Source: an uncultured Winogradskyella sp. (GTDB taxonomy: Bacteria; Bacteroidota; Bacteroidia; Flavobacteriales; Flavobacteriaceae). From it: a stretch of DNA of 64,000 bases. Shown one piece after another: positions 1-64,000 of this stretch. Within the stretch, counting starts at the first letter, position 1; every line of letters begins with the position of its first letter. The stretch is from contig NZ_CANMJY010000005.1 in assembly GCF_947498345.1 (NCBI RefSeq), positions 225,168-289,167 of the forward strand. Reading direction: 5' to 3'. Both the position numbers and the translations under genes were made by a program. The notes below the pieces were generated by a model. It made no database searches. It saw nothing but the letters and a program-made list of their open reading frames with translations, and was not told the DNA's origin.

Positions 1-1574
1 CGAGGTTTTTTGTGGTCTTAGTTAACAACATTAGTTTTTGCCCAACACTATCATGTAATTCCCGCGCTAATCGTGAACGCTCATTTTCTTGTTCGTTAAT
101 TAAATCTTGTGAGAATCGTTCTTGAAGTTCTTGTTTTACTTTAGCAAATTTTCTAGAACGTATTAAATATATAATTGTAAATAGTGCTAGCAAACTTAAT
201 CCACCAAACAATAGCCATTGCTGTTTAGCTCTATTTTTTTGATCCAAAACTACGATTTCATTTTGCTGGGATGAAATTTTAAAATCACGTTTTTCTGTTT
301 CGTATAAGGTCTGATAATACGATAAAGCTCTAGCTTTTTGCACACTATTTATAGAATCGTCAATTTTTTTATGCATAGAAGTATATTTATACGCATTCTC
401 AAAATCATTTAATCCTTTATATATATGGGTTAGCTTATCATAAGTTTGGTATACACCTTCTGTATTATTAGAGTTTAGATGAAGTTCTAAAGCCTTTTGC
501 GCATTAACTAAGGCTTGTTTATAATTTTTAGTTGCCATAAAATAATCTGCTAAAGACGACCAATACGCATATTCAAAAGGATTGGTCTTCATTAGAAAAT
601 TCACTTTGTACTTTATTGTAAAATTGTTGCGCTTTAACTAGGCTATCATTTTCTGAATATGCACTTAACAAAGAATATGTTATTATAGAGGATAATCTAG
701 TTCGTGGAGTAGACTCATCAGTTTTATTGTACCTGTAACTTTCATTTAGATACTTAATCCTCAAAGCCTGATTATCATTTTTATCGGCATCAATAGCAGC
801 ATTAAATAAATTCGGAACTATAGACCTATATTTTTTTTGCATTTTACTTATGCGAATAACCTCAGCACGCTCTTCTTTAGCCTCTTCATAAAATCCCATT
901 TTACTATATACTACAGCTAACGTGTTTCTTGCACTAAGTATACCCGAAGTATCTTTTAGAACCGTAAACATTTTCGTCGTTTCAGAGAGTAATTGTGAAC
1001 CTGTCGCATAGTCACCTGTATCCACATAGGCAGAAGCCTTATATGTTCTTGCTTGGGCATATAACACACTATCATTATCCTTTAAAGCAAAATCTTCAGC
1101 CTTATTGTATATAGGAATAGATTCTTTTATAGCGCCAGAAAAAAAATAAGCATCACCTGCATTGGTATATAGTCTTGCTAAAAGATCATAATCATTTGTT
1201 TGAATGTTTCTGCTTTCAAAATCTTTCAAGACTTTTATGCCTTCTTTAGGTCTATTAACTCTGTTTGCATAATAAAAAATTAATGAATTTGTGCGTACAA
1301 GTGCCAAATCAATAGAATCTAGCTCATAGGCTAAATCAATTGTATTTTTAGTAATAGAATCAAATTTTAAATGGGTTCTGTTATAACTAATGAATCGACT
1401 TAAACTGTCCAATAACCTCAGTTTATGACCTCCATTAGACTTAACAATATCGTCTTTAAGGTTTTGAATTTTTATATCAAAAGAATCTTCTTGCGCATAA
1501 CTTAAAGTAGTAAAAAATAAAACTAGAAAAACAAAGTATTTAAATACATTTTGGGTAAGTCTTATAGTTATCAT
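1..1574 (-). pseudogene. TPR-repeat sensor histidine kinase (HisKA_3/NarX-like) split by a +1 frameshift between 576 and 637; C-terminus runs off the window
   Basis: ORF 573..1574 (signal peptide + TPR) stops at TGA 573-575. The +1 frame continues open to base 1 (NPFEYAYWSSLADYF...KQQWLLFGGLSLLALF...ERSRLARELHDSVGQKLMLL), nearly identical to the kinase region of 1739..3538. Could be a pseudogene, a sequencing error or recoding. Confidence 0.8.
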
Positions 1575-1629
1575 ATATAATACATTAAATGCAGATTTTA
1601 ATAATAAACTACTCTAGTTGATTACGAAT

Positions 1630-1637
1630 CAAATGTA
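1630..1637 (-). promoter_or_regulatory. Bacteroidota -7 promoter element (TACATTTG)
   Basis: Matches TAnnTTTG ~55 bp upstream of the ATG at 1574; equivalent element upstream of the paralogue. Confidence 0.55.
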
Positions 1638-1738
1638 CAATAAAAGCATACTAGCATTAAATAAGAGCTGCCTCGTATTTTATACGTACTGGCTCTTATT
1701 TTTATAGTAACTAAATATCGAAAAAAATTTTATTACTG

Positions 1739-3532
1739 CTAAATTGGAATAGTTAATGTCATTTTTGTGCCTTTACTAATTTCACTATCTAAGTTCATTT
1801 TGGCTCCAATAATTTTAGCACGTTCAAACAAGGTCTTTAAGCCTAAGCCTATATTCTTGAGTTTTGTTTCAAATTCAAAACCTTTACCATTATCGCTGAT
1901 AACTACTGTTAAGTTGTTGAAAGTCTTATTAACCTTCATTTTAACTCCTTTGGCTTCTGAATGTCTTACAATATTACTCAACGTTTCTTGGATGATTCTA
2001 TATAGATGCAATTCAAACTCTTTAGGTAATACATGATCTATATTCTCTATATCTTCGGTAAAAAATAAATCTGTATTGACATTAATATCATAAACCAATG
2101 CATTAATGGCCTCTGTTAATCCTAAACGTTCAAGATTGGAAGGGTGTAAACCCCTAGAAATACTTCGTATTTCTTCCAATGTTGAGCTCGCAATACTTTC
2201 AGCGTCACTATTACCAATACTTTTTGTGGTTTTAGATAATAACATTAATTTTTGACCCACACTATCATGTAATTCTCGTGATATACGAGAACGCTCTTTT
2301 TCCTGCTCATTGATAAGATCTTGTGAAAATTGTTCTTGTAACTCTTGCTTTGATATTGCAAATTTTTTAGAACGAATTAAATAGATAATTAAAAACAGTG
2401 TAAAAAATCCTATTCCTCCAAATAACAGCCATTGATTTTTTATTTTGTTTTGTGCAGATAGAGTTTCTATTTTAGCTTGAGACAATTTTTTTTCTTGCAC
2501 AAACAATAAACTATCTTTTAATTTTTCTTTTTTGTATTTAAATTCTGCATCTAATTCAGCAAAATCTCTAATATTCTTAATGTTTAAGTTTTTTATTTGC
2601 TGTCTTTTATACAATCTGTAATATGAAAACGCGTCTTCGTGTTGATTTAAATCTGTATAAGCATTACTTACACTTAAATAACGATTTGCAAGTCTGTTAT
2701 TAAAGCCAAAAGCCTTTGTTAATTCTAAAGATTTTAAATAGTAATCTAGTGCTTTTTTTGGCTGTCCCAATTTTCTATAAGCATATCCAAGTTCTTTATT
2801 ACTTAATTCTGCGAACACTTTATCATTAATTTCTGCTGCAACTTTAAGCGCTTTTAAAGAATATTGAATTGAAGTTTTAAAATCTTTGATTCTAATGTAG
2901 TACCTCGATAATAAGGTTAATGAATAGGCCTTTTCTTTAAAATTATGTGTTGAGTCCGAGAATTTGTATGCTTTTTGAGCATATACTTTAGCTTTTTCAA
3001 AATCTTTATATACCATATAATAATTAGAATACGAATTCATTACATAAGGAATATCATCATGATTATACTGTTTAGCAGCATCCATTGCTTTGTTAAAAAA
3101 ACTTAAGGTCTTGGTGCTATCCTTTTTTTTAACATATAAACTCCCGAAATAACAGTAGGTCAAAGACAGTGATTGTGTTTCATTTATCCTTTCTTTTATA
3201 GTAAGACTTTCTTGAAGAAGTTTAAGACTATTTGCATAATCTGAGTTTCTTCTATAATTGTAAGCTAGTCTATCAAGGATATTTGCTTTTAGCAATAAGA
3301 AATGATGATTATTTTTATTTTTAGTTAAAACACTATCATTAATAATTGTTAGAGCTCCTTCTAAGTTTTTATAGGAATTTGAAGGATCAACTCTTAAATT
3401 TTGAATACCTTCATTGTATAATTTTTCGATAGCTATACTATCATTCTGAGCTTTTAATCCGGTAACAAAAACTAACGAAGTAATAAAAGCGACACATTTA
3501 AATACATTTAGGTGATGCGTTATAATAATCAT
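1739..3532 (-). CDS. TPR-repeat sensor histidine kinase (HisKA_3 + HATPase_c)
   Basis: Signal peptide, TPR helices, TM helix, H-box RISRELHDSVGQ, N-box IIQETLSNIVRH, G1 SDNGKGF, G2 GLGL. ATG 3532 preferred over TTG 3538 by homology to the neighbour. Confidence 0.92.
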   Translation of the reverse strand: MIIITHHLNVFKCVAFITSLVFVTGLKAQNDSIAIEKLYNEGIQNLRVDPSNSYKNLEGALTIINDSVLTKNKNNHHFLLLKANILDRLAYNYRRNSDYANSLKLLQESLTIKERINETQSLSLTYCYFGSLYVKKKDSTKTLSFFNKAMDAAKQYNHDDIPYVMNSYSNYYMVYKDFEKAKVYAQKAYKFSDSTHNFKEKAYSLTLLSRYYIRIKDFKTSIQYSLKALKVAAEINDKVFAELSNKELGYAYRKLGQPKKALDYYLKSLELTKAFGFNNRLANRYLSVSNAYTDLNQHEDAFSYYRLYKRQQIKNLNIKNIRDFAELDAEFKYKKEKLKDSLLFVQEKKLSQAKIETLSAQNKIKNQWLLFGGIGFFTLFLIIYLIRSKKFAISKQELQEQFSQDLINEQEKERSRISRELHDSVGQKLMLLSKTTKSIGNSDAESIASSTLEEIRSISRGLHPSNLERLGLTEAINALVYDINVNTDLFFTEDIENIDHVLPKEFELHLYRIIQETLSNIVRHSEAKGVKMKVNKTFNNLTVVISDNGKGFEFETKLKNIGLGLKTLFERAKIIGAKMNLDSEISKGTKMTLTIPI

Positions 3533-3587
3533 ATACAATAAATCGAATATAGATTTTAATAATCAACTACTCTCGTTGATTACAAAT

Positions 3588-3595
3588 CAAATTTA
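3588..3595 (-). promoter_or_regulatory. Bacteroidota -7 promoter element (TAAATTTG)
   Basis: TAnnTTTG match within the leader duplicated at 1593-1700. Confidence 0.55.
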
Positions 3596-3780
3596 CGATA
3601 AAAACATATTATACTAAATAAGAGGCAGTATTCATTTTATACGTGCTGGTCCTTATAAATTATTAACCCACGATTTTGAGGAAATCTTTTTAAAGTATTA
3701 AGCTAAGGACGTATAAAGTGCTTACACTATTTACTAGTCTTTCAATAATAATAACTCCATTACAGGCAATAATTTTAAAC

Positions 3781-3800
3781 TACTTTCTGATACATAAAGT
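3781..3800. repeat. Candidate distal attachment site (att)
   Basis: tactttctgatacataaagt vs tactttcctatacagaaatt (15859-15878, mnmE 3' end): 16/20 identical, same orientation. Confidence 0.65.
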
Positions 3801-3882
3801 ACTTCCCTCCTATTCATAGACGTTTCAAGAAAAATGGTACAGATACGGGACAATTATATTGAAAACAAGAAATAATAGAATA

Positions 3883-6800
3883 TTAGAAAATTTGTGATCG
3901 CTTAATCTCATTAAATGAATATATTGGTAATTTAGTTTTTTCTAAAAATTTAATTGGTAATTGATAAGATGCTATCACAATTGACTTTACCTTATAATCA
4001 TCAACATTTTTATTAAACCTCTTTGAAAGTTGTTTAATATTATCAACTAACCAATCATTTCTTGCAACATGTTTAGGTAACTGCTTATCAGCATAATTTT
4101 TCACATCTCTTTGAAAATCATACATTATTTTAGCTTGTTTGGTATTTTTACACTCAATTGAGTATACCAATTTGTTCTTATCATCAAAAGCCAAAATATC
4201 AATGTCACCATAATTTTTATTAGCTATTAAAACACCTTTTATATCAATTTTAACTTCAAAATCAATAACTCTCAATTTTGGGTTTTGAATTAGCCAATCT
4301 CTTACTTCATTTGTGAAGTTTTTACCTTTTATATTAAGACGTTTAGCAATTAAATTTTTTATTTTATGATGCTTATCCTCCACTCTAAGGCTTGCATTTG
4401 AAAATTGATATAATAAATTATCTGATGCTCGAATTAAAAACCTTGCACTCCATAGATACCAAACTTTATCGTCATTATCAATGAGTCTAATTAATGGTTT
4501 CCTTAGATAAGAGAGTTTTCTATTATATCGCCAAGGAAAAATTTCAGGTATTATGTAGCCTTCTGGTGGCTTATCCATTTTCCCTCTACTGTTGAGAGTA
4601 AGCAAATTTAAATATGAATTAATTTTTTCATTATTGAATTTTGTTTCCTTTATTATTAATTCAATGAATTCCTTTTCTTCCATCTTATAATATGAACTCT
4701 CTTGAATTAAACAATATTCCGCCAAAAACAATGAAATTGTGTTTATTTCTAAAAATGTAATTCCCAAATCATAAATAAAGGCCTCATCTATTTTCTTTAA
4801 ATAATCTTCTTCATTTTTTTCATTTGATTCATTCTTTTCATGTTTATTGAAATTAGATTCAAAATTCTCTTTGTAGTCAACCAATTCATCTTCTTTATTT
4901 GATATATTATAGTTAAGCAGAACATCATCGAAAAAGCCTTTACTTATTCCAATTCTTCCAGATTCCAATAATCCCATTTTTGGACTATCTATATCAAACC
5001 TTATTATATCTTGTACATATCCAAAATATATCATTTCATTCATTAATGCTAGTAAATAATCTACGTCGTCATTATTTGGAAGCTTATCATTAAAATACGG
5101 TTCTGCACTCGCAAATTCTATAAGGCATCTCATCGATAAAGAAACATTTACATACTCCGATTCTGTTTCATGAAATTCATTAAAAACATCTACATATTTT
5201 GAAAAACATTCTAACCTTGCAGGTATATATAATTTTCGGTATTCATTCGCTTGTATAATTGCTTCATGATGATGCATTAAAAAGCTTAATAGTTCGAGTG
5301 TATTGTATTCAATTAATTTATTTCTTAACTCTTGAATAATAGCATTAACACAATCAACAAGTAATTTAATTTTATCCTTTTTATCAATTATTTCAACAGG
5401 AATTTCCTTGTCATAATTGAGCCAATCAACAACACTTTCTAAAACATAAGAGTTATCATATTTTTGTATGAATCGTATTTTTGGAAGGTGTCTTTGGTCC
5501 ATCTTTAAATTATAACTTGAATCAACAGTTAAAATCATTTTTGCAGAACCTAATGGTATGTGTTTATCAATTATAAGCTGTATAACTTCCTCACTTAACT
5601 CATCATACCCAATTGCATTAAATAATTTGCTCATACTTTCTATAACTACAGACATAAGTTGTCTTTCGCCATGATTATCTTTTCTATATAGAGCAGCAAA
5701 AAATTCAAAAGGAACTTGAATTTTAATTTTTCCTTCGGCTGCTATAATTTCATATTCAAGATTGAATACTTCTAAATCTAAATTATGTAAAACTTGAGGA
5801 TTGAAATCATATAGTTTGTCATCAAGTGAAATAATAAATTCAATTGGAAAAGGAACAGAGTGATTGAAATGTTTGTTAAGTGATGGATAAAGTTCATTTA
5901 ACCAATGGGCAATTGCATCGATAAAATGAGTAGTCATTGTATCTCTTTTTTTTGGACATGTTATCCAAATTGGGTAATCAAATAATTCTATTGCAGACTT
6001 ATAAATCCCAATATAATATTCTTGTGATAAATAAATTGGAGCATGTTTAGCCGTTTTGTAAACAGGCAAATAACCTATCCCTCTTTTAGGTTTAAAAAAC
6101 ATAACACCATGTTCATCATTTTTAGTATTAATATCAGTTATAACTTTACCTTGTGTTCCAAAATCAAAAAACAAACCATTATAAGCTTCATCACTATGCA
6201 AAAATGAATCATTATTCTTTGTATAATATGAATAATACGTTAAAATAGAATACATAGGAGCAATTCTAACTCCTTTGTTTATCGCTCTATCAAAAGCCTT
6301 ACAATATTTCCAAAGAGAAAGCTTATTTAAATCCCAATTGCTATTTAATCTCTTTAAATCAATAATGTTTATCATTAAAAAGTTATCTGAGCCTTCAATA
6401 TCTTTTAAGGCAAAGAATTTATCATCGGTAGTTGAATAAGAGGAAATTAATAATAATGTTAAGAATTGGTAATTTTCATTATTAACTTTATTACGTACAA
6501 AAGAAATTACTGTACTCGCTCTTTCTTCATAATCGCTATCTTCACTTGAGTTCAATATTACATTAACATATGCCAATTTATTTTCATCAAATTGCCATAT
6601 TGATTCACCATTTCTTAATTCTATTTTGTCCTTAATTTGGGTATCTAAATCGGTCATAGACCAATTCATTTTTCTTAATTCCTTGAAAGAATCATTCTCT
6701 ATGTTTAAATCATAGATTTTCAGCAATTCTTCTAAATGACCATTGACTTCTAATTCATTAACAATGAAATTGTTAAGCGAAAACATTTGTGCACTTGGAA

Positions 6801-7509
6801 ATATTAAATAATATATATCATTGCATATGATAAATGGTTTTAAAAGAATCGGATTTTTATCAATATTGATTAAATCAATTTCATCTTTTTCTATATCAAA
6901 AACGAAATTACTTATTACATCTCTTTTAATATTAAATTCATCATAGATAGCTTGAATTTCTTCTTTACTGAAACAAATTAAATCTTTATAATTTTTAAAA
7001 AAATATTCATCAGGAAAGAACAATTCTTTTTCATTATTATCTAAGGAAATGTACCTTTTTAATCCAATTTCTGTAGCAATATTTGTATGAATTGAAAGAA
7101 AGAAAATAATGGATTCATATATGTTTTTTTTGAATTCACTACTTAGATTATTTTCTGCATGTAGTATACTGTATGTAAGTCCTTGAACAATTTCTGAGCT
7201 ATTTATAACTATTCCTGGAAAAACTATATTATTACCATTTGAAAAAAGAAAATTTTCTGTGAATGATGTTTCAACTGGATCTTCCCTATGATCACTTGGA
7301 AACATTTCTTGTACTGCATTAACAACTCCATCATAATTAAGCTCTTCATCTACATTATTCATGTTCTTAGACAACAGACTAACTATGATCTCAATTCTTA
7401 GATTCTTACCATGATTTTCTGGAAATAATTGTAAAATTGAAAATAATTTTAATAATTCTGATGTACTTTTCTTAGATATATAATTTATAAAATCCTCGTA
7501 TTCTTCCAT
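3883..7509 (-). CDS. Large hypothetical protein (1208 aa) with C-terminal PD-(D/E)XK nuclease-like domain; candidate defence effector
   Basis: C-terminal GDIDILAFD...YSIECKNTK fits D-x(n)-E-x-K; located in island cargo. Confidence 0.6.
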   Translation of the reverse strand: MEEYEDFINYISKKSTSELLKLFSILQLFPENHGKNLRIEIIVSLLSKNMNNVDEELNYDGVVNAVQEMFPSDHREDPVETSFTENFLFSNGNNIVFPGIVINSSEIVQGLTYSILHAENNLSSEFKKNIYESIIFFLSIHTNIATEIGLKRYISLDNNEKELFFPDEYFFKNYKDLICFSKEEIQAIYDEFNIKRDVISNFVFDIEKDEIDLINIDKNPILLKPFIICNDIYYLIFPSAQMFSLNNFIVNELEVNGHLEELLKIYDLNIENDSFKELRKMNWSMTDLDTQIKDKIELRNGESIWQFDENKLAYVNVILNSSEDSDYEERASTVISFVRNKVNNENYQFLTLLLISSYSTTDDKFFALKDIEGSDNFLMINIIDLKRLNSNWDLNKLSLWKYCKAFDRAINKGVRIAPMYSILTYYSYYTKNNDSFLHSDEAYNGLFFDFGTQGKVITDINTKNDEHGVMFFKPKRGIGYLPVYKTAKHAPIYLSQEYYIGIYKSAIELFDYPIWITCPKKRDTMTTHFIDAIAHWLNELYPSLNKHFNHSVPFPIEFIISLDDKLYDFNPQVLHNLDLEVFNLEYEIIAAEGKIKIQVPFEFFAALYRKDNHGERQLMSVVIESMSKLFNAIGYDELSEEVIQLIIDKHIPLGSAKMILTVDSSYNLKMDQRHLPKIRFIQKYDNSYVLESVVDWLNYDKEIPVEIIDKKDKIKLLVDCVNAIIQELRNKLIEYNTLELLSFLMHHHEAIIQANEYRKLYIPARLECFSKYVDVFNEFHETESEYVNVSLSMRCLIEFASAEPYFNDKLPNNDDVDYLLALMNEMIYFGYVQDIIRFDIDSPKMGLLESGRIGISKGFFDDVLLNYNISNKEDELVDYKENFESNFNKHEKNESNEKNEEDYLKKIDEAFIYDLGITFLEINTISLFLAEYCLIQESSYYKMEEKEFIELIIKETKFNNEKINSYLNLLTLNSRGKMDKPPEGYIIPEIFPWRYNRKLSYLRKPLIRLIDNDDKVWYLWSARFLIRASDNLLYQFSNASLRVEDKHHKIKNLIAKRLNIKGKNFTNEVRDWLIQNPKLRVIDFEVKIDIKGVLIANKNYGDIDILAFDDKNKLVYSIECKNTKQAKIMYDFQRDVKNYADKQLPKHVARNDWLVDNIKQLSKRFNKNVDDYKVKSIVIASYQLPIKFLEKTKLPIYSFNEIKRSQIF

Positions 7510-7576
7510 TTAGGCCCTACTTTCTAATTCTTTTTTTACTCCTCTCCTATTTTATCATTTGTATATTCTTCCATAA

Positions 7577-8842
7577 TTAGTTCAAATCTAATTCGTCATC
7601 AGCTCCTGGTAATTCTAATGCCTTTACTGATTGAATAGCATTTCCAGCTATTCCTTTAACCGAACCATACATGTCAATTGTATTGGTCACTACCTTTTCA
7701 ATTTGTTTCTCTCTTTGTTTCCAAATTCTTTGCATTGAGCGTTTTTCACTTTCTAAATCTGATTTCATTTGAGTAAACCCTTCAACAATTGCTTCTATTT
7801 GCATTCTAAATGTGCTACTAGTAAGATAATCATATAGTAAATCCATTTTATCTCCTTTATTTTCTTGAGTTATGACAGCATTATTAACTTGTAAAATACC
7901 TTCTCTTAAAACAGCACAAAGACCTTTAAATTCTTCATAATTACAAATCCAAATACCATCTTTTAATCCCATTCTATCCATATCAGTTGGCATAACTTCT
8001 GTTACCAACACTCCAATATTTGCTTCTCTTTTTCTTATATCTGCTTTAAATTTTTCAATCCAACTTGGTTGAAAATCTTTGGTACGTTTACTTTCATAAT
8101 ATATAGTGCCGCAATTTTGTTCAGTTCTTGTATGAACAATTTGAATACAATCTCCTCCTCTAGCTCCTTTTTTTATTTCTTCAATTGTATCTAATGGGAA
8201 TTTTGATTCTAGCCACTCCTCTATTGCTAATTCTTGAACTTCTCCTTGTAATTGCATAGAGCCTTGCTCTTGCTTACGTTTCATTTCTTCAGTAAGCTTT
8301 TTCTGGTCTTCTAACTGCTTTTGCATTTCTTTAAAACGCAATTCGTTTTTCTCTTCTTCAGATTTCTTAATCTTTTCTTTTTCTCCAATTAGAATTTCAT
8401 TCAGTTTTTTCTGTGCTTCAGCTTCGGCTGCTTCTTTTAATTCACTTTTTTCACGCTTCAACTTTTCAATCTCTGCTTTAGAACGATTCAATTCTTTTAC
8501 TTGTTCAGACTTTTCATTCAATTCTTTTTGTAAAGCATCAAATTGTTCTGACTGCTCTTCTTTTAATTTCAGTTTTAGTTTTAATTCTATTTCTTTCTTT
8601 TCTTCTTTTAACTGATTTTCTAATCGTTCTTGAAAAAGTTCATTTTCTTGTTTTTTCTTTTTCTCAAACTCAAGTTTTTCTTCATTTAGCTTTTTTTGTT
8701 CTGCTTCATATTTCTTTTTTTCTTCAGCAATTTGAGATTGATATTTTTGTTTTATTTCTTCTTCAAGTTGGTGTGCTAAAATATCTTGTACATCTATTGA
8801 CGTGCCGCAGTTTGGACATTTTATTTGAGTTTCGTTTTTCAT
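7577..8842 (-). CDS. DUF2130 family protein (Zn-ribbon, coiled coil, restriction-endonuclease-like C-terminus)
   Basis: IKCPNCG, long E/K coiled coil, QGSMQLQGEVQEL, GGDCIQIV...IYYESKRTKDF, MYGSVKGIAG. Confidence 0.85.
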   Translation of the reverse strand: MKNETQIKCPNCGTSIDVQDILAHQLEEEIKQKYQSQIAEEKKKYEAEQKKLNEEKLEFEKKKKQENELFQERLENQLKEEKKEIELKLKLKLKEEQSEQFDALQKELNEKSEQVKELNRSKAEIEKLKREKSELKEAAEAEAQKKLNEILIGEKEKIKKSEEEKNELRFKEMQKQLEDQKKLTEEMKRKQEQGSMQLQGEVQELAIEEWLESKFPLDTIEEIKKGARGGDCIQIVHTRTEQNCGTIYYESKRTKDFQPSWIEKFKADIRKREANIGVLVTEVMPTDMDRMGLKDGIWICNYEEFKGLCAVLREGILQVNNAVITQENKGDKMDLLYDYLTSSTFRMQIEAIVEGFTQMKSDLESEKRSMQRIWKQREKQIEKVVTNTIDMYGSVKGIAGNAIQSVKALELPGADDELDLN

Positions 8843-11019
8843 ACTACTTCAGTTTTTAATCTTCTCATCATATTATAATGACTTTCATGTCCCATTTTAT
8901 TAAAAATGTCTTTAAACACTTTTAGATACTTTTCTATACTTTCTGGTTCCACAAACACAACCAAATCATCATTAATAAAATGCGAGCCATCATTTATCCA
9001 TGAAACCAAAGATTTACAAATTATTTGCTCTTCTCCTTCAAATTTACTTATAGCGTCCTCATAATCTAATCCACCAAGAATGTTGAAATAATATTCTAGA
9101 ATTCTTCGTAGTGTATTGAAAATTGTTGCTGTATTAATGTTTTCTAAATCATCTAATTCTCTCCATAATAATTCATATGTTGTTTGAATTGGGTTTTCTG
9201 GATGTTTAATTATTTTGGTTTGATTGTCTAACTTTCGAACTATCCAAAAAGACACCTTGTTTGAATGACTATGTCTACTTCCTAAAAATGTTACTTCCTT
9301 ATAGAAATATACATTATGTGTTAGAATAAAAATCTGCTTAACTCCATGTTTGCCTTTCTTTACATCTTCAACTACTTCTTTAATTAAGTTGCTTACAACA
9401 AACAATATATTACTATCAAGACTTGAAATTGGGTCATCAATTACAACTACTTTATTTGTTGCAATTCCTGTTTCAGATTTGCTTCCTTTTAAAAGATGAT
9501 AGAAATATAAAAAAGTAATAAATGTATACTCTCCTTCACTTAACGATTCGTTGACCTCAGTTCCGTCTTCCCTTACAATTTTATAAAACCCTTTAGTTTC
9601 TGATTCGTCAAGCTCAAAATTTGTAAAACCAAAAAGAGTTAGAATTTTATTTATTTCATTGACTGTTGGAAGAACACTTGTAATTTCAGACTCTTTTAAA
9701 TTCACTTGCTTCTGTAGTTCGAACCTTTTGTCAATTTTTTCTTTTTTTGACTTATTCATTCCATCTTTAGCCTTTTCTACATCATCTTTAGTCTTTGAGT
9801 AAGTTTTTAAATCTAACTTCAATTCATTTAATACAAATTGCCATATTTCGGATTTTAAATCATCTTTTTCTTTGGTAATATTTTTTACAGTCTTATTATT
9901 TGTTTCAATTTCCTCTCTAAACTTTTTAATAATGTTTGAAACATTTTTTAAAACGGGTTCTAAAGATTTTAATTCTATTTCAATACTTGGTGTTTTTTGT
10001 TTTGATTGAAGTATAATAACATTTGACTTAAACTGTTCTTCTAAAAGCTCTATTTTATTTTTTAAATCATCAAATTCAAGAATAGTTATATCTTCTGTTA
10101 ATATGGATTTGGCGTTGGTTATTAGTTCATTAACATACCTTTTATATTCTTGTATAAAATCATTTAGTTCTAGCTTATTATTCTCGTAAGTTTCATCAAA
10201 AAATGATTCGATTTCGTTTTTTAAAGTTTCACTAACTTCTTGTTGACAAAAAGGGCATTGATTTTTCGTGACTTTTAAGTAATCCACTCCATCTTTAATC
10301 CAATCACTATTATCAAGTTTTTTAATTAACTTCCCAATTTCGACATCTTCTTTTCCAATAATTTTTGTTGAAAGAATTCTGGAATTTTCTTTAATAGGTA
10401 GTTCAGAATATTCAAACTGATTGATTTGATTAAATGACTTCAAATTATCATTAAAAACTTTTTTGCATTTATCTTTAATATCATCTCCATTTAATAAAAC
10501 AGAAGTATTGCTAATTTCATTAATACACTTATTGAAAAAGGCTTCTCCACTTCCCATAAACCCTTGGTATGCAGGTTTGAAAAACTCTTCATATTTAAGC
10601 TTAATTTGCCATGCTTTGTTAATGGTTTCTCTTTTCTTTTTATCAAAAATTGACTCTTGCTTTTCAATAGCTTCTTTTAATCCATCAATACTTTTAGTTA
10701 AATTATCTATTTCAATATTAGATTCTTTAATAAAAGTTTGTGCATCTGTCTCATCCTTTCCTAAAGTAAAAATCCCTTCAATTGCATTACTTTGGTTAAA
10801 GCTTGAGTTAACGAAATTCTTATTGTAAACCAAAGTTTCAATTGTGCTTGATTCCCAATCTAATGAACAATCTGCATAAGAACTACAATCATCTATTACA
10901 TTGCCTAATGAGGTTTTACCTGTTCCATTACTTCCATAAAAATAGTTTACTTCAGATGGTTCAATTTGAACCATGTCCTTGTAAGAAGCAGTTTTATGTA
11001 TTTTAAGTTTATTAATCAT
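8839..11019 (-). CDS. AAA_13 family ABC-type ATPase, RloC-like (zinc hook + C-terminal HEPN-like region)
   Basis: Walker A GSNGTGKT, coiled coil with CPFC zinc hook, signature LSEGE, Walker B VIDDPISSLD, H-loop LTHN, C-terminal NTLRRILEYYF...WINDGSH. Confidence 0.82.
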   Translation of the reverse strand: MINKLKIHKTASYKDMVQIEPSEVNYFYGSNGTGKTSLGNVIDDCSSYADCSLDWESSTIETLVYNKNFVNSSFNQSNAIEGIFTLGKDETDAQTFIKESNIEIDNLTKSIDGLKEAIEKQESIFDKKKRETINKAWQIKLKYEEFFKPAYQGFMGSGEAFFNKCINEISNTSVLLNGDDIKDKCKKVFNDNLKSFNQINQFEYSELPIKENSRILSTKIIGKEDVEIGKLIKKLDNSDWIKDGVDYLKVTKNQCPFCQQEVSETLKNEIESFFDETYENNKLELNDFIQEYKRYVNELITNAKSILTEDITILEFDDLKNKIELLEEQFKSNVIILQSKQKTPSIEIELKSLEPVLKNVSNIIKKFREEIETNNKTVKNITKEKDDLKSEIWQFVLNELKLDLKTYSKTKDDVEKAKDGMNKSKKEKIDKRFELQKQVNLKESEITSVLPTVNEINKILTLFGFTNFELDESETKGFYKIVREDGTEVNESLSEGEYTFITFLYFYHLLKGSKSETGIATNKVVVIDDPISSLDSNILFVVSNLIKEVVEDVKKGKHGVKQIFILTHNVYFYKEVTFLGSRHSHSNKVSFWIVRKLDNQTKIIKHPENPIQTTYELLWRELDDLENINTATIFNTLRRILEYYFNILGGLDYEDAISKFEGEEQIICKSLVSWINDGSHFINDDLVVFVEPESIEKYLKVFKDIFNKMGHESHYNMMRRLKTEVV

Positions 11020-11640
11020 ATTTGGTTATTATGAATAACAATAGACTATGTCGTATTAATTGACAATGCTATTATTTAATTAAAAAATGTTAATTAAGGG
11101 AGAGTTTAAATCTACAAAATATTGAAGGAATTATCGTGAAGGAAAACCGTAAATATTTGAATATTAGTCAATTTAAAGTCATTCCACACACATTACGCTT
11201 CCCTCCTACGTCGTCGCATAAAAAGTGTTCCATTAACATAGTAGAAGCAACTTTTGAGAAGAATTTTTTTTAAAAACCCGTAGTAACAACTTTCGCTTTT
11301 AACCAAAGCTCAAGTTACATAACGCGGTACATTATAGGACAAATATCATATTTCGATTATATTTTGTATTTACGTTCAATAAGCAATTTATAAATCTTTT
11401 GAAAGCATTGTTTTCACTGTACTTATGTGAAATTTGAATTGATGATTCATATTTTAAATTTACGCCCACAGTTTATACATTTGAATACTTCAAAATCAAT
11501 AAATCTAACCAGATTAATATAAATTAATTTGCTTTAAATTAAATACACTTTATATCTATCTGTATTAATTTATTTAAAACTAAATCCTAAAGTTATATAT
11601 TTGTTTTAACATATAGAATATAGCGTTAGCTATTTAATCT

Positions 11641-11771
11641 TGTTCGAAAAAACTGGTAATTTTTGAATGTGTACAAGATAAATGGACTGATGCTCACGTA
11701 ATGGCGTGGGCTGTGTTTATTTGTGCACGGGTATACCAGTACCTTTCGAACAGTAAGCTACAGTTCCACGC
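11641..11771 (+). other. Long structured intergenic element (nested hairpin with a mutually exclusive alternative stem)
   Basis: 11641-11658 pairs with 11734-11752; 11669-11682 with 11716-11728; 11692-11698 with 11705-11711. Alternative stem 11704-11714 with 11760-11771. Confidence 0.6.
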
Positions 11772-11825
11772 TTATTGTTTTAACTAACTTCATTTTGGAA
11801 CTGGATGATTATAATATTAAATATT

Positions 11826-12425
11826 ATGAGAAACCAAATTATCAAATTGATATTCTTATCAATTTTAACTACAACCTACTTTGGTTGTTCTTCTGATTCA
11901 GACTCAGATGATTGTGAAACTATTACTTGTCTAAATGGCGGTACTTTTGTGGATTGTGAATGTGAATGTCCGCAAGGATACACAGACAACAATTGCTCCA
12001 CTCAAGTAACACCTAACAAAGTAATCATTACCAAGGCTATTGTAAAAGTATTTCCTAATACTGACAACGGTGGTTTTTGGGATGCTGCTATTCCTAATGC
12101 AGAAGATGCATTACCTGATATCTATACCACTTTTCAGGATTCTAATTTAAATATAATTTATGATAGTCCTACATTTTATGAAAATGCAATTTCTGGAGAG
12201 GGCACTTTCTTTGAGTTTACATTAACACCTTCTCTTGAACTTACCGTTTTTGACAATCCATTTTTAGTAAATATCTGGGATTATGATACTACTAGTGAAG
12301 ATGACTTTATGACAAGTTTTGGCTTCTTTGCGTATACATCAAGCAACAACTTTCCTGATGTAATTACTGTGGTCAGTCAATCAGATGAAATATTGGTTGA
12401 TCTAGAAGTAACTTATGAATGGTGA
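11826..12425 (+). CDS. Lipoprotein with EGF-like Cys domain and C2-like domain
   Basis: Lipobox TYFGC followed by SSDSDSDD; CETITCLNGGTFVDCECECPQGYTDNNC (EGF-like); PDIY...VNIWDYDTTSEDDFM (C2-like). ATG 11826 preferred over 11805. Confidence 0.7.
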   Translation: MRNQIIKLIFLSILTTTYFGCSSDSDSDDCETITCLNGGTFVDCECECPQGYTDNNCSTQVTPNKVIITKAIVKVFPNTDNGGFWDAAIPNAEDALPDIYTTFQDSNLNIIYDSPTFYENAISGEGTFFEFTLTPSLELTVFDNPFLVNIWDYDTTSEDDFMTSFGFFAYTSSNNFPDVITVVSQSDEILVDLEVTYEW

Positions 12426-12439
12426 TATATAGGTATAAA

Positions 12440-12481
12440 ACATCTAGATAAAATCTTGGTTTTGTCTAGATGTCTTTTTTT
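12440..12481 (+). terminator. Rho-independent terminator
   Basis: acatctagataaaa / ttttgtctagatgt stem followed by a T run, after the lipoprotein stop. Confidence 0.65.
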
Positions 12482-12687
12482 CTAGAGTTTTGTTCATTTG
12501 GAGGCTTATTATATATTCTTTTTAATAAAATAAATGATGACAAACCTATTCCAAAAGCAATTAATATAGTGAGTAGAATTTGATTCTTGTTTTTTAATGA
12601 TTGGCTATCTATTTGGGCTAATCTCAAGTCTTCTGGAAAGTCCTGCTTGATATCGAGTTGGTAACAATTAATAATTTCCTCATTCAT
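12466..12687 (-). CDS. Small hypothetical membrane protein
   Basis: 73-aa ORF with one hydrophobic helix; in the island backbone gene run. Confidence 0.5.
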   Translation of the reverse strand: MNEEIINCYQLDIKQDFPEDLRLAQIDSQSLKNKNQILLTILIAFGIGLSSFILLKRIYNKPPNEQNSRKKDI

Positions 12688-12689
12688 GG

Positions 12690-13046
12690 CTATTGAGTCA
12701 ATTTTATTATTTTAAATATATTCTTCTCAACTAATGAATAGGCATAATCATATACACATATCCATTTAACACCTTCTCTGCTTATAATATGTGTATTACA
12801 ACCAAAATGCAAACCAGCACCTTCCAAGAAATCGTGTGATTTAACAATCTCTTCATTAGGCCCCAAAATAGTTTTCAAAACCTTTCTGTTTTTGTCCAAA
12901 ATCTTTTCTATTCCTGATTTTGCCTTCCGCTTTTTATATGCTTTCAAATTATTATACTTTATTTGGTTGGCTCTGTTTGCGAAAACTTGATTGCTTCTCC
13001 TTTTTATAAATACCTCGCCAGTAAGTGGATCCATTCCCTTTTCCAT
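12690..13046 (-). CDS. Hypothetical protein (Bacteroidota basic protein)
   Basis: 118-aa ORF, co-directional and tightly spaced with the HTH gene. Confidence 0.6.
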   Translation of the reverse strand: MEKGMDPLTGEVFIKRRSNQVFANRANQIKYNNLKAYKKRKAKSGIEKILDKNRKVLKTILGPNEEIVKSHDFLEGAGLHFGCNTHIISREGVKWICVYDYAYSLVEKNIFKIIKLTQ

Positions 13047-13090
13047 AAAATTTAATTATTATTTTGATTTTGAAGATAAGTATTGGCTTC

Positions 13091-13402
13091 CTAATCAATG
13101 ACACTTGGCTTTCCATCTTTTAACCAATTGATAATATCTTTTCTAGAAAATGTTAATGGTCGCCTTTTAGAAATAACTGGTATTTCAAAGCGGCAAACTT
13201 TCGAATAGATAGTAGAATTTTTATAACCAGTTAACTCTTTTACTTCATTTATAAAAATGATGTCGCTATTAGAAATGCTAGTACCATTTTTATTCTGATA
13301 ACTATTAATTATTCTTTCTGCCTCTCTAGTGAAAGCTTCTTTACTAAGGTCTATATATTCTCCAACCGTTAGAGAATAAAGGGGTTTTGATAAATCACTC
13401 AT
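13091..13402 (-). CDS. Helix-turn-helix DNA-binding protein, excisionase/AlpA-like (HTH_17)
   Basis: INEVKELTGYKNSTIYSKVCRFEIP...LTFSRKDIINWL; typical position after the integrase in Bacteroidota islands. Confidence 0.8.
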   Translation of the reverse strand: MSDLSKPLYSLTVGEYIDLSKEAFTREAERIINSYQNKNGTSISNSDIIFINEVKELTGYKNSTIYSKVCRFEIPVISKRRPLTFSRKDIINWLKDGKPSVID

Positions 13403-13507
13403 TTTTATATTGTTTTTAATTAATAATGAGCATTGCGCAATGCATTTAATGAAATTTCAACCCCCAAATAATGAAGAAATACTGGTTAAGACAACAATGA
13501 TTCGTTA

Positions 13508-13606
13508 AGTGTCGAGTGAGTGTCGAGTGCAAATATTAGATAGTATAAAGCGGGTCTTTATTCTTAATCAACTTCTAATAAAATATTTTTCGCTAAGTGT
13601 CGAGTG
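13508..13606. repeat. Three copies of the 11-bp direct repeat AGTGTCGAGTG
   Basis: Exact copies at 13508-13518, 13519-13529 and 13596-13606. Confidence 0.9.
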
Positions 13607-14569
13607 CTAAATTTTTGCAAGTATAGATTCTAGCAATTTTTTTCGTGCTTCATCATCACCACTAGATTTACGAAGAACATCTTTGCCAAATTCCTGATTT
13701 TCTTTATTAAGGAAACACATATTTGCTACAATCCATTTATCATGTTTATGATATTCAATTTTATTTGAACTCTCAGACAAATAATCCATAAACCACTTTA
13801 AGTCTTTATTGGTTCCAGTCCATACAATTCTTTTATTTTTTGGAATGATATTCCCTTCAAAAATTCTTATGAAATCCGTAAACAAAGTGTCTTCATGAAT
13901 AAAGTTATTGACCTTTAAATGCCTTAATACATTACTCAAAACATGACTATTCTTTTGGAGATAGTCTGGGTTCGTGTTAAGTTCTCTTAACCTTAGAGAG
14001 CTATATTTACCTTTTAATTTTCGATTTAAGCTATTTTTATTTTTAATCCAGCCATCAATGGTTTCGGTAATTCTATCATTAAAAATTGTATCACTGAATT
14101 GCTTCAATTCTAATTTTATGAAATCAATGAACCTAACTAAATCTTTATTAAATGTTCTTTCCAGTTGGTACTCTAAAAAAATCTTTAATTCTATGAGTTT
14201 AGAATCATATTGCCGTAGTTTTAAAGCAAACCAAAGATCAAAGCCTGAAGTTTCTCGCTTGATGATAATATCCTGATCGAACTGGTAGCATGATTCTTTA
14301 TTGAAGAAATAATTTGTTTCAAATCTCCCTTTGAGAGTATTGGAATTTTTTTTATAGTCCTTTAAATTCCTTTCGTAATAGAGTCGAGAATCTTTATTAT
14401 CTAAATCAGCAATAAAGCTTACTTTTCCTTCCTTGATTATAAGTTCTTCGGCTTTATCAATGACTTTTTTGGCTAAATCATTTGAGGATTTATCACTTAT
14501 ATATTGATCATGCTCATATAGCCAAATATCACCAAGATTAATGTCATAATAACTATAATTGACATCCAT
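13607..14569 (-). CDS. Hypothetical protein, island backbone
   Basis: 320-aa ORF starting 2 bp after the integrase stop; no recognisable motif. Confidence 0.65.
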   Translation of the reverse strand: MDVNYSYYDINLGDIWLYEHDQYISDKSSNDLAKKVIDKAEELIIKEGKVSFIADLDNKDSRLYYERNLKDYKKNSNTLKGRFETNYFFNKESCYQFDQDIIIKRETSGFDLWFALKLRQYDSKLIELKIFLEYQLERTFNKDLVRFIDFIKLELKQFSDTIFNDRITETIDGWIKNKNSLNRKLKGKYSSLRLRELNTNPDYLQKNSHVLSNVLRHLKVNNFIHEDTLFTDFIRIFEGNIIPKNKRIVWTGTNKDLKWFMDYLSESSNKIEYHKHDKWIVANMCFLNKENQEFGKDVLRKSSGDDEARKKLLESILAKI

Positions 14570-14571
14570 AA

Positions 14572-15690
14572 TTATAAATTAATATCAGGTATAGCATTAG
14601 CTGCATCTACCTTCTTCTGATTAATAATTTGAGCATAAACTTGTGTAGTTTTTAACTCTTTATGTCCAAGTAACTTCGATACGGTATAAATATCAGTACC
14701 AAAGGTAAGTTGCAAAGTTGCATACGTGTGTCTTGCACAATGAAACGTAATGGTTTTACTAATCCCTGCTTTCATAACCCATTGCTGTAACTTCAAGTTG
14801 TTCCAAGCACTATATCTCAAGCCTTTAAATACGCGCTCCTCATCTCCTTCTCTATCTTCGAGTAGCTTAAAAGCTTGCTCAGGAATTGGATGTGTTTGAT
14901 AACCACTAGTTTTCTTCTGCTTAAATCGAATGTAATAACCCTGTTCCTCTGAAAACTGTACTTCTTTCCAAACCATTTTTTGTATATCCGACCATCTTAA
15001 GCCGGTTAAAGCACTAAATATAAATGCTTGTTTAAGAATTGGGATTTCACAATCTGTTTTGGATACCTTTTTCAATTCATCCATCGTTAAAAACTCTCTT
15101 TCAGATTCTCCTTGCTTAAATCCCTTGACATCTAAAGCTGGGTTATATTTGATAACACCTTCTTTAACTGCTTCTCTTAAGCATGCTTTCACCTTATTAA
15201 AGTAAGAATAACAAGAGTTTTGAGATAAAGACTGATTACTTTTTGTTTTCGCCGTATGCTTTAAATAATATTTAAAATTCTCCAACCACTTAATATCGAT
15301 ATCCTTAAAAAGAACGACATCACCATTGAATTTAATTAAATGCTTTAATACACTATCCCAGTTCCCATAATTTCCAGTAGATTGGTTATAGCGCTCTTCC
15401 GTTTTCTCGGAAAAATACGTGATGAAGTTTTTATTCAAATTTTCATTGGTCGAATTAGAAAACCCATGCTCTTCATGCTGGATCTCTAAAAACTTTTTTG
15501 AACGAATGCTCTCTGCTAACAATAAAGCCTTTTTGTTATGAGCCCTTTCTTTTGAAGTTTTTGGTGTTGAGTAAATATAAAGGTTCAGCGATTCCTTTTT
15601 ACGTTTTTGATTAGCCTTCGGCAGATAATAATCTAGAAATAAGCTTTCTTGACCATCTTTCTTTTTTCGTTTTCTAATTGATACATTCAT
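14572..15690 (-). CDS. Site-specific tyrosine integrase (arm-binding N-terminus, SAM-like domain, catalytic domain)
   Basis: N-terminal MNVSIRKRK...SLFLDYY; catalytic TGLRWSD, FHCARH, LLGH, TTQVY. Confidence 0.95.
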   Translation of the reverse strand: MNVSIRKRKKKDGQESLFLDYYLPKANQKRKKESLNLYIYSTPKTSKERAHNKKALLLAESIRSKKFLEIQHEEHGFSNSTNENLNKNFITYFSEKTEERYNQSTGNYGNWDSVLKHLIKFNGDVVLFKDIDIKWLENFKYYLKHTAKTKSNQSLSQNSCYSYFNKVKACLREAVKEGVIKYNPALDVKGFKQGESEREFLTMDELKKVSKTDCEIPILKQAFIFSALTGLRWSDIQKMVWKEVQFSEEQGYYIRFKQKKTSGYQTHPIPEQAFKLLEDREGDEERVFKGLRYSAWNNLKLQQWVMKAGISKTITFHCARHTYATLQLTFGTDIYTVSKLLGHKELKTTQVYAQIINQKKVDAANAIPDINL

Positions 15691-15699
15691 GTGACAAAA

Positions 15700-15719
15700 T
15701 TTTGTACCGTTTTGTACCG
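15700..15719. repeat. Tandem 10-bp repeat TTTTGTACCG x2, candidate integrase arm-type site
   Basis: Exact tandem at 15700-15709 and 15710-15719, between att and the integrase start. Confidence 0.6.
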
Positions 15720-15857
15720 CGATTTAAAAAAAGTACAAATACGAGACAAAAATAGCTAAAAAAAGACAAACAAGCAAAAACTGTATTTTCAAATATAAAT
15801 TTATATAATTGATTATCAGGTATTTATATTGATATAGTTTGATACAGTTTGCGTTAG

Positions 15858-17246
15858 TTACTTTCCTATACAGAAATTAGCAAAAATATTACCCAATAAA
15901 TCATCATTAGTGATCTCACCAGTAATCTCGCCAAAATGGTATAATGCTTGCCGAATGTCTATAGCCAATAAATCACCTGATAATCCAGTTTCCAAGCCAT
16001 GCCTAACTTTTTGGATTTCCTCAGAGGCTTTTAACAATGCATCATAATGACGAGAGTTGGTTACAATGGTTTCATTATTGCGAAGTGCACCTGTATTAAT
16101 AAGATTTAGAAGTGAATTGGTAAGTTGTTCTACACCAAAACCTGTCTTAGCAGATAGAAAAAGTACATCAACTATAATTTTATTGATATTGGCTAACTGT
16201 ATATCTTCAAGTGTATCTATCTTATTAGCGATGACTAATAAAGGTTTTTGTGGGTATTTATTTCTTATTTTTTCAATCTCAATTCTAACAGCTTCAAGGT
16301 TATCAATATTCTTTTGGGCATCAAACAAATAAATGGTAACCTGGGATTGTTCTATCTTTTCAAAAGTCTTCTTAATACCAATACTTTCCACAACATCTTT
16401 GGTATCTCTAATCCCAGCGGTATCAATAAAACGGAAACCTATACCTCCAATTGAGATTTCATCTTCAATAGTATCTCTTGTGGTTCCTGCAATTTCAGAG
16501 ACTATGGCTCTATCTTCATTTAATAAAGCGTTCAGCAGTGTTGATTTACCTACATTCGGCTCACCAACAATTGCAACTGGAATACCATTTTTAATCACAT
16601 TACCAACAGCAAATGAATCTATAAGGCGTTTCAATACAAAATTAATACGCTCAATTAACGCTTTAAATTGTGTCCTATCAGCAAATTCCACATCCTCCTC
16701 AGCAAAATCGAGTTCTAATTCAATCAAGGATGCAAAATTTAACAACTCTTCTCGTAGCTTCGCTATTTCGGAAGAGAAACCTCCACGCATCTGTTGCATT
16801 GCAATTTGGTGAGACGCTTCGTTATCACTGGATATTAAATCGGCAACGGCTTCAGCTTGACTTAAATCTAATTTTCCATTTAAAAATGCCCTTAAGGTAA
16901 ACTCACCAGCATTGGCCATTCTACAGCCGTTTCTCAAAAACAATTGAATAATTTCTTGTTGTATATAAGACGAGCCATGACAAGAGATTTCAACTACATT
17001 TTCACCAGTGTAAGAATTTGGATTTTTAAAAATCGATACTAAAACCTCATCTAATGTTTTCTCTTTATCAACAATATGACCTAAATGAATGGTATGTGTT
17101 TTCTGATCAGAAAGTGATTTATGATTTTTAACAGACCTAAACTGCTTATCTGCAATAGTAATAGCCGCTTTACCAGATAATCGTATAACAGCAATTGCTC
17201 CACTACCAGATGGAGTCGCTAAAGCTACTATAGTATCGTTCTGCAT
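15858..17246 (-). CDS. mnmE: tRNA modification GTPase MnmE/TrmE
   Basis: DTIVALATP, GEPNVGKS, GTTRD, DTAG, C-terminal IFANFCIGK. Confidence 0.98.
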   Translation of the reverse strand: MQNDTIVALATPSGSGAIAVIRLSGKAAITIADKQFRSVKNHKSLSDQKTHTIHLGHIVDKEKTLDEVLVSIFKNPNSYTGENVVEISCHGSSYIQQEIIQLFLRNGCRMANAGEFTLRAFLNGKLDLSQAEAVADLISSDNEASHQIAMQQMRGGFSSEIAKLREELLNFASLIELELDFAEEDVEFADRTQFKALIERINFVLKRLIDSFAVGNVIKNGIPVAIVGEPNVGKSTLLNALLNEDRAIVSEIAGTTRDTIEDEISIGGIGFRFIDTAGIRDTKDVVESIGIKKTFEKIEQSQVTIYLFDAQKNIDNLEAVRIEIEKIRNKYPQKPLLVIANKIDTLEDIQLANINKIIVDVLFLSAKTGFGVEQLTNSLLNLINTGALRNNETIVTNSRHYDALLKASEEIQKVRHGLETGLSGDLLAIDIRQALYHFGEITGEITNDDLLGNIFANFCIGK

Positions 17247-17263
17247 AATTTTATTCTTTAGTA

Positions 17264-17271
17264 CAAAAGTA
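17264..17271 (-). promoter_or_regulatory. -7 promoter element TACTTTTG for mnmE
   Basis: TAnnTTTG match 18 bp upstream of the start. Confidence 0.6.
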
Positions 17272-17357
17272 TCTTAAAATATGAGATTGTTAAAGGTAAT
17301 ATGCTCTATTTAAGATTTAATTCACAACCAATACACTATATTATTGCGCTTAGTTTT

Positions 17358-17365
17358 TATATTTG
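17358..17365 (+). promoter_or_regulatory. -7 promoter element TATATTTG
   Basis: TAnnTTTG match upstream of 17393. Confidence 0.6.
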
Positions 17366-17392
17366 TAAAGCAAAATTTGAAAAAAAACAAAC

Positions 17393-18547
17393 ATGAAAAA
17401 AATACTAACAGTACTGGTTATCGGCTTATTTCTAGCGAGTTGTAAGAAAGAAAACAAAACAAGTTATGTTATTGATGGTAATGCTGAAGGAGTTCATAAT
17501 GGTATTAGGATGCGTTTAGCGAAATTAGATGAAGCGGGAAAGCAGGTAATGGTAGATACTGCCATTGTAATGAATGGAAAATTTAAACTTGAAGGGAGTG
17601 TTGAAGAACCTGGCGTATATTTTCTTTTGGCAGACGGAAGTCCCGGAAATACTATTTTTATGTTAGAAAACAATGACATTACAATAAATTTCAATAAAGA
17701 AAAACCCACAGAATCTAAAGTGGTAGGTTCAGAATCAAACAAAGGCTATGAGGCTTTTCAGAAAGGAATGATGGATATTAAAAAAGAAGGTGATGCGATT
17801 ACAGCAGAATTTAGAAAACTTGGAGCTAATGCAACACAAGAAAAACGAGATTCCATAACTGATGCTATGACTAATCTTAGAGCAAGACAAAGTGCTTATC
17901 CTTTAAACTTTGTAAAAGAATATAATGACAAATATTTTAGCCTTAACCTCATCGAATTAGAATCTAGCAGACCAAATTTTAGTATTGTTGAGTATAAGAA
18001 GGCTTTTGAAAATTTTACGCCTCAGTTAAAAGCCTCTAAAAAAGGTCAGACAGTAAAGAAAAAACTAGATCAACTTTATAAAGAATATGAAAGAATCGCT
18101 TATCTCGAAATTGGTAATGTTGCTCCTGATTTTGAAGCTCCTTCACCAGATGGACAGATGATAAGCTTAGAAGATATAAAAGGTAAGGTGACGATTATAG
18201 ACTTTTGGGCAGCCTGGTGTGGTCCTTGCCGTAGAGAAAACCCAAATGTGGTAAGGATTTATAACGAATACCATGATAAAGGATTAGAGATTATTGGCGT
18301 ATCTCTTGATGGCCAAGGAAGACAACAAGACCCAAAGAAAGCCTGGATGGATGCAATTAAAAAAGATGGTCTTACCTGGTATCATGTTTCTAACTTAAAG
18401 TACTTTAACGATCCTGTAGCTAAACAATATAATATTCAGTCTATACCTGCTACATACATATTAGATGCGGACGGTAAAATTGTTGCAAAAAATTTAAGAG
18501 GAAAAGCTTTGGAAAATAAAATTAAAGAGCTTATCGAAAAATCTTAG
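17393..18547 (+). CDS. TlpA-family thiol-disulfide oxidoreductase lipoprotein (DUF4369-like N-terminus)
   Basis: Lipobox FLASC; IDFWAAWCGPCRRENP thioredoxin motif. Confidence 0.92.
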   Translation: MKKILTVLVIGLFLASCKKENKTSYVIDGNAEGVHNGIRMRLAKLDEAGKQVMVDTAIVMNGKFKLEGSVEEPGVYFLLADGSPGNTIFMLENNDITINFNKEKPTESKVVGSESNKGYEAFQKGMMDIKKEGDAITAEFRKLGANATQEKRDSITDAMTNLRARQSAYPLNFVKEYNDKYFSLNLIELESSRPNFSIVEYKKAFENFTPQLKASKKGQTVKKKLDQLYKEYERIAYLEIGNVAPDFEAPSPDGQMISLEDIKGKVTIIDFWAAWCGPCRRENPNVVRIYNEYHDKGLEIIGVSLDGQGRQQDPKKAWMDAIKKDGLTWYHVSNLKYFNDPVAKQYNIQSIPATYILDADGKIVAKNLRGKALENKIKELIEKS

Positions 18548-18572
18548 ATATATTATAATAAGTTATTACCCC

Positions 18573-18597
18573 AAAAGCTTGCATTTAGCAAGCTTTT
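18573..18597. terminator. Bidirectional Rho-independent terminator
   Basis: aaaagcttgc-attta-gcaagctttt between convergent genes. Confidence 0.75.
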
Positions 18598-19251
18598 TCA
18601 GTTTAATTTACCCGTTTTATACAACACAAAAAGAATAATAATTGGTAATGCCAATAACCCAATATGCCCCAAATCTGTTACAAATAAACTAGGCATCATA
18701 ATTAATGTTACAGCATAACCTCCAACTGCTCCTCCAAAATGCGCATCATGGCCAATATTGCCAATTCTGTTTTTCATTCCATATATAGAGTATAGTAAAT
18801 AACCAATACCAAAAATATAGCCTGGTATTGGAATTGGCACAAAGAACATATATAAACGCATATCTGGTTGTAAAAGTATTGCTGCATATAAGATTCCTGT
18901 TACCGCTCCACTAGCACCAACTGCGCTATACCAATATTCTTCTTTATGAAAATATAGAGACAAAAGGTTACCAAATACCAAACTGGCTACATAAATAATA
19001 ATGAAATTAAACTGTCCAAGCTCAAAAATTACGGCGTTAGCAAAAAAATACAATGTTAACATATTGAACAGTAAATGTGTTGTATCTACATGCAAAAATC
19101 CAGAGCTAAGCATGCGAACCTGTTCACCACGTCTTATACTACCAACATTAAACTTATATTTCTCAAAGAATAAACGATCATCAAAGCCTTTAATGGACAT
19201 TATAACGTTTGCTGCAATGATGCCAATGGTAACTGGGTCTAAATTGTACAT
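18598..19251 (-). CDS. Rhomboid family intramembrane serine protease
   Basis: FLH...HLLFNM, GASGAV, HDAHFGGA. Confidence 0.93.
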   Translation of the reverse strand: MYNLDPVTIGIIAANVIMSIKGFDDRLFFEKYKFNVGSIRRGEQVRMLSSGFLHVDTTHLLFNMLTLYFFANAVIFELGQFNFIIIYVASLVFGNLLSLYFHKEEYWYSAVGASGAVTGILYAAILLQPDMRLYMFFVPIPIPGYIFGIGYLLYSIYGMKNRIGNIGHDAHFGGAVGGYAVTLIMMPSLFVTDLGHIGLLALPIIILFVLYKTGKLN

Positions 19252-19270
19252 AAAGTCTAATCTTATAAGT

Positions 19271-19289
19271 CAAATATAACATATATTTG
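19271..19289. promoter_or_regulatory. Divergent pair of TATATTTG -7 elements
   Basis: caaatata 19271-19278 (minus strand, rhomboid) and tatatttg 19282-19289 (plus strand, acyltransferase). Confidence 0.6.
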
Positions 19290-19312
19290 CGCTTTAAAAC
19301 TAACATAGTTTT

Positions 19313-20203
19313 ATGCAACTTATTGCTTACATAATAGTATACCCAGTTTTATGGTTTATTTCCATTCTACCATTTAGACTACTTTATGGTATATCAGATT
19401 TATTATACCTATTTCTTTATCGAATTTTTGGTTATAGAAAATCCACGGTTAAAGAAAATCTACGTTTAGTATTTCCTAAAAAATCAGAAAAGGAAATAAA
19501 AAGTATTACAAGCAAATTTTATCACCATTTATGTGATATGATTGTTGAGTCGATAAAATCTTTAACTATATCAAAAGCCGAACTAAAAAAGCGGTATCAA
19601 TTTACTAACGTCGAATTGATACACGATTTAGAAAAAAAAGAGCGAAGCATTATTTTAATGTGTGCACATTACGGAAGTTGGGAATGGATTTTTATTCTTC
19701 AGACTTACTTAAAGCATAAAGGATATGCTGTATATAAACGTTTAGCAAATAAATACTTTGACCGTCTTGTAAAGCGTATTAGAGCAAGACATGACACATA
19801 CCTTATTACAACAAAACAAACATTAAATGTTTTAAGTGAAAGTAAAAAGAAAGGTGAGTTAACCATAAATGGTTTTGTATCTGATCAATCACCAAAAGCT
19901 CATAAAGCTTTTCATTGGAATGAATTTATGGGTATTAAAGTACCAATGTATACAGGCGCAGAGATGCTTGCAAAAAAGCTTGATATGGCCATAGTTTTCT
20001 TTAGTGTTAAACGCATAAAAAGAGGCTATTATCAAACCACTTTTAAAACCATTACTGAGCATCCTAAAGAGTATAAAGATTATGAGATTACAGACATCTT
20101 CTTTAAATTGGTAGAAGAGCAGATTATAGAAGCGCCTCAATACTATTTATGGACTCATAAACGTTGGAAACATAGAGATAAAGTTCCTGATAAGTTCCTT
20201 TAA
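19313..20203 (+). CDS. Lipid A late acyltransferase (LpxL/HtrB family)
   Basis: CAHYGSWE (HxxxxE), SDQSP, QYYLWTHKRWK. Confidence 0.9.
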   Translation: MQLIAYIIVYPVLWFISILPFRLLYGISDLLYLFLYRIFGYRKSTVKENLRLVFPKKSEKEIKSITSKFYHHLCDMIVESIKSLTISKAELKKRYQFTNVELIHDLEKKERSIILMCAHYGSWEWIFILQTYLKHKGYAVYKRLANKYFDRLVKRIRARHDTYLITTKQTLNVLSESKKKGELTINGFVSDQSPKAHKAFHWNEFMGIKVPMYTGAEMLAKKLDMAIVFFSVKRIKRGYYQTTFKTITEHPKEYKDYEITDIFFKLVEEQIIEAPQYYLWTHKRWKHRDKVPDKFL

Positions 20204-20248
20204 ATAAAAACTCTAACCCTTTATAATTAAATATTAGAAGATAAAGTT

Positions 20249-21757
20249 TTAACCCAAATCAAACCAATCATCTACATTGGTAGCATTATATGGTTTATCT
20301 ATTAATGATTTATGAATAAACTCATTATTACATCTCGAGTATTCATAATCTTTTGCCCATTCTTTATGGTTTTTGGCTAAAGCTATAATACTATCGCTAA
20401 CAAATTCTATCTCTTCATTTGTAGTAGTTGGATGAATAGACATACGTATCCAACCTGGTTTACGTGCTAATTCCCCGATAGAAATTTCATCGGTGAGCTC
20501 TTTAGATGTTTGTTGATCTACATGTAATAAAAAATGACCATATGTACCAGCGCAGCTACAACCACCACGCGTTTGTACACCAAACCTATCATTTAATAAT
20601 TTCACACCTAGATTGTAATGTAAATCATCAATATAGAATGAGATCACTCCTAGCCTATCTTTATGTTGACCCGCAAGAATATTAATATTAGAAATTGGTG
20701 TCAGTTTTTTGAAAATAACATCAATTAATTCATGCTCACGCTTTAACATATTTTCAACACCCATCTGCTCTTTTAATCTCACAGTAAGTGCTGTTTTTAT
20801 GGTTTGAAGAAACCCTGGTGTACCACCATCTTCGCGATCTTCAATATTATCAATATACTTATGTTCACCCCAAGGATTTGTCCAACTTACCGTTCCACCA
20901 CCCGGACAATCTGGCACCATATTGTTATAAAGCTCTTTATTGAAGACTAAGATACCTGATGTTCCTGGTCCACCTAAAAACTTATGTGGTGAAAAGAAGA
21001 TAGCATCTAACTGTGCGTTCTTATCTTCTGGATGCATATTAATATCTACATAAGGTGCTGAGCATGCAAAATCTACAAAACAAACTCCACCATGCTTGTG
21101 CATCAATTTTGCAATCTCATGATACGGTGTTTGAATACCAGTAACATTAGAACCACCAATAACAGAACAAATCTTTAAGGTACAATCTTTATACTGTTCT
21201 AAGAGCTTTTCTAAACTTTGTAAACAAAATAAACCTTCTTTATTAGGTGGCACCACTTCGACTCTAGCCATTGTCTCTAACCATGAGGTTTGATTTGAGT
21301 GATGTTCCATATGTGATACAAAAACCACTGGACGGATTTCATCTGGAATATCTGTATACTCCCGCAAATTTTCAGGAACTTTCAACCCTAGAATACGCTG
21401 AAACTTATTGACCACACCAGTCATTCCATTACCGCAAGCTATTAAAATATCATCCTCATTAGCGTTAACATGATCTTTGATAATATGTTTTGCCTTATGA
21501 TAGGCTTTAGTCATAGCAGTACCAGAAACCGTAGTTTCGGTATGCGTATTTGCTACAAAAGGACCAAATTCATTACATAGTTTTTCTTCTATAGGTCTAT
21601 ATAAACGACCCGAAGCAGTCCAATCTGTATAAATAATCTTTTGCTTTCCATATGGTGAATCAAACTCTTGATCAACACCAACAATATGCTTCCTGTACTG
21701 TTGAAAATACTGTTCGAGATTAGATTCTTTGACTATTAAAGTGTCTATATCATTCAT
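20249..21757 (-). CDS. PLP-dependent class V aminotransferase / cysteine desulfurase-like
   Basis: YTDWTASGR, MEHHSN, FSPHKFLGGPG, RGGCSCAG. Confidence 0.92.
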   Translation of the reverse strand: MNDIDTLIVKESNLEQYFQQYRKHIVGVDQEFDSPYGKQKIIYTDWTASGRLYRPIEEKLCNEFGPFVANTHTETTVSGTAMTKAYHKAKHIIKDHVNANEDDILIACGNGMTGVVNKFQRILGLKVPENLREYTDIPDEIRPVVFVSHMEHHSNQTSWLETMARVEVVPPNKEGLFCLQSLEKLLEQYKDCTLKICSVIGGSNVTGIQTPYHEIAKLMHKHGGVCFVDFACSAPYVDINMHPEDKNAQLDAIFFSPHKFLGGPGTSGILVFNKELYNNMVPDCPGGGTVSWTNPWGEHKYIDNIEDREDGGTPGFLQTIKTALTVRLKEQMGVENMLKREHELIDVIFKKLTPISNINILAGQHKDRLGVISFYIDDLHYNLGVKLLNDRFGVQTRGGCSCAGTYGHFLLHVDQQTSKELTDEISIGELARKPGWIRMSIHPTTTNEEIEFVSDSIIALAKNHKEWAKDYEYSRCNNEFIHKSLIDKPYNATNVDDWFDLG

Positions 21758-21776
21758 TATCTAATCACAAATGGTT

Positions 21777-22871
21777 TTAATTTTTAAAAATTTTCTTCGT
21801 TAAGATAGTATTATTTGAAAATATTTTCAAATAATACATTCCTGAACTTAAACCAGAAACATCTATACTATCTGAATTCGTTTTGATTATCATTTTACCT
21901 GAAACATCATAAAGCTCAAAATTGCGATCTTGGTGTTTTATATTTTTTATTGTAATTCTATCTGTGGTAGGATTAGGATAAATCTGAATTTCATCTACTA
22001 ATAGCTCATCTATACTAAGATTACTACAGTCTTCATTAAAACTAACACCAAAATCTACATCAGTCCAATTTACTTCGCTATAATTAGCGTCATCTACCTC
22101 AATGCAATTTAGTAAATTACTCTGTGCTTGAAAATTAGTAACATTGATATTGTTTCCGTTTTTAACATTCAAATACGTTAGACTATTAGAATTACATGCA
22201 AGATACACCAATTGATAATTGTTAGATAAATCTAAAGTGTTAATGTTGTTTTGATGACATAGTAAGGTTTTTAAATTTAAATTATTAGTTAAATCTAATG
22301 TAGCAATATCATTTCCTGAGCACCAAAGTATTTCTAACAAACTATTATTACTAATATCTATATTAGAGATATCATTATTATAGCACCACAAAAACTTTAA
22401 TTGAAGGTTAGAGGTTACATCTAAACTTAATAACTGATTATTTATAATACTTAATCGTTCAAGATTTGGAAGTTGGCTAATATCTATAGAGGTTAGAAAA
22501 TTATCATAAGTCCAAATCTGTTCTAACGATGTATTAGATCCTAAAGTAATACTTGTTAAATCGTTTTGATAACACCTTAAAATCCTCAATTGACTATTAT
22601 TGCTAACATCTATACTCTGAAGGTTATTGATTTGACAATCTAAATGATCTAGAGCAATAAAATCTTCAATACCTGTTAAATCCGAAATATTCTTTTCGCT
22701 TATATTTAGGTACGTTAATGTATTAATCATCACTGTAGGTACAAGGTCATCTAAGGGACCAGTATCTAGACCTAGGTCTATTAGTGCTTGTTCAAAATTA
22801 TCATCTGGGACAAACGTGTTTTGGGAAAAACAGAACCCATAGCATAACAGGCAAAATAAAATTACTTTCAT
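21777..22871 (-). CDS. Leucine-rich-repeat secreted protein with T9SS type A sorting domain
   Basis: VPDDNFEQALIDLG, repeated LxxLxCxxNxLxxLDxS, C-terminal IQIYPNPTT...LKIFSNNTILTKKIFKN. Confidence 0.9.
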   Translation of the reverse strand: MKVILFCLLCYGFCFSQNTFVPDDNFEQALIDLGLDTGPLDDLVPTVMINTLTYLNISEKNISDLTGIEDFIALDHLDCQINNLQSIDVSNNSQLRILRCYQNDLTSITLGSNTSLEQIWTYDNFLTSIDISQLPNLERLSIINNQLLSLDVTSNLQLKFLWCYNNDISNIDISNNSLLEILWCSGNDIATLDLTNNLNLKTLLCHQNNINTLDLSNNYQLVYLACNSNSLTYLNVKNGNNINVTNFQAQSNLLNCIEVDDANYSEVNWTDVDFGVSFNEDCSNLSIDELLVDEIQIYPNPTTDRITIKNIKHQDRNFELYDVSGKMIIKTNSDSIDVSGLSSGMYYLKIFSNNTILTKKIFKN

Positions 22872-22874
22872 ATT

Positions 22875-24263
22875 TTAGATATTAGCGACAGCCTTAATCT
22901 CTGATATAAATTGATCTGCTAAAGTATCTGCTGCAGCCTGTGATGGAGCTTCTGTATATATTCTAATAATTGGTTCTGTATTACTCTTACGAAGATGTAC
23001 CCAACTATCTGCAAAATCTATTTTAACGCCATCAATAGTGGTTAATTTTTCGTGACTATAATTAGATTCCATAGTACTTAGAATACCATCAACATCTAAT
23101 TGAGGGGTTAATTGAATTTTCTTCTTACTCATGTAATAATTAGGATAAGTTGCTCTTAACTCACTAACTGTCATTTTCTTTTCAGCTAATAAGCTCAAAA
23201 ATAAAGCCACACCAACTAAGGCATCACGTCCATAATGCAACTCAGGATATATAATACCTCCATTACCTTCTCCGCCAATAACTACATTATTTTTCTTCAT
23301 CAATTCAACTACATTTACTTCGCCTACGGCACTGGCTTCATACATACCACCATGTTTTTCTGTAACATCTCTTAGTGCTCGCGTAGAACTCATATTACTT
23401 ACGGTATTTCCTGGGTTTTTGCTCAGTACATAATCTGCACAAGCAACAAGCGTATACTCCTCTCCAAACATCTCGCCTTTTTCATCCATAAACGCCAAAC
23501 GATCTACATCAGGATCCACCACGATTCCAAAATCAGCCCTTTCTTTTACAACAGCTGCAGCTAAATCTCCTAAATGCTCTTTTAATGGCTCTGGATTATG
23601 CGGAAAATGACCCGTAGGTTCGCAATATAATTTCACAGGATGTACACCTAAACGCTCTAATAATAATGGAATTGCTATTCCGCCTGTAGAATTAACTCCA
23701 TCAACAACCACTTTAAAATTAGCAGCTTCGATAGCTCTTTTATTTACCAATGACAGATCTAAAACCTCATCGATATGCAAATCGATATAAGCTTCATTTT
23801 TAGTAATCTTACCTAAGTTATCAACCTCTGCAAAATTCATGGTGTTAGACTCCGCAATTTCTAATATCTTTTGACCTTCATCTCCATTCAAAAACTCACC
23901 CTTATGGTTTAATAATTTTAAAGCATTCCATTGTTTAGGATTATGGCTAGCCGTTAAAATAATACCTCCATCTGCATGTTCCATCGGTACCGCGACTTCT
24001 ACTGTAGGCGTTGTAGACAAACCTACATCAATCACATTAATACCAAGTCCTACAAGTGTATTCATTACCAAATTCTGAATCATTTCTCCAGAAATACGTG
24101 CATCTCTCCCAACAACAACACGATAATTTTCTTTTTGGCGTTGCTGCTTCAACCATGTACCATAAGCAGCCGCAAATTTTACCGCATCAATTGGAGTTAA
24201 ATTCTCTTCCACTGGTCCTCCAATAGTGCCTCTAATTCCTGAAATAGATTTTATTAACGTCAT
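22875..24263 (-). CDS. glmM: Phosphoglucosamine mutase / phosphohexomutase
   Basis: SISGIRG, TASHNP, DPDVDR, GGEGNGG, RKSNTEP. Confidence 0.85.
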   Translation of the reverse strand: MTLIKSISGIRGTIGGPVEENLTPIDAVKFAAAYGTWLKQQRQKENYRVVVGRDARISGEMIQNLVMNTLVGLGINVIDVGLSTTPTVEVAVPMEHADGGIILTASHNPKQWNALKLLNHKGEFLNGDEGQKILEIAESNTMNFAEVDNLGKITKNEAYIDLHIDEVLDLSLVNKRAIEAANFKVVVDGVNSTGGIAIPLLLERLGVHPVKLYCEPTGHFPHNPEPLKEHLGDLAAAVVKERADFGIVVDPDVDRLAFMDEKGEMFGEEYTLVACADYVLSKNPGNTVSNMSSTRALRDVTEKHGGMYEASAVGEVNVVELMKKNNVVIGGEGNGGIIYPELHYGRDALVGVALFLSLLAEKKMTVSELRATYPNYYMSKKKIQLTPQLDVDGILSTMESNYSHEKLTTIDGVKIDFADSWVHLRKSNTEPIIRIYTEAPSQAAADTLADQFISEIKAVANI

Positions 24264-24332
24264 GTAATTTTGTTTTCAGCAAATATAACATCTTAATAGG
24301 ATTTTGTGATTACGAATTTGTAAATTCGACGA

Positions 24333-24935
24333 ATGAACTTTCTAGCGCACATATATCTTTCTGGCGAAAACAAATTAATCACTATTGGTAATTTTGTTGG
24401 TGATGGAGTAAGAGGTAATAAATACAAAAATTACCCTCGCGAAATTCAAATTGGTATTCAATTACATCGCGAGATTGATACATTTACAGACGCGCACCCA
24501 ATCTTTAGACGGAGTACAAAACGACTTCACAAATTTTATGGGCATTATAGTGGTGTTATTGTAGACATTTTTTATGATCATTTTTTAGCAAAAAACTGGA
24601 CAACCTATTCAGATGTGCCCTTATCGGATTTTATCCAGGATTTCTATAGAAGTCTAAACCAAAATTTTGATAGTCTTCCACCTCGCTTTAAACGATTAAC
24701 GCCTATAATGATTGAGGGAAACTGGTTATTAAGTTATGCTACCCTCGATGGTATTCAATTGGTTTTAAACGGAATGAACCACAGAACAAAAGGCTTATCA
24801 AAAATGAACCAGGCCACAAAAGAGCTTAAAATGTATTACAATGCTTTTGAAAATGACTTTACAGAATTCTTTACCGAACTCATAGAATTTAGTACTAAGA
24901 AACGTGTAGAAATTGAAAAACAATTCAGTGTATGA
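24333..24935 (+). CDS. acpH: Acyl carrier protein phosphodiesterase (DUF479/AcpH family)
   Basis: MNFLAHIYLS, GNFVGD, LHREIDTFTDAHP, DIFYDHFLA. Confidence 0.85.
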   Translation: MNFLAHIYLSGENKLITIGNFVGDGVRGNKYKNYPREIQIGIQLHREIDTFTDAHPIFRRSTKRLHKFYGHYSGVIVDIFYDHFLAKNWTTYSDVPLSDFIQDFYRSLNQNFDSLPPRFKRLTPIMIEGNWLLSYATLDGIQLVLNGMNHRTKGLSKMNQATKELKMYYNAFENDFTEFFTELIEFSTKKRVEIEKQFSV

Positions 24936-26638
24936 GACAGATAATAATTGGTGTACTTTTTATTTTAGCGGGTTTTACCAGTTGTAAAAACGAATCAAAA
25001 ATTGAAACCTCAAAAACTAAAAACAAAGGGCTTATTACTAAAAAAGCTATGGTAGTAAGTGCCAGAGTGGAAGCCTCAGAGATTGGTACAGAAATTTTAA
25101 AAGCTGGAGGAAATGCTTTTGATGCCATGATGGCAACCGAGATGGCATTAGCGGTCTGTTATCCATATGCCGGCAATCTTGGTGGTGGTGGGTTTTTGGT
25201 TTATCGCTTAGCCGATGGTACAAAGGGAGCTCTCGATTATAGAGAAAAAGCACCTTTAGGATCAAGTAAAAATATGTATTTAGATAGTAATGGTGAAGTC
25301 ATTAAAGATCTAAGCACAGTTGGCATCATGTCTGTTGGAGTTCCTGGTACCATTGCAGGAATTTTTGAAGCCCAAAAACGCTTTGGTAAACTCGATATAG
25401 CTACCATCCTAAAACCCGTAATCAAATTAGCAAAACATGGTTATATCATAACAAATAAACAAGAGGAGCGCATAGCCAGTTACGACAGTATTTTTAGAGC
25501 TGTAAATGAAAAAGAGATCCTCTACAATAATAACCTCAAAGCTGGTGAGACAATTGTTAATTTAGCTTTAGCCGAAACTCTACAACGTATTGCTGATAAT
25601 GGACGTGATGAATTTTATATAGGTGAAACAGGCAAACAACTTGTTAAATACCTACAATCCAAAGGTAGTATAATAACCCTCGAAGATTTAGCAAAATACG
25701 AAGCCAAATGGCGTAGTCCTATTACATTTCAATATGATGATTTAAGTATTACATCAATGTCACCACCATCATCAGGAGGTATTTGTCTCAATCAGATTAT
25801 GACAATGATAGAACCATTTGATTTAAAGGATTATGGGCACAATACATTAAAGACCATACAAGTAGTAGTTGAAGCAGAAAAACGTGCTTATGCAGATCGC
25901 AGCTTTTATCTGGGTGACCCTGATTTTATTGATATCCCAATAGAAGCATTAACAAGTACAGTTTATCTGGAAGATAGAATGAATAACTTTTCTTTTAAAA
26001 ATCCAACTCCTGTAGATGCTATATCGCATGGCAAAATTACAGGTTATGAAAGTACTGAAACCACACACTACTCTATCGTAGATCAATACGGAAATGCTAT
26101 TGCTGTAACAACAACTTTAAATGGTGGTTATGGCTCAAAACTATATGTTGATGAACTTGGCTTTTTTCTCAATAATGAAATGGACGACTTTAGTAGTAAA
26201 CCTGGTGAGCCCAATTACTATGGACTTATTGGTGCAGAAGCTAACAGTATAGCACCAGAAAAGCGAATGCTTAGCTCTATGACACCAACGATTGTAGAAA
26301 AAAATGGTGATTTTTATATGTCCCTAGGAACACCTGGAGGTTCTACCATAATTACATCAGTTTTACAAACCATTTTAAATGTGTACGAATATGATATGAC
26401 TATGCAAGAAGCTGTTAATGCTCCACGATTTCATAATCAATGGTTACCAGATGAAATCCGCATGGAACCTAATAGCTTTAATGAAAAATTAATTCAACAA
26501 CTCGAAGCTTTAGGCTATATAATTAACCAAACCCGAACTCCTGTTATCGGCAAAGTTGACGGCATCTTAATGCTAGATGATGGCTCACTCGAAGGTGGAG
26601 CCGATAAACGCGGTGATGATACCGCAGTAGGCTTTTGA
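24932..26638 (+). CDS. ggt: Gamma-glutamyltransferase
   Basis: GGNAFDA, DYREKAP, ETTHYS nucleophile Thr, LNNEMDDF, RMLSSMTP, GTPGGS. Confidence 0.96.
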   Translation: MRQIIIGVLFILAGFTSCKNESKIETSKTKNKGLITKKAMVVSARVEASEIGTEILKAGGNAFDAMMATEMALAVCYPYAGNLGGGGFLVYRLADGTKGALDYREKAPLGSSKNMYLDSNGEVIKDLSTVGIMSVGVPGTIAGIFEAQKRFGKLDIATILKPVIKLAKHGYIITNKQEERIASYDSIFRAVNEKEILYNNNLKAGETIVNLALAETLQRIADNGRDEFYIGETGKQLVKYLQSKGSIITLEDLAKYEAKWRSPITFQYDDLSITSMSPPSSGGICLNQIMTMIEPFDLKDYGHNTLKTIQVVVEAEKRAYADRSFYLGDPDFIDIPIEALTSTVYLEDRMNNFSFKNPTPVDAISHGKITGYESTETTHYSIVDQYGNAIAVTTTLNGGYGSKLYVDELGFFLNNEMDDFSSKPGEPNYYGLIGAEANSIAPEKRMLSSMTPTIVEKNGDFYMSLGTPGGSTIITSVLQTILNVYEYDMTMQEAVNAPRFHNQWLPDEIRMEPNSFNEKLIQQLEALGYIINQTRTPVIGKVDGILMLDDGSLEGGADKRGDDTAVGF

Positions 26639-26664
26639 TTAATTTTTAATACAAATATCAACAG

Positions 26665-27573
26665 ATGAAAACATACGATATTGTTATACTCACAGATCAT
26701 AAACACGCTAATCCAGCCGTAATAGATGACTACACAAAAAATGTCATCACCGAAGATGCACTTGTAGCTAATACTCTTGGTCAATTAGGTTTAAACGTAG
26801 TTCGTTTGGCATGGAATAATCCTTATTTTGATTGGTCCTCTACCAAAGCTGTACTTTTTAGAACCACTTGGGATTATTTTGACAACTTTGGTAAATTTTC
26901 TACTTGGTTAAATAAAGTATCTAAAGTAACTACACTTATTAATTCTGAAGCTCTAATACGTTGGAATATTGACAAGCACTATCTATTGGATTTGCAGCAA
27001 AACAATGTTCATATAGCTGAGACGCTATTTATTGAACGTGGCTCACCTAAAAGCTTAAAAGATTTACATAACGATACAGGTTGGAAGGAAACAGTGTTAA
27101 AGCCTTGTGTATCTGGATCGGCAAGACATACCTATAAACTTAACTTAGAGACTATTGCTAAACACGAAACTATTTTTAAAGACCTAATTGCTGAAGAAAC
27201 CATGATGCTTCAACCCTTTCAGCATCGTATTATATCTGAAGGAGAAGTATCTATAATGGTTTTTAACGGCCAATTTACACATGCTATTCTCAAAAAGGCA
27301 AAGGCTGGAGACTTTAGAGTTCAGGATGATTTTGGAGGAAGCGTTCATGATTATTCACCTACAGAAGCAGAAATAGAATTTGCTGTAAATACCGTAAATG
27401 CTTGCGCAGAATTACCATTATATGCCAGAGTCGATATTTTTAACGATAATATGAGTAAGATTGCATTAGCTGAACTAGAATTAATTGAGCCAGAGTTATG
27501 GTTTAGAAAACATCCCAAAGCAGCACTAATACTAGCAGAAGCTATAAAAGAAAAAATAGAGCAGTTAAATTAA
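26665..27573 (+). CDS. RimK/glutathione-synthetase-like ATP-grasp ligase
   Basis: RTTWDY, NIDKHYL, VLKPCVSG, GDFRVQDDFGG, ELELIEP. Confidence 0.85.
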   Translation: MKTYDIVILTDHKHANPAVIDDYTKNVITEDALVANTLGQLGLNVVRLAWNNPYFDWSSTKAVLFRTTWDYFDNFGKFSTWLNKVSKVTTLINSEALIRWNIDKHYLLDLQQNNVHIAETLFIERGSPKSLKDLHNDTGWKETVLKPCVSGSARHTYKLNLETIAKHETIFKDLIAEETMMLQPFQHRIISEGEVSIMVFNGQFTHAILKKAKAGDFRVQDDFGGSVHDYSPTEAEIEFAVNTVNACAELPLYARVDIFNDNMSKIALAELELIEPELWFRKHPKAALILAEAIKEKIEQLN

Positions 27574-30471
27574 AGCTTCTTTTAAAATGGTAATTGGATG
27601 CTTGGCTATTTTACCAGTACCATCTTTAATTTGATGTCTACAACTTGTACCATTAGCAGCAATGATAGTATCCTCAGAAGCTTTTCTTACAGCAGGAAAT
27701 AAGGTCTGCTCACCTATTTGCATACTTATATCATAATGCGCCTTTTCGTAACCAAAACTTCCTGCCATACCACAGCAACCACTAGGAATAATAGACACTT
27801 TATAATTTTTTGGGAGATTTAACACATCAAAGCTCGATTTCTGATTTGCCAATGCTTTTTGGTGACAATGCCCATGGAATTTTATGGTTTTAGTGTCATT
27901 AGTAAACTGTTCTGAACCAATATTACCTAACTTTATTTCTTGCTGAATAAATTCTTCAATTAAATAGGTATGCTTTGCAATTGATTTTACAGCAACCTTA
28001 TCATCTGCCAATTTTAGGTATTCATCCTTAAAAGTTAATATAGCAGAAGGTTCTATTCCTACTAAACAAAAGTCTTCATTTATAACATCCTTAAAGTAGT
28101 CAATATTTTTATTAGCAATGACTTTTGCTTCTTCTAAAAACCCTTTTGACAAAAAACTTCTTCCGCTTTCTAAATGACTAATAAATAATACTTTATAATT
28201 TAAAGACTCAAGTAAAACTTCAGTATCAATTGCTATATTAGACTCAAGGTAATTTGTAAATTCATCTATAAACAAATACACTGTTTTTATAGGATTTGAT
28301 ACATCAGATTTTTTTTCAATAAAACTAGCTGGCTTAGTTATTTTTGGAAAGCTTCGCTTAGGATGTATACCTAAAATAATCTTCATAAAACCAGACAAAA
28401 ATTTAGTTTGAAATAAAGCATTATAAAAACCTGGAGCGCGAGAGGCTCTTTTATTGTACTTCGTAGAATTGGCAAAGAATTTATCTTTAAACTTAAAACC
28501 ATTAGCTTTTTGGTATTGGTACTGAAACTCTGCTTTTAGACTTGCCACATCTACACTACTTGGGCATTCACTAGCACAAGCTTTACAGCTTAGACATAAA
28601 TCAAAAACATCTTTAAGCTCCTGATGATCAAACCGGTTTACTTTTTCTGAATTGGTTAAAAACTCACGTAAAGCATTAGCTCTAGCTCTGGTTGTATCCT
28701 TTTCATTACGTGTTGCTCTATAGCTAGGGCACATCGTACCACCAAATTCTGGCAATTTTCTGCAATCACCAGAGCCATTACATTTTTCTGCTTCCCTAAG
28801 TATACCTTGTGAGTTTGAGAAGTCTAGAATTGTTTCTATATAAGGTTCTTCTCTATCAGTTTTATAACGCAAATTCTTATCCATTGGTAAAGCATCTACA
28901 ATTTTACCTGGATTAAATATGTTATTTATATCAAACGCTGATTTAATGTGTTTTAGAATTTGATAATTACTCTCACCAATCATTAAAGGAATAAACTCTG
29001 CTCTAACAATTCCATCACCATGTTCACCAGACATAGAACCTTGGTATTTCTTTACCAATTTTGCAACATCTATAGTGATACTTCTAAATAGCTCTACATC
29101 ATTAACATCCTTAAGATTAAGGATAGGTCTTAAATGCAATTCACCTGCACCTGCATGTGCGTAGTATACAGCGTTTTGATTATAAGATTGCATCAACTCC
29201 GTAAACTCTGCTATATAATTATCTAAATCACCTAAGGCTACAGCAGTATCCTCAATACAAGCTACAGCTTTTTTATCTCCAACCATATTACCTAATAACC
29301 CTAATCCGGCTTTACGTAATTCTATAGCTTTATTAATTTCATCGCCTTGTAATACAGGGTCTGCATAACTAATATTAAGTGTATTAACTGTATTTAAAAA
29401 GTTATCTACCTCTATCTTAAGTGCTTCTTGAGTATCAGCTTTTAACTCGCACATTAAAATTGCAACAGGGTTTCCTTCAATAAAAGTTCTGTTTTCTTGC
29501 TGTGTCTTATTATGTCTGGTAAGATTTAAGATGGTATCATCCATCATTTCGCAAGTATAGAGATTATGCTGCATCAAAGGTTGTAAAGCTTTCATACAGT
29601 TTTCAATACTCTCAAAATGCAACGCAACCATAGCATTTTTAGAAGGTGGCAACTCCTCTAATTGCAAAGTTATTTCTGTAGTAAATGCTAAGGTGCCTTC
29701 ACTTCCTGTAAGCAATCGACACATATTAAAACCTAGATTAGAATCAGAAAACACCTCAGAATTTAACAGTTCATCTATTGCATATCCTGTATTTCTGCGA
29801 TGAATCTCAGGCTTCGGAAAGTTAGCTCTTATTTGCTTTTGAACTGTTTCAGGTTTTAGTGCTTCAAAAATTGTTCGGTATATATTACCCTCAAGGGTAT
29901 CTGGTTTTAATTTCTTTTTAAATTCATCTTTAGTTAAGCTAGTAAACTCAACTTCACTTCCATCACTTAGAAGTGTTTTTAAACTAATTACTTTATCTCT
30001 CGTTACACCATACCGGATCGAGGTCGTTCCTGAAGAATTATTACCAACCATACCACCGATCATACAACGATTAGATGTTGATGTATTTGGCCCAAAAAAC
30101 AAACCAAAAGGTTTTAGATAATTGTTGAGTTCATCACGTACCACACCTGGTTGCACGGTAACGGTTTTTTTAACTTCATCAATACTTAAAACCTTAGTGA
30201 AATGTTTTGAAACATCGACCACTATTCCTTTTCCAACAACCTGCCCCGCCAGAGATGTGCCTGCTGTTCTGGGAATTAATGAGGTATCATTTTTATTAGC
30301 AAAATCAATTAATAACCTTATATCATTAATATGCTTAGGAAAAGCTACTGCCATAGGAATTATTCTATATACGGAAGCATCAGTAGCATAGAGCTTAAGC
30401 ATTAAGTCATCAAAATAAAACTCACCCTCAAGTTTAGATCTTAAAAGTTTTAATGCTGTGGTTTTACTCAT
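27565..30471 (-). CDS. FAD-linked, Fe-S-binding oxidoreductase (GlcD/GlcF fusion, D-lactate dehydrogenase-like)
   Basis: AGTSLAGQ, GEHGDG, CNGSGDC...MCPSY, CLSCKACASECP, HGHCHQ, CCGMAGSFG. Confidence 0.92.
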   Translation of the reverse strand: MSKTTALKLLRSKLEGEFYFDDLMLKLYATDASVYRIIPMAVAFPKHINDIRLLIDFANKNDTSLIPRTAGTSLAGQVVGKGIVVDVSKHFTKVLSIDEVKKTVTVQPGVVRDELNNYLKPFGLFFGPNTSTSNRCMIGGMVGNNSSGTTSIRYGVTRDKVISLKTLLSDGSEVEFTSLTKDEFKKKLKPDTLEGNIYRTIFEALKPETVQKQIRANFPKPEIHRRNTGYAIDELLNSEVFSDSNLGFNMCRLLTGSEGTLAFTTEITLQLEELPPSKNAMVALHFESIENCMKALQPLMQHNLYTCEMMDDTILNLTRHNKTQQENRTFIEGNPVAILMCELKADTQEALKIEVDNFLNTVNTLNISYADPVLQGDEINKAIELRKAGLGLLGNMVGDKKAVACIEDTAVALGDLDNYIAEFTELMQSYNQNAVYYAHAGAGELHLRPILNLKDVNDVELFRSITIDVAKLVKKYQGSMSGEHGDGIVRAEFIPLMIGESNYQILKHIKSAFDINNIFNPGKIVDALPMDKNLRYKTDREEPYIETILDFSNSQGILREAEKCNGSGDCRKLPEFGGTMCPSYRATRNEKDTTRARANALREFLTNSEKVNRFDHQELKDVFDLCLSCKACASECPSSVDVASLKAEFQYQYQKANGFKFKDKFFANSTKYNKRASRAPGFYNALFQTKFLSGFMKIILGIHPKRSFPKITKPASFIEKKSDVSNPIKTVYLFIDEFTNYLESNIAIDTEVLLESLNYKVLFISHLESGRSFLSKGFLEEAKVIANKNIDYFKDVINEDFCLVGIEPSAILTFKDEYLKLADDKVAVKSIAKHTYLIEEFIQQEIKLGNIGSEQFTNDTKTIKFHGHCHQKALANQKSSFDVLNLPKNYKVSIIPSGCCGMAGSFGYEKAHYDISMQIGEQTLFPAVRKASEDTIIAANGTSCRHQIKDGTGKIAKHPITILKEALI

Positions 30472-30577
30472 TTAAGTCAATAATTATGTTTATAAAACTA
30501 TAAAGAATTCTAATATAAAATTGGTTTTGGCGTTATTTTTGTAAAGATTAATGAAATCAATAAAAAACGATATAATT

Positions 30578-31054
30578 ATGAAAAAACTAATTTTAACAAC
30601 ATTTGCAGTTTTTGCAGGATTTGCTTTTATGAATGCACAAGAAATAGCTGATAATGCTATTGGCCTTAGACTTGGTGACAGTGACGGTTTTGGTGCCGAA
30701 ATTTCGTACCAACGTGCACTTGGAGACAACAATAGATTAGAAGTCGATTTGGGTTGGCGAAGTGGAAATAACTATGATGGTTTTAAATTAACTGGTATTT
30801 ACCAATGGGTTTGGGAACTAGACGGTAATTTTAACTGGTATGCTGGTGCTGGTGGAGGTTTTGGGTCTTATAGTTTTGATGACAATGATTTTGACGATGA
30901 AACCTTTTTCTTTGTTGCTGGAGATGTAGGTATTGAATACAATTTTGATATACCACTGATTTTGTCTTTAGATTTTAGACCTGAACTTGGTTTTGGTGAT
31001 TTTAGAGATGATCTGGATTTTGATATAGCTTTGGGTATTCGATATCAATTTTAA
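30578..31054 (+). CDS. Small outer-membrane beta-barrel protein
   Basis: Signal peptide, alternating aromatic strands, terminal YQF; ATG 30578 preferred. Confidence 0.8.
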   Translation: MKKLILTTFAVFAGFAFMNAQEIADNAIGLRLGDSDGFGAEISYQRALGDNNRLEVDLGWRSGNNYDGFKLTGIYQWVWELDGNFNWYAGAGGGFGSYSFDDNDFDDETFFFVAGDVGIEYNFDIPLILSLDFRPELGFGDFRDDLDFDIALGIRYQF

Positions 31055-31071
31055 AAAAATAAAAAATCCTT

Positions 31072-31101
31072 AAAAGCCACCTAAAACTAGGTGGCTTTTT
31101 T
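31072..31101 (+). terminator. Rho-independent terminator
   Basis: aaaagccaccta / taggtggctttt stem with T tail. Confidence 0.8.
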
Positions 31102-31160
31102 ATGGCTATAAGCTATAAATTTGTTTAATTTTGCACATCATAAATCGAAAATCCTATTCC

Positions 31161-32243
31161 ATGAAGAATACAGCATTATCCTCTACTCACGAAGCACTTG
31201 GTGCAAAAATGGTTCCTTTTGCTGGCTATAATATGCCTGTACAATACGAAGGTGTTAATATAGAACACGAAACCGTACGAAAAGCTGTTGGGGTTTTTGA
31301 TGTATCACATATGGGTGAATTTTTAATAGAAGGGCCTAATGCGCTTGCTTTAATTCAGAAAGTATCAAGCAACGATGCTTCTAAATTAGAAATAGGAAAA
31401 GCACAGTACAGTTGTTTACCAAATGATGATGGTGGTATTGTAGACGATTTAATCATATACAAAGTAAAAGATGAAACTTATTTATTAGTTGTTAATGCAA
31501 GTAACATAGAAAAAGATTGGAACTGGATATCTTCTAAGAACGATGTAGGAGCAGAAATGCGTGATTTAAGTGAAGACTATTCGCTATTAGCAATACAAGG
31601 CCCAAAAGCCGTTGAAGCTATGCAATCACTATCTAGCCATGATTTATCAACAATTAAGTTCTATAATTTTGTAGTTGGTGATTTTGCAGGTATAGAGCAT
31701 GTTATTATTTCGGCTACAGGTTATACTGGTAGTGGAGGTTTTGAAATCTATTGTAAAAACTCCGAAGTAAAACAAGTTTGGGATAAGGTATTAGAAGCTG
31801 GAGCAGATTTTGGAATTAAACCAATTGGATTGGCAGCAAGGGACACATTACGTTTAGAAATGGGATACTGTTTGTATGGTAATGATATTGATGATACCAC
31901 ATCACCAATTGAGGCTGGTTTGGGTTGGGTATGCAAGTTCAATAAAGCATTTACCAATAGTGAAGCTTTACAAGCAGAGAAGGAACACACACCAGAACGC
32001 AAATTAGTAGCCTTTAAATTAGACGACAGAGGAATTCCAAGACAGGGTTACGACATCGTAGATAATAGCGGAAAAACCATTGGAAATGTTACCTCTGGCA
32101 CTATGAGTCCTAGTTTAGGAATTGGTATTGGTCTGGGATATGTACCTAAAGTGTTTTCTAAAGTAGATAGTAAAATTAATATTCAAGTTAGAAAAAAAGC
32201 GATACCAGCAACCGTTGTAAAGTTACCTTTCTATAAAGGGTAA
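31161..32243 (+). CDS. gcvT: Glycine cleavage system aminomethyltransferase T
   Basis: [47 protein letters not shown] at 31126-31133 supports ATG 31161. Confidence 0.97.
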
Positions 32244-32266
32244 AATATAAAAGGGCAGATTGATTA

Positions 32267-33097
32267 ATGAAGAAGGAGCTACACAAACATCGTATACTTA
32301 TTATTGGAGCCAGCGGTTACATTGGCAATGCCATTTATAAAGAATTAGGACCCTATTTTAGAACTTACGGCACCTACCGCACACCTAAAAAAGAATTTGA
32401 AACTAACCAACAGTTTTTTCAATATAATGTAGAAGAAGATGATGTATATGAAATACTCCAAGTTTGCAAACCCTCCATCATTATCTCTGCGTTACGAGGA
32501 GATTTTAATGCACAAACTATAGCACATCAGCACATTGCAGAATATGCTTTAGAGTTTGGTTCAAAAATTATATTCCTATCCTCTGCTAATGCCTTTGATG
32601 CTTATAGCAAATACCCAAGCTATGAGCTAGACAAAACCCTAAGCCATAGCATCTATGGTCATTTTAAGATTAAGATAGAAAACATGCTTTTGCGTTTACC
32701 AAAAAAACAAGTTACTATTTTAAGATTACCAATGGTCTTTGGCGCAAACTGCCCAAGGATTCAGGAAATGAAACAATTGATTTTAGACCAGCAATCCGTT
32801 GAGATTTTCCCTAATCTCATCATGAATGTGACACTAGATAAAAAAGTAACGCAACAGGTACATTACATTATCAATCGCAATAAACACGGCATCTTCCACC
32901 TTGGAAGTACAGATTTGGTGCACCACGATGAATTTGTAAAAGACATTCTTACAATTATTACAACAAAAAAGGTAAAATTAAAACATGTGTTTACAACTAA
33001 TGACGATCGTTATTTAGCCGTATTACCAAAGTACAATAAACTACCTAAACATCTTCAAATCACAAGTCGTAAAGTTTTAGAAGAACTTGAGAAGTAA
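32267..33097 (+). CDS. RmlD-like sugar-nucleotide-binding SDR protein
   Basis: IIGASGYIG, FLSSANAFD, YGHFK, ILRLPMVFG. Confidence 0.8.
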   Translation: MKKELHKHRILIIGASGYIGNAIYKELGPYFRTYGTYRTPKKEFETNQQFFQYNVEEDDVYEILQVCKPSIIISALRGDFNAQTIAHQHIAEYALEFGSKIIFLSSANAFDAYSKYPSYELDKTLSHSIYGHFKIKIENMLLRLPKKQVTILRLPMVFGANCPRIQEMKQLILDQQSVEIFPNLIMNVTLDKKVTQQVHYIINRNKHGIFHLGSTDLVHHDEFVKDILTIITTKKVKLKHVFTTNDDRYLAVLPKYNKLPKHLQITSRKVLEELEK

Positions 33098-33210
33098 TTT
33101 CCCTTAATAGTTAAAGAGATGATGGCAATTGAGGTCAGTGCTTCAAAATAGACTTTTTACTTGCGCTCTTCTTAGGATTTCTTTAATTTTAAACGTATCA
33201 AAACTATTTT

Positions 33211-33498
33211 ATGAAACTAGACGAATCAACTATAGAGAAAAAATTACTTCATTTTCCTGAATGGGAGTATTACGATGGTGCCATACATGTAGAAATTGAG
33301 TTCGATAATTTTAAAGACTGCTTCAGTGCTATGAGTCGAATAGCATTTGAGTGTGAGGCACAAAACCATCACCCTAACTGGAGCAATGTTTATAATGTTT
33401 TAAAAATTTCATTATCTACACACGATGCTGGTGGTGTCACAAACAAAGATTTTAAATTAGCAGAAGCTATAGAAGCTATTGTTGAAGCTGATGAATAG
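33211..33498 (+). CDS. phhB: Pterin-4-alpha-carbinolamine dehydratase
   Basis: NHHPNWSNVY, LSTHDAGGVT. Confidence 0.9.
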   Translation: MKLDESTIEKKLLHFPEWEYYDGAIHVEIEFDNFKDCFSAMSRIAFECEAQNHHPNWSNVYNVLKISLSTHDAGGVTNKDFKLAEAIEAIVEADE

Positions 33499-33553
33499 AC
33501 TTTTATAAAAACACTTATTTAATTACATTTACCCAAATTAAATTACAATCACT

Positions 33554-34300
33554 ATGGGAAGAGCTTTTGAGTTTAGAAAAGCAAGAAAAATGAAACGCTG
33601 GTCAGCAATGAGTAAGGCCTTTACACGTATAGGTAAAGATATTGTAATGGCTGTAAAAGAAGGTGGCCCAGATCCAGATAGTAACTCACGTCTAAGAGCA
33701 GTAATACAGAATGCCAAATCTGTAAACATGCCAAAAGACAATATAGAACGTGCTATAAAGCGCGCCAGTGATAAAAATCAAGGCGATTATAAAGAAGTGA
33801 TCTTTGAAGGCTATGCACAGCATGGTATAGCCGTACTTATTGAGACTGCTACTGATAATAATACACGTACGGTTGCCAATGTGCGCTCATACTTTAACAA
33901 AACTGATGGAAGTTTAGGCACCTCTGGTTCTGTAGTTTTTATGTTTGACCATACGTGTAATTTTAAGATACAAGGAGGTGATTTAGATTTGGAAGAATTA
34001 GAGCTAGAACTCATTGATTTTGGTGTAGAAGAAATCTTTGAAGATACAGACGAAAACGAAGCTGGTGAAACGATTACAAGCGTAATGATATATGCGCCAT
34101 TTGAAAGTTTTGGAAGCATCCAAAAGTATTTAGAAGATAATACTATTGAAATTATATCCTCTGGTTTTGAACGTATTCCGCAAGTAACTAAGAAGTTGTC
34201 ACCAGAACAGATGGAAGATGTAGAAAAGCTTATAGAAAAACTAGAAGAAGATGATGATGTACAGAATGTGTATCACACTATGGAAGAAGTAACCGAATAG
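33554..34300 (+). CDS. YebC/PmpR family protein
   Basis: GGPDPDSNSRLR, NMPKDNIERAI, TDNNTRT, DDDVQNVYH. Confidence 0.96.
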   Translation: MGRAFEFRKARKMKRWSAMSKAFTRIGKDIVMAVKEGGPDPDSNSRLRAVIQNAKSVNMPKDNIERAIKRASDKNQGDYKEVIFEGYAQHGIAVLIETATDNNTRTVANVRSYFNKTDGSLGTSGSVVFMFDHTCNFKIQGGDLDLEELELELIDFGVEEIFEDTDENEAGETITSVMIYAPFESFGSIQKYLEDNTIEIISSGFERIPQVTKKLSPEQMEDVEKLIEKLEEDDDVQNVYHTMEEVTE

Positions 34301-34321
34301 CTATTATATAATCATTTATTT

Positions 34322-34347
34322 AAAGAGGGCTTCTACCCTCTTTTTTT
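34322..34347 (+). terminator. Rho-independent terminator
   Basis: aaagaggg / ccctcttt stem with T tail. Confidence 0.75.
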
Positions 34348-34362
34348 ATTAACAAACAGAAA

Positions 34363-34869
34363 ATGAAGTCTACAATAGTCTCTATATTATTAGTATTTAC
34401 AACAATAGGCTTTAGTCAAGATAAATTTGATTTTAATGAAAAAGGCCTGGCGCCAGAATATATAATAGCTGCGATTGATAGTATACCAAAAAATACCTTA
34501 TATAAAAAAACACTCAAGTGGATTAAAAGCACGTCTAATAATCTAGAAATCCAAAATAAAACTAACACTATACAATTTACAGGTATTAAAGACAATGCAG
34601 TGCATGAAGGCAAACGTTATTTTCATATCAAATACACCATAAAAATTAGCTTCGAGGAAGGATTATACAAGTTTAAACCTTTAAAAGTGCAACTAAAAGC
34701 CAATAGTAAATACGATATGGGCTGGAAAGCATTTGATCTTAAAAAAGGGGACATATTCTTTAAAAAAGGAAAAGTGATAAAAAAGTTTAAATCCTATGTC
34801 AGTGATATCCCTAAAATATTAAATGACTTAAACGCCAATCTTTATAACTATTTAATAACCGAAGATTAA
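34363..34869 (+). CDS. Secreted hypothetical protein (DUF4468-like)
   Basis: Signal peptide; LYKKTLKWI...IKYTIKISFEEGLYKF; stop overlaps the integrase stop (TTAA 34866-34869). Confidence 0.6.
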   Translation: MKSTIVSILLVFTTIGFSQDKFDFNEKGLAPEYIIAAIDSIPKNTLYKKTLKWIKSTSNNLEIQNKTNTIQFTGIKDNAVHEGKRYFHIKYTIKISFEEGLYKFKPLKVQLKANSKYDMGWKAFDLKKGDIFFKKGKVIKKFKSYVSDIPKILNDLNANLYNYLITED

Positions 34870-35699
34870 AGTAAGTCCAAAGGGCTTTTTATATTTTCTA
34901 TAAATGCAGAAGACACACGCGTATAAATTTGAGTGGTCTTTATGTCTTTATGACCAAGCAATTTTTGGATAATCCTAATATCTGTTCCATTTTCTAATAA
35001 ATGTGTTGCAAAGCTATGCCTCAGTGTATGAGCTGTTATATTTTTTTTCACACTGACTCTTTTGGTTGCCTGTTTAATGACTTTCTGCAAACTACTTTGT
35101 GTATATTTCCCACCTTTATGTCCTTCAAATAAATACATCTTAGGTTTATATGCTTTAAAGTATTTTCGTAATTGTAGTTTTAGTTTATTAGAAAGCATAA
35201 CAATTCTATCTTTTTTCCCTTTGGAGTTTCTTATGATTACAATATTTCTAGAGCCATCAATATCAGATATTTGTAGATTTAAAAGCTCAGAACTTCGCAG
35301 TCCTAAGCCATAAAGACAAGCCATCATAGCTCTATGCTTTATATTGTCCGTCCTATTTAACAATAATTTCATTTCGCTTAATGATAAAACTATAGGTAAG
35401 TTATCAGGCATTTTTTTTACTGAAATGGCCTTAAATCTTATCGTTCTATCATACATCTCTTGGTAGAAGAGATTGAGAGCACTTAAACATTGCCTTTGCG
35501 TACTAAAAGCCATGCTCTTTTTTGTAATTTGCAGATATGCATTATTTAGTAATTCTTTATCGCTTAAATCTGCCCATTTAGAGAATTGAAACAAGTTAGC
35601 AAAGGTTTTTAAATGCGATTGATAATTGTCTATTGTATTTTGGCTATAGCCTTTTATTTCTAATAATTTACAAAACTTGCTAATTTCTTTAGTTATCAT
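34866..35699 (-). CDS. Integron-integrase-like tyrosine recombinase (SAM-like N-terminus) lacking the IntI insertion
   Basis: YSQNTIDNY, GLRSSE, SKGKKDR, HTLRHSFATHLLENG, LLGH, TTQIY, C-terminal SPLD; ATG 35699 preferred over 35747. Confidence 0.9.
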   Translation of the reverse strand: MITKEISKFCKLLEIKGYSQNTIDNYQSHLKTFANLFQFSKWADLSDKELLNNAYLQITKKSMAFSTQRQCLSALNLFYQEMYDRTIRFKAISVKKMPDNLPIVLSLSEMKLLLNRTDNIKHRAMMACLYGLGLRSSELLNLQISDIDGSRNIVIIRNSKGKKDRIVMLSNKLKLQLRKYFKAYKPKMYLFEGHKGGKYTQSSLQKVIKQATKRVSVKKNITAHTLRHSFATHLLENGTDIRIIQKLLGHKDIKTTQIYTRVSSAFIENIKSPLDLL

Positions 35700-35825
35700 A
35701 TATATACTAATTAGACATAAATATAGTAATACTATTTTTATACTCAATTGGTAGTTAGAAAATTAAAAGCTATCATTTTAGTGCGCTATGGTCGTCTAAA
35801 AAGTAACTTTTTTATATTTTGGCTA

Positions 35826-35846
35826 TTATAAACTAGTTGGCTGTAA
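35826..35846 (+). other. attI-like primary recombination site (TATAAACTAG|TTGGCTGTAA)
   Basis: Upstream of the divergent recombinase; GTTGGCTGTA (35836-35845) is the exact reverse complement of the end of unit 1. Confidence 0.7.
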
Positions 35847-35948
35847 TTTAAAAGTCCGTTAACTAAACGAAAATTAGTGTTTACTCATTAGACCTTTTTT
35901 ACATAAACTAACTGAATTAAATTGGTATTGAATTTTAAACGGAGAGAT

Positions 35949-36479
35949 TTGAAAAAAATAATACTTCTGATTTTCTTACTCAATTGCGGAATTGGAATTT
36001 CGCAAACTGAATTTCCATTTTATGAACAGATTGCGTTTGACTTTTATCAATCAACACTAATCGATTCCTTTCCAACTAAAAAGAAAGTAAAAGTTTATCC
36101 ATACGCACTTGATTTTCAACCTGACTATTTTGTTTTCAATAACCCAAGCTGTTTGGGAATAAAATGGAGAAGTAATGAGCAATTTGAGCCTCTAAAAGAT
36201 TATGTCGAATCCCAAATGAACATTGATTCAGATAGATTTGAATTGGACTTTTCTAAACTTGATAAAAAGAAGTTTAAAGTAAAAAAAAGAGGAAAAGGAA
36301 GTTATCCAAGACTGCATATCACAGCACCAAATAAAGAGATTGATGGAACAGAACGAATTTTCGTGAATATTCACGAGACACACGAATATTTATGGATTAG
36401 CTATCATCTTGAATTTAATGAAAATGGAGAAATAATTAATTGGTGCAGGAATTATGCTGAAGTAATAAGAACATATTAA
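35949..36479 (+). CDS. Cassette 1: secreted hypothetical protein
   Basis: TTG start with signal peptide KKIILLIFLLNCGIGISQ; no recognisable family. Confidence 0.75.
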   Translation: MKKIILLIFLLNCGIGISQTEFPFYEQIAFDFYQSTLIDSFPTKKKVKVYPYALDFQPDYFVFNNPSCLGIKWRSNEQFEPLKDYVESQMNIDSDRFELDFSKLDKKKFKVKKRGKGSYPRLHITAPNKEIDGTERIFVNIHETHEYLWISYHLEFNENGEIINWCRNYAEVIRTY

Positions 36480-36486
36480 TAAAAAC

Positions 36487-36626
36487 TACAGCCAACAATG
36501 TGTATAATTCATTGCTAGTTAGAGCCTACTTACGAAAGTCCTCACGGACTTTCTATCTGTGATTTATTTGCTATTTTAGTGCTTAAACACGCAACGAAAT
36601 CATACACTAGACCGTTATCCAACATT
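36487..36626 (+). repeat. attC-like imperfect palindrome 1 (123 bp from AAC to GTT)
   Basis: AAC..GTT ends, gtgtat/atacac, ttc.ttgc/gcaa.gaa, central gaaagtcc-tcac-ggactttc (36534-36553). Confidence 0.85.
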
Positions 36627-36635
36627 CAGAAAACC

Positions 36636-36839
36636 TTGAGAAAACGAAAAATCATTGGAATTCATTTTTTGACTTTTATCATTTTGGTAACTATTCTGTT
36701 TTTCTCGGCGGAGCCTTTATTAAATAGATTCGCTTCTGGAATTCACAATGTTGGAATGTGGCTGAACTTAATAATTTATGGAACAATTGTGATATTGATT
36801 TTGACTATTATTTCGTGTCTGATTTTCCTAAAAAATTAA
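36636..36839 (+). CDS. Cassette 2 gene A: small two-TM membrane protein
   Basis: Hydrophobic ORF; the called start 36579 lies inside the palindrome, so TTG 36636 is preferred. Confidence 0.55.
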   Translation: MRKRKIIGIHFLTFIILVTILFFSAEPLLNRFASGIHNVGMWLNLIIYGTIVILILTIISCLIFLKN

Positions 36840-36843
36840 CTGA

Positions 36844-37191
36844 ATGAAAGAACGACCTATTTTGATTTCAGCAATAATCCTGACCCTCATAATTGAATTA
36901 ATTTTAATTATATTGGTTTATAACAAAATTGGAACTGAAAGACTTCCATCTCAAATTGGAAGACTGACTATTCAACTGATTTTAATATTTTGGGTTTTAA
37001 ACAGTAAATCCCATATTGGTTTATTTTTATTAGCTGCCTACCATATTGTTTCTGGAATATTTGGAATGAATTCCAGTGGCTCGGCTGAATTACTTGGACA
37101 ATTATTAATTGGATTTCACATTGTAATCGGATTAGTAATTTATTTTCACTATTGGATTGAGGACAGAATCGGAATCAAAAATGTTGGCTAA
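36844..37191 (+). CDS. Cassette 2 gene B: four-TM hypothetical membrane protein
   Basis: 115-aa hydrophobic ORF whose TAA stop overlaps the GCTAAC inverse-core site. Confidence 0.75.
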   Translation: MKERPILISAIILTLIIELILIILVYNKIGTERLPSQIGRLTIQLILIFWVLNSKSHIGLFLLAAYHIVSGIFGMNSSGSAELLGQLLIGFHIVIGLVIYFHYWIEDRIGIKNVG

Positions 37192-37321
37192 CAACGTGTA
37201 TAGCGCATTGCGGTTGAATTCCTAATCGGAATTCATTGCAATTCACTATCTTTCGGTTACGTCGGATAATCCTAACTGATTTTCCGCAACTAACCATACA
37301 CGAACACGTTAGCTACAACTT
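37180..37321 (+). repeat. attC-like imperfect palindrome 2 (121 bp from AAC to GTT)
   Basis: AAC..GTT ends, gtgtat/atacac, ttgcgg/ccgcaa, inner gaattcc/ggaattc; end motifs shared with palindrome 1. Confidence 0.85.
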
Positions 37322-37435
37322 AACCTCTCTGCAAACTACAATCAAAAATTTACAAATTTATGTTAAACTAAAAAAATAGTTATATAACTATTTTTTTAGT
37401 TTTTATATTAGTCTGAATATTAAATCTTCTACTTT

Positions 37436-38746
37436 ATGAAAAAAGTTATAATACTCATAATTGTAATAATTTTAAATTCTGCCTGTAATAAATTCAATGG
37501 CAATAGTGAATTAAATTTTGAATTTCCAAAAAGTAAAATGGGTGAATTTGCAAAGGACTGGTTCTCTTATATCAATTCCAGAAATGACAATTATTTATTG
37601 ACTTACGATAAGAACAAAGAGTGGGAAGATCATTTATCTATGATAAAAGATATTTCTAGTCGAGTAGATGGCATAACACCGTATCTTATTTCTTATGAAA
37701 CTGAAGATTTCATTTCTATTTATTCAAAAGAAAAAAAAGGGTCATGGATAAAGGTTAATTTAGGATTGAATAGTGTAAATGAAATTACTGCAGCTGGTCT
37801 TAAAAAAACATATAAACCCATAGATTATGATCTCCGAAAGAAGTTAACAATAAAAGAAGTTAAAGAGATTATCGCTGATGTTTCTGAAAATTTAAGAACT
37901 AACTATGTCATTGAAAAGTCAAGGAGTATACTTGCCAATGAAATAGATCAATTTATGGCCAATGGAAGATATAACTCTATCAATCAAGGAGATTTACTTG
38001 CAGATGTATTAACAAAAGACTTAATCAACATCAGTAATGATAAGCACTTACAAATAATTCCTCCTAGTAGAATTTTAGAAGTAGAAAGTAGATTTGGAAT
38101 TACTAAGGATGAATTAGATTTTAATTTACCATTGGGTGATGAAACGTTAAAACTATCTAATATTAGCGCAAAAGTTCTTGAAAACAATATTGGTTACATT
38201 AAATTGGAAAGATTCGTATCCAATCTAAAAACCATTAACGACACCAAAGATGCATTTTCAACTCTTCTTGACACCAAGGCTGTTATTATTGATATAAGGT
38301 ATTCTAGTGGTGGTGATGGCTTGGCAGTTGCCGACTTATTATCTTACTTCTTTAAAAAAAATGAGCTAATTGCAACTTTAGCTGAATTGGGTGAAATTTC
38401 TTATCCTGAAAATAATACTAAAATAGATAACCTAAAATCTAAATTTCTGAAAAAACCATTATATGTTTTAACCAGTTCAAAAACTATTTCAGCTGGTGAG
38501 GCTTTTGTATATTTACTCAAAGCTAAAAAAAGAGCTCTTATTATTGGCGAAAAAACAGCTGGAGCAGGATTTAGGGTTGATGCATTCAAATTATCTAATG
38601 GATTTTATTTCGTTAATTCCATTTATACGAGTTTTGATATTGAAAACGGTGAAGGATGGCAAGGCTCTGGGGTATTACCCGATATTAACCTAGATAAAGC
38701 TAAATCTTTGGACGAAGCTATATCAATAATCCTTAACAAAGAATAA
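37436..38746 (+). CDS. S41 family peptidase (lipoprotein)
   Basis: Lipobox LNSAC, NIGYIKL, IIDIRYSSGGD, TISAGE, IIGEKTAGAG, GSGVLPDI. Confidence 0.88.
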   Translation: MKKVIILIIVIILNSACNKFNGNSELNFEFPKSKMGEFAKDWFSYINSRNDNYLLTYDKNKEWEDHLSMIKDISSRVDGITPYLISYETEDFISIYSKEKKGSWIKVNLGLNSVNEITAAGLKKTYKPIDYDLRKKLTIKEVKEIIADVSENLRTNYVIEKSRSILANEIDQFMANGRYNSINQGDLLADVLTKDLINISNDKHLQIIPPSRILEVESRFGITKDELDFNLPLGDETLKLSNISAKVLENNIGYIKLERFVSNLKTINDTKDAFSTLLDTKAVIIDIRYSSGGDGLAVADLLSYFFKKNELIATLAELGEISYPENNTKIDNLKSKFLKKPLYVLTSSKTISAGEAFVYLLKAKKRALIIGEKTAGAGFRVDAFKLSNGFYFVNSIYTSFDIENGEGWQGSGVLPDINLDKAKSLDEAISIILNKE

Positions 38747-38817
38747 TATAACTACATCTAATTAAAATAAAACCTTGGCAAGGTATAACTTAAACTGAAA
38801 CAGTAATCAAACTACTT

Positions 38818-40278
38818 ATGACTACCAGAACCCTAATTTTAAAAAGTCTTATAATATTATTAAGCTTTTCAGCTTGTGGTCAAATATCCTCAAATCAAAA
38901 AGGAATATCTAATGATGTTAAAATTGAATCAAACTATTTAGTAAAGGATTTAGAAACCTTAAAGTTATGGATAGAAAAAGCACATGGTGATCCTTACCGA
39001 TTTACTTCTAAAGAGGCTTTAGATAGTCAATTCGTATTAGCAAAAAAGAAAGTTTTGGCAAACAAACAAATAACAGCAAACGCCTTTGCAGGAATAGTAA
39101 TGCCCATTATTGCAGAATTAAGGGACGGTCACGCTCAAGTATTTCTTCCAGATTTAGATAAGATAGAAGGAAACATAATATTTCCTTTAAAATTTATATT
39201 TATCAACAATAAGCCACATGTAATTTCTGTTTTTTTTAAAAATGATAAAGTGGAAATTGGATCAGAAATATTGGAAATAAACGGGCAAAATGTAACATCA
39301 TTTTTCAATGAGATTATTCCTTATTTACACAGAGATGGGAATATAGAAAATGTTAGATACAGACGACTTCAAAATCAAATCTATTTTACAAAAGTAATGA
39401 TTGCCCTTGGAAAAGCTAAAGCAACATACGTTTTAAAACTTAAAACCAGAGAAGGAAAAATCATAACAACCTCTATAAGTGGTTTAAGCCAATTAGAATA
39501 TAATAGTAAAAAATCAAAAGATAAAGCATCAACCACGGCTCTAACCTATAAAAGAATAGATACCATAGAATCAACCTCCATTATAGATATTAATTCGTTT
39601 AATCCTCATTATTATCAGAAAGGAAAGTTTTATCAAAAGATAGATAGCATTATGAATATTGTTCAAAAAGATGACATCTCTAATTTAATTATTGACTTAA
39701 GAAATAATAATGGTGGGGAAGACTCTTATGTGATGTACTTATTGAGATACATATTAAATGACGGGTTTGCAATGAGCAGTGAAGTAACTTTTTCTCAAAA
39801 TGATTATAAATTTTTGCCAGATGGTAAACATTGGGATATTGACCCTAAATGTTTTAAACCTAATGATAAAGGAAGTTATGACGCTACCGAATTCTTATGG
39901 GAAGAATATCCTACATTAGGTACATTTCTACCTTTCAAAACTCGCTTTGGAGGCAAACTAGTTGTATTGATCAATGCTTTTACATTTTCAGCTGCCTCTG
40001 ATTTTGCAGCTCAACTACAATTTCATAAAAGAGCAACTTTTGTCGGTGAGGAAACTGGCGGAAGTCGTATCGGAAATGTTAGTGGTTATGTTCCTACCTT
40101 AGATTTACCAAATTCGCAAGTGAAAATTAATTTACCACTGATGAGCATTAAAAATCCTTTTTTTAATTCTCACTTTTCTGACAGAGGTGTAATTCCAGAC
40201 TATATGCTAGAACTAGGTATAAATGACATTTTAAAACAAAATGATATCGTTCTTAAAAAAGCAATAAGCCTTTTTTAA
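38818..40278 (+). CDS. S41 family peptidase (lipoprotein)
   Basis: Lipobox SFSAC, DGHA, IIDLRNNNGG, TFSAASDF, VGEETGG, GVIPD. Confidence 0.88.
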   Translation: MTTRTLILKSLIILLSFSACGQISSNQKGISNDVKIESNYLVKDLETLKLWIEKAHGDPYRFTSKEALDSQFVLAKKKVLANKQITANAFAGIVMPIIAELRDGHAQVFLPDLDKIEGNIIFPLKFIFINNKPHVISVFFKNDKVEIGSEILEINGQNVTSFFNEIIPYLHRDGNIENVRYRRLQNQIYFTKVMIALGKAKATYVLKLKTREGKIITTSISGLSQLEYNSKKSKDKASTTALTYKRIDTIESTSIIDINSFNPHYYQKGKFYQKIDSIMNIVQKDDISNLIIDLRNNNGGEDSYVMYLLRYILNDGFAMSSEVTFSQNDYKFLPDGKHWDIDPKCFKPNDKGSYDATEFLWEEYPTLGTFLPFKTRFGGKLVVLINAFTFSAASDFAAQLQFHKRATFVGEETGGSRIGNVSGYVPTLDLPNSQVKINLPLMSIKNPFFNSHFSDRGVIPDYMLELGINDILKQNDIVLKKAISLF

Positions 40279-40284
40279 GAATTT

Positions 40285-40319
40285 AACTGGCTACAACAAC
40301 CTATATAAAAATAGCGGTT
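40285..40319 (+). repeat. Left half of an attC-like element (truncated)
   Basis: ggctacAACaacctatataaaaatagcgg parallels ggctAACaacgtgtatagcgcattgcgg of palindrome 2; starts 7 bp after a stop codon; no right half. Confidence 0.5.
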
Positions 40320-40348
40320 AAGTTGATTAATCAGAATAAAACGAATAA

Positions 40349-40927
40349 ATGACTGAAAGTACTTTAATAAACCATATAAAAACTTATGTAACCCTTTCTG
40401 AAGAAGAATTATCAGAGATCATGACTTTTTTCGACGGTCATTCTTACAGTAAAAAGGAAACACTACTTCTTGCCGGAAAACGATGTAATAAACTATTTTT
40501 TGTAGCAAAAGGATGCTTACAATTATACTTTATAGATCATCTAGGCAATAAAAAAACATCGCAATTCGCCATGGAAAATTGGTGGTTAACAGACTTCTTA
40601 GCTTTTCAAAATCAAAAGCAATCCGATTTCTATATTGAAACTGTCGAAAACTCAAAGGTTTTATCGATTTCTTTTTTAAAATATCAAGAACTGTTAAATA
40701 GATTTCCTAAGATGGAGAAATATTTCAGATGTATATACCAAAGAGCTTATGGTGCTGCATTACTGCGCCTAAAATATATAAACAGCCTTTCTAAAGAAGA
40801 AATGTTTTTTAGGTTTAAAGATAATTTCCCCGAATTTGTACAACGTGTACCACAATACCTTTTAGCAAGTTTTCTTGGTTTAACACCCGAATATTTGAGC
40901 GAGATAAAAAAGAAGCAACTTTCTTAA
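40349..40927 (+). CDS. Crp/Fnr family transcriptional regulator (cNMP-binding)
   Basis: LFFVAKGCL, FAMENWW, VPQYLLASFLGLTPEYLS. Confidence 0.9.
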   Translation: MTESTLINHIKTYVTLSEEELSEIMTFFDGHSYSKKETLLLAGKRCNKLFFVAKGCLQLYFIDHLGNKKTSQFAMENWWLTDFLAFQNQKQSDFYIETVENSKVLSISFLKYQELLNRFPKMEKYFRCIYQRAYGAALLRLKYINSLSKEEMFFRFKDNFPEFVQRVPQYLLASFLGLTPEYLSEIKKKQLS

Positions 40928-40991
40928 ACCAGTTTAATTTTTTTTAGAACTTCCTCCAATAATTTTGCTCTAAATCTATAAAGCAAAACTA

Positions 40992-41456
40992 ATGGAACGT
41001 ATTACCTATCAAGATATTCCTGGCGGAATGTTTGAGAACTTAAGAACAATAGAAACTACTATTGAAAACACAACACTCAGCAAAAGTCTAATTGAATTAA
41101 TTCGGTTAAGAACGGCTCAATTAAATGGTTGTGCCTATTGTGTAGATATGCATTACAAAGAATTAAAACATTTAGGGGAAATTGAGTTGCGATTATCATC
41201 CCTTTGCGTTTGGGAAGAAACGCATTATTTTTCAGAGGAAGAAGAAGCTGTATTGAGACTAACCGATACACTTACCAAACTTAACCACAAGCCTTTTAAA
41301 GATGAGATATTCAATAAACTATTAAAGCACTTTATTAAACAGGAAATTTGCTATATAACCCTTGCTATAGCTCAAAGCAATACATGGAATCGCTTAATGA
41401 AAGTATTTGGGTTTACTCCCGGAAATTACACCGTAAATCAATACAAGACCAATTAA
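40992..41456 (+). CDS. Carboxymuconolactone decarboxylase / AhpD-like protein
   Basis: ELIRLRTAQLNGCAYCVDMH, SNTWNRL. Confidence 0.9.
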   Translation: MERITYQDIPGGMFENLRTIETTIENTTLSKSLIELIRLRTAQLNGCAYCVDMHYKELKHLGEIELRLSSLCVWEETHYFSEEEEAVLRLTDTLTKLNHKPFKDEIFNKLLKHFIKQEICYITLAIAQSNTWNRLMKVFGFTPGNYTVNQYKTN

Positions 41457-41468
41457 AAAGACCAAAAA

Positions 41469-42218
41469 ATGAAAAAAATACTAACACAAATAATTGTACT
41501 AATTGTTTTAATAAGTTGTAATTCTAACAAGGATGAGCACACATCAAATAGTGATATAATCCCTCAATACGAAAAGAAAACGGATACGCTTACAAAACAC
41601 TTAAAACTATTTAAACCCGAGCTGCCTACTATCGGTCTTCTGATGTTTAATGGTGTTTTACAAGGAGAAGTAATAGCTACATCTGATGTTTTTGGGAAAC
41701 CTAATCAAAATATGGAGCAACTTTTTAACGTCATTGCAATAGCAGAAACAAAAAACCCAATTACTACAGAAGAGGGTATGCATTTTGTACCAGATTACAC
41801 ATTTGAAAACTGTCCAAAATTAACAGCCTTATTTGTTCCCAGTGGTTATGATATGTACGCTCAAGTACATAATAAAAAAATGATAGATTTTATAAAAAGG
41901 AAAAATGAGGAGACGAAATACATCGTAAGCAATTGTGCCGGAGCACAACTCATAGGAGCATCCGGAATCGCCGACGCACATAAGATAGTAACGTATATTG
42001 GTGGCGGAAATCAACTACAAAAAGATTACCCAAATCTAAAAGTACAGAATGACAGTCTGATAACTTTTGTTGAAGACGGAAAATTCAGTTCTTCAAACGG
42101 AAACTTAGCAAGTTATATTTCTGCCCTTAACTTATTAGAAAAAATGACAAGTACTGAGCACAAAGAATTTATAGAAAGCTATCTATACCTAGATCGGCTT
42201 CAAAATTGGAATAAATAA
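41469..42218 (+). CDS. DJ-1/PfpI family lipoprotein
   Basis: Lipobox LISC, VPDYTF, LFVPSG, SNCAGA. Confidence 0.85.
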   Translation: MKKILTQIIVLIVLISCNSNKDEHTSNSDIIPQYEKKTDTLTKHLKLFKPELPTIGLLMFNGVLQGEVIATSDVFGKPNQNMEQLFNVIAIAETKNPITTEEGMHFVPDYTFENCPKLTALFVPSGYDMYAQVHNKKMIDFIKRKNEETKYIVSNCAGAQLIGASGIADAHKIVTYIGGGNQLQKDYPNLKVQNDSLITFVEDGKFSSSNGNLASYISALNLLEKMTSTEHKEFIESYLYLDRLQNWNK

Positions 42219-42284
42219 ATACCACAAACAACACTTAATAGAACATAACAGTTTATGCTCAACTCAAACCGTTTTCATATAATT
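42219..42284 (+). repeat. Short degenerate attC-like element
   Basis: Begins at a stop codon with AACAAC, inner gaacataa/ttatgctc hairpin, ends aaaccGTT like palindromes 1 and 2. Confidence 0.45.
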
Positions 42285-42318
42285 GAAGTATATTGTAGTC
42301 TATAAAACAACAATAAAA

Positions 42319-42759
42319 ATGATACATAGATTACAATTTTCGATCAATATCAAGGCTGAAAAAAATGTGATATGGCGAGCATTATGGGGTGCAGATTATT
42401 ATCGTGATTGGGTTAGTGTATTTTTTGATGGTTCTTATGCCGTAACAGATAATTGGAAAGAAAAAAGCAAAGTTTTATTTCTGGCTCCAGACAAAAGTGG
42501 AATATATAGTATTATTGAAACACATATTCCGAATAAAATTATGAGTTTTAAACACATCGGAAATGTGGTAAAAGGACAAGAACAACCCATTGACGATGAT
42601 ACAAGAAAATGGTCTGGTGCTACAGAAACATATACAATTACCAAAGAAAAAAACAGTAATAAACTTACTGTTGAAATAGATATCCTTGATGAGCATCTTG
42701 ACTTTATGAAAAACACATTTCCTAAAGCATTAGAAAAGGTAAAAGCTAACTGCAATTAA
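42319..42759 (+). CDS. SRPBCC/AHSA1-like domain protein
   Basis: FSINIKA...VIW..LW...YRDW, WSGATETY, FPKALEKVK; ATG 42319 preferred. Confidence 0.75.
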   Translation: MIHRLQFSINIKAEKNVIWRALWGADYYRDWVSVFFDGSYAVTDNWKEKSKVLFLAPDKSGIYSIIETHIPNKIMSFKHIGNVVKGQEQPIDDDTRKWSGATETYTITKEKNSNKLTVEIDILDEHLDFMKNTFPKALEKVKANCN

Positions 42760-42766
42760 CATAGAA

Positions 42767-43066
42767 ATGGAAGGCAAAATTGAATATAAATTTTCAACAA
42801 AAATATGGAAGCATAACTCCTCGGGAGGTTGGCATTTTGTTTCCTTGCCAAAAACTATATCAAAAGAAATAAGGAAAAATCTAAAATGGCAGGAAGAAGG
42901 TTGGGGAAGAATGAAAGCTCATGCCCAAATTGATGCTCATAAATGGGAAACTGCTATTTGGTTTGACTCTAAAAAAGGGACTTACCTACTCCCTATCAAA
43001 GCTGAAATTAGGAAAAAATCAAATCTAAAAACGAATAATAAAATTAAAATGAATATTTGGGTTTAG
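42767..43066 (+). CDS. DUF1905 family protein
   Basis: GGWHFVSLP, GWGRMK, WETAIW, YLLPIKAEIRK. Confidence 0.8.
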   Translation: MEGKIEYKFSTKIWKHNSSGGWHFVSLPKTISKEIRKNLKWQEEGWGRMKAHAQIDAHKWETAIWFDSKKGTYLLPIKAEIRKKSNLKTNNKIKMNIWV

Positions 43067-43143
43067 ATGAAAAATAAACACACTAACCATGCTGATAATA
43101 CTTTTATAACAAATCTATTTATTGTTATTTCCTAATTAGCGTA

Positions 43144-43911
43144 ATGTTAAAACAAAATGCAATGATTAGAATACACGCTGCTTACCACAAATGCCTTACT
43201 ATGTTTTTCTTTAGAACGGCCAATAATGCTCTAAACACTTTAGCGCTTTCAAGAAAAAAACAATACGAACATTTTGAGAGTATACAAGGGCTGTTTTATA
43301 ATACAATGAACCAATACTATCTTTGCTCTATTAATAATTTTGCCCCTAATATTGACAAAATAAATGGGGATTTCCGTATAAGCAGGTTTGTTAGAGACCC
43401 TCGAGATCTTATTGTCTCTGGGTATTTTTATCATAAAAGAGGAGCAGAACCTTGGTTTCGATTTAAAGATCCTACTGAAGAATATTGGAGCGCAATCAAT
43501 GGTCATGTACCTTCAGGCATGCCTTCAGGTAAATCTTTTGCTGAATATTTAAGCACATTAAATGAGTCGGATGGTTTAATGAAGGAGATAGAGTTTAGAA
43601 AATATCATTTGGAAAGTATGAGACAATGGCCAAAAGATACTCGTATCAAAACTTTTAGATATGAAGATATAATTTCTGATCAGGTCGGTGCTTTTTCTGA
43701 AATACTAGATCATCTCCAAATCAAAGGTTTTAAAAGAAAAAAACTTCTGCTTTTTGCCAATAGATATGCGTTACAAAACAGAAAAAATGATAAGCATATA
43801 AGAAACCCTCAAGCTAGTCAATGGAGAAAATATTTTACTCCAAAAATGAATACGGATTTTGTTCAGGAATATGGAGATATCTTAGAAAGATATGGATACC
43901 CAAAAGAATAA
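43144..43911 (+). CDS. Sulfotransferase domain protein
   Basis: HKCLT (5'-PSB variant), RDPRDLIVSGY (3'-PB), RYEDI, HIRN. Confidence 0.8.
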   Translation: MLKQNAMIRIHAAYHKCLTMFFFRTANNALNTLALSRKKQYEHFESIQGLFYNTMNQYYLCSINNFAPNIDKINGDFRISRFVRDPRDLIVSGYFYHKRGAEPWFRFKDPTEEYWSAINGHVPSGMPSGKSFAEYLSTLNESDGLMKEIEFRKYHLESMRQWPKDTRIKTFRYEDIISDQVGAFSEILDHLQIKGFKRKKLLLFANRYALQNRKNDKHIRNPQASQWRKYFTPKMNTDFVQEYGDILERYGYPKE

Positions 43912-44098
43912 GACTCAAAACTTATTCATCAAGCGTACCCTATGATTTAGCTACTCAATTAAAACCTGTTATTAATAACGCATACTACTAATTAACAGGT
44001 TCTCACCTACTCGGAAATTTCCATATATTAAAAAGATGAAGCAACCATTAATAAAAATTTTACGTCTTTTTAAATAACATGAACATTCAATAAAAAGA

Positions 44099-45175
44099 AT
44101 GAAAAAACGAATAATAGGAATCGATGTAGCTAGAGCGTTAGCTGTAATCGGAATGATCATAGTAAACTTTAAAATGGTTTTTGGCCAAAATGGATCTGGT
44201 TGGATAAAATCAATTACAAGTGTTTTTGACGGAAAGGCAGCTGCAACTTTTGTTGTACTTGCGGGATTAGGGTTAGCGCTAATGACAAATTTAGCTATTA
44301 AAGACAATGATCAAACCAAACTAAAAAAGATTAAAGCTAAAATCACCAAAAGAGCCCTGTTCTTGTTTATAATAGGCATATCATACACGGCAATTTGGCC
44401 TGCAGATATTCTACATTTCTATGGTCTTTATATGGTAATCACAATACTACTATTAACAAGCAGTGAAAAAATCATTTTAACATCTGCTATTTCTATCATT
44501 ATTGCTTTTCCTATACTTATAATATTTTGGAATTATGAAACAGGTTGGAATTTTAACACATTAGAATATCTAGATTTTTGGACCATAAAAGGGTTTATGA
44601 GAAACCTCATTTTTAATGGTTTTCACCCAATAATTCCCTGGACTGCTTTTATGCTATTTGGTTATTGGTTTGGAAAGCAAAACCTGAACAATGATAAGTA
44701 TATAAGGAAAACATTTTCGGTGAGTATTCTAGTCTTTATTTTCATTCAAACTCTATCTAATTTATCTATTTCATTCTTATCTGAAGGAAACCAAAATACC
44801 GCAAAAATACTGACTGAAATTCTTGGAACAAATCCAATGCCTCCATTACCAGTCTATATGTTCAGTGGAATTTCTATTGCCTTTACCACAATCTCTGTTT
44901 GTATTATAATGGCAAAACGTTTTGAAAAAAATATCATTATTAAGGCCTTAACCGAAACCGGGCAATTGGCTTTAACTTTTTATGTAGCGCATGTTATTAT
45001 TGGCATGGGAATAATAGAAGTAATTAATTCTTCAAAAATAGGAAAGTTCTCTATTGAATTTTCAGTAGCCTATGCGTTAGGATTTAGCTTATTTTGTATT
45101 CTATTTGCCATAATTTGGAGAAACTATAAAAAACTTGGCCCGTTAGAATGGATTATACGAAAAGTTACAGATTAA
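44099..45175 (+). CDS. DUF418 family multi-pass membrane protein
   Basis: RIIGIDVARALA, GQLALTFYVAH, GPLEWIIR. Confidence 0.85.
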   Translation: MKKRIIGIDVARALAVIGMIIVNFKMVFGQNGSGWIKSITSVFDGKAAATFVVLAGLGLALMTNLAIKDNDQTKLKKIKAKITKRALFLFIIGISYTAIWPADILHFYGLYMVITILLLTSSEKIILTSAISIIIAFPILIIFWNYETGWNFNTLEYLDFWTIKGFMRNLIFNGFHPIIPWTAFMLFGYWFGKQNLNNDKYIRKTFSVSILVFIFIQTLSNLSISFLSEGNQNTAKILTEILGTNPMPPLPVYMFSGISIAFTTISVCIIMAKRFEKNIIIKALTETGQLALTFYVAHVIIGMGIIEVINSSKIGKFSIEFSVAYALGFSLFCILFAIIWRNYKKLGPLEWIIRKVTD

Positions 45176-45319
45176 GAAACCCATAGATAACTACTGTTTA
45201 ACCCTCAAACAGCTATTCATTTAATTAAAGTATATTGTAAGCTGAAAAGCAGTTATATACAACCAGTTACTGCTCATACATAATCATATAATTTTAAATA
45301 ATCCAAAGAAAAATATAAA

Positions 45320-46078
45320 ATGAGCAAACAACTAAAAAGCATGATTGAAAAGCATTGCGAAAATCCACCAGCTAAATATGATGACCTAAAAGTATTGTTT
45401 CTTAATTGTACTTTAAATCGAACACCTGTACTATCACACACTGAAGGGCTTATAAAAAAAGCACAAATGATTTTTGAATCTGTAGGTGCTTCTACAAAAA
45501 TAATTAGACCTGTTGATTATGATATTCCTGCAGGATTAGGTCTCGATATGTCTAAAACACCTGAATGGGACAAAGACGATTGGCCAATTATTCAAAAAGA
45601 AATAGATGAATGTGATATTTTAATTTTGTGTACATCTGTTTGGCTTGGAGAAAAATCCTCTGTGTGCAACCGTACACTAGAGAGAATGTATGGGTATACC
45701 CATAAGTTTAATAAAAAAGGCCAGTATAGAGATTACGACAAAGTTGGAGCTACTTTAATCACTGGAAATGAAGATGGTGTAAAACATTGTGCAATGAATA
45801 TTTTATTTTCATTATCTCACATAGGGTATACAGTTCCACCTCAAGCAGATGCAGGATGGATGGGTGAAGCTGGTCCTGGTCCTTCTTACATGGATGAAGG
45901 TTCTGGTGGTCCTGAAAATGATTTTACAAATCGAAATACTACTTTCCTAGTATGGAATTGTTTGCACTTGGCAAGATTATTAAAGGATAATGGAGGAATA
46001 CCTGCTTACGGAAATCAACCAGATGAATGGAAAGCTGGATGCCAAGCAGGATTTAATAGTCCTGAACACAAAAGATAA
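45320..46078 (+). CDS. Flavodoxin-like / NADPH-dependent FMN reductase family protein
   Basis: LFLNCTL...SHT, DILILCTSVWLG, TGNEDG, YTVPPQAD. Confidence 0.85.
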   Translation: MSKQLKSMIEKHCENPPAKYDDLKVLFLNCTLNRTPVLSHTEGLIKKAQMIFESVGASTKIIRPVDYDIPAGLGLDMSKTPEWDKDDWPIIQKEIDECDILILCTSVWLGEKSSVCNRTLERMYGYTHKFNKKGQYRDYDKVGATLITGNEDGVKHCAMNILFSLSHIGYTVPPQADAGWMGEAGPGPSYMDEGSGGPENDFTNRNTTFLVWNCLHLARLLKDNGGIPAYGNQPDEWKAGCQAGFNSPEHKR

Positions 46079-46081
46079 AAA

Positions 46082-46369
46082 CTAATCTTTATAGCTTATA
46101 CGATCTCTAATCCCTCCATTTTGACGATGGATAATTACATCTGCTTTATAACGCTTAGCCAAGGTTTTTGCCTTACGTATAGCAGTACTTTGCTTCCTAT
46201 GTTTTGAGGTAATGCGTTTATTGCCCTCGCGTCGTATAGCCCAACCGTTTTCATAAGGTACAACATGTTGATGCCAAGTACGTTTTTTATCACTTCTATA
46301 GCCCAAAGCATTTAGAATGGCTTCTATAAGTTTTAGGATAGCATCTAAGAGAGTATTTTGCTTAGGCAT
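46082..46369 (-). CDS. DUF2188 family protein
   Basis: HQHVVPYENGWAIRREG, VIIHRQNGGIRDRISY. Confidence 0.85.
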   Translation of the reverse strand: MPKQNTLLDAILKLIEAILNALGYRSDKKRTWHQHVVPYENGWAIRREGNKRITSKHRKQSTAIRKAKTLAKRYKADVIIHRQNGGIRDRISYKD

Positions 46370-46441
46370 TAAAATATTTATTTTTAGATTGTTACCTCCA
46401 TATAATTCTCAATGACGATTATAATAACCTAAGATAAAAAA

Positions 46442-46461
46442 GCCCTTGGGTTGGCAAGGGC
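46442..46461. terminator. Possible terminator hairpin
   Basis: gcccttg / caagggc stem just past the stop of 46468..47205, with a T run on the minus strand. Confidence 0.55.
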
Positions 46462-46467
46462 AATAAA

Positions 46468-47205
46468 TTATTTATCTTTTAAAATAAAACCACCCTTAAC
46501 TAGCCAGGAGAAACCAAAGGATTCTACAGCAAGAGTTTCCATCCAAAAGGTGAGATTATTATTTTCATAAATAGCTTTTGGAAAAATATCTATAAAATAA
46601 GAAAACATAATTAATAGCGCTATGAGCATCAATGAACCGCAAACAATATATACTAGATTACGTTTTTTCTTTTCTGGTGTTCTATTAGCTTTTAATTGAT
46701 CGGATTTAGTAAACAAAAAGAAGCACATATAATTGAGTATGCTTAAAAATACCGCTGCACTGATATAATGAAATTTAACTCTAAAACCACTTTCTTTAAT
46801 ATAGGTCATACTCTGTGTATCACATACATTACAACAACTTGTTGCTATGCTATCTGTTGGAAAAAGTAAAACAAGAAGCGCTGCAAAACCTGCTAAAAAT
46901 GATAAAAAGAAGTCTATAGGTTTATGACGTTTATAGATCATTAAAAAAATGGCCATAAGACTTACTACAATAATAAATACTGGATTAGACCTCGTAAAAA
47001 AATAATGACTAATAGATGGTAATTCTTCTAAACGACCTGTATTGAGGTACAAAAACAACCACAGTAAAATGGGTAAAAGCATCCCTAAAACACCTATCAA
47101 CTTCATCAAGGTTTCTATACTGGTAAGCCATGGTCTATTTACATCCTGTATGTCTACATTAAGCATTTTACATGCTTTTGCTGAAAAATTTTGCTGCTTT
47201 TGCAT
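46468..47205 (-). CDS. Multi-pass membrane protein (DUF998-like)
   Basis: SISHYF, HYISAAVF, ETLAVESFGFSWLVKG. Confidence 0.65.
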   Translation of the reverse strand: MQKQQNFSAKACKMLNVDIQDVNRPWLTSIETLMKLIGVLGMLLPILLWLFLYLNTGRLEELPSISHYFFTRSNPVFIIVVSLMAIFLMIYKRHKPIDFFLSFLAGFAALLVLLFPTDSIATSCCNVCDTQSMTYIKESGFRVKFHYISAAVFLSILNYMCFFLFTKSDQLKANRTPEKKKRNLVYIVCGSLMLIALLIMFSYFIDIFPKAIYENNNLTFWMETLAVESFGFSWLVKGGFILKDK

Positions 47206-47462
47206 AATAAAGTATTTAAACTAAGTTACTCATTTCCCTTTTAATTTTATAACCCTATCGTAACTGAAAAATTATTTTTTAGTTCCTCAAAATTCAGTAC
47301 AATACAATATTACATATCAAAATTAATGCAAATAAATGCTTGATTTTTTCATAATATAGGTTGGTTTTAATTAATAGTTAAAATTAATTGCTAACACTAC
47401 AGCTTACCATACCTAATACTGGGCATGTTTTTATTATTATAACTATAAAATATATAACGTTT

Positions 47463-47960
47463 TTAAGACCTATTGAAATACTGAGCGACAATTGGAATTA
47501 GCATTCCGAAAAATGTAGTTGCCATATTAGAGATACTTTCCATAGCATTTTCATTTAAAATAATCCAAAGTGCTATTGAACCGATACCAACAACAATATA
47601 TGCTAATGCGTAGAAAAATCCCATTTTTTCTTTACTTTCATTAGGCTTATTGTCAGAGATTGAATATGATCCTAAATTTTGCAATTTATATGCAAAAGTT
47701 TTAACCGAAGATTCTTCGACTTCATTACCCGAATCTGGAGGCTTAACTCCAAATCCTGAAGCTACAATACCTCCTACTAAACCTGTTAAACCACTTGTAA
47801 CATATGTTAAAGCAGAATTTAATTCTTCTCTGTAATTATCTGGTAATTTACCATCTACCAATATTTCAAAAGATAGATAAAATAAATACCCAGAACACGC
47901 TAAAAACCCTAGTAGAGCTAGAATTACAAGTAATTGAATAAGGATTTTTTGATTTTTCAT
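47463..47960 (-). CDS. Hypothetical membrane protein
   Basis: 165 aa with about four hydrophobic helices. Confidence 0.7.
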   Translation of the reverse strand: MKNQKILIQLLVILALLGFLACSGYLFYLSFEILVDGKLPDNYREELNSALTYVTSGLTGLVGGIVASGFGVKPPDSGNEVEESSVKTFAYKLQNLGSYSISDNKPNESKEKMGFFYALAYIVVGIGSIALWIILNENAMESISNMATTFFGMLIPIVAQYFNRS

Positions 47961-48005
47961 AATATGTATTTTATATTTTAGATGAATCTTTATTGAGAAA
48001 AATAA

Positions 48006-49061
48006 TTATACTATTATATTTTCAGTTAAGGTCAAAGACACAGGTCTATGATCACTCGTTCGGGTTTTCGAATTAGATCCTGCATTTGCACGTTCAAAAA
48101 TTTCATGTTCTACCATACCAGCTTTAGCATTTACTTTTAAAGGGAAACTACCATTGCACAAGGGTTGACTCATTAATATATGATCTATAAGTAATGGATT
48201 TCTACTCGCTGGGATATTTAATATAGGATCCCTAAAGCGCGAAGTCCATCTTAAATCCGCTGAAAAATCAAATAGTGCATGATTAAAATAGCGTTCTGCC
48301 AGCATTACATCACCTTGTAAGTTTTGTATTAGATCAAAGAATAAGTATTGTGTTTCAAAAAAGTCGTGACCTGGTCCATCATTACAATCACCAAGTATAA
48401 TAATACCAGGCGATTCTAATTGATTAAACTTTGCCTCTACATAATGTCTAATGTTTCTTGCTTCAGTAGCAAGTTTTACCCTTGCCTTTAATGCTGTTTC
48501 AAGATAACTACCCGTAAGATTTCCGTTGGCATCTTTTGTAATTCCTTTGAGGTTTATCTTAGATTTAAGGTGCACACCAATGCATTCAATTTCTTGACCA
48601 TTATCTAAAGTATAAATCAATACTTGAGGGTGCCGATAATGCTTATGATCATCAGGTAATACTTTCCCCCAATAATTAACTTTCCACCGATCTGTATTAA
48701 CAAATGCCTTCCATACATCTGCTTCTTGCAAACGACATTGAGATAAAACGTTGGGTTTTACCAAAAACCATAACCACTGTGTCCCGCCCATATGATTGCC
48801 ATAATCGCGATCGCGATCACCTATTTGATTATTATCTCCTTTAAGTAAAACCGGTACCCATTGGTTATTAAGTACACGGTCACAAAATTTAATGATCTCG
48901 GCCTCCCCTTTAGGGCCTTCTACAATAAGAAGAATATCCGCATCAATAGATTCAATAGTTTCTTGCACACGTTTTTTGCGATCATCAATTATTTGAGATG
49001 GGTTTTCTTTAATTAAATCTTTGGCATGTTTTATATTCCAGGTGGAAATTTTTAATGGCAT
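48006..49061 (-). CDS. Endonuclease/exonuclease/phosphatase (EEP) family protein
   Basis: STWNI, LIVE, VHLKS, GDCND, IDHIL, SDHRPV. Confidence 0.88.
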   Translation of the reverse strand: MPLKISTWNIKHAKDLIKENPSQIIDDRKKRVQETIESIDADILLIVEGPKGEAEIIKFCDRVLNNQWVPVLLKGDNNQIGDRDRDYGNHMGGTQWLWFLVKPNVLSQCRLQEADVWKAFVNTDRWKVNYWGKVLPDDHKHYRHPQVLIYTLDNGQEIECIGVHLKSKINLKGITKDANGNLTGSYLETALKARVKLATEARNIRHYVEAKFNQLESPGIIILGDCNDGPGHDFFETQYLFFDLIQNLQGDVMLAERYFNHALFDFSADLRWTSRFRDPILNIPASRNPLLIDHILMSQPLCNGSFPLKVNAKAGMVEHEIFERANAGSNSKTRTSDHRPVSLTLTENIIV

Positions 49062-49140
49062 AATACGTTGATTTATGTTAATAATTAATAGCAGGCACTA
49101 AAACATACCATATCCGTTGAGGATATATTTTACGTTTCGT

Positions 49141-49215
49141 GCAGTCAACAACGAATTATGTAATTCAGTGCTGTTAAGGAAGCAGCACTTAATGAATTAA
49201 ATATAAGTTATTTAA
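49141..49215 (+). repeat. Short attC-like palindrome (63 bp from AAC to GTT), likely distal end of the array
   Basis: cagtcAACaacg..taattcagtgc resembles cagccAACaatg..taattcattgc of palindrome 1; stems taattca/tgaatta and agtgctg/cagcact; GTT at 49207. Confidence 0.55.
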
Positions 49216-49432
49216 AATTCTTAGAATTAAGTTTTAAATTAGATAAAACGTTAATATTTTCTTTGTAATGAAGTTTTAAGATCATTACTAAATATATTTT
49301 TATCAAAATCGAAATCACTCAAAAAAATATCATAGCATTTAGTATGTATGGTTTCTTTTTTAAATTTATACTCCTGCTAATTGGTAATGACAAATGGTCT
49401 ATACCTTCACATCAATTTAACATCTAAAATTG

Positions 49433-49440
49433 TACCTTTG
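49433..49440 (+). promoter_or_regulatory. -7 promoter element TACCTTTG for uvrA
   Basis: TAnnTTTG match 16 bp before ATG 49456. Confidence 0.65.
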
Positions 49441-49455
49441 CACTTTTGCCAATTT

Positions 49456-52284
49456 ATGACAACATTAGACGATTCCATAGAGGTAAAAGGCGCACGTGTT
49501 CACAACCTCAAAAATATAGATGTAACCATTCCAAGAGAAAAGTTAGTAGTAATTACTGGGCTTTCCGGCAGTGGAAAATCATCGTTGGCTTTCGATACCA
49601 TATATGCCGAAGGACAACGCCGTTATATTGAAACATTTTCGGCTTATGCACGTCAGTTTTTAGGAAATCTCGAACGTCCAGATGTAGATAAAATTGATGG
49701 ACTTTCCCCTGTTATTGCCATTGAGCAAAAAACCACAAGCAAATCTCCGCGTTCTACTGTTGGTACTATTACAGAAATTTACGATTTCTTACGTTTATTA
49801 TTTGCCAGAGCAGCAGATGCCTATAGCTATGAGACTGGCGAAAAAATGGTGAGCTATAGTGATGAACAAATCAAAGACTTAATTTTAGAATCTTATAAGG
49901 GTAAACGCATTAGTATATTATCTCCTGTAGTGCGTTCTCGTAAAGGACACTACCGAGAGCTCTTTGAGCAAATTGCTAAACAAGGTTTTGTTAAAGTGCG
50001 TACAGATGGTGAGATGGTTGACCTAGAGAAAGGTATGAAGCTCGATCGTTATAAAACGCATGATATAGAGATTGTTATTGATCGACTAAAAATTTATGAC
50101 TCTAAAGATAACGAAAAACGTCTCATGGAGTCCATTAATACAGCTATGTATCATGGTGATGATGTCCTTATGGTCATTGATCAAGACACAAACGAACCGC
50201 GTTACTTTAGTCGCAACCTAATGTGTCCGTCTTCTGGTATTTCATATCCAAACCCTGAGCCTAATAACTTTTCGTTTAACTCACCCAAAGGTGCTTGCCA
50301 AAATTGTAACGGTATCGGTGAGCTGTACATAGTAAATGAAAAGAAATTGGTCCCAGACGAAAGTTTGTCTATTAAAAATGGAGCTTTGGCTCCTCATGGT
50401 CCAGAAAAGAAAAGTTGGATTTTTAACCAGTTTCATACTATAGCGCAGCGTTTTGAGTTTTCATTAAATGATGCATGGAAAAATATTCCTGAAGAAGCAA
50501 AACACGTTATTCTTTATGGTGGCAAAGACAGCTTTGAAGTAGAAAGCAAGTTATTAGGAGTAAAACGAAATTATAATATCGATTTTGAAGGAGTAGCTAA
50601 CTTTATTGAGAGCCAATACAAATCTAACTCTACCTCATTAGTACGTTGGGCAAAAGCTTATATGGATAAAGTAGAATGTCCTGTTTGTGAAGGATCTCGA
50701 TTACGAAAAGAATCTTTATACTTTAAAGTAGATGATAAAAACATCTCACAACTGGTAAAAATGGATATTGTTGAACTAGGTGAATGGCTAAACGAATTAA
50801 CAGGTAGACTTTCAAAAAAGCAACAGAAAATTTCAGCAGAAATTATAAAGGAAATTAAAGCACGTACACAATTTTTATTAGATGTAGGCTTAACATACCT
50901 ATCCTTAAATCGGAGTTCAAAATCACTTTCTGGTGGAGAAGCACAACGTATACGATTGGCAACACAAATTGGCTCACAACTGGTTGGTGTACTATATATT
51001 TTAGACGAACCTAGTATTGGTTTACATCAACGTGATAACGAAAAACTCATAAACTCATTGGCTTCACTTAGAGATGTTGGCAATTCAGTCATTGTAGTAG
51101 AGCACGACAAGGATATGATAGAACGTGCAGACCATGTTATAGATATTGGACCTTATGCAGGTAAACATGGTGGGGAAATCATCAGTGAAGGAACACCTAA
51201 GGAGCTATTATCGCATCACACACTTACAGCCAAATACCTTAATGGAGAAAAAGAAATTGAAATTCCTAAAAAACGTAGAAAAGGTAATAACAAAAAAATT
51301 GTACTTAAAGGCTGTACAGGTAACAATTTAAAAAATGTAGATGTAGAATTCCCCTTAGGAAAAATGATTGGCGTTACTGGTGTTTCTGGTAGTGGAAAGT
51401 CAACTTTAGTTAATGAGACCCTCTATCCTATTATGAACGCACATTATTTTAATGGTGTAAAAAAACCCATGCCTTATAAGAGCATTAAAGGCTTAGAGCA
51501 TATCGATAAAGTTATTGATATCAACCAATCACCTATCGGAAGAACTCCAAGAAGTAATCCAGCTACATATACCAAAACATTCGATGAAATACGAAAACTA
51601 TTTGCTCAGATTCCTGAAGCAATGATTCGTGGATACAAACCAGGACGCTTTAGTTTTAATGTCGCTGGTGGTCGTTGCGAAACCTGTCAAGGTGGTGGTT
51701 TACGTGTTATTGAAATGAATTTTTTACCAGATGTTTATGTAGAATGTGAAACTTGCCAGGGTAAGCGTTTTAATAGAGAAACCTTAGAAATTAGATATAA
51801 AGGAAAATCGATTAGTGATGTCTTAAACATGACTATCGAAGAAGCAGTAAGCTTCTTCGAGCATATCCCAAAAATTCACAGAAAACTAAAAACCATTAAA
51901 GATGTTGGTTTAGGCTACATTACACTTGGACAACAAAGCACAACATTATCTGGTGGTGAGGCACAACGTATAAAACTTGCATCAGAATTAAGCAAGCGAG
52001 ATACGGGTAATACCTTCTATATTTTAGACGAACCTACAACTGGTTTGCATTTTGAAGATATTAGGGTTTTAATGAAAGTCCTTAATAAATTAGTAGACAA
52101 AGGCAATACAGTTTTAATTATCGAACACAATCTCGATGTCATTAAAACCGTTGACTATATTATAGATATTGGCTATGAAGGAGGAAAAGGCGGAGGACAA
52201 ATAGTTGCTAAAGGTATACCAGAACAGGTTATAAAAGACAAAAAAAGCCATACAGCTAAGTTTTTGAGTAAGGAGTTGAATTAA
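49456..52284 (+). CDS. uvrA: Excinuclease ABC subunit A
   Basis: GARVHNLKN, two Walker A motifs ([16 protein letters not shown]), LSGGEAQR twice, Zn-finger CxxC pairs. Confidence 0.98.
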
Positions 52285-52368
52285 TACTATATTGTACTCT
52301 ACTTGCTAATGTGCTACGAAATGGATTATATTAGCGAGTTTGCAAATTAGATAAGAAAATATTGATAT

Positions 52369-53058
52369 ATGAGAAAAGAGAGTAACCATAAAGGCTGGAA
52401 CGAAATAAAAACTAACGATTCTTGGGCGATTTTTAAAATCATGGGAGAATTTGTTAATGGCTATGAAAAATTAAGTAAAATTGGTCCTTGTGTTTCTATA
52501 TTTGGATCAGCGCGTACCAAGCCTGCGGATAAATATTATAAACTTGCAGAAGAAGTAGCTCAGAAAATTGTAGAACATGGTTACGGTGTTATTACGGGTG
52601 GTGGCCCAGGTATTATGGAGGCAGGTAATAAAGGAGCACACATAGCAGGCGGAACTTCAGTAGGCTTAAATATAGAATTACCCTTTGAGCAACACGACAA
52701 TCCATACATAGACAATGATAAGAGCTTAGATTTTGATTATTTCTTTGTGCGTAAGGTTATGTTTGTAAAATACTCACAAGGCTTTGTAGTAATGCCAGGA
52801 GGTTTTGGTACCCTTGATGAATTATTTGAAGCCATGACATTAATACAAACCCATAAAATTGAAACCTTCCCAATTATTTTAGTTGGTAAACAATTTTGGG
52901 GTGGCTTGATGGATTGGGTAAAAACAACATTATTAGAGGCCAATAATAATATTAGCCCTAAGGATTTAGATTTAATTCATTTAGTAGACACTGCTGATGA
53001 AGTCATAGATATATTAAACGATTTCTATAAAGAATATGGGTTGAGTCCTAATTTTTAA
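52369..53058 (+). CDS. LOG family (TIGR00730-type) Rossmann-fold protein
   Basis: IFGSAR, TGGGPGIMEA, FFVRKVMF, PGGFGTLDE. Confidence 0.93.
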   Translation: MRKESNHKGWNEIKTNDSWAIFKIMGEFVNGYEKLSKIGPCVSIFGSARTKPADKYYKLAEEVAQKIVEHGYGVITGGGPGIMEAGNKGAHIAGGTSVGLNIELPFEQHDNPYIDNDKSLDFDYFFVRKVMFVKYSQGFVVMPGGFGTLDELFEAMTLIQTHKIETFPIILVGKQFWGGLMDWVKTTLLEANNNISPKDLDLIHLVDTADEVIDILNDFYKEYGLSPNF

Positions 53059-53081
53059 AAACTGCTTCTATATTCAATGCT

Positions 53082-54356
53082 ATGAAAAAGAAAGCACTTG
53101 GTTTTTTTATAATTGGATGGTTTATAAATATAAACGTTTCCGCACAAGAGACTTTTAAGGTGATGTTTTACAATCTCCTTAATTACCCTCTAGAGAATGC
53201 TGTGCCCAATCGTCAGGCTGATTTAGGATTTATTCTTTTTAACTATCAACCCGACTTGTTTTTGGTCTGCGAACTCAATAATATTAATGGTGCAAATAAT
53301 GTTCTTGATATTACCCGATTGGCTTTAAATTCTAATTTTGAAATGGCAACTTATGCCTCAAATACCTCTGATGATACTACAGGTAATCAAAATGACTTGC
53401 AGAACTTACTGTATTATGACAGTACAAAGTTTATTTTAGAAGAAGAAATTATTGTCCCTACAGATTTAAGAGATTTTAATATCTATAAACTTCTATTAAA
53501 TACTATAGACCAAGATATCAATCCAATAGAGCTTTATATTGTAGTTTGCCACCTTAAAGCATCAAGTGGAGAGGTCAATGCGCAACGGCGCTTTAATATG
53601 ATTTTAGAACTAGAAAATTACCTCGATACATTACCGCAAAACACCAACGTAATGCTAGGTGGAGATCTCAACGTCTACAGATCATCTGAATTAGCATTTC
53701 AAGAACTGATAAATAATACTAATAACATTACTTTTGTTGATCCGGCTAATAGAATTGGTAATTGGAATAACAACTCAAGCTTTGTAGATGTGTTTACCCA
53801 ATCTACAAGAACTCAAAATGGCCTGGGAGGTTCAACTGGTGGTTTTGACGACCGTTTTGATTTTATTTTAACCTCAGAAAACATGTTAAGTACAGCTAAC
53901 ATTACTTATGTACCAAACTCGTATCAAGTGTATGGTAATAATGGTTTAGCTTCTTGTTATAATCGGGCTATAAATTCTTCGGATTGCGCTATAGCTGGCT
54001 CTGAGTTTTCGTTTCAAATAAGAGATGCTCTACATAATTTTAGTGACCACCTTCCTGTAACGCTCTCTCTAGAAACTGATGCTACCTTATTAAGTATAAA
54101 TGAATTCGAAAGTGTTAAGTGTTACACTTTAGAAAAAACTTTAAATAATTCAAAATTAATTGTTTATATTAATTCATATAAACTAAAAAATGAATATATA
54201 AGCATTTATAATACTTTAGGAAAACAAATAAAAACACTACAAACTAACTCAGACCAAAAGCAACAATTTGATGTTTCTGGATTAGAAAATGGTGTCTACT
54301 TTTTAAGCTTTGAAAACAGCGATTTAAAACCCACAAAATTTGTAATTCAACATTGA
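53082..54356 (+). CDS. Secreted EEP-family nuclease/phosphatase with T9SS sorting domain
   Basis: Signal peptide, FYNLLNY, CHLKAS, GGDLN, DRFDFIL, SDHLPV, C-terminal YNTLGKQI...GVYFL. Confidence 0.85.
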   Translation: MKKKALGFFIIGWFININVSAQETFKVMFYNLLNYPLENAVPNRQADLGFILFNYQPDLFLVCELNNINGANNVLDITRLALNSNFEMATYASNTSDDTTGNQNDLQNLLYYDSTKFILEEEIIVPTDLRDFNIYKLLLNTIDQDINPIELYIVVCHLKASSGEVNAQRRFNMILELENYLDTLPQNTNVMLGGDLNVYRSSELAFQELINNTNNITFVDPANRIGNWNNNSSFVDVFTQSTRTQNGLGGSTGGFDDRFDFILTSENMLSTANITYVPNSYQVYGNNGLASCYNRAINSSDCAIAGSEFSFQIRDALHNFSDHLPVTLSLETDATLLSINEFESVKCYTLEKTLNNSKLIVYINSYKLKNEYISIYNTLGKQIKTLQTNSDQKQQFDVSGLENGVYFLSFENSDLKPTKFVIQH

Positions 54357-57190
54357 AAAAATTCGCAATTATACTATTAGTTTGTTTAAGTAATTGGTCA
54401 ATTATTATTGGACAAAACAAAATTGATATTGATGCTGTAGTAGATGTGGAAACCAAAACAATTTCTATATCACAAACTATTATATATAAAAACGAATCAA
54501 ACACTACTTTAAACGAAATTTATCTTAACGACTGGAACAATAGTTACTCTAGCAAATCTACTCCACTAGCCAAACGCTTCGAAGAAGAATTTAGCACCAA
54601 GTTTCATTTAGCAAAAAGCGAGCAACGTGGATTTACATTAGCAACTTCTATAACCGATAATGGAGATAGATTAGAATTTAGTTATTTAAAAGCACATCCA
54701 GACGTTATTAAAGTAACTTTAAATAACCCCTTAAAACCAGGTGAATCCTACTACCTTAGCTTAGATTACATCTTGGTTCTACCAGATACCACTTTTACAG
54801 ATTATGGCTACACCAAAAACAAGGATTTTGAGCTCAAATACTGGTATATCACTCCAACAGTCTACGATGGAAAATGGCATTATTACAGCAATAAGAATTT
54901 AGATGACTTGTATGTTCCAAAATCTGACATTACCATTCGTTTAACTCACCCAATAAATTATCAGGCTATGTCAGAACTAGACCTGGCTGGTGTAGAGACG
55001 GATCCTGTTTCTAATATTCAATCCACTATTTTCAAAGGTAATAATAGAACTGATACCTATTTATCATTACAAAGATTTCCTAATTTTAGTTTTATACAAA
55101 CTGATGATTTAATATTAATTTCTAATATCAACGAAAGAGGACTTCCTGGTGCAGATAGAGCTATTTTATCAGACAAAATAGCACGGTTTTTAACTGAAAA
55201 CTTAGGGGAGTACCCTCATAAACGCTTATTAGTATCAAGAATAGACTATAACAAAAACCCTTTATATGGTTTAAATCAATTACCCGATTTTTTAAGACCT
55301 TTTCCAGATCAGTTTCAATATGAATTAAAACTGCTTAAAACAGCCTTAAAAAAGTATTTAGATAACGTCCTGTTGCTTAATCCCAGAAAAGAACATTGGT
55401 TAAATGAAGGGCTTCAGATTTACTATTTAATGAAATACGTCGAGGAATATTATCCAGATACAAAACTGTTAGGTAAGTTAGCAGATATATGGGGAATCAG
55501 AACATTTCATGCTGCCGATCTAGATTTTAATTTTCAATATTTTCTGTACTCTATGGAAATTGCACGAAAAAATAGAGATCAACCTTTGTCAACTTCTAAA
55601 GACTCATTAATTAAATTCAACGCTAATATTGCCGGAAAATATAAAGCAGGATTAGGTCTTAATTATTTAGATGATTTTACCGAAGATATCGATTTATCAA
55701 AAACTATTAAATCCTTTATAGAAGCTCATAAGCTTAAACCTGTAAAGATTACAGACTTTGAAACTTTCCTTAAATCTAAAACCTCGAAAAATATTAATTG
55801 GTTTTTTGATGACTATATAAATAGTAGGAAGAAAATTGATTTTAAGATTAAGACTATAGAAACAACAGAAGATTCTCTAAAAATTACCATAAAGAATAAG
55901 CGCAACAATAGCATGCCAGTTTCTTTATTTAGACTCTCAAATGATTCCGTTACTGATAAACTATGGATAGAGAATATAAAAGACTATAAAACCATAAGTT
56001 TACCAAAAGACGATACTGATAAATTAGTATTAGACTATAATAACACGATACCAGAGTTTAACCAACGTGATAATTACAAAGCTGTTAATGGCTCTTTCTT
56101 AAATAACAAACCATTACAGTTTAGATTATTTAAAGATATTGAGGATCCAGATTATAATCAAATTTTCTTTATGCCCTTAGCGGAGTTCAATAATATATAT
56201 GATGGGCTTACGCTAGGTGCAAAAATTTACAATAAAACGATATTAAGAAAGCGATTGAACTATAGGTTTTCCCCTCAGTATGCTACCAAATCTAAAGCAC
56301 TTACAGGTGCTACATCTATTTTCTACACACATAATATTGAAAATAAAAACTTGTTTGATATTACATATGGCATTGCTGCAGGATACGAATCTTTTGCTGA
56401 GGATGCTTTCTTTACCAGAATAAGACCATCTTTATCATTTACCTTTAGAAATGACGATGATTTTAGAGCAGACCGATTAGATAATATCACTGCAAGGTAT
56501 GTAAGTATAAACAGAGATATTGGTGAAGATGCCATTATAGAAGTAGATGAACCAGATTATGGTGTTTTTAATTTAAGGTACACACATTCTAACCCTGGTA
56601 TTATAAATTTTTCCAGATTTATTACTGACTTTCAAATTGCTGACCAATTTAGCAAGCTATCGATAAATTACGAGTTCAGAAAACTAACAAAAAGCAACAG
56701 GAACATTAATCTTAGACTCTTTGCTGGTTTATTTCTAAACAATAATACTGATCCAAATTCAGACTTTTTTAGTTTTGCTTTAGACAGACCTACAGATTAT
56801 TTATTCGACCTCAACTATTTGGGGCGCTCAGAAGCCGCTGGATTATTTAGTCAACAAATTATTATAGCTGAAGGAGGATTTAAATCCATGCTAGATACAG
56901 CTTTTGCAAACCAGTGGATGACTACCGCTAATTTTAGCACCTCAATCTGGAGGTATGTTCAAGCTTATGGAGATGTAGGTTTGGTAAAAAATAAATTTGA
57001 CTCAGCGAAGTTTGTTTACGATTCTGGCATAAGACTTAACCTCGTCGAGGATTATTTCGAATTGTTTTTCCCTGTATATTCAAATTTAGGATGGGAAATT
57101 GCACAACCCAATTATGGAGAACGTATTCGCTTTATTATTACTGTAGATCCACAAATACTCCTTAGTCTGTTTACACGTAAATGGTATTAG
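54353..57190 (+). CDS. M1-aminopeptidase-fold protein with C-terminal beta-barrel-like region; HExxH apparently absent
   Basis: IYLNDW, WYITP, HWLNEGL; the expected HExxH position reads KTALKKY. Confidence 0.65.
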   Translation: MKKFAIILLVCLSNWSIIIGQNKIDIDAVVDVETKTISISQTIIYKNESNTTLNEIYLNDWNNSYSSKSTPLAKRFEEEFSTKFHLAKSEQRGFTLATSITDNGDRLEFSYLKAHPDVIKVTLNNPLKPGESYYLSLDYILVLPDTTFTDYGYTKNKDFELKYWYITPTVYDGKWHYYSNKNLDDLYVPKSDITIRLTHPINYQAMSELDLAGVETDPVSNIQSTIFKGNNRTDTYLSLQRFPNFSFIQTDDLILISNINERGLPGADRAILSDKIARFLTENLGEYPHKRLLVSRIDYNKNPLYGLNQLPDFLRPFPDQFQYELKLLKTALKKYLDNVLLLNPRKEHWLNEGLQIYYLMKYVEEYYPDTKLLGKLADIWGIRTFHAADLDFNFQYFLYSMEIARKNRDQPLSTSKDSLIKFNANIAGKYKAGLGLNYLDDFTEDIDLSKTIKSFIEAHKLKPVKITDFETFLKSKTSKNINWFFDDYINSRKKIDFKIKTIETTEDSLKITIKNKRNNSMPVSLFRLSNDSVTDKLWIENIKDYKTISLPKDDTDKLVLDYNNTIPEFNQRDNYKAVNGSFLNNKPLQFRLFKDIEDPDYNQIFFMPLAEFNNIYDGLTLGAKIYNKTILRKRLNYRFSPQYATKSKALTGATSIFYTHNIENKNLFDITYGIAAGYESFAEDAFFTRIRPSLSFTFRNDDDFRADRLDNITARYVSINRDIGEDAIIEVDEPDYGVFNLRYTHSNPGIINFSRFITDFQIADQFSKLSINYEFRKLTKSNRNINLRLFAGLFLNNNTDPNSDFFSFALDRPTDYLFDLNYLGRSEAAGLFSQQIIIAEGGFKSMLDTAFANQWMTTANFSTSIWRYVQAYGDVGLVKNKFDSAKFVYDSGIRLNLVEDYFELFFPVYSNLGWEIAQPNYGERIRFIITVDPQILLSLFTRKWY

Positions 57191-57343
57191 AAGATTCTTA
57201 TTAAAAAGTTAAAAATTTAGTTTTAATTAAATTTTTAATTGATTTTAAACTCATTTACTGCGAATAATTCAAAACTATAACACTTTCTACAGTTGCACAT
57301 TATACTAGGATTTAGTAATTTCGCAAGACACAATTCTTTCAAT

Positions 57344-59755
57344 ATGAAGCCAAATTCTAACTCTAAGACCGAAATTACATTCGAAGATTTTAAAGCCGAA
57401 GTCCTTAAAGACTACAAATTAGCTGTAACAAGTCGTGAGTGTAGTTTATTAGGGCGACGAGAAGTATTGACTGGTAAAGCAAAATTCGGGATTTTTGGTG
57501 ACGGAAAAGAAGTGCCACAAATTGCCTGGGCAAAAGCTTTTGAAAATGGTGATTTTAGATCGGGTTATTATAGAGATCAAACCTTTATGATGGCTATTGG
57601 AGAACTAACTATTGAGCAGTTCTTTGCAGGCTTATATGCCAATACCGATTTAAAGGAAGAACCAATGTCTGCGGGTCGTCAAATGGGAGGACATTTTGCT
57701 ACGCATAGCTTAGATGAAAATGGCAATTGGAAAAACCTAACCGAGCAAAAAAATTCTAGCGCTGATATCTCGCCTACTGCAGGGCAAATGCCACGATTAC
57801 TAGGTTTAGCACAAGCTTCAAAAATCTATAGAAATGTTGATGGTATCGACGCCACAAAATTTTCTAATAAGGGAAATGAAATTGCCTGGGGAACAATTGG
57901 TAATGCCAGCACAAGTGAGGGTTTATTTTTTGAAACCATAAACGCTGCTGGTGTTTTGCAAGTACCAATGGTTATTAGTATTTGGGATGATGAATATGGT
58001 ATTTCTGTACATGCCAGACACCAAACCACAAAAGAGAATATCTCAGAAATCCTTAAAGGTTTTCAACGCGAAGAAGACACAAACGGTTACGAAATTTTTA
58101 GAGTAAACGGATGGAATTATCCAGAGCTTATTGACACCTACCAGAGGGCGTCACAAATATCTCGTAAAGAACATGTCCCTGTGATGATTCATGTACAAGA
58201 GTTAACACAACCACAAGGCCACTCTACATCAGGTTCTCATGAACGTTATAAAAATGAAGAGCGCTTAGCCTGGGAAGCAGAATACGATTGTAATGTCCAA
58301 ATGCGCCAATGGATGATTACAAACAATATTGCAACAGACGAAGAACTTCTGGCTTTAGAAAAGGATATTAAAAAAGCGGTAAGAGATGGTAAAAAAGCAG
58401 CATGGTCTGCATTTATTAACCCTATTAAATCTGAAAAACAAAATATAGTTATCATACTAGAAAAGGTAGCTAAGTCTAGCTCTAATGGTGTTTTCATTAC
58501 CAAACTAAAGAATGATCTGGATGCTATAAACGAACCGTTACGAAAAGATTTATTATCTGCTGCACGTAAAGCTCTGCGATATGTAGTTTCTGAAGAAAAC
58601 TCAGAAAAAATTGAATTGCAAAACTGGATTAACACCTACATTGATACCATTCAACCTAAATATAGTTCGCACTTATACAGCGAGTCAAAGTATAAAGCAC
58701 AGTATCAAACTGAGGTCTTACCAAATTATAATGATAATGCTGAAGAAGTTGATGGTCGTGTCATATTAAGAGATAACTTTGAAGCCATTTTCCAAACCTA
58801 TCCCGAAGCACTTATCTTTGGTGAAGATGCTGGCCATATTGGTGATGTTAATCAAGGATTAGAAGGTTTACAAGAAAAATTTGGTGAGCTTAGAGTTTCT
58901 GATACAGGTATCAGAGAAGCTACAATTCTTGGGCAAGGTATTGGTATGGCTATGCGTGGTCTAAGACCTATAGCAGAGATTCAGTACTTAGATTACATCC
59001 TTTATGCGCTTCAGATTATGAGTGATGATCTGGCTACGGTACAATATAGAACTAAAGGCCGTCAAAAAGCGCCATTAATCGTAAGGACACGAGGCCATAG
59101 ACTCGAAGGTATTTGGCATTCTGGTTCACAAATGGGAGGTATTTTAAATTTAATTAGAGGTATTCATGTTTTAGTACCTAGAAACATGACTAAAGCTGCA
59201 GGATTTTACAATACATTATTAGAAAGTGACGAACCTGCATTAATCGTTGAATGCCTAAACGGTTATCGTCTCAAAGAAAAGATGCCAAGTAATATTGGTA
59301 CATTTAGAACTCCGATTGGTGTTGTTGAGACGATAAAAGAAGGTGACGACATTACTTTAGTATCCTATGGATCTACATTAAGATTAGTTGAACAAGCCGC
59401 CAAGGAGTTGCTAGAGGTTGGTATTAATGCTGAAATTATAGACGTACAGTCTTTATTACCGTTTGACTTAAATCATGATATTGTTAAAAGTATCTCTAAG
59501 ACAAATCGTGTTATGGTAATTGATGAAGATGTAAAAGGAGGAGCGTCTGCCTACATCTTAGACCAAATACTAAATGAGCAAAATGCATTTCAGTATTTAG
59601 ACAGTCAACCAAAAACATTAGCAGCCAAACCACATAGACCAGCATATGGATCAGATGGAGATTACTTCTCAAAACCTTCAATAGAAGATATTTTTGAAGC
59701 TGTTTACGATATTATGCACGAAATGAGCCCTATTGATTTTCCTAAATTGCGATAA
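57344..59755 (+). CDS. 2-oxoacid dehydrogenase E1, fused alpha/beta subunits (branched-chain type)
   Basis: GYYRDQ, GRQMGGH, GNASTSEG, FGEDAG, DTGIRE, EIQYLDY; ATG 57344 preferred. Confidence 0.93.
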   Translation: MKPNSNSKTEITFEDFKAEVLKDYKLAVTSRECSLLGRREVLTGKAKFGIFGDGKEVPQIAWAKAFENGDFRSGYYRDQTFMMAIGELTIEQFFAGLYANTDLKEEPMSAGRQMGGHFATHSLDENGNWKNLTEQKNSSADISPTAGQMPRLLGLAQASKIYRNVDGIDATKFSNKGNEIAWGTIGNASTSEGLFFETINAAGVLQVPMVISIWDDEYGISVHARHQTTKENISEILKGFQREEDTNGYEIFRVNGWNYPELIDTYQRASQISRKEHVPVMIHVQELTQPQGHSTSGSHERYKNEERLAWEAEYDCNVQMRQWMITNNIATDEELLALEKDIKKAVRDGKKAAWSAFINPIKSEKQNIVIILEKVAKSSSNGVFITKLKNDLDAINEPLRKDLLSAARKALRYVVSEENSEKIELQNWINTYIDTIQPKYSSHLYSESKYKAQYQTEVLPNYNDNAEEVDGRVILRDNFEAIFQTYPEALIFGEDAGHIGDVNQGLEGLQEKFGELRVSDTGIREATILGQGIGMAMRGLRPIAEIQYLDYILYALQIMSDDLATVQYRTKGRQKAPLIVRTRGHRLEGIWHSGSQMGGILNLIRGIHVLVPRNMTKAAGFYNTLLESDEPALIVECLNGYRLKEKMPSNIGTFRTPIGVVETIKEGDDITLVSYGSTLRLVEQAAKELLEVGINAEIIDVQSLLPFDLNHDIVKSISKTNRVMVIDEDVKGGASAYILDQILNEQNAFQYLDSQPKTLAAKPHRPAYGSDGDYFSKPSIEDIFEAVYDIMHEMSPIDFPKLR

Positions 59756-59788
59756 ATCCTATACATTTAGGTTTTAAACCTAAATTAC

Positions 59789-60967
59789 ATGTTCCCAGAT
59801 TTTAATAAATGGAGTTTACCATTATTAATTCTAGTACTACAAGTACTCATCTTTGTGATATTACTTCTTTTACGCTATTATAAAAAGCGTAATATTTCAG
59901 ATCTATTTTTAGGGCTTATTTTACTACTTACATGCTATGCGCAAATCTGCTATACAGTTGGGTTTATGGGATGGTATAACGAATTTAGAACAACTAAGAT
60001 TAATTACTTCCTAATTAATATTGCTTATGCTTTAGCCCCATTAATTTATCTGTATGTAAAATCAATCACTCAAAGCAATTTTAAGTTTAAAAATAAGTAT
60101 TGGTGGTTTTTTTCACCAGCCATTCTGTTTGTTATATATCGATTTAGTATTTATACCTATGATGCGCTTCAACCTAGTTTCCACGAAACTCAAAACGGAA
60201 TATTAAAAATCAAATTGGATGAAGCTTATGTTCAGAGTATTTCCGCTTTTATAGAAACACCTTTTATGCTATTATTTTTAGCATTCACATTTCAGCTATT
60301 TTATAATTATAGAAAAAAGATTCAGCAGTATTTCTCTAATACCTACAAGTTGGAATTGAATTGGATATTAACCTTCCTAATACTATTTAGCGTATTGTTT
60401 TTATACGGAACAATTCAAGATATCATTGGTAGCTTCTACACAGATTTAAACTATGAACAACGCTGGTGGTTAAACCTTCTTTCTGCACTCGTAACACTTT
60501 TTGTAGGTATTAAAGGTTATTACACAGACACTACTAAACTTAACCGGTTAGATTTTACCTTTTCGCCTAAAACTATTGGCATACCCGAAGATGCCAGTGA
60601 TTTTGAAGAAGACCAAAAATCAATTTCTGAAAGCGATATTTCAACAGTTAAAAATTTAATGGAAGTTGATAAGGTCTACCTTAATCCCGAGTTGAATTTA
60701 TCTGATTTAGCTAAAATGGCAAATATGTCTCGCGGGCAACTTTCTGAAATTGTAAATACAGCCTTTAAAAAGAACTTCAATGATTTCGTAAACGGTTATA
60801 GGGTTGAAGCGTTTAAAAACATGCTTAAAGAAGACAAGCATAAACAACTTTCTCTATTAGGAATTGCACAAGAGTGTGGCTTTAACAGCAAAGCGACTTT
60901 TAACCGTGTGTTTAAAAAATTAACTAACCTCTCCCCTACCGAATATTTAAAAACTCAACTTAATTAA
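59789..60967 (+). CDS. Membrane-anchored AraC family transcriptional regulator
   Basis: About six N-terminal TM helices; YLNPELNLSDLA, NFNDFVNGYRV, GFNSKATFNRVFKK. Confidence 0.93.
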   Translation: MFPDFNKWSLPLLILVLQVLIFVILLLLRYYKKRNISDLFLGLILLLTCYAQICYTVGFMGWYNEFRTTKINYFLINIAYALAPLIYLYVKSITQSNFKFKNKYWWFFSPAILFVIYRFSIYTYDALQPSFHETQNGILKIKLDEAYVQSISAFIETPFMLLFLAFTFQLFYNYRKKIQQYFSNTYKLELNWILTFLILFSVLFLYGTIQDIIGSFYTDLNYEQRWWLNLLSALVTLFVGIKGYYTDTTKLNRLDFTFSPKTIGIPEDASDFEEDQKSISESDISTVKNLMEVDKVYLNPELNLSDLAKMANMSRGQLSEIVNTAFKKNFNDFVNGYRVEAFKNMLKEDKHKQLSLLGIAQECGFNSKATFNRVFKKLTNLSPTEYLKTQLN

Positions 60968-61012
60968 GACGTCTCAAATCGTATTTAAGACGCTCTAGTA
61001 CGTTATAAGTCG
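60964..61012 (+). promoter_or_regulatory. Candidate AraC operator: TAAG(A/T)CG direct repeats at 21/20-bp spacing
   Basis: taagacg at 60965 and 60986, taagtcg at 61006. Confidence 0.45.
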
Positions 61013-61069
61013 TCAGCGGAATACTCTTATCCGAAATTTGTGTCATCAAACAATTAAAACCAATTTGTA

Positions 61070-61564
61070 ATGACACGATTAAAAACAATTTTAAAAGTTT
61101 TAGTAACACCAGTAATACAAAAAAGCTGGCTTACTGATGCCATATTTGCTATTCCAAGAGTACTTTGTGGCTTTTGGTTAACTACTATGTTCGGCGCTGA
61201 TAAATTCGGAATGCCATGGACAGCAGATAGTCAAAATCTAAACCTATTCGAAGTTTCTGCTTGGTTCCCAGAGGACGTAGCATCTTATGGTGGTATTTTT
61301 GCAGCCGCACCAATATTCTTTGCTTGGATGGGTGCTTTTAGCGAAGCTGTAGGTGGCTTATTCTTAATGCTAGGTCTTAAAACCAGAGTTGTTTCATTTC
61401 TAATTATGTGCACAATGCTAACTGCCATTTTTATGCAAAAATGGAATCAAGGGCTTTGGGGAATGTTACCAGCAATGGGTTTCTTATGGGTAGCAATTTA
61501 TAATCTATTCTTAGGTTCGGGGCGTTTTGGACTTGACTATTTAATCAGTAAAAAATTAAACTAA
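61070..61564 (+). CDS. DoxX family membrane protein
   Basis: AIPRVLCG, GADKFG, EAVGGLFLMLGL, GSGRFGLD. Confidence 0.9.
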   Translation: MTRLKTILKVLVTPVIQKSWLTDAIFAIPRVLCGFWLTTMFGADKFGMPWTADSQNLNLFEVSAWFPEDVASYGGIFAAAPIFFAWMGAFSEAVGGLFLMLGLKTRVVSFLIMCTMLTAIFMQKWNQGLWGMLPAMGFLWVAIYNLFLGSGRFGLDYLISKKLN

Positions 61565-61572
61565 TATATATC

Positions 61573-62058
61573 ATGAAAACTCTATTAACATCATTATGCC
61601 TTTGCATTTTTTCATTAATTGTAAATGCTCAAGACACTTTAAAATTATCGGATTTTGAAATTCTGAATAATACCAGTTGGGAAGGAAAACTTACCTATAA
61701 AGATTATCAATCTGGAGAGCTAAGAAGTGTTGAAGCCACAACACAAATCAAAATTGAAGGAGACAAGATTGTGTATAATTTACAATACACTTATGAGCCT
61801 CATAAAAACGATAAGTCATCCGTAAAAATCAAAAAAAACGGCACATATTATGGCAATGAAAAAGTAATCAGTAATACTATTGAAAATGGTACAAGAACTT
61901 TTGTTACTAGCTATGAAGGAAAGGATAATGGAAAAAAGGCAACCATGTACATTACTCGAAAATTTAATAATACAACTTACAAAGTTACAAAAGAAGTACA
62001 GTTCAAAAACTCTAACCAACGCTTTGTAAGAAACACCTATGAATTTACTAAACTCTAA
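61573..62058 (+). CDS. Secreted hypothetical protein
   Basis: Signal peptide, WEGKLTYKDY. Confidence 0.75.
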   Translation: MKTLLTSLCLCIFSLIVNAQDTLKLSDFEILNNTSWEGKLTYKDYQSGELRSVEATTQIKIEGDKIVYNLQYTYEPHKNDKSSVKIKKNGTYYGNEKVISNTIENGTRTFVTSYEGKDNGKKATMYITRKFNNTTYKVTKEVQFKNSNQRFVRNTYEFTKL

Positions 62059-62068
62059 TTACCATATT

Positions 62069-62455
62069 ATGAAAAACATTAAAACTATAATAATCATTTG
62101 CTTACTTACAATGAGCATAAGCTGTGTGCAAGAAACACATGTAAAAACAGTCACTTTCAAAGTTGATATGAACGCTATTGAAAATCCACAAAATGTCGGT
62201 ATAAGAGGTAGTTTTACTTCTAACCCATGGACTGAAACCGCACCTCTATCAGATGACAACAATGATGGAATTTATGAAGGAACCTTTTCTCAAAAAACTG
62301 CTATAAATCAGGTAGAATTCAAATTTGTTAACAATGGTTCAGAATACGAATTAAAAGATTCAGATAATAGAGTTATAGCCTTTGAGTATAAACCTGAAAC
62401 CATTATATACGAATCTATATTTAACAATGAAGAAGCTAAAATCACGAGAAAATAA
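62069..62455 (+). CDS. Lipoprotein with carbohydrate-binding-module-like Ig fold
   Basis: Lipobox SISC, VTFKVDM, VGIRGSF, LSDDNNDGIY, VEFKF. Confidence 0.6.
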   Translation: MKNIKTIIIICLLTMSISCVQETHVKTVTFKVDMNAIENPQNVGIRGSFTSNPWTETAPLSDDNNDGIYEGTFSQKTAINQVEFKFVNNGSEYELKDSDNRVIAFEYKPETIIYESIFNNEEAKITRK

Positions 62456-62460
62456 AAACT

Positions 62461-63354
62461 ATGAAAAAGATAACACTCTTACTATTATTTGTTGGACTAA
62501 CAGGAATAGCACAAATTAAGGGCAATAAAGATATTGATACTAAAGAATTTAATATTGATGGTCTTATAGAGGTGAAAATAAACTTCTATGCTAAAATAAC
62601 TATAGACCAAGCGTCTGAAGAAAAAATGAGCATTACTACAGATAGTAACCTTTTTGATTTAATAAATACTGAAGTTGTTGAAGGCGTATTACACCTTAAC
62701 CAAAAAGAATGGATTTCGCCATCCCAAGATGCCATAATTTATATTGGAGCTCCTAATATAAAACGTGTCGTATCCGGAACGCATGATATTACCAAAATAA
62801 TAAATATCAATAATGATCAACTCAGAGTGAATGCACCAATAGGCAAAATATTTATAGAAGGAAAAACCAAGGAACTTAGAATAGGCAGTGAATTATCAAC
62901 TGTAGACGCTTCAAAAATTGAAGCAGAAAACGTATATGTAAATCTTTGGAGTTGGGGAAACGTAACTGTGAATGCAAAGGATTTACTGTGGGCTGATGTA
63001 TCAAACGACGGAAAACTATATTATTTATCTAAACCTAATAAATTACAGATTAAAAAAGATAAAGGTGGGCAAATACGCTCTTTAGATGAAAAAGACAATA
63101 TTAAAAATTCTGATGCTGTTTTTATAAATTTCAAAATAAAAAACAACTCAAAAAACCGCAATCAATTCTATGTTGTTGGCCCAAAACCAGATGGCTCTAA
63201 ATTTAGTTATGGATTTCCTATGATGCCAAACGCTAAACGCAAAGAATATTGGTCAGTAGGTACTAAAATCTATAAAGTAAACGGTCTTGGTTTTAGAAAG
63301 TTACTAGTTACAATTAAGCAAGATGACAAAAACAAAGTAATAGACCTGTTTTGA
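62461..63354 (+). CDS. DUF2807 / head GIN domain protein
   Basis: IKGNKDIDT, ITTDSNL...VVEGVL, VDASKIEAENV. Confidence 0.75.
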   Translation: MKKITLLLLFVGLTGIAQIKGNKDIDTKEFNIDGLIEVKINFYAKITIDQASEEKMSITTDSNLFDLINTEVVEGVLHLNQKEWISPSQDAIIYIGAPNIKRVVSGTHDITKIININNDQLRVNAPIGKIFIEGKTKELRIGSELSTVDASKIEAENVYVNLWSWGNVTVNAKDLLWADVSNDGKLYYLSKPNKLQIKKDKGGQIRSLDEKDNIKNSDAVFINFKIKNNSKNRNQFYVVGPKPDGSKFSYGFPMMPNAKRKEYWSVGTKIYKVNGLGFRKLLVTIKQDDKNKVIDLF

Positions 63355-63375
63355 TTAATCGTTAATATATAGCAT

Positions 63376-63405
63376 AAAAGCCATCATTTTCATGATGGTT
63401 TTTTT
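63376..63405 (+). terminator. Rho-independent terminator
   Basis: ccatcat / atgatgg stem with T tail. Confidence 0.75.
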
Positions 63406-63434
63406 ATATTTAGATACAAATAAATCAATCATTT

Positions 63435-64000
63435 ATGCTTACTAAATCTGATAAGTCACAACTTAGAAGTATAATATTTAGACATTTAGATGGCATCGCA
63501 ACAGCCACTACTGCCTATACACTTCATAAAAATGAGATATTAAACTATCTCTTGGAAAAAGAATCTATATCATTAAAAGTTCTATCCGATACTTTTAATG
63601 CTAATGAAGGTTATCTTAATGTCGCCTTACGCGTTTTAAGCTCCCAAGGGTGGCTCGACCAACAATTAGACAATAAAACTAACGCTATTACATACAACAC
63701 AAACGCAAATTCTAAAACGGCTTTTCAATTGGTCCATCTTTACGAAGATGTTGTGAACCTTCTAAACTATTCCGATCGCTTTGCTGATGAAAAGATGATT
63801 AGTCTTGATGCTTTTATTGCTTTAGACCGCATCTTTAAAAAATTTGAAACTAACTATGGTTTAGACATTTCAAATGAAGACTCTATTCAGTATCAAATTT
63901 ATAAGCACATAGAAGGTGCTATTGCCGGACCAATTATTGTACTACTTGGTGTTAATGGATTGTTTCATAAATACTTTATGGAAGCTTCATTTACGGCTGA
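63435..64000 (+). CDS. Partial ORF (runs off the window), probable class I SAM-dependent methyltransferase, AprA-related N-terminus
   Basis: Not in the ORF track. Read by hand as MLTKSDKSQLRSIIFRHLDGIA...NANEGYLNVALRVLSSQGWL; family recalled from memory. Confidence 0.6.
   Translation, partial: MLTKSDKSQLRSIIFRHLDGIATATTAYTLHKNEILNYLLEKESISLKVLSDTFNANEGYLNVALRVLSSQGWLDQQLDNKTNAITYNTNANSKTAFQLVHLYEDVVNLLNYSDRFADEKMISLDAFIALDRIFKKFETNYGLDISNEDSIQYQIYKHIEGAIAGPIIVLLGVNGLFHKYFMEASFTA

What the first reader, a model, noticed from the sequence alone, without database searches (positions are those of the whole stretch)
3883..11019. Candidate three-gene anti-phage operon: RloC-like ATPase, DUF2130, large nuclease
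Seen: co-directional genes; the AAA_13 stop overlaps the DUF2130 start (ATGA, 8839-8842), then a 67-bp gap to the 1208-aa gene. Each has a plausible nuclease centre (HEPN-like region; D..ESK; D..ECK), and two have Cys-pair Zn sites and long coiled coils. Established: RloC is a DNA-break-activated anticodon nuclease, and integrative islands concentrate defence genes. Inference: an uncatalogued multi-component system or a stack of independent ones; DUF2130 has no assigned function that I know of.
Basis: partly seen in the sequence, partly recalled or inferred. Interest (0 to 1): 0.7.

Follow-up and report, generated by a model that had tools for sequence, protein, structure and literature searches.

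The report
Stacked RloC, DUF2130 and Upx defence genes
The three genes are real and probably share one transcript, but they are a stack on a mobile island: a known-type tRNA-cutting defence enzyme (RloC) with an optional, uncharacterised nuclease partner (DUF2130), followed by an independent, already characterised anti-phage protein (Upx).

Summary
Three co-directional minus-strand genes lie at 8839-11019, 7577-8842 and 3883-7509, with an ATGA overlap, a 67-bp gap and the stated motifs.

- **Gene 1** meets every sequence criterion of RloC: ABC ATPase motifs, an invariant CxxC hook in a helical insert, and the R-x3-E-x37-SH anticodon-nuclease triad. It is PADLOC candidate PDC-S06.
- **Gene 3** is a full-length member of the Upx family. 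Its family profile matches the SeUpx structure 9WUF at E=1.7e-124, and the C-terminal D/ExK centre is conserved. Upx is a published single-protein, terminase-sensing defence.
- **Gene 2 (DUF2130)** is a zinc-knuckle, coiled-coil PD-(D/E)XK nuclease. I found no published function.

The trio does not recur. The RloC+DUF2130 pair moves as a 3.8-kb block into three other contexts without Upx. Upx relatives stand alone three times.

DUF2130 is 72-94% identical across Bacteroidota. It sits directly behind at least five very different RloC-like lineages, and also behind SIR2-HerA and RhuM. It is also a stable stand-alone gene in Flavobacterium. Among 151 Flavobacteriaceae genera, DUF2130 and RloC share a genome only here.

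Verdict: a defence stack. The RloC-DUF2130 link is recurrent but facultative, and that link is the only open question.

The parts
8839..11019 (-). RloC-family anticodon nuclease (AAA_13; PADLOC PDC-S06), 726 aa. Walker A G29-T36 (10912-10935); zinc-hook C255xxC258 (10246-10257); signature LSEGE (9529-9543); Walker B/D-loop (9415-9450); H-loop (9313-9324); ACNase R638-x3-E642 (9094-9108) and S679-H680 (8980-8985).
   Evidence: The motif definition comes from PMC2610378.
7577..8842 (-). DUF2130 (PF09903, COG4487), 421 aa. N-terminal C9xxC12 knuckle (8807-8818); two long helices at residues 18-143 and 151-214; PD-(D/E)XK core with D231 (GGDC, 8147-8158) and E250-S-K252 (8087-8098); helical C-terminal tail. 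The start overlaps the RloC stop by 4 nt.
   Evidence: The PD-(D/E)XK assignment is also made in PMC3424549.
3883..7509 (-). Upx-family single-protein defence gene, 1208 aa. C-terminal PD-(D/E)xK with D1104 (4192-4209) and E1119-C-K1121 (4147-4158). At the position of the SeUpx N-terminal D127-x-R129 motif it has N93-x-I95 (7228-7239).
7510..7576 (-). 67-bp spacer between DUF2130 and Upx. No terminator-like hairpin. A Bacteroidetes-type -7 box match (TAGATTTG, 7583-7590) lies just inside the DUF2130 3' end, so Upx may also have its own promoter.
   Evidence: These are consensus matches only, with no transcript data.
11172..11340 (-). Conserved ~165-nt non-coding element, 150-320 nt upstream of the RloC start. 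It marks the 5' edge of the 3.8-kb RloC-DUF2130 block. It also precedes the lone Upx homologues elsewhere.
   Evidence: No Rfam match.
14572..15690 (-). Tyrosine integrase (Arm-DNA-bind_5, Phage_int_SAM_5, Phage_integrase) next to mnmE (15858-17246). It is the mobility gene of the low-GC island that carries the three genes.

Best explanation
The stretch is the cargo of an integrase-borne island and is a stack of units, not one machine.

Unit 1 is a 3.8-kb cassette that moves between genera. Its first gene is an RloC-family protein. This is a Rad50-like ABC ATPase whose helical insert carries a CxxC zinc hook, fused to a PrrC-type anticodon nuclease. By analogy with Geobacillus and Acinetobacter RloC, its ATPase is switched on by DNA ends or damage during infection, and it then cuts tRNA anticodon loops and stops translation. 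That step is inferred from family membership.

The second gene of the cassette, DUF2130, is translationally coupled to the first. It encodes a PD-(D/E)XK nuclease on a long coiled-coil stalk with an N-terminal CxxC knuckle. DUF2130 is an autonomous, very slowly evolving gene. It works on its own in many genomes and is repeatedly placed behind defence NTPases. I read it as an optional DNA-directed accessory. I put about 40% on real functional cooperation with RloC, for example making or holding DNA ends in the way Mre11/SbcD does for Rad50/SbcC.

Unit 2 is Upx, a self-sufficient sensor-nuclease. By analogy with SeUpx and HpUpx, it binds the phage large terminase and kills through its C-terminal PD-(D/E)xK nuclease.

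All three genes are probably transcribed from the region upstream of RloC. That is inferred from the gene spacing only.
For: RloC membership:
- All ATPase motifs, C255/C258 and the R638-x3-E642-x37-S679-H680 triad are conserved across 19 homologues, matching the published RloC definition.
- The AF2 model hits Rad50, SMC and LmuB.
- JGI names relatives 'wobble nucleotide-excising tRNase'.

Upx membership:
- The family profile matches 9WUF at E=1.7e-124 over nearly the full length.
- The catalytic D/E/K align with D1161/E1176/K1178.
- Upx alone defends in published tests.

Stack rather than system:
- The RloC+DUF2130 block (window 11351-7548) is about 90% identical in nucleotides in Tenacibaculum and Maribacter, with unrelated flanks.
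- A metagenome contig holds the pair with an intact DUF2130 and the same 4-nt overlap.
- None of these is followed by Upx.
- Upx relatives at 80-82% identity stand alone in L098, L099 and L128.

The RloC-DUF2130 link is recurrent:
- 6 of 80 DUF2130 loci have an AAA_13 gene upstream; in five of them it ends 0-138 bp before DUF2130, and in the sixth (L055) two small genes lie between.
- With this window's RloC, these proteins fall into five lineages that share only 27-35% identity, while their DUF2130 partners share 74-90%.
- The partner type is scattered on the DUF2130 tree.

The link is facultative:
- 17 of 151 Flavobacteriaceae genera have DUF2130 and 8 have a full-length AAA_13, but only this genome has both.
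- RloC orthologues at 60-71% identity lack DUF2130.
- In 15 of 15 Flavobacterium species DUF2130 is syntenic next to a LysR gene.
Against: - There is no experimental or transcript evidence for this locus. No public run holds it.
- Functional cooperation between RloC and DUF2130 is untested. DUF2130 carries a 1-nt deletion in two of the four copies of the cassette, so RloC persists without it. These could also be assembly errors.
- DUF2130's other recurrent upstream partners are SIR2-HerA and RhuM. Like RloC, RhuM is seen here inside restriction loci. A shared genomic niche could therefore explain the adjacency without any interaction.
- The N-terminal DxR nuclease motif reported for SeUpx is not conserved here. 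The 'dual nuclease' part of the Upx mechanism may not carry over.
Confidence: 0.7

Rival explanations
1. RloC and DUF2130 form a dedicated, obligate two-component system. It would resemble Rad50-Mre11, with DUF2130 docking on the RloC zinc hook or coiled coil. The nuclease would be required for sensing or killing. Upx remains independent.
For: - The ATGA overlap is conserved in four copies of the cassette.
- At least five divergent RloC-like lineages lie just upstream of DUF2130.
- Both proteins have an invariant CxxC pair next to long helices.
- More distant RloC homologues are followed by other nucleases: RNase_T-BRCT twice and YhcG PDDEXK once.
Against: - There is no genome-level co-occurrence: only 1 of 24 carrier genomes among 151 genera has both genes.
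- The closest RloC orthologues outside the 92-94% cluster lack DUF2130.
- DUF2130 is frameshifted in two cassettes while RloC stays intact.
- Geobacillus RloC is active alone (PMC2610378, PMC3458546).
Confidence: 0.12
2. DUF2130 is a pure passenger. It would be a housekeeping-like DNA repair or recombination nuclease whose 5' flank happens to be a landing site for defence genes, or one more restriction-linked ORF that shares a niche with RloC and RhuM. It would have no role in defence here.
For: - It holds a syntenic, non-defence position in 15 Flavobacterium species.
- Its tree broadly follows taxonomy.
- In the close-relative sample, 27 of 45 close upstream neighbours are not defence-type, including TspO, HAD, DinB and SelO; in the broader sample, many of 62 close neighbours on either side are ordinary metabolic genes such as PurA and isocitrate dehydrogenase.
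- Sequence conservation is extreme for a defence gene.
- It has no PADLOC hit.
Against: - All 18 defence-type upstream neighbours come from only three families (HerA 7, RhuM 5, AAA_13 6, of 45), not a broad mix of defence genes.
- It travels with RloC inside a mobile 3.8-kb block and on an integrase island.
- It is present in only 11% of Flavobacteriaceae genera.
Confidence: 0.3
3. All three genes make one integrated three-component anti-phage system.
For: The genes are co-directional and tightly spaced, with a 4-nt overlap and a 67-bp gap. No terminator-like hairpin lies between them.
Against: - The trio is found nowhere else. None of 80 DUF2130 loci and none of 16 RloC loci has a Upx relative.
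- The three closest Upx loci lack RloC and DUF2130.
- Upx is sufficient alone in published assays.
Confidence: 0.03

Closest known systems
RloC (Geobacillus kaustophilus and Acinetobacter baylyi; Davidov & Kaufmann 2008, Klaiman et al. 2012, 2013). It is listed by DefenseFinder, and the family is covered by PADLOC candidate PDC-S06.
   Same: The layout matches GkaRloC K44, C291, D572, R692, E696 and H737: Walker A K35, a CxxC hook in a helical insert, Walker B D528/D529, the linchpin H568, and the triad R638-x3-E642-x37-S679-H680. The ATPase has a Rad50-like fold.
   Different: It is about 45-80 aa shorter than GkaRloC. It is translationally coupled to a DUF2130 nuclease, a pairing not described in the RloC papers I read. 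No biochemistry has been done on this lineage.
Upx (SeUpx, PDB 9WUF, Zhou et al. 2026 PMC13099982; SeUpx, HpUpx and PbUpx as terminase sensors, Evans et al. 2026 PMC13601566).
   Same: Homology runs over the full length. The C-terminal D1104, E1119 and K1121 correspond to D1161, E1176 and K1178. It is a single gene that stands alone in relatives. Bacteroidota Upx homologues such as HpUpx are known to be only about 16% identical to SeUpx.
   Different: It scores far below the NCBIfam equivalog cut-off (173 against 1900 bits). SeUpx's N-terminal D127-x-R129 motif is N93-x-I95 here. It lacks the N-terminal SEC-C motif that many clade members carry. Here it sits 67 bp behind another cassette.
Rad50-Mre11 / SbcC-SbcD, and nuclease-NTPase defence pairs (Lamassu LmuB+LmuA, Gabija, OLD; Ragucci et al. 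2025 preprint).
   Same: A coiled-coil ABC ATPase is encoded next to a separate DNase. Foldseek places the ATPase with Rad50 and LmuB.
   Different: The RloC ATPase already carries its own RNase effector. The DNase is a PD-(D/E)XK enzyme, not an Mre11 phosphoesterase. The pairing is optional at genome level. No complex has been shown.
PD-(D/E)XK nucleases with long helical extensions. By fold these include MspJI, the SPARDA DREN domain, the DdmD nuclease domain and Hjc. RmuC is similar by architecture, which is my own recollection and was not tested.
   Same: DUF2130 has the D...ExK core on a beta-sheet flanked by helices.
   Different: All TM-scores are 0.21 or lower. No Pfam or PDB sequence match exists beyond DUF2130 itself. 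The N-terminal CxxC knuckle plus the ~190-aa stalk is not seen in those structures.

Membership tests
RloC | [quoted passage not shown] | tested here: met
   G34/K35, L493-S-E-G-E497, D528/D529...D535 and T567-H568-N569 are invariant or nearly invariant in 19 homologues.
RloC | Coiled-coil insert with a Cys-X-X-Cys zinc hook between the ATPase half-sites | tested here: met
   C255 and C258 are invariant. They lie inside a helical insert spanning residues 90-446 of the AF2 model. Zinc binding and the apex geometry were not tested.
RloC | C-terminal Arg-X3-Glu-X36-52-His triad, with Ser often before His | tested here: met
   R638-x3-E642-x37-S679-H680. The definition was read in PMC2610378.
RloC | Wobble-nucleotide-excising tRNase activity governed by a DNA-dependent ATPase | not testable with these tools
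   This is a biochemical property.
PrrC | No coiled-coil insert, and obligate linkage to a type I R-M (prr) locus | tested here: not met
   A 350-aa helical insert with CxxC is present. No hsd genes lie in 1-24000. The PADLOC PrrC hit covers only the C-terminal part (E=3.4e-14).
Upx | Full-length homology (about 1200 aa: NTD, MD, CTD) to characterised Upx | tested here: met
   Profile A6 against 9WUF gives E=1.7e-124 over profile positions 33-1222 and chain residues 37-1253. Relatives carry PF28173 'Upx-like'.
Upx | C-terminal PD-(D/E)xK centre (SeUpx D1161, E1176, K1178), essential for defence | tested here: met
   D1104, E1119 and K1121 are invariant in 31 homologues and aligned to the SeUpx residues.
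Upx | N-terminal DxR exonuclease centre (SeUpx D127/R129) | tested here: not met
   The aligned residues are N93 and I95, and N93 is invariant in this clade. This motif comes from one paper and may not define the family.
Upx | NCBIfam equivalog threshold (NF042954, 1900 bits) | tested here: not met
   The score is 172.8 bits. The protein is a distant clade member, not an equivalog of SeUpx.
Upx | Acts alone, activated by the phage large terminase | tested here: inconclusive
   The only test possible here was genomic context. Homologues stand alone in L098, L099 and L128. Activity was not tested.
DUF2130 (PF09903) / PD-(D/E)XK superfamily | Pfam gathering score, and a D...(D/E)xK motif on a restriction-endonuclease-like fold | tested here: met
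   261.5 bits against a 26.7 cut-off. D231, E250 and K252 are invariant in 78 sequences. The AF2 model (pLDDT 86) matches MspJI, the SPARDA nuclease, DdmD and Hjc, weakly.
A three-gene (or obligate two-gene) defence system | Components co-occur across genomes | tested here: not met
   The trio occurs in 0 of 80, 0 of 16 and 0 of 3 loci centred on each gene. For the pair, only 1 of 151 genera has both genes, although 17 and 8 have one each.

The most novel reading that the evidence does not exclude
DUF2130 may be a modular, stalked DNase subunit that plugs into Rad50-like defence ATPases. It would dock on RloC through a mixed zinc hook (its C9xxC12 with RloC C255xxC258) or through coiled-coil pairing. 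That would give RloC the Mre11/SbcD-like nuclease it was long noted to lack, and would link DNA-end processing to tRNA cleavage. The pairing would have been assembled independently at least five times in Bacteroidota.
Probability: 0.2. Interest if true: 0.7.

Novelty: new variant of a known kind. Interest (0 to 1): 0.38.

Why it matters
Two of the three genes can now be named with confidence, as RloC and Upx. That removes the claim of a new three-gene system. It also adds a marine Flavobacteriaceae clade to Upx, one that lacks the reported N-terminal nuclease motif.

The open point is DUF2130. It is a very conserved, widespread nuclease, and I found no paper on its function. It is repeatedly wired behind RloC-like ATPases, SIR2-HerA and RhuM. 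If it modulates these systems it would be a shared accessory of several defence families, and a possible answer to how RloC meets DNA. If it does not, it is a useful marker of places where defence genes land.

Tried and rejected
- **Transcript evidence.** No public run holds more than 27% of the words of 7000-9500, so co-transcription could not be tested.
- **Empty-site test for the island.** The histidine-kinase flank (3000-3700) has no DNA match in 30 other genomes of the genus.
- **att repeats.** Repeat search and a local alignment of the two island ends gave only a weak, gapped 100-nt similarity. I do not claim exact boundaries.
- **Rfam.** No match over 3000-17500 at E<=0.1, including the 165-nt element.
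- **Promoter and terminator scans.** Sigma-70-like sites are fewer than in shuffles, and the TAnnTTTG count is no more than chance. These scans were uninformative.
- **PDB sequence searches.** P0001 and P0002 gave nothing useful.
- **The search for related loci with the 78-sequence DUF2130 alignment.** It failed because no block was conserved enough. A 7-sequence alignment worked.
- **DUF2130 as antitoxin or immunity protein for RloC.** Rejected as the main reading. RloC orthologues and other AAA_13 genes live without any DUF2130 in the genome, and DUF2130 has an intact nuclease centre.
- **The 165-nt element as a defence-specific marker.** Rejected. The arrays it heads carry TetR, LytTR, oxidoreductase, hydrolase and efflux genes.
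- **A preprint note on PDC-S04/PDC-S06 matching RloC/SoFic 'respectively'.** This seems at odds with my PDC-S06 hit. I did not resolve it.


Full report
**Observation**

The window is from a low-GC marine flavobacterium. Earlier notes of this scan name the genus Winogradskyella, and I did not check that name. Three co-directional minus-strand ORFs occupy 8839-11019 (726 aa, P0001), 7577-8842 (421 aa, P0002) and 3883-7509 (1208 aa, P0003).
- The first stop and the second start overlap as ATGA.
- The second and third genes are 67 bp apart.
- GC is 27-28% here against 32-35% further along the window.
- A tyrosine integrase with an Arm-DNA-binding domain (14572-15690) lies beside mnmE.

The island context is therefore sound. 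I could not define clean att repeats or find an empty site.

**Gene 1 is an RloC-family protein**
- It matches Pfam AAA_13 end to end (E=1.2e-169) and PADLOC PDC-S06 (E=1e-256).
- I aligned 19 homologues that include five very divergent lineages. The following are invariant or nearly so: Walker A (K35), C255-x-x-C258, the LSEGE signature, Walker B/D-loop, the linchpin H568, and R638-x3-E642-x37-S679-H680.
- This matches the published definition of RloC: ABC ATPase motifs, a coiled-coil/zinc-hook insert, and Arg-X3-Glu-X36-52-His with Ser before His (PMC2610378; PMC3458546).
- An AF2 model (pLDDT 79) places the CxxC inside a helical insert spanning residues 90-446. Its best PDB matches are Rad50, SMC heads and Lamassu LmuB.
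- JGI names relatives 'wobble nucleotide-excising tRNase'.
- It is not PrrC, because it has the insert and no linked hsd genes.

**Gene 3 is Upx**
- PADLOC Upx (2.6e-39) and NCBIfam Upx_antiphage hit residues 514-1189.
- phmmer finds PDB 9WUF (E=6.7e-19).
- A profile of 31 homologues matches 9WUF at E=1.7e-124 over almost the whole chain. 9WUF is the SeUpx cryo-EM structure.
- D1104, E1119 and K1121 are invariant and align with SeUpx D1161, E1176 and K1178, which are required for defence.
- Upx is a single-protein system. It is reported to sense the phage large terminase (PMC13601566) and to be a dual nuclease (PMC13099982).
- One difference stands out. The N-terminal D127-x-R129 motif of SeUpx is N93-x-I95 here, and N93 is invariant in this clade.
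- The protein also lacks the N-terminal SEC-C motif that many clade members carry.

**Gene 2, DUF2130**
- It matches Pfam PF09903 (E=9e-78) and has no PADLOC hit.
- Across 78 diverse homologues, C9, C12, D231, E250 and K252 are invariant.
- The AF2 model (pLDDT 86) shows a small N-terminal knuckle, helices at residues 18-143 and 151-214, an alpha/beta core and a helical tail.
- Its weak PDB matches are all PD-(D/E)XK nucleases: MspJI, the SPARDA nuclease, DdmD and Hjc.
- The 2012 PD-(D/E)XK survey lists it with unknown function. Only four papers in the library mention it, and none assigns a function.

**Is it one system? No**

Centred on DUF2130, I fetched 80 Bacteroidota loci.
- The protein is 72-94% identical across orders.
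- Its neighbourhood is hypervariable: 630 clusters among 794 ORFs.
- None of the 80 loci has a Upx relative.

Centred on Upx, the three closest relatives (80-82% identity) stand alone.

Centred on RloC:
- The block at window 11351-7548 (the upstream element, RloC and DUF2130) is about 90% identical in nucleotides in a Tenacibaculum and a Maribacter genome, with unrelated flanks.
- A metagenome contig holds the pair with the same 4-nt overlap and an intact DUF2130.
- None of these copies is followed by Upx.

So the pair is a unit of transfer, and Upx is a separate unit. In this window Upx has come to lie 67 bp behind the pair.

**Is the pair a system? Only loosely**

Evidence for a link:
- Among 45 close co-directional upstream neighbours of DUF2130, 7 are HerA (preceded by SIR2 in 9 loci), 5 are RhuM (PDC-S05 in PADLOC, 5-6 hits) and 6 are AAA_13 (PDC-S06 in PADLOC, 5 hits).
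- Six of the 80 loci have an AAA_13 protein upstream of DUF2130, and all carry the RloC motifs. In five it ends 0-138 bp before DUF2130; in L055 two small genes lie between.
- With this window's RloC these proteins fall into five lineages that share only 27-35% identity. Their DUF2130 partners share 74-90%.
- On a DUF2130 tree the partner label needs 5 changes for 6 rows, which is no better than shuffled labels. The closest relative of this window's DUF2130 (94% identity) is HerA-linked.
- The junction has therefore been made repeatedly.

Evidence against an obligate link:
- Among 151 Flavobacteriaceae genus representatives, 17 have DUF2130 and 8 have a full-length AAA_13. Only this genome has both.
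- RloC orthologues at 60-71% identity lack DUF2130. They sit at the end of type I R-M operons, on an integrase island, or alone.
- More distant RloC relatives are followed by other nucleases (RNase_T-BRCT, YhcG) or by nothing related.
- In 15 Flavobacterium species, DUF2130 is syntenic beside a LysR gene.
- A broader sample shows many housekeeping neighbours, though AAA_13 is again among the most frequent neighbour families there, at 3 of 62.
- In the Tenacibaculum and Maribacter copies, DUF2130 carries different 1-nt deletions in short homopolymers while RloC stays intact. This is either decay or assembly error.

**Mechanism**

What is shown:
- the family memberships;
- intact catalytic motifs in all three proteins;
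- co-transfer and translational coupling of RloC and DUF2130;
- the independence of Upx.

What is inferred from the families:
- RloC responds to DNA ends or damage through its Rad50-like ATPase and zinc hook, then cuts tRNA anticodons.
- Upx binds terminase and degrades nucleic acid through its C-terminal nuclease.

What is inferred weakly:
- DUF2130 acts on DNA and may feed or tether RloC. I give this about 40%.
- Otherwise it is a passenger that shares the restriction-linked niche with RloC and RhuM.

**Earlier notes**

Earlier AI notes of this scan describe DUF2130 beside OLD, TrlF and RloC-like ATPases. One of them reached the same 'facultative partnership' view. I treat these as leads only. 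The counts given above are my own.

**Side finding**

A conserved ~165-nt element (11172-11340) heads the cassette.
- It also precedes the lone Upx homologues.
- It occurs in 60 of 151 Flavobacteriaceae genera, often as same-orientation arrays 5-10 kb apart.
- It stands in front of mixed accessory modules.
- It has no Rfam match.

Noticed in passing
window 11172-11340 (minus strand); also L082:7672-7855, L083:7665-7845 and 11479-11548, L098:75-262, L099:305-480, L126:4854-5010, L128:7736-7807: A conserved ~165-nt non-coding element (...CTATAATGT.CGCGTTATGTAACTTGAGCTTTGG...TTAATGGAACACT...TAGGAG.G.AG.GTAATGTGTGTGGAATG). It heads the RloC-DUF2130 cassette and also the lone Upx homologues. It occurs in 60 of 151 Flavobacteriaceae genera, often as same-orientation arrays 5-10 kb apart (for example 5 copies in G007:C16 and 6 in G119:C12). 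The modules it precedes are mixed accessory genes: TetR, LytTR two-component systems, oxidoreductases, hydrolases and efflux. There is no Rfam hit and only one covarying pair in five sequences. It could be a promoter or leader, or a recombination site for module exchange.
   Followed up: partly
L098:309-384 (minus strand): ARAGORN calls a 76-nt tRNA-Ser(GCT) between the 165-nt element and the Upx homologue in a Polaribacter MAG. That is short for a tRNA-Ser, which normally has a long variable arm. It could be a tRNA-like attachment remnant.
   Followed up: no
L082:10178-11480 and L083:10178-11480: In the Tenacibaculum and Maribacter copies of the cassette, DUF2130 has independent 1-nt deletions (AAAAA to AAAA at codon 105; TTT to TT at codon 305) while RloC stays intact. 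This is either independent decay or homopolymer assembly error.
   Followed up: partly
L085:4671-5639, L089:10277-11239, L096:10695-11810: More distant RloC homologues (30-43% identity, in Bacilli, Tenericutes and Treponema MAGs) are followed by other nuclease genes: RNase_T exonuclease fused to BRCT (twice) and a YhcG/DUF1016 PD-(D/E)XK (once). This hints that RloC-type ATPases often keep a DNase next door.
   Followed up: no
L002, L009, L014, L033, L040, L049, L052, L053 (upstream of DUF2130): SIR2-HerA defence pairs are followed by DUF2130, with the HerA-DUF2130 gap ranging from -17 to +241 bp where DUF2130 follows directly. This three-gene SIR2-HerA-DUF2130 arrangement recurs in about 10% of the Bacteroidota DUF2130 loci sampled.
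   Followed up: partly
window 2-3538 (minus strand): Two paralogous TPR/histidine-kinase genes flank the island on the far side (1739-3538, and 573-1574 plus 2-604). A 160-nt internal repeat lies between them (G000:C5:226705-226866 against 228663-228823, 79% identity).
   Followed up: no
P0285-P0337 (homologues of P0003): Most Bacteroidota Upx-clade proteins carry an N-terminal SEC-C / YecA-type zinc motif (PF02810). This window's protein and its closest relatives lack it.
   Followed up: no

What the first reader, a model, noticed from the sequence alone, without database searches (positions are those of the whole stretch)
34866..49215. Integron-like gene-cassette platform in a flavobacterium driven by a non-IntI tyrosine recombinase
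Seen: a tyrosine recombinase gene (minus strand) is divergent from an array of short, co-oriented, unrelated genes. These are separated by ~120-bp imperfect palindromes that start at or just after stop codons (AAC) and end in GTT. A lone GTT half-site sits between the recombinase and gene 1. Established: intI-attI-[gene-attC]n is the integron architecture; integrons are mainly documented in Proteobacteria and are detected by an IntI-specific insertion. Inference: this is a parallel or sister cassette-shuffling system that standard integron searches would miss. From memory the palindromes may overlap the Rfam Flavo-1 motif; if so, that motif could be a DNA recombination site rather than an RNA.
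Basis: partly seen in the sequence, partly recalled or inferred. Interest (0 to 1): 0.93.

Follow-up and report, generated by a model that had tools for sequence, protein, structure and literature searches.

The report
Integron-like cassette platform, insertion-less integrase
This marine flavobacterium (genus Winogradskyella) carries a working-looking gene-capture system built like an integron, but its recombinase lacks the domain that defines integron integrases; the same system occurs in most Flavobacteriaceae, and I found no published description of it.

Summary
A 277-aa tyrosine recombinase (34866-35699, minus strand) faces away from two cassettes (35836-36616 and 36617-37310). Each cassette ends in a ~122-nt imperfect palindrome that runs AAC...GTT. 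The remaining 12 kb up to 49215 holds no intact site.

The sites belong to a family of about 60 copies in about 10 co-oriented arrays in this genome. Three results show integron-type cassettes with crossover at GTT:
- The 10 nt after each GTT complement the 10 nt before the next site's AAC in 24 of 30 neighbouring pairs, against 3.4% of random pairs.
- Cassette 1 recurs at 100% identity in a second array, and the identity stops exactly at the GTTs.
- Cassette ORFs run 40:1 on the same strand as the sites.

The recombinase has all catalytic residues but lacks the IntI-specific insertion. No canonical IntI exists in this genome or in the sampled Flavobacteriaceae. Homologues of the recombinase head such arrays in many genera, and one sits on a plasmid. 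Sites occur in 108 of 121 Flavobacteriaceae genera.

The Flavo-1 idea is wrong: Flavo-1 is a different element. I found no published description. My verdict is a new variant of the integron kind, of high interest. Catalysis and a single-stranded substrate are inferred, not shown.

The parts
34866..35699 (-). Tyrosine recombinase of the IntI/XerA-like kind that lacks the IntI-specific insertion. It is 277 aa from the ATG at 35699; the frame stays open up to the TTG at 35747 (293 aa).
   Evidence: Pfam PF00589 and PF13495 match. NCBIfam XerA_Arch scores 222.8 bits against a cut-off of 220. TIGR02249 (integron integrase) scores 204 bits against a cut-off of 265, in two pieces that skip profile positions 181-238. 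Against VchIntIA (2A3V), 15 query residues replace chain residues 185-243. The AlphaFold model (pLDDT 86.6) best matches XerA 5HXY and IntI4 2A3V, with TM 0.76 and about 40 gap columns. R, K, H-x-x-R-H and Y are invariant in the family alignment. This is the only copy in the genome.
35700..35838 (+). Intergenic region that ends in the attI-like junction ...TATAAACTA|GTT, where the first cassette is inserted. Promoters are expected here but were not resolved.
   Evidence: The GTT at 35836-35838 is followed by GGCTGTAATT, which complements the 10 nt before site 1 (9/10). Homologous loci end the conserved recombinase-side DNA at ...AAC|GTT. Two Paludibacteraceae loci are alike up to that point and differ beyond it. 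There is no perfect Bacteroidetes TAnnTTTG box, only near matches such as TATATTTT at 35813.
35836..36616 (+). Cassette 1 (781 bp). It holds one ORF, 35922-36479 (185 aa, no Pfam match), followed by site 1.
   Evidence: It is 100% identical over exactly 781 bp to C5:300461-301241, inside another array of the same genome. The identity begins at one GTT and ends at the other. Pfam finds nothing.
36494..36616 (+). attC-like site 1 (123 nt, AAC...GTT).
   Evidence: R1 scores it at 108 bits. It fits the family alignment.
36617..37310 (+). Cassette 2 (694 bp). It holds two small membrane-protein ORFs (about 36636-36839 and 36844-37191), followed by site 2. The TAA stop of the second ORF lies inside the R'' box GCTAAC.
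   Evidence: Its first bases, GTTATCCAACATT, complement AATGTTGGCTAAC before site 2 (9/10). Pfam finds nothing.
37190..37310 (+). attC-like site 2 (121 nt, AAC...GTT), the last intact site of this array.
   Evidence: R1 scores it at 101 bits. As DNA it folds into a long imperfect hairpin, z -4.8 on the top strand and -5.3 on the bottom strand.
37365..37402 (.). Perfect 19+19-nt palindrome just after the last site. It may be a two-way terminator at the end of the array; its function is unknown.
   Evidence: Inverted repeat I23 is 100% complementary with no gap.
40285..40335 (+). Left half of a decayed site, directly after the stop of the second S41 peptidase gene.
   Evidence: nhmmer aligns it to model positions 3-54 (AACTGGCTACAACAACCTATATAAA-AATAGCGG), E 0.31 over 12 kb. 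This is suggestive only.
49142..49217 (+). It may be a short or decayed site.
   Evidence: R1 scores it at 13.6 bits, E 0.078. Its left flank does not complement the flank after site 2.

Best explanation
This is a complete element of an integron-type gene-cassette system. It consists of a dedicated tyrosine recombinase, an attI-like insertion point beside its gene, and two promoterless cassettes that each end in a folded attC-like site.

The proposed mechanism follows integrons. The recombinase binds the paired R box (AAC/GTT plus flanks) and L box (GTGTAT/ATACAC) of the hairpin-forming site. It cuts within the GTT/AAC triplet, excises a cassette as a circle by site-by-site recombination, and inserts circles at the attI-like GTT next to its gene or at other sites. 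About 55 further sites in about 10 arrays elsewhere in the genome have no recombinase of their own and are served in trans by this single gene.

Shown by sequence:
- the cassette boundaries and the position of the crossover triplet;
- a recent duplication or movement of one cassette;
- selection on pairing in the sites;
- the orientation and compactness of cassettes;
- absence of the IntI insertion;
- linkage of the recombinase family with arrays across taxa.

Inferred:
- that this protein is the catalyst;
- that the substrate is a folded single strand (bottom strand);
- that the element is active today.
For: 1. The site family has 59-66 copies in this genome, clustered and co-oriented.
2. The 10 nt after the GTT of site n complement the 10 nt before the AAC of site n+1 at 8-9/10 in 24 of 30 adjacent pairs. 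The rate among random pairs is 3.4% (binomial p 4e-30). The site's own two flanks match only at the random level. This is the signature of a circular cassette cut at G|TT.
3. The same rule recovers chains of 9 and 14 cassettes next to canonical IntI genes of the same phylum, which serves as a positive control. It finds 0 chains in 80 shuffled loci.
4. Cassette 1 is 100% identical to a cassette in another array, and the identity ends exactly at the GTTs.
5. The stems covary: 92.9% of cells are paired against 81% in shuffles, and there are 48 double changes against 9.8 (0 of 500 shuffles reach either value).
6. I delimited 30 cassettes of 0.5-2.5 kb. ORFs of 50 aa or more run 40:1 on the site's strand and end about 10-20 nt before the site.
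7. Reconstituted sites fold into long hairpins, and the bottom strand is the more stable one in 26 of 30.
8. Homologues of the recombinase head arrays in Winogradskyella, with up to 21 sites in 17 kb. They also do so in Ichthyenterobacterium, Flagellimonas, Psychroflexus, Flavobacterium, Paludibacteraceae, Chitinophagaceae, Saprospiraceae, Prolixibacteraceae and Ignavibacteria.
9. Among 121 Flavobacteriaceae genera, 87 have both sites and recombinase, 21 have sites only, 2 have the recombinase only, and 11 have neither (Fisher p 5e-6).
10. Two Paludibacteraceae loci share the recombinase side up to the GTT and then differ. An 845-bp cassette at 97% identity sits at different array positions in the two loci.
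11. There is no canonical IntI in this genome.
Against: - There is no experimental or read-level evidence for circles or excision.
- The array beside the recombinase has only two cassettes.
- No clear cassette promoter was found.
- The protein lacks the I2 helix. In classical IntI that helix recognises the extrahelical bases of folded attC and is reported as necessary for activity (cited in PMC9668308 and PMC8138268). How this protein would recognise a single-stranded site is therefore unexplained.
- 21 genera have sites but no detected recombinase. Draft assemblies and orphan arrays could account for this.
Confidence: 0.85

Rival explanations
1. The cassettes are real, but another enzyme moves them, such as the housekeeping XerC/D-like paralogues or an unlinked gene. 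The adjacent recombinase would then have another role or be a passenger.
For: The genome has at least three other Xer-like tyrosine recombinases. Most arrays in this genome have no recombinase nearby. 21 of 108 site-bearing genera show no family member at E <= 1e-42.
Against: Wherever flanking DNA is available, family members sit at the very head of an array, in many genera and in two gene orientations. The first cassette junction lies 50-140 nt from the gene. The family diverges fast (37-49% identity within the genus, against 85-94% for YebC), which is unlike housekeeping Xer.
Confidence: 0.06
2. The palindromes are selfish or structural intergenic repeats (REP/BIME-like, MITE-like, or terminators) that spread on their own, and the gene units between them are not mobile cassettes.
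For: They are abundant, intergenic, hairpin-forming and lie at the 3' ends of genes.
Against: A self-spreading repeat would carry its own two ends. Here the flank after each site pairs with the flank before the next site, not with its own. A whole gene-plus-site unit is duplicated with GTT boundaries. A shared cassette sits at different array positions in relatives. The sites are co-oriented in arrays that start at a recombinase gene.
Confidence: 0.02
3. The architecture is the same, but the chemistry is Xer-like on double-stranded DNA. Without the I2 helix, the enzyme would recombine duplex sites rather than a folded single strand.
For: The insertion that reads extrahelical bases is absent. 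The closest solved folds include XerA, which acts on duplex dif. G-T wobble pairs, which would mark one strand, are rare in the stems.
Against: In duplex form, the bases around the crossover (L'-spacer-GTT-next cassette) are not an inverted repeat of two binding arms. The two arms exist only when R''/R' and L''/L' pair within one strand. The spacers are conserved and unequal, 3 nt against 5-6 nt. Covariation is maintained over 120 nt. The long cassette-specific R-box complementarity has a use only in a folded or circular form. The bottom strand is more stable in 26 of 30 sites.
Confidence: 0.2
4. The element in this window is a relic. The system was active in the lineage, but this recombinase or this attI no longer works.
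For: There are only two cassettes. Decayed site remnants lie downstream. No clear promoter was found. Pseudogenised family members exist in other genomes, with stop codons.
Against: The ORF is intact with all catalytic residues. The model is confident. A 100% identical cassette copy in a second array argues for a very recent event.
Confidence: 0.12

Closest known systems
Sedentary chromosomal integrons and integrase-less arrays (CALINs), e.g. the Vibrio superintegron with ~125-nt VCR attC sites
   Same: - The recombinase gene sits beside an attI-like point.
- The arrays hold compact, co-oriented, mostly promoterless cassettes.
- The sites are imperfect palindromes with R''(…AAC)-L''…L'-R'(GTT…), unequal spacers and variable centres.
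- Crossover is in GTT, so each cassette starts with the partner of its own R''.
- Sites within a genome resemble each other.
- Many orphan arrays exist.
- Array content differs between species.
- Cassettes encode mixed accessory functions.
   Different: - The recombinase lacks the IntI-specific insertion and falls below the NCBIfam integron-integrase cut-off.
- The cassette-specific R-box complementarity extends about 10 nt beyond the triplet, against about 6 nt beside canonical IntI.
- The site family is not found next to canonical IntI genes.
- The host clade is one where surveys report almost no integrons (PMC9024848).
- In most genera the recombinase gene points toward the array, and it often has an unknown N-terminal extension.
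Archaeal XerA / bacterial XerC-XerD chromosome dimer resolvases
   Same: The protein has the same simple two-domain fold without an arm-binding domain. XerA gives the best sequence and fold matches (4A8E, 5HXY). It passes the NCBIfam XerA_Arch cut-off by 3 bits.
   Different: - It is not conserved like a housekeeping gene: 37-49% identity among congeners, and absent from some.
- It is linked to cassette arrays rather than to a single dif site.
- It branches apart from the genome's own Xer paralogues, SH-aLRT 99.
'Inverted-integrase' integrons (Treponema, Chlorobi and similar; known from my own reading of the literature, not tested here)
   Same: In most Flavobacteriaceae the recombinase gene is co-oriented with the cassettes and lies upstream of them.
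   Different: Those elements have canonical IntI with the insertion. The window itself has the classical divergent arrangement.

Membership tests
Integron (IntI + attI + attC cassettes) | The integrase carries the IntI-specific additional domain (I2 helix around patch III). | tested here: not met
   TIGR02249 matches in two pieces that skip positions 181-238, scoring 204 bits against a cut-off of 265. There is a 43-residue gap against VchIntIA 2A3V. The model shows no helix there.
Integron (IntI + attI + attC cassettes) | The catalytic tyrosine-recombinase set R-K-H-R-H-Y is present. | tested here: met
   R135, K160, H224, R227, H250 and Y259 are invariant in 33 family members. They align to the XerA and IntI4 active sites.
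Integron (IntI + attI + attC cassettes) | attC sites are imperfect palindromes with R''-L''...L'-R', conserved AAC/GTT, a variable centre, and a length of about 57-141 nt. | tested here: met
   The sites are 120-127 nt with conserved boxes, unrelated centres and covarying stems.
Integron (IntI + attI + attC cassettes) | Crossover is at G|TT, so each cassette begins with the partner of its own R'' box. | tested here: met
   24 of 30 adjacent pairs are complementary at 8-9/10, against 3.4% of random pairs. The identical cassette copy is bounded by GTTs. The same rule holds beside canonical IntI.
Integron (IntI + attI + attC cassettes) | An attI next to the integrase gene is the preferred insertion point. 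| tested here: inconclusive
   A GTT junction lies 136 nt from the start codon. Relatives keep ...AAC|GTT and diverge right after it. No insertion event was observed.
Integron (IntI + attI + attC cassettes) | The cassettes are promoterless and co-oriented, and a Pc promoter drives them. | tested here: inconclusive
   ORF orientation is 40:1 and 5' leaders are short. No clear Bacteroidetes-type promoter was found at 35700-35835.
Integron (IntI + attI + attC cassettes) | IntegronFinder detects the element (its attC covariance model and intI_Cterm profile). | not testable with these tools
   Neither model is available here. The published survey lists only In0 elements and one Salinibacter integron for Bacteroidetes (PMC9024848). 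Its supplements name no flavobacterial genus.
Integron (IntI + attI + attC cassettes) | Excision and integration of cassettes have been demonstrated. | not testable with these tools
No other strain is on record.
Xer/dif dimer resolution (XerA type) | A conserved, vertically inherited housekeeping gene acts on one dif site. | tested here: not met
   Congeners share 37-49% identity, against 85-94% for YebC next door. The gene is missing at the locus in 5 congeners. It is always beside multi-site arrays.
Rfam Flavo-1 (RF01705) | The sequence matches the Flavo-1 covariance model. | tested here: not met
   There is no hit at the gathering score or at E <= 10 on the sites. True Flavo-1 hits in L060 and L071 are a different GC-rich 76-nt element away from the sites.
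REP/BIME or MITE repeats | The unit is self-contained, with its own paired ends, and spreads alone. | tested here: not met
   A site's own two flanks match at chance level (4.3/10), while its flanks match those of neighbouring sites. Gene-plus-site units move together.

The most novel reading that the evidence does not exclude
Integron-type capture of gene cassettes does not need the IntI-specific domain. A large, unannotated class of integrons, run by plain Xer-like recombinases with their own attC family, is near-universal in Flavobacteriaceae (108 of 121 genera) and present in other Bacteroidota and Ignavibacteria. It reaches plasmids. It may represent the ancestral state from which canonical IntI arose, since canonical IntI forms one clade inside this insertion-less radiation in my tree.
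Probability: 0.45. Interest if true: 0.95.

Novelty: new variant of a known kind. Interest (0 to 1): 0.86.

Why it matters
Integrons are defined and searched for by an integrase domain that this system lacks. Its cassettes, dozens per genome in one of the main bacterial families of the ocean, are therefore invisible to current surveys.

If the recombinase is shown to act on these sites, three consequences follow.
- The I2 helix would not be a universal requirement for attC-type recombination.
- The long-standing question of how integron integrases evolved from Xer-like enzymes could be tested with living intermediates or sister forms.
- A very large pool of mobile accessory genes in Bacteroidota would open up. 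That pool includes hydrolases, regulators and defence-like proteins, and on one plasmid a cassette next to a resistance gene.

This window is especially useful because it holds the complete unit (recombinase, insertion point, two intact cassettes) together with an identical cassette copy elsewhere in the genome.

Tried and rejected
- Rfam scans of the window at the gathering score, and of 35700-37500 at E <= 10, gave nothing relevant. I rejected the Flavo-1 link after seeing true Flavo-1 hits elsewhere.
- A generic repeat finder did not show the family, because the centres of the sites differ. A short-pattern search in the window sat at chance level.
- I looked for intact sites in 37311-49400 with the full model and a maximally sensitive nhmmer run. 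Only remnants turned up. The complement of the flank after site 2 occurs nowhere else in the window.
- A DNA search of the 12 kb downstream region in 24 congeners showed only scattered single-gene matches at other loci. The region is species-specific but is not demonstrably made of cassettes.
- No exact YebC protein is on record, so other strains of the species were not available.
- The sites have no match in the phage collection, and site 2 has none in plasmids by blastn. The covariance model did find two sites on one plasmid.
- DPANN archaeal homologues (about 40-45% identity) showed no cassette chains under the strict rule. I make no claim about them.
- R1 found no sites beside canonical IntI genes.
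- Nine literature searches found no description of this system. The library lacks most subscription journals, so this does not prove that none exists.

Full report
WHAT IS IN THE WINDOW. The ORF at 34866-35747 on the minus strand encodes a tyrosine recombinase. Relatives start about where its Met-17 lies, so the likely product is 277 aa from the ATG at 35699. Pfam finds the phage-integrase catalytic domain and a SAM-like N-terminal domain.

Downstream on the plus strand lie two units. The first is 35836-36616, with one 185-aa ORF. The second is 36617-37310, with two small membrane-protein ORFs. Each ends in an imperfect palindrome that runs from AAC to GTT, at 36494-36616 (123 nt) and 37190-37310 (121 nt). 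The two palindromes share their end boxes (AACAAYGTGTATA..CATTGC on the left, GCAAC..CATACAC..CGTT on the right) but have unrelated centres. A lone GTT at 35836 lies between the recombinase gene and the first ORF.

The observation does not hold for the rest of the stated span. A full-model scan of 33000-50000 finds no further intact site. The later intergenic gaps are too short. Four genes are on the other strand, and two neighbouring genes are paralogous S41 peptidases. Only remnants appear: a left half-site at 40285-40335 and a weak 76-nt AAC...GTT palindrome at 49142-49217. The 12 kb after site 2 is species-specific, but I cannot show that it consists of cassettes.

THE SITES ARE A GENOME-WIDE FAMILY WITH CASSETTE LOGIC. 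A box-based regular expression, followed by an HMM, found about 60 copies in the 3.8-Mb genome. They are grouped into about 10 co-oriented arrays plus singletons, several of them at contig ends. The covariance model R1, built from 40 copies, finds 59.

The decisive feature is in the flanks. The 10 nt after the GTT of one site are complementary at 8-9/10 to the 10 nt before the AAC of the next site in 24 of 30 adjacent pairs. The same level is reached by 3.4% of random pairs (p about 4e-30), and a site's own two flanks match only at chance level. This is what is expected if each unit GTT...gene...site was once a circle with a fully paired R box that was opened within GTT, as integron cassettes are. 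The window obeys the rule twice: at 35836 with site 1, and at 36614 with site 2.

As a positive control, the same rule recovers chains of 9 and 14 cassettes next to canonical IntI genes from other classes of the phylum. It finds none in 80 shuffled loci.

Further support comes from several directions.
- Cassette 1 recurs at 100% identity over exactly 781 bp inside another array (C5:300461-301241). The identity starts at one GTT and ends at the other, while the DNA on both sides differs.
- The stems covary: 92.9% of cells are paired against 81% in shuffles, and there are 48 double substitutions against 9.8 (0 of 500 shuffles reach either value). Slid registers collapse.
- I delimited 30 cassettes of 0.5-2.5 kb. 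ORFs of at least 50 aa run 40:1 on the strand of the site and end about 10-20 nt before it.
- Sites rebuilt with their true R' partner fold into long hairpins with unequal spacers (3 nt against 5-6 nt). The bottom strand is more stable in 26 of 30.
- Cassette products are a typical accessory mix: a beta-lactamase-fold hydrolase with a GntR regulator, a caspase-like peptidase, AraC and ECF-sigma regulators, a TlpA-like redoxin, an FRG-domain protein, an SDR and several unknowns.

THE RECOMBINASE. It scores 222.8 bits on NCBIfam XerA_Arch (cut-off 220). On the integron-integrase model TIGR02249 it scores 204 bits (cut-off 265), and the match comes in two pieces that skip profile positions 181-238. 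Against the solved integron integrase VchIntIA (2A3V), 15 residues stand in place of chain residues 185-243, which is the IntI-specific insertion.

An AlphaFold model (pLDDT 86.6) matches XerA (5HXY) and IntI4 (2A3V, TM 0.76) best. It shows about 40 gap columns against IntI4 and no helix in that place. The catalytic residues are invariant across 33 relatives. It is the only copy in the genome, and no protein in the genome reaches the integron-integrase cut-off.

LINKAGE ACROSS GENOMES. The genus is Winogradskyella; one handle's chromosome length equals that of NZ_CP138990.1.
- All 24 congeners carry tens of sites.
- In about 10 of them a family member sits directly after yebC, as in the window. 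It occurs in either orientation and always has sites next to it. At other loci up to 21 sites follow the gene within 17 kb. Five congeners have an empty yebC locus. No window cassette gene is shared.
- Identity among these recombinases is 37-49%, while YebC is 85-94% identical.

Outside the genus, R1 sites or rule-based cassette chains lie beside homologues in Ichthyenterobacterium, Flagellimonas, Psychroflexus, Flavobacterium, Paludibacteraceae, Chitinophagaceae, Saprospiraceae (with sites of only about 60 nt), Prolixibacteraceae and Ignavibacteria.

With one genome per genus of Flavobacteriaceae, sites occur in 108 of 121 and the recombinase in 89 of 121. The split is 87 with both, 21 with sites only, 2 with the recombinase only and 11 with neither (Fisher p 5e-6). 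The genomes with neither are mostly small, so size and phylogeny confound this test. An exact 22-nt left box occurs in dozens of marine genera.

Two Paludibacteraceae loci are alike from the recombinase to ...AACGTTGTG and then differ. They share an 845-bp cassette (97% identity) at different distances from the gene. That pattern fits insertion at the head of the array.

A mobilizable Flagellimonas marinaquae plasmid (NZ_CP092416.1) carries a homologue, annotated there as "site-specific tyrosine recombinase/integron integrase". Two sites on it flank a dihydrofolate-reductase-family gene, beside erm(F) and a Tn3-family transposase.

RELATION TO CANONICAL INTEGRONS. Canonical IntI (over the TIGR02249 cut-off) is common in other classes of the phylum: 114 of 401 sampled genomes. 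In the same sample it appears once in the window's class and not at all in Flavobacteriaceae. R1 finds no sites beside those genes, so the site families differ.

In a quick maximum-likelihood tree, canonical IntI is one well-supported clade. The insertion-less, array-linked proteins form several clades around it. All of them are separated from the genome's own Xer paralogues (SH-aLRT 99). The deeper order is unresolved, so I cannot tell ancestral from sister from secondary loss.

The family has three length classes. The window's is about 277 aa. The others are about 355-400 aa and about 585 aa, with N-terminal extensions that have no Pfam match.

WHAT IS KNOWN. The IntegronFinder 2.0 survey reports only In0 elements and one Salinibacter integron for Bacteroidetes (PMC9024848), and its supplements name no flavobacterial genus. 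Reviews list Bacteroidota among phyla with some integrons (PMC8618304). A classification of tyrosine recombinases noted that the insertion is "not fully conserved" in its integron-like subgroup, without describing arrays (PMC8138268). Archaeal integrons were reported with 539 attC sites but only six IntI genes (PMC9668308). Nine searches found no description of the flavobacterial system; the library lacks most subscription journals.

Notes from other agents of this scan report the same system in at least 17 other genomes. They agree with my reading but are not independent evidence.

It does not match the sites. Its true hits in two Flavobacterium loci are GC-rich 76-nt sequences upstream of the recombinase gene. 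A transcriptome paper found Flavo-1 hits in both orientations with no clear role (PMC9723704).

VERDICT. The window holds a complete, apparently intact element of an integron-like cassette system whose recombinase fails the defining test for integron integrases. It works like an integron with high confidence on the architecture: cassette boundaries, crossover triplet, and dedicated recombinase by linkage. Three points are unproven: catalysis by this protein, the use of a folded single strand, and present-day activity. I file it as a new variant of a known kind. It is of high interest because it is near-universal in a major marine family and bears directly on how integron integrases evolved.

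Noticed in passing
L231 (plasmid NZ_CP092416.1) 10808-13724: A mobilizable Flagellimonas marinaquae plasmid carries a 46%-identical recombinase homologue. Two R1 sites (98 and 31 bits) on it flank a dihydrofolate-reductase-family gene. Next to these lie erm(F) and a Tn3-family transposase. The cassette system therefore reaches mobile elements that also carry a resistance gene.
   Followed up: partly
L060 8879-8965 and L071 7766-7843: True Rfam Flavo-1 hits (50 and 58 bits) lie 1-2 kb upstream of the long-type recombinase genes in two Flavobacterium loci. They are GC-rich 76-nt elements unrelated to the AAC...GTT sites. Whether their position is more than chance is unknown.
   Followed up: partly
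window 37365-37402: A perfect 19+19-nt palindrome (AAACTAAAAAAATAGTTAT|ATAACTATTTTTTTAGTTT) lies 55 nt after the last intact site. It may be a two-way terminator that closes the array.
   Followed up: no
The genome search phylum sample; L244-L251: Canonical integron integrases over the NCBIfam cut-off occur in 114 of 401 sampled genomes of the phylum. Almost all are in classes other than the window's. Chains of up to 14 cassettes with ~80-nt sites lie beside them. This is far more than published surveys of complete genomes suggest.
   Followed up: partly
L215 1819-2955; L060 recombinase ORF: Most array-linked relatives are longer (355-400 aa or about 585 aa). Their N-terminal extensions of 80-300 aa have no Pfam match. 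These could be extra DNA-binding domains.
   Followed up: partly
L017, L019, L023, L026, L036 and other DPANN loci: The nearest relatives outside Bacteroidota and Ignavibacteria are XerA-like proteins of Woesearchaeota and Nanoarchaeota (40-45% identity). No cassette chains were found beside them under the strict rule. Published archaeal attC arrays mostly lack a detectable IntI.
   Followed up: partly
window 37436-40278: Two adjacent paralogous S41 peptidase genes are followed by a decayed left half-site at 40285-40335. Together they may be an old two-gene cassette that lost its site.
   Followed up: partly
L215 4823-6766: One cassette-sized unit in a congener's array encodes a 647-aa protein with a P-loop motif (GEWGSGKT) that looks like a KAP-family NTPase. 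This would fit reports that chromosomal integron cassettes often carry defence genes.
   Followed up: no

Follow-up and report, generated by a model that had tools for sequence, protein, structure and literature searches.

The tyrosine recombinase gene at positions 34866..35699 (minus strand) of the window, the whole 64,000-nt stretch of Winogradskyella DNA analysed here, probably encodes the dedicated cassette integrase of a flavobacterial integron-like platform. Its 277-aa product belongs to an integron-like clade and is without the I2 insertion of IntI. The gene is divergent to an attI-like head and to co-oriented cassettes, its start facing the head, and the cassettes carry attC-like sites. 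The system works like an integron; the enzyme is not a canonical IntI.

Features of the recombinase

The open reading frame listed for this part of the window spans 34866-35747 on the minus strand. The most likely start is the ATG at 35699, which is favoured because the resulting 277 aa equal the length of the closest homologues. A chance ORF is ruled out by Pfam matches to PF00589 (Phage_integrase, E=7e-40) and to PF13495, a SAM-like N-terminal domain, by homologues that number in the thousands, and by an AF2 model with the usual two-domain fold (pLDDT 86.8).

An earlier note, made from the letters of this DNA, had claimed a full R-K-H-R-H-Y catalytic set and a terminal SPLD, and alignment bears this out. 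The catalytic residues are R135 (in GLRSSE, which begins at 133), K160/163 (in KGKKDR, 160-165), H224 and R227 (in HTLRH, 224-228), H250 (in LGH, 248-250) and Y259 (in IYT, 258-260), and SPLD occupies residues 272-275 of a C-terminal end that reads IKSPLDLL. A terminal xSP(L/V)D is common to the recombinase and all of the canonical IntIs that were extracted (20/20), whereas XerC and XerD end in HPR in the alignment.

The same note had counted 58 residues between KDR and HTLRH against about 100 in IntI1. The distance is exactly 58, compared with 100 in four canonical IntIs (all of which pass TIGR02249), 60 in P. abyssi XerA, 66 in E. coli XerD and 62 in E. coli XerC. In a multiple alignment, two blocks of ~32 and ~11 aa are found only in IntI and are missing from the recombinase. 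A phmmer search of the PDB matched VchIntIA (2A3V) in two pieces (query 12-185 to chain 12-185, and query 200-275 to chain 243-318), with ~43 residues of the VchIntIA chain unmatched by the recombinase. The split match, the two missing blocks and the 58-aa spacing all agree with the description of the protein as IntI-like yet without the IntI insertion. A truncated pseudogene of a long form was considered and rejected, as the short form of 272-287 aa is a large conserved family. The recombinase is an intact simple tyrosine recombinase, with a core-binding and a catalytic domain, that is kin to integron integrases and is without the I2 insertion.

The attI-like head and the cassette array

An attI-like head (35707..35838, plus strand) lies between the recombinase start and the first cassette. 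Its core is GCTATTATAAACTAG followed by TT, with the crossover between G and TT (G/TT) at 35836/35837. Described from the gene, the strand opposite to it reads, ~135 nt upstream of the recombinase start, ...GGCTATTATAAACTAG followed by TT and then by two cassettes. We infer that the head holds a near-consensus Bacteroidota -7 box (TATATTTT) directed into the cassettes. The attI core is kept at the locus of a 73%-identical orthologue (L040), and the host genome has a second attI-like head, without a recombinase gene, at C5:298186-298330 ahead of a second array. This second head is 87% identical to the 130-nt head in the window. The identity stops right after AACTAGTT, i.e. at AACTAG/TT, and a break at that point has the look of an attI site opened by different cassettes.

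Cassette 1 (35837..36614, plus strand; 778 nt, TT...G) contains one lipoprotein-like ORF (35922-36479) and its own attC-like site, and its start, GTTGGCTGT, is the reverse complement of its end, ACAGCCAAC. The site (36494..36616; top strand plus, foldable bottom strand minus) is 123 nt long and scores 95.3 bits with covariance model R1. Cassette 2 (36615..37308, plus strand; 694 nt) contains two small membrane-protein ORFs (36579-36839 and 36844-37191) and likewise its own attC-like site, the last of the array (37190..37310, plus strand; 121 nt; R1, 89.6 bits); the ends of this cassette, GTTATCCAA and TTGGCTAAC, are 5/6 complementary. The attC-like sites are ~122-nt imperfect palindromes of the form AAC-3 nt-GTGTAT...ATACAC-6 nt-GTT. 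With the covariance model run with filters off, no third site was found in the window, where the next best match scored 15.9 bits. As only two sites in the window stand above noise in that search, the array is short and does not reach 49 kb, and an array extending to 49215 is not supported.

Window positions 35836-36616 are identical at 781/781 nucleotides to C5:300461-301241, which lies inside the second array 39 kb away, and the flanks of this identity diverge exactly outside G...GTT. A copy bounded in this way indicates, as far as the sequence can tell, recent cassette movement. The locus therefore has the anatomy of an integron as a system, namely a recombinase gene, an attI site, a cassette array and a G/TT crossover; its sites are attC-like and not canonical attC.

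Structure of the attC-like sites

A regex scan of the host genome found ~28 attC-like sites at 10 or more loci. For 36 consecutive site pairs from this genome and its relatives, the 6 nt that follow GTT were compared with the 6 nt that precede the next AAC; 21 pairs are fully reverse-complementary and 4 more are 5/6 complementary, while shuffled partners are perfect (6/6) in 3%. As in integrons, a cassette therefore has both of its own R-box halves. Taken together, the 781/781 copy, the recurring head and the 6-nt complementarity mark these as integron-type cassettes.

The outer stem, which comprises the R box, the L box and a 12-bp extension, has 93.6% of its cells paired. Ten outer-stem pairs are changed on both sides, and 0/500 shuffles gave a number as high. 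Covariation is also seen in a Flagellimonas array, in which the L boxes are GGCTAT/ATAGCC and GTATAT/ATATAC and the geometry is unchanged. In 55/60 sites the predicted fold of the bottom strand is more stable than that of the top strand (p=1e-10, a statistic that overstates independence because the sites share descent). G.T occupies each of two positions next to the L box in 33/35 sequences; the bottom strand can form these pairs, and the top strand has A.C mismatches in their place. Between the R and L boxes lies an asymmetric unpaired spacer, with 6 nt on one side and 3 nt on the other. The interior of the site varies and branches in the manner of large VCR-type attC sites, and the predicted folds, with DNA parameters, reach only about -15 to -24 kcal/mol and are branched. 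An energy-threshold hairpin detector recovered none of the known sites, and a covariance model, with E-values that are rough, was used instead. Rfam contains no family for the attC-like sites.

Both the bias towards the bottom strand and the conservation of the G.T pairs favour folded single strands over duplex sites. Alternatively, the recombinase could act on the sites as ordinary double-stranded or cruciform palindromes, by the two-step strand exchange of Xer at dif or Cre at lox and with no single-stranded intermediate. We regard this as unlikely. It would suit an enzyme that, among solved structures, is closest in sequence to XerA proteins, whose substrate is duplex dif, and that has no I2 helix, the element regarded in passages of PMC7790495 as the adaptation to single-stranded substrates; but it leaves unexplained why a 120-nt imperfect palindrome should have covarying stems, why it should fold better as the bottom strand in 55/60 sites, why two positions should be held as G.T and not as G-C, and why the spacer should be an asymmetric 6/3 nt. 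The earlier note had reasoned that the enzyme, if it acts on these hairpins, must recognise them differently from IntI. That reasoning was fair, because an IntI-like recombinase that is I2-less and does not group with chromosomal XerC/XerD is linked to palindromes that behave as attC-type sites.

Linkage of recombinase and sites in other genomes

The site pattern is present in 30/36 other Winogradskyella species, in up to 86 copies, with a reversed-pattern control giving 0 or 1. Within the genus, recombinase homologues adjoin arrays in 10 of the 14 loci examined; most of these array-linked homologues bear an extra ~100-aa N-terminal domain that the recombinase in the window does not have. Short-form orthologues from other genera have site-model matches within 2 kb at 6/11 loci, and at 3 of the other 5 the contig ends less than 1 kb from the gene. 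Three sites are found at locus L040 and five at the Flagellimonas locus L042. The Winogradskyella pulchriflava orthologue has the same gcvT-...-yebC neighbourhood, on a contig that breaks 232 nt upstream.

Across the family, sampled with one genome per genus, the site model detected attC-like sites in 132/151 Flavobacteriaceae genera (site counts per genome are at-least values, with up to 23 sites listed each), and a recombinase of the clade (E<1e-70) was found in 105/151. The resulting 2x2 table of site and recombinase, 101/31/4/15, gives an odds ratio of 12 (p=4e-6, which again overstates independence on account of common descent). In at least 13 genera a site among the top matches listed lies within 5 kb of the recombinase. 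Distances of 0.3-5 kb between recombinase and array recur in many genera and in several separate recombinase lineages, with a fixed geometry. The tie between the recombinase and the ~122-nt palindromes is thus both physical and phylogenetic, as adjacency, co-occurrence and attC-type behaviour all attest. No canonical IntI was found in the sampled Flavobacteriaceae, and one passes the cut-off in 92/301 genomes of the phylum. The site model had no match in the short loci around 20 canonical intI genes.

About 31 of the 132 site-bearing genera have no clade recombinase at E<1e-70. In these, another enzyme such as host XerC/XerD could be acting, or the arrays could be orphans. Some close relatives of the recombinase are without arrays (L044) and others are plasmid-borne; plasmid homologues occur in partition and resolution contexts, and the plasmid-borne relatives are possible resolvases. 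These genera and these plasmid contexts, together with the second attI-like head that has no recombinase gene, could be read to mean that the gene is a bystander or general resolvase, which lies near the cassettes through shared variable regions while host XerC/XerD (as for IMEX elements and CTX phage) or some other enzyme moves them. We consider that reading quite improbable. It has to contend with recombinases placed 0.3-5 kb from arrays in many genera and several lineages, in fixed geometry and with a conserved attI-like head, and with a co-occurrence odds ratio of 12; moreover, it is normal to find orphan arrays (CALINs) and orphan heads among classical integrons (PMC9024848).

Family assignment and phylogeny

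The best NCBIfam match of the recombinase is NF040815, at a marginal 222.8 bits against a cut-off of 220. This family is named 'site-specific tyrosine recombinase/integron integrase', and PGAP puts the same name on plasmid homologues. Scores are below cut-off for the IntI models TIGR02249 (204 against 265, matched in two stretches) and NF011946 (130 against 435), as they are for the XerC and XerD models TIGR02224 and TIGR02225 (192 against 335 and 195 against 330). The host genome (3.82 Mb in 32 contigs) has 13 tyrosine recombinases. Among them are its own XerD-like gene at C5:45007 and XerC-like gene at C1:646800, whose products both end in HPR, so the recombinase studied here is an additional paralogue; it is the sole representative of its clade in the genome.

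A maximum-likelihood tree was built from 64 sequences. These comprised 21 IntIs (20 same-phylum proteins that pass TIGR02249, plus VchIntIA), the XerC/XerD proteins of E. coli and of the host genome, two archaeal XerAs, plasmid relatives and flavobacterial homologues; the XerA and VchIntIA rows are partial sequences copied from phmmer alignments. The recombinase groups at 100/99 with short flavobacterial proteins of 272-287 aa. A 98/97 clade unites these with three lineages of longer flavobacterial homologues, the IS91-adjacent plasmid recombinases and the IntIs. The IntIs, as sampled from one phylum plus VchIntIA, are monophyletic (100/100) on a long stem, with the recombinase outside. XerC/XerD and P. 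abyssi XerA form a separate 99/84 group that is excluded from the 98/97 clade, and the recombinase falls outside the 100/94 XerC/XerD clade. The tree leaves the branching order within the 98/97 clade unresolved.

A phylogeny with IntI and XerC/D, which the earlier note had put forward as a check, thus places the recombinase in a well-supported clade that contains IntI and outside IntI proper. It may be an evolutionary intermediate between Xer-like enzymes and IntI, as that note had suggested. It does not group with chromosomal XerC/XerD, as the two tree groups are separate (98/97 with IntI against 99/84) and the genome has its XerC/XerD-like genes elsewhere. Secondary loss of the insertion within IntI is unsupported, because the recombinase branches outside the IntIs that were sampled (one phylum plus VchIntIA).

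The 98/97 clade seems to match the 'integron-like subgroup' described by Smyshlyaev et al. (PMC8138268), and those authors noted in 2021 that the insertion is 'not fully conserved' in that subgroup (PMC8138268). The protein type is therefore already implicitly recognised, through the NF040815/PGAP name and through that remark (PMC8138268). In Foldseek searches with the AF2 model, XerA and VchIntIA rank first; XerA, VchIntIA, Tn1549 Int and lambda Int all match the common fold, so the fold does not discriminate between them.

Set against four marks of an IntI, the enzyme has the catalytic residues and departs in the other three, namely the insertion, the model score and the clade. It shows at least one mark of XerA, the marginal pass of the NF040815 cut-off, and it does not group with archaeal XerA, as P. 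abyssi XerA falls with XerC/XerD. Nor does it resemble a housekeeping gene: homologues in the same genus are 37-50% identical and often lie at contig ends, and the clade is missing (E<1e-70) from 46/151 genera. That the gene is a third chromosomal Xer paralogue, serving chromosome or plasmid dimer resolution at a dif-like site, is very improbable, since a score just above the XerA model cut-off (222.8 against 220) and a fold closest to XerA are outweighed by the separate XerC/XerD-like genes, by homologues that are too divergent and too often at contig ends for a housekeeping orthologue, by the placement of P. abyssi XerA with XerC/XerD and apart from the recombinase, and by the absence of the gene from 46/151 genera.

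A proposed mechanism and its implications

For a dedicated cassette integrase of this type, we propose the following reaction, although we are less sure of a single-strand mechanism than of the dedicated role itself. The bottom strand of a cassette site would fold to form the R box (AAC/GTT) and the L box (GTGTAT/ATACAC), followed by a branched variable end. Recombinase dimers would bind the duplex-like boxes, much as Xer does at dif or XerCD on folded CTX-phage DNA. At the AAC triplet, a single strand would be swapped with a double-stranded attI-like site or with another folded site, leaving an atypical junction for replication to resolve. The DNA itself would set polarity and the choice of strand, with the asymmetric unpaired R-L spacer (6 vs 3 nt) as one cue and the conserved G.T pairs by the L box, which are present in the bottom-strand fold only, as a second. 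An enzyme without I2 would have no pocket for extrahelical bases, and polarity would come from the spacer and the G.T pairs.

Passages in the integron literature (PMC7790495, PMC8138268) hold I2 to be necessary for attC recombination. XerCD, which is without an I2-like domain, recombines folded single-stranded CTX-phage DNA (PMC4792948), and this reaction is, by analogy, a mechanistic precedent for an I2-less one.

More broadly, we would give about an even chance to the proposal that marine Flavobacteriaceae, and probably other Bacteroidota, have a second, older-looking kind of integron, in which dedicated I2-less integrases take up and shuffle cassettes by means of folded bottom-strand sites and strand choice is encoded in the DNA, with no protein pocket to read it. 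If this is true, single-stranded cassette recombination is older than the I2 insertion, with which integrons are now considered to have begun, or has a separate origin, and a very large untapped pool of cassettes is present in 132/151 sampled genera of a major marine family.

An integron variant without the I2 helix is apparently undescribed. A literature search, which included the literal site sequence, found no description of a role for such a recombinase beside Flavobacteriaceae cassette arrays. Integron-finding software separates integrases from Xer proteins by the I2 domain. This reliance on I2 may explain why Flavobacteriaceae look free of integrons in surveys (PMC9024848). In the prevailing view, as it is put in parts of PMC7790495 and PMC4792948, the IntI-specific I2 helix enabled recombination of folded single-stranded attC. 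A dedicated I2-less recombinase beside cassette arrays would be a natural test of the I2 requirement and a candidate for the step that is missing from Xer-like enzymes to IntI. It would also show that abundant marine bacteria carry a large pool of mobile cassettes that has been hidden, and supply a compact new pair of recombinase and site for genome engineering. At least one plasmid-borne platform adjoins erm(F), and the system could therefore matter for the movement of resistance genes.

Comparison with known systems

The tyrosine recombinases found next to IS91 on Clostridium and Rhizobium plasmids belong to the same integron-like clade, have no insertion and end in IKSPLDSL; no cassette arrays were seen at those loci. 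Judged by size, no IS91 transposase adjoins the recombinase in the window, where no neighbouring ORF is ~390 aa long. Its neighbours are a 168-aa signal-peptide protein, YebC and the cassette ORFs. Archaeal XerA (NF040815; PDB 4A8E and 5HXY) provides the best sequence and Foldseek matches among solved structures, and it too is of two-domain size and without the insertion. The role of XerA is to resolve chromosome dimers, at dif. It differs from the recombinase in having no SPLD in the matched part, which extends to about residue 270 of 292.

Integron integrases (IntI1 and VchIntIA; TIGR02249) fall in the same 98/97 clade of simple tyrosine recombinases, and both they and the recombinase carry the HTLRHSFATHLLE box and a C-terminal xSP(L/V)D. 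In contrast to IntI, the recombinase is without the ~43-aa insertion (the I2 helix region) that defines these enzymes, scores under the TIGR02249 cut-off (204 vs 265) and lies outside the canonical IntI clade. With sedentary chromosomal integrons the system shares a recombinase gene, an attI-like site and co-oriented, apparently promoterless cassettes, whereas the sites here are dispersed in many small clusters. The sites resemble integron attC in having R and L boxes, an unpaired spacer and a branched variable end, and differ from it in a spacer of 3 vs 6 nt and in conserved G.T pairs that replace the classical extrahelical bases. The Vibrio VCRs of sedentary chromosomal integrons are attC sites of ~120-130 nt. 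The G/TT crossover, the complementary R-box halves of each cassette, the orphan arrays and the orphan heads are likewise shared with integrons. Flavobacteriaceae have no reported integrons (PMC9024848), and IntegronFinder surveys found almost none in Bacteroidetes (PMC9024848).

The use of XerCD by CTX phage (IMEX) offers a parallel of another kind: the substrate of an I2-less recombinase is a single strand folded so as to imitate a duplex site, only one strand exchange takes place, and the junction is then resolved by replication (PMC4792948). There, the phage hijacks the housekeeping XerCD and dif. Here, the recombinase is dedicated, variable and linked to the element, and the system has its own attI-like site and hundreds of cassette sites.

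A second attI-like head in the same genome

The contig of the window contains another attI-like head at C5:298186-298330, which shares 87% identity with positions 35707-35853 of the window. Behind it, at C5:300340-303425, lies an array of cassette-like ORFs and four attC-like sites that includes a perfect copy of cassette 1; head and array together are found about 9-14 kb past the right end of the window. No recombinase gene is present at this second head. Homology between the two regions begins only 8 nt from the start codon of the 277-aa recombinase (34866-35699, minus strand), a position that makes this gene look like a module separable from the rest.

At the other end of the array in the window, a perfect, AT-rich palindrome of 38 nt (37365-37402; AAACTAAAAAAATAGTTAT/ATAACTATTTTTTTAGTTT) follows the last attC-like site by 55 nt and directly precedes the S41-peptidase genes; it may serve as a terminator or mark the boundary of the array. 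The window also encodes a separate tyrosine integrase, 372 aa long and of the Bacteroidota phage/ICE type (14572-15690, minus strand; PF00589, 70 bits). Its gene sits on the margin of a low-GC island spanning about 3.8-15.9 kb, and the enzyme is unrelated to the cassette system.

Relatives in the genus, on plasmids and across the phylum

At loci from the same genus (L026-L039), most array-linked homologues are 355-405 aa long and carry an additional N-terminal segment of ~85-105 aa containing …W S x x K x W Y L P…, for which no Pfam match was found. These long homologues form three lineages and occur in two layouts: the gene either points away from the array or lies upstream and runs in the array's direction.

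Relatives were also found on plasmids, in some cases beside resistance genes. The mobilizable Flagellimonas marinaquae plasmid NZ_CP092416.1 (L067, record 10816-13724) encodes a short-form recombinase 46% identical to that of the window. A strong attC-like site (89 bits, L067:9917-10039) directly follows a dihydrofolate-reductase-family gene, which is separated from the recombinase by erm(F); the locus could represent a plasmid-borne form of the cassette platform adjoining a resistance gene. On the Klebsiella michiganensis IncC plasmid NZ_CP084417.1 (L070, record 47022-47777), a fragment of an insertion-less recombinase from the window enzyme's clade, sharing 40% identity with that enzyme and grouping with a Chryseobacterium plasmid protein, is located immediately upstream of blaVEB-3 in a class 1 integron context. 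Recombinases on Clostridium estertheticum and Rhizobium plasmids (L068 and L069), which also belong to this integron-like clade and end in IKSPLDSL, lie directly upstream of IS91-family transposase genes.

When the phylum was sampled evenly, full-length canonical integron integrases were detected with TIGR02249 (scores 295-497 bits, cut-off 265) in 92 of 301 genomes, far above what published surveys of complete genomes suggest. Loci L045-L064, which carry such integrases, belong to other families of the phylum, and none was found in sampled members of the Flavobacteriaceae.

Possible decay of recombinase genes

Several recombinase genes of the window enzyme's clade, in the sampled genomes G461, G353, G423, G492, G498, G391, G426 and G361, contain one or two in-frame stop codons. 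These interruptions recall the decay that intI genes frequently undergo in sedentary integrons.

Follow-up and report, generated by a model that had tools for sequence, protein, structure and literature searches.

Beside a divergently oriented tyrosine recombinase gene, the stretch of DNA analysed here (the window, 64,000 nucleotides from the genome of Winogradskyella sp., a marine flavobacterium, C5:225168-289167) carries two co-oriented units of short genes, each of which ends in a long imperfect palindrome. The question raised by this locus is whether such units are gene cassettes that are captured and moved in the manner of an integron and, if so, which enzyme acts on them and on which form of the site. 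The features that bear on this question are listed below in window coordinates; coordinates elsewhere in the genome carry the number of their contig.

34866..35699, minus strand: Xer-like tyrosine recombinase of 277 aa (start codon ATG at 35699), with PF00589 and a SAM-like N-domain; divergent from the array
35718..35836, plus strand: primary insertion site resembling attI, crossover within GTT 35836-35838 (...TATAAACTAG|TT); an 87-88% identical copy lies at C5:298186-298314
35836..35849, plus strand: left end of cassette 1 (GTTGGCTGTAATTT); in a circle this R' half pairs with 36483-36496
35837..36614, plus strand: cassette 1, 778 bp, from the TT of the attI junction to the G of its own site; an identical copy has unrelated flanks
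35949..36479, plus strand: cassette 1 gene, a predicted lipoprotein of 176 aa with a signal peptide ending LLNC (from the ORF list)
36484..36616, plus strand: attC-like site 1, with R'' 36484-36496, spacer AAT 36497-36499, L'' 36500-36515, apical hairpin 36534-36553, L' 36591-36607, spacer TAGACC 36608-36613 and R' GTT 36614-36616; one of a family of 61 sites, its helices backed by covariation
36615..37308, plus strand: cassette 2, 694 bp, with two small membrane-protein ORFs (about 36636-36839 and 36844-37191, from the ORF list); delimited by the match of its left end to its own R''
37180..37310, plus strand: attC-like site 2, with R'' ...GGCTAAC at 37192 and R' GTT 37308-37310; assigned by site-family membership and fold

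Cassette ends and the site family

In cassette 1 a short leader precedes a single lipoprotein gene, which is followed by an imperfectly palindromic site of ~130 nt. Its left end at 35836-35845 (GTTGGCTGTA) is the exact reverse complement of 36487-36496 (TACAGCCAAC), a 10/10 match which becomes 13/14 when extended outward (GTTGGCTGTAATTT vs GTTGGCTGTAGTTT), while the GTT end lying physically beside the palindrome (GTTATCCAAC, 36614-36623) matches the R'' box of site 1 at only 4/10. The initial annotation had reported both the self-complementary ends and the poor match of the adjacent GTT end, and its coordinates and both scores were reproduced here. The cassette is circularly permuted: the R'' box at the start of its site has no partner there and finds it in the first bases of the cassette (TTGGCTGTA...). 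Cassette 2 obeys the same end rule, with 36614-36626 matching the reverse complement of 37180-37192 at 12/13, and cross-pairing of the ends between the two cassettes gives 4-5/10. Searches of the cassette 1 and cassette 2 proteins against Pfam and NCBIfam matched no family, and a query of public assemblies for the exact sequence of the cassette-1 protein returned no record. The array in the window ends at 37308 with GTTAGCTACAAC, and is directly followed by two tandem S41-family peptidase paralogues (37436-40278) that have no bounding sites.

In the genome as a whole (3.82 Mb, 33% GC, 32 contigs, 99.98% complete) an iterated nhmmer profile found 61 related sites of ~130 nt, one after each cassette, in arrays on C1 (two), C2, C3, C5 (two), C10 and C11, together with a few lone sites. 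For neighbouring pairs of sites we scored the 10 bases after the upstream GTT against the reverse complement of the downstream R''. The end rule held at 8/10 or better in 31 of the 41 adjacent pairs, mostly at 9/10, as against a mean of 1.7 pairs and a maximum of 8 over 20,000 shuffles of the partners. End complementarity is beyond chance. At the 11th base a single mismatch recurs (A vs G); it is conserved, and the bottom strand has a G·T wobble there. The rule also extends to arrays in other genomes, with 9/9 pairs in L102, 4/4 in L097 and 2/3 at 9/10 in L001. With a covariance model of the site, 20 to at least 77 copies were found in 21 of 24 other genomes of the genus and one to six in the remaining three, and the family is scarce or absent in other families of the order.

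Some members of the family depart from the usual form. The site at C5:298932-299116 has an interior insertion of ~65 nt, giving 184 nt from AAC to GTT vs the usual ~119, and a further long site lies at C1:584980-585160. At least three additional left-junction contexts recur among array heads and lone cassettes, namely CTAAAAACAATGTTTTTA...G|TT (C1:485809, C1:475312, C3:143134), GACTCATATCA..AAG|TT (C3:165825, C12:43271) and GCTTCATATACTAACCG|TT (C12:21194, C17:28623), which could be extra types of insertion site or decayed sites.

A blastn search of the genome with cassette 1 plus its flanks identified a second copy 39 kb away at C5:300462-301239 (full match C5:300455-301241), identical at 778/778 positions between the GTT points. 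It occupies third place in a different array (C5:298-304 kb), whose cargo includes an Imm26 immunity cassette, an FRG-domain gene and a LuxR-type regulator. Its flanks are unrelated to those in the window, and the two copies part exactly at GTT on both sides: upstream the junctions read ...TATAAACTAG|TTGGCTG in the window vs ...ACACAAACACG|TTGGCTG in the second copy, and downstream ...CTAGACCG|TTATCC vs ...CTAGACCG|TTGGCA. Because the identical copy sits as the third cassette of another array, cassette 1 is a discrete unit with its breakpoints inside GTT. Judged from sequence, the zero differences over 778 bp argue for recent movement of cassette 1 and for an active system.

The second array is headed by the other attI copy (C5:298186-298314, equivalent to L101:4187-4315), and the likeness between the two attI copies stops just after GTT. 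Since they are only 87-88% identical and the cassette 1 copy does not adjoin attI in this array of six cassettes, that copy is not part of a larger duplication. Beside the second attI copy there is no recombinase gene, its upstream neighbour being a co-oriented DUF4268 gene, and one recombinase may serve two attI sites 37 kb apart. Two smaller observations concern the attI-like site itself. Stretches of it resemble the interior of site 1 (35731-35759 vs 36495-36523, 76% over 29 nt, and 35769-35787 vs 36570-36582; e.g. GCTATCATTTTAGTGCGC vs GCTATTTTAGTGC), and attI may be derived from a cassette site. Also, TATATTTTG at 35813-35821, 15-25 nt before the crossover and kept in the second copy, differs at a single base from the Bacteroidota -7 promoter motif TAnnTTTG and could be a putative cassette promoter.

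Beyond this genome, a sample of 200 genomes, one for each genus of the family, yielded homologues of the cassette-1 protein in no more than 8 further genera, one of them 92% identical in amino acid sequence. Seven of the nine relatives adjoin sites of the same family. The 92%, 35% and 34% homologues (L092, L097 and L098) all begin GTTGGCTGTAAT... and end at an R'' reading ACTACAGCCAAC, and keep the GTTGGCTGTA / TACAGCCAAC ends, each with different neighbours. The R-box 'alleles' are not exclusive to one gene, as an unrelated cassette at C12:43271 has the same ends. In L092 the 92% cassette ends ...ACTACAGCCAACAATGG|TAACCGTTGCGC (last ~80 nt in gene orientation, the reverse complement of L092:1-83), and the site there has apparently lost its whole interior, R'' being joined almost directly to R'.

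Together with the second copy, these three homologues support the expectation, set out in the initial annotation, that the gene would recur with the same ends at other array positions. That annotation had also proposed that 35837-36614 was inserted as a unit from a circle by a crossover at G|TT. The discrete unit is borne out by the identical copy and its divergent flanks, and the circle would be its likely precursor. The crossover falls within the invariant GTT and is resolved to that triplet, no finer.

Anatomy and folding of the sites

Read on the coding strand of the cassette, the site is ordered as R'' (NNNNNNYAAC), a 3-nt spacer, L'' (GTGTAT and about 10 nt), a variable interior that often contains a G+C-rich apical hairpin, L' (...CATACAC), a 6-nt spacer and R' (GTTR...). 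In an alignment of 34 sites AAC and GTT are invariant (34/34), and the RYYYAAC/GTTRRRY consensus is only partly kept. The outer helices were supplied by hand and their pairs then counted in this alignment. Pairing is 81-93% in the L helices, where compensatory changes occur, and 74% in the outer helices, vs 25-38% in slid registers. Changes have occurred on both sides in 18 of 26 outer-helix pairs (at pair 26-131, for example, 12 sequences have AU and 11 have GC), and the observed covariation was reached by none of 500 shuffles. RNAalifold returned no consensus structure for the same alignment, as the site subfamilies do not line up with one another in their interiors. An Rfam scan of the window matched no family; the attC covariance model of IntegronFinder is not among the Rfam models.

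The helices are not equivalent on the two strands. On the top strand four positions are occupied by A·C or C·A mismatches (in 32/34, 34/34, 33/34 and 26/34 sites), all of which become G·T wobbles on the bottom strand. When 28 reconstituted sites were folded with DNA energy parameters, the bottom strand was more stable than the top strand in 26/28 (mean -2.9 kcal/mol, p = 1e-5), and restoring the circular junction improved the fold over the array form in 27/28 cassettes (mean -4.6 kcal/mol). For site 1 in its circle form, the bottom strand folds into a single uninterrupted long hairpin of -25.1 kcal/mol; the bottom strand of site 2 folds at -28.2 kcal/mol (z = -6.05). Covariation and predicted stability together show that the sites are selected for intramolecular pairing with a strand bias. 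No conserved extrahelical (bulged) bases of the canonical kind were found among the sites; in their place are the four G·T wobbles and the 3/6-nt spacer. A position beside GTGTAT that might be taken for an extrahelical base is a conserved A·C/G·T mismatch.

These properties bear on a reading in which the cassettes are the same and the sites recombine as double-stranded DNA, as in classical Xer/dif- or lambda-type recombination, the palindromy serving cruciform formation or symmetric protein binding. Such a reading would suit the neighbouring recombinase, which resembles the duplex-acting XerA and XerD and is without the hairpin-reading I2 domain. However, the arms of the site covary instead of holding a fixed protein-binding sequence, and an asymmetry in which four conserved A·C / G·T positions leave the bottom strand better folded would be meaningless for a duplex. 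We therefore consider recombination between duplex sites unlikely, and favour the folded bottom strand as the substrate.

The recombinase and the proposed mechanism

In alignments to VchIntIA the product of 34866-35699 has the full catalytic set of a tyrosine recombinase (GLR, KGKKDR, HTLRH, LLGH and IYT motifs). It passes the XerA-type model NF040815 (222.8 vs a cut-off of 220) and fails both the IntI model TIGR02249 (204 vs a cut-off of 265), to which it gives a split match with model positions about 180-239 of 255 missing, and the integron integrase model PRK15417 (130 vs 435). The alignment to VchIntIA (2a3v) likewise falls into two blocks, leaving chain residues 185-243, the region of the IntI-specific domain, with no counterpart. 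There is no canonical IntI in the whole genome and no better IntI candidate than this protein. The IntI-specific domain was reported as necessary for IntI activity by Messier and Roy (2001), as cited in PMC9668308. The recombinase is without this domain, and single-strand hairpin recognition would therefore require another mechanism.

The nearest relatives in public genomes, at 44-50% identity, come from Ichthyenterobacterium, Polaribacter-like bacteria, Flagellimonas, Maribacter, Chitinophagales and Paludibacteraceae, and in eight of the closest of these loci with flank available, sites of the same family lie upstream on the divergent strand. Within the genus a homologue is present at E <= 1e-40 in 23 of the 24 other genomes. 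Two layouts occur in the genus, one divergent (L102, L104) and one co-oriented with the recombinase first (L103, L105), and the divergent arrangement of recombinase, attI and array is also that of L001. In both layouts the left end of the first cassette directly adjoins the recombinase gene. The recombinase family and the arrays are thus shown to travel together.

It could nonetheless be argued that another enzyme moves the cassettes, such as housekeeping XerC/XerD-like paralogues or a different integrase, and that the neighbouring recombinase has an unrelated role. The genome does encode other tyrosine recombinases (C5:45082, C1:646860 and C2:34965), and most of its arrays, among them the one headed by the second attI copy, have no recombinase beside them. 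The genus homologues of the neighbouring recombinase are moreover strongly diverged (36-50% identical over full-length matches) while the sites are well conserved, which leaves room for another catalyst. Against this stand the recurrence of the adjacency of recombinase family and array across families and orders, and the position of the first cassette directly beside the recombinase gene in divergent and co-oriented layouts alike, so that we regard a different catalyst as improbable.

That the palindromes are MITE/REP-like intergenic repeats or terminators, their end match a product of shared consensus and the second copy one of homologous recombination or segmental duplication, is hardly credible: the sites are abundant, palindromic and intergenic and their G+C-rich apical hairpin could terminate transcription, but a MITE or REP element carries both of its terminal inverted repeats whereas R'' here matches the site's own adjacent R' half at a mean of 4.35/10 and that of the preceding site at 7.6/10, partner shuffling abolishes the end-match signal, the cassette copies are 100% identical vs 88% for the attI copies with the cassette copy away from attI in the other array, and the left breakpoint shares only GTT and a few bases, too little for homologous exchange.

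The best explanation, which we consider likely, is that cassette 1 belongs to an integron-like capture system as one of its mobile gene cassettes, with the 277-aa recombinase as catalyst and the folded strand as substrate. Under this model the cassette would have been excised or copied from the C5:298-304 kb array as a circle with a fully paired site, for which the predicted junction is ...CTAGACCG|TTGGCTGTA..., i.e. ...CATACACTAGACCG|TTGGCTGTAATTT.... The circle would then have been inserted at the attI-like site beside the recombinase gene, probably by one strand exchange within GTT, pushing cassette 2 one place down, an order of events as in integron shuffling. The conserved adjacency makes the product of 34866-35699 the most likely catalyst, and covariation with strand asymmetry makes the folded bottom strand of the site the most likely substrate. 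In that fold the R''/R' and L''/L' duplexes may stand in for the two arms of a Xer-type core site, with an asymmetric unpaired spacer between them, and the choice of strand would be encoded by the four conserved G·T wobbles and not by the extrahelical bases that the I2 helix of IntI reads. With a duplicate that shows zero differences, one copy of it at attI, the strain is a practical experimental system.

Relation to integrons and rAID-1 arrays

The closest published relatives of this system are integrons and the rAID-1 arrays of Bacteroidales. Integrons consist of an IntI integrase, an attI site and cassettes bounded by attC, and occur also as sedentary chromosomal integrons and as CALINs (Cury et al. 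2016, PMC4889954). As in integrons, a tyrosine recombinase gene here diverges from an attI-like site followed by a co-oriented array of mostly single-gene cassettes, and many arrays have no adjoining integrase. The cassette ends in an imperfect palindrome that starts ...AAC and ends GTT..., is circularly permuted at GTT, and contains paired L boxes, an unpaired spacer and the R'' (...AAC) and R' (GTT...) boxes. Its bottom strand folds better. As described in PMC2811028, the GTT triplet alone is common to attI and cassette sites. The integron hallmark of a crossover at G|TT with the first bases complementing the cassette's own R'' is seen here at the resolution of the GTT triplet.

The differences lie in the enzyme and in the detail of the site. 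In contrast to IntI, the recombinase is without the additional domain (I2 helix, around patch III) and scores as XerA-type. The R boxes follow GTTR/YAAC only and not GTTRRRY, the site has a 3-nt vs 6-nt spacer and four G·T wobbles where no conserved extrahelical bases were found, and this genome holds several array heads and two attI copies. The system functions like an integron and is outside the integron family by the integrase criterion. The comparison with integron cassettes made in the initial annotation accordingly holds for the cassette pattern, and the word integron applies by analogy only, the recombinase not being an IntI.

The current view is that integrons recombine with the help of the IntI-specific domain, on which the process depends and which reads extrahelical bases of the folded attC. 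At this locus the cassette signature is complete (permuted ends, GTT crossover, covarying hairpins, bottom-strand bias and an identical cassette in two arrays), while the only candidate enzyme is without that domain. If the mechanism were confirmed, cassette capture through hairpin sites would have evolved or persisted without IntI, and marine Flavobacteriaceae would hold a large, mostly unannotated pool of mobile genes. Xer/dif recombination and the pdif modules of Acinetobacter plasmids we also take to be among the closest systems. Like the present arrays, pdif modules combine a Xer-type recombinase with discrete gene modules bounded by recombination sites, and a folded site here would mimic the arm-spacer-arm core. 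The differences are that the present sites are hairpins of ~130 nt vs duplex dif sites of 28 bp, and that the units are permuted within a single site and not flanked by inverted pdif pairs.

In the literature we found only rAID-1 as an integron-like system of Bacteroidota with a Xer-like recombinase, and for no Bacteroidota system a paper that sets out where cassettes begin and end, where crossover occurs or how the sites fold. In the rAID-1 clusters of gut Bacteroidales a recombinase of the XerD family is accompanied by repeats between the genes, described as 'reminiscent of integrons' (Ross et al. 2019, bioRxiv 10.1101/471110), and the mechanism of their biogenesis was called unknown in 2025 (PMC12247911); these two papers themselves give neither cassette boundaries nor crossover point nor site folding. 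By description the likeness extends from the phylum to a XerD-like recombinase beside short co-oriented gene arrays with repetitive intergenic motifs, and to cargo of the immunity type, represented here by the Imm26 cassette in the sister array. L103 and L105, of the same genus, have a co-oriented, rAID-like layout with the same site family. In the window, however, the recombinase is shorter (277 aa) and divergent from the array, and the rAID-1 arrangement of a 5' XerD-like recombinase co-directional with at least two downstream short genes is not found; the rAID-1 recombinase is further defined by at least 44% identity to BF9343_RS08045. Confirmation of the mechanism would provide a concrete mechanism for the rAID-type arrays of Bacteroidales.

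A wider proposal, to which we give about even credence, is that Bacteroidota hold a second, IntI-independent integron lineage which is active here, in which a plain Xer-like recombinase would capture and shuffle cassettes through folded single strands, the strand being chosen by G·T wobbles and not by extrahelical bases that an I2 helix reads, and in which the same chemistry would build immunity arrays of the rAID type. Other genomes of the genus also encode longer recombinases (355-388 aa), extended at the N terminus by roughly 85-110 aa (L103:2754-3920, L105:1016-2122 and L102:11135-12202); some of these are co-oriented with their array as in rAID-1, and the same site family is used.
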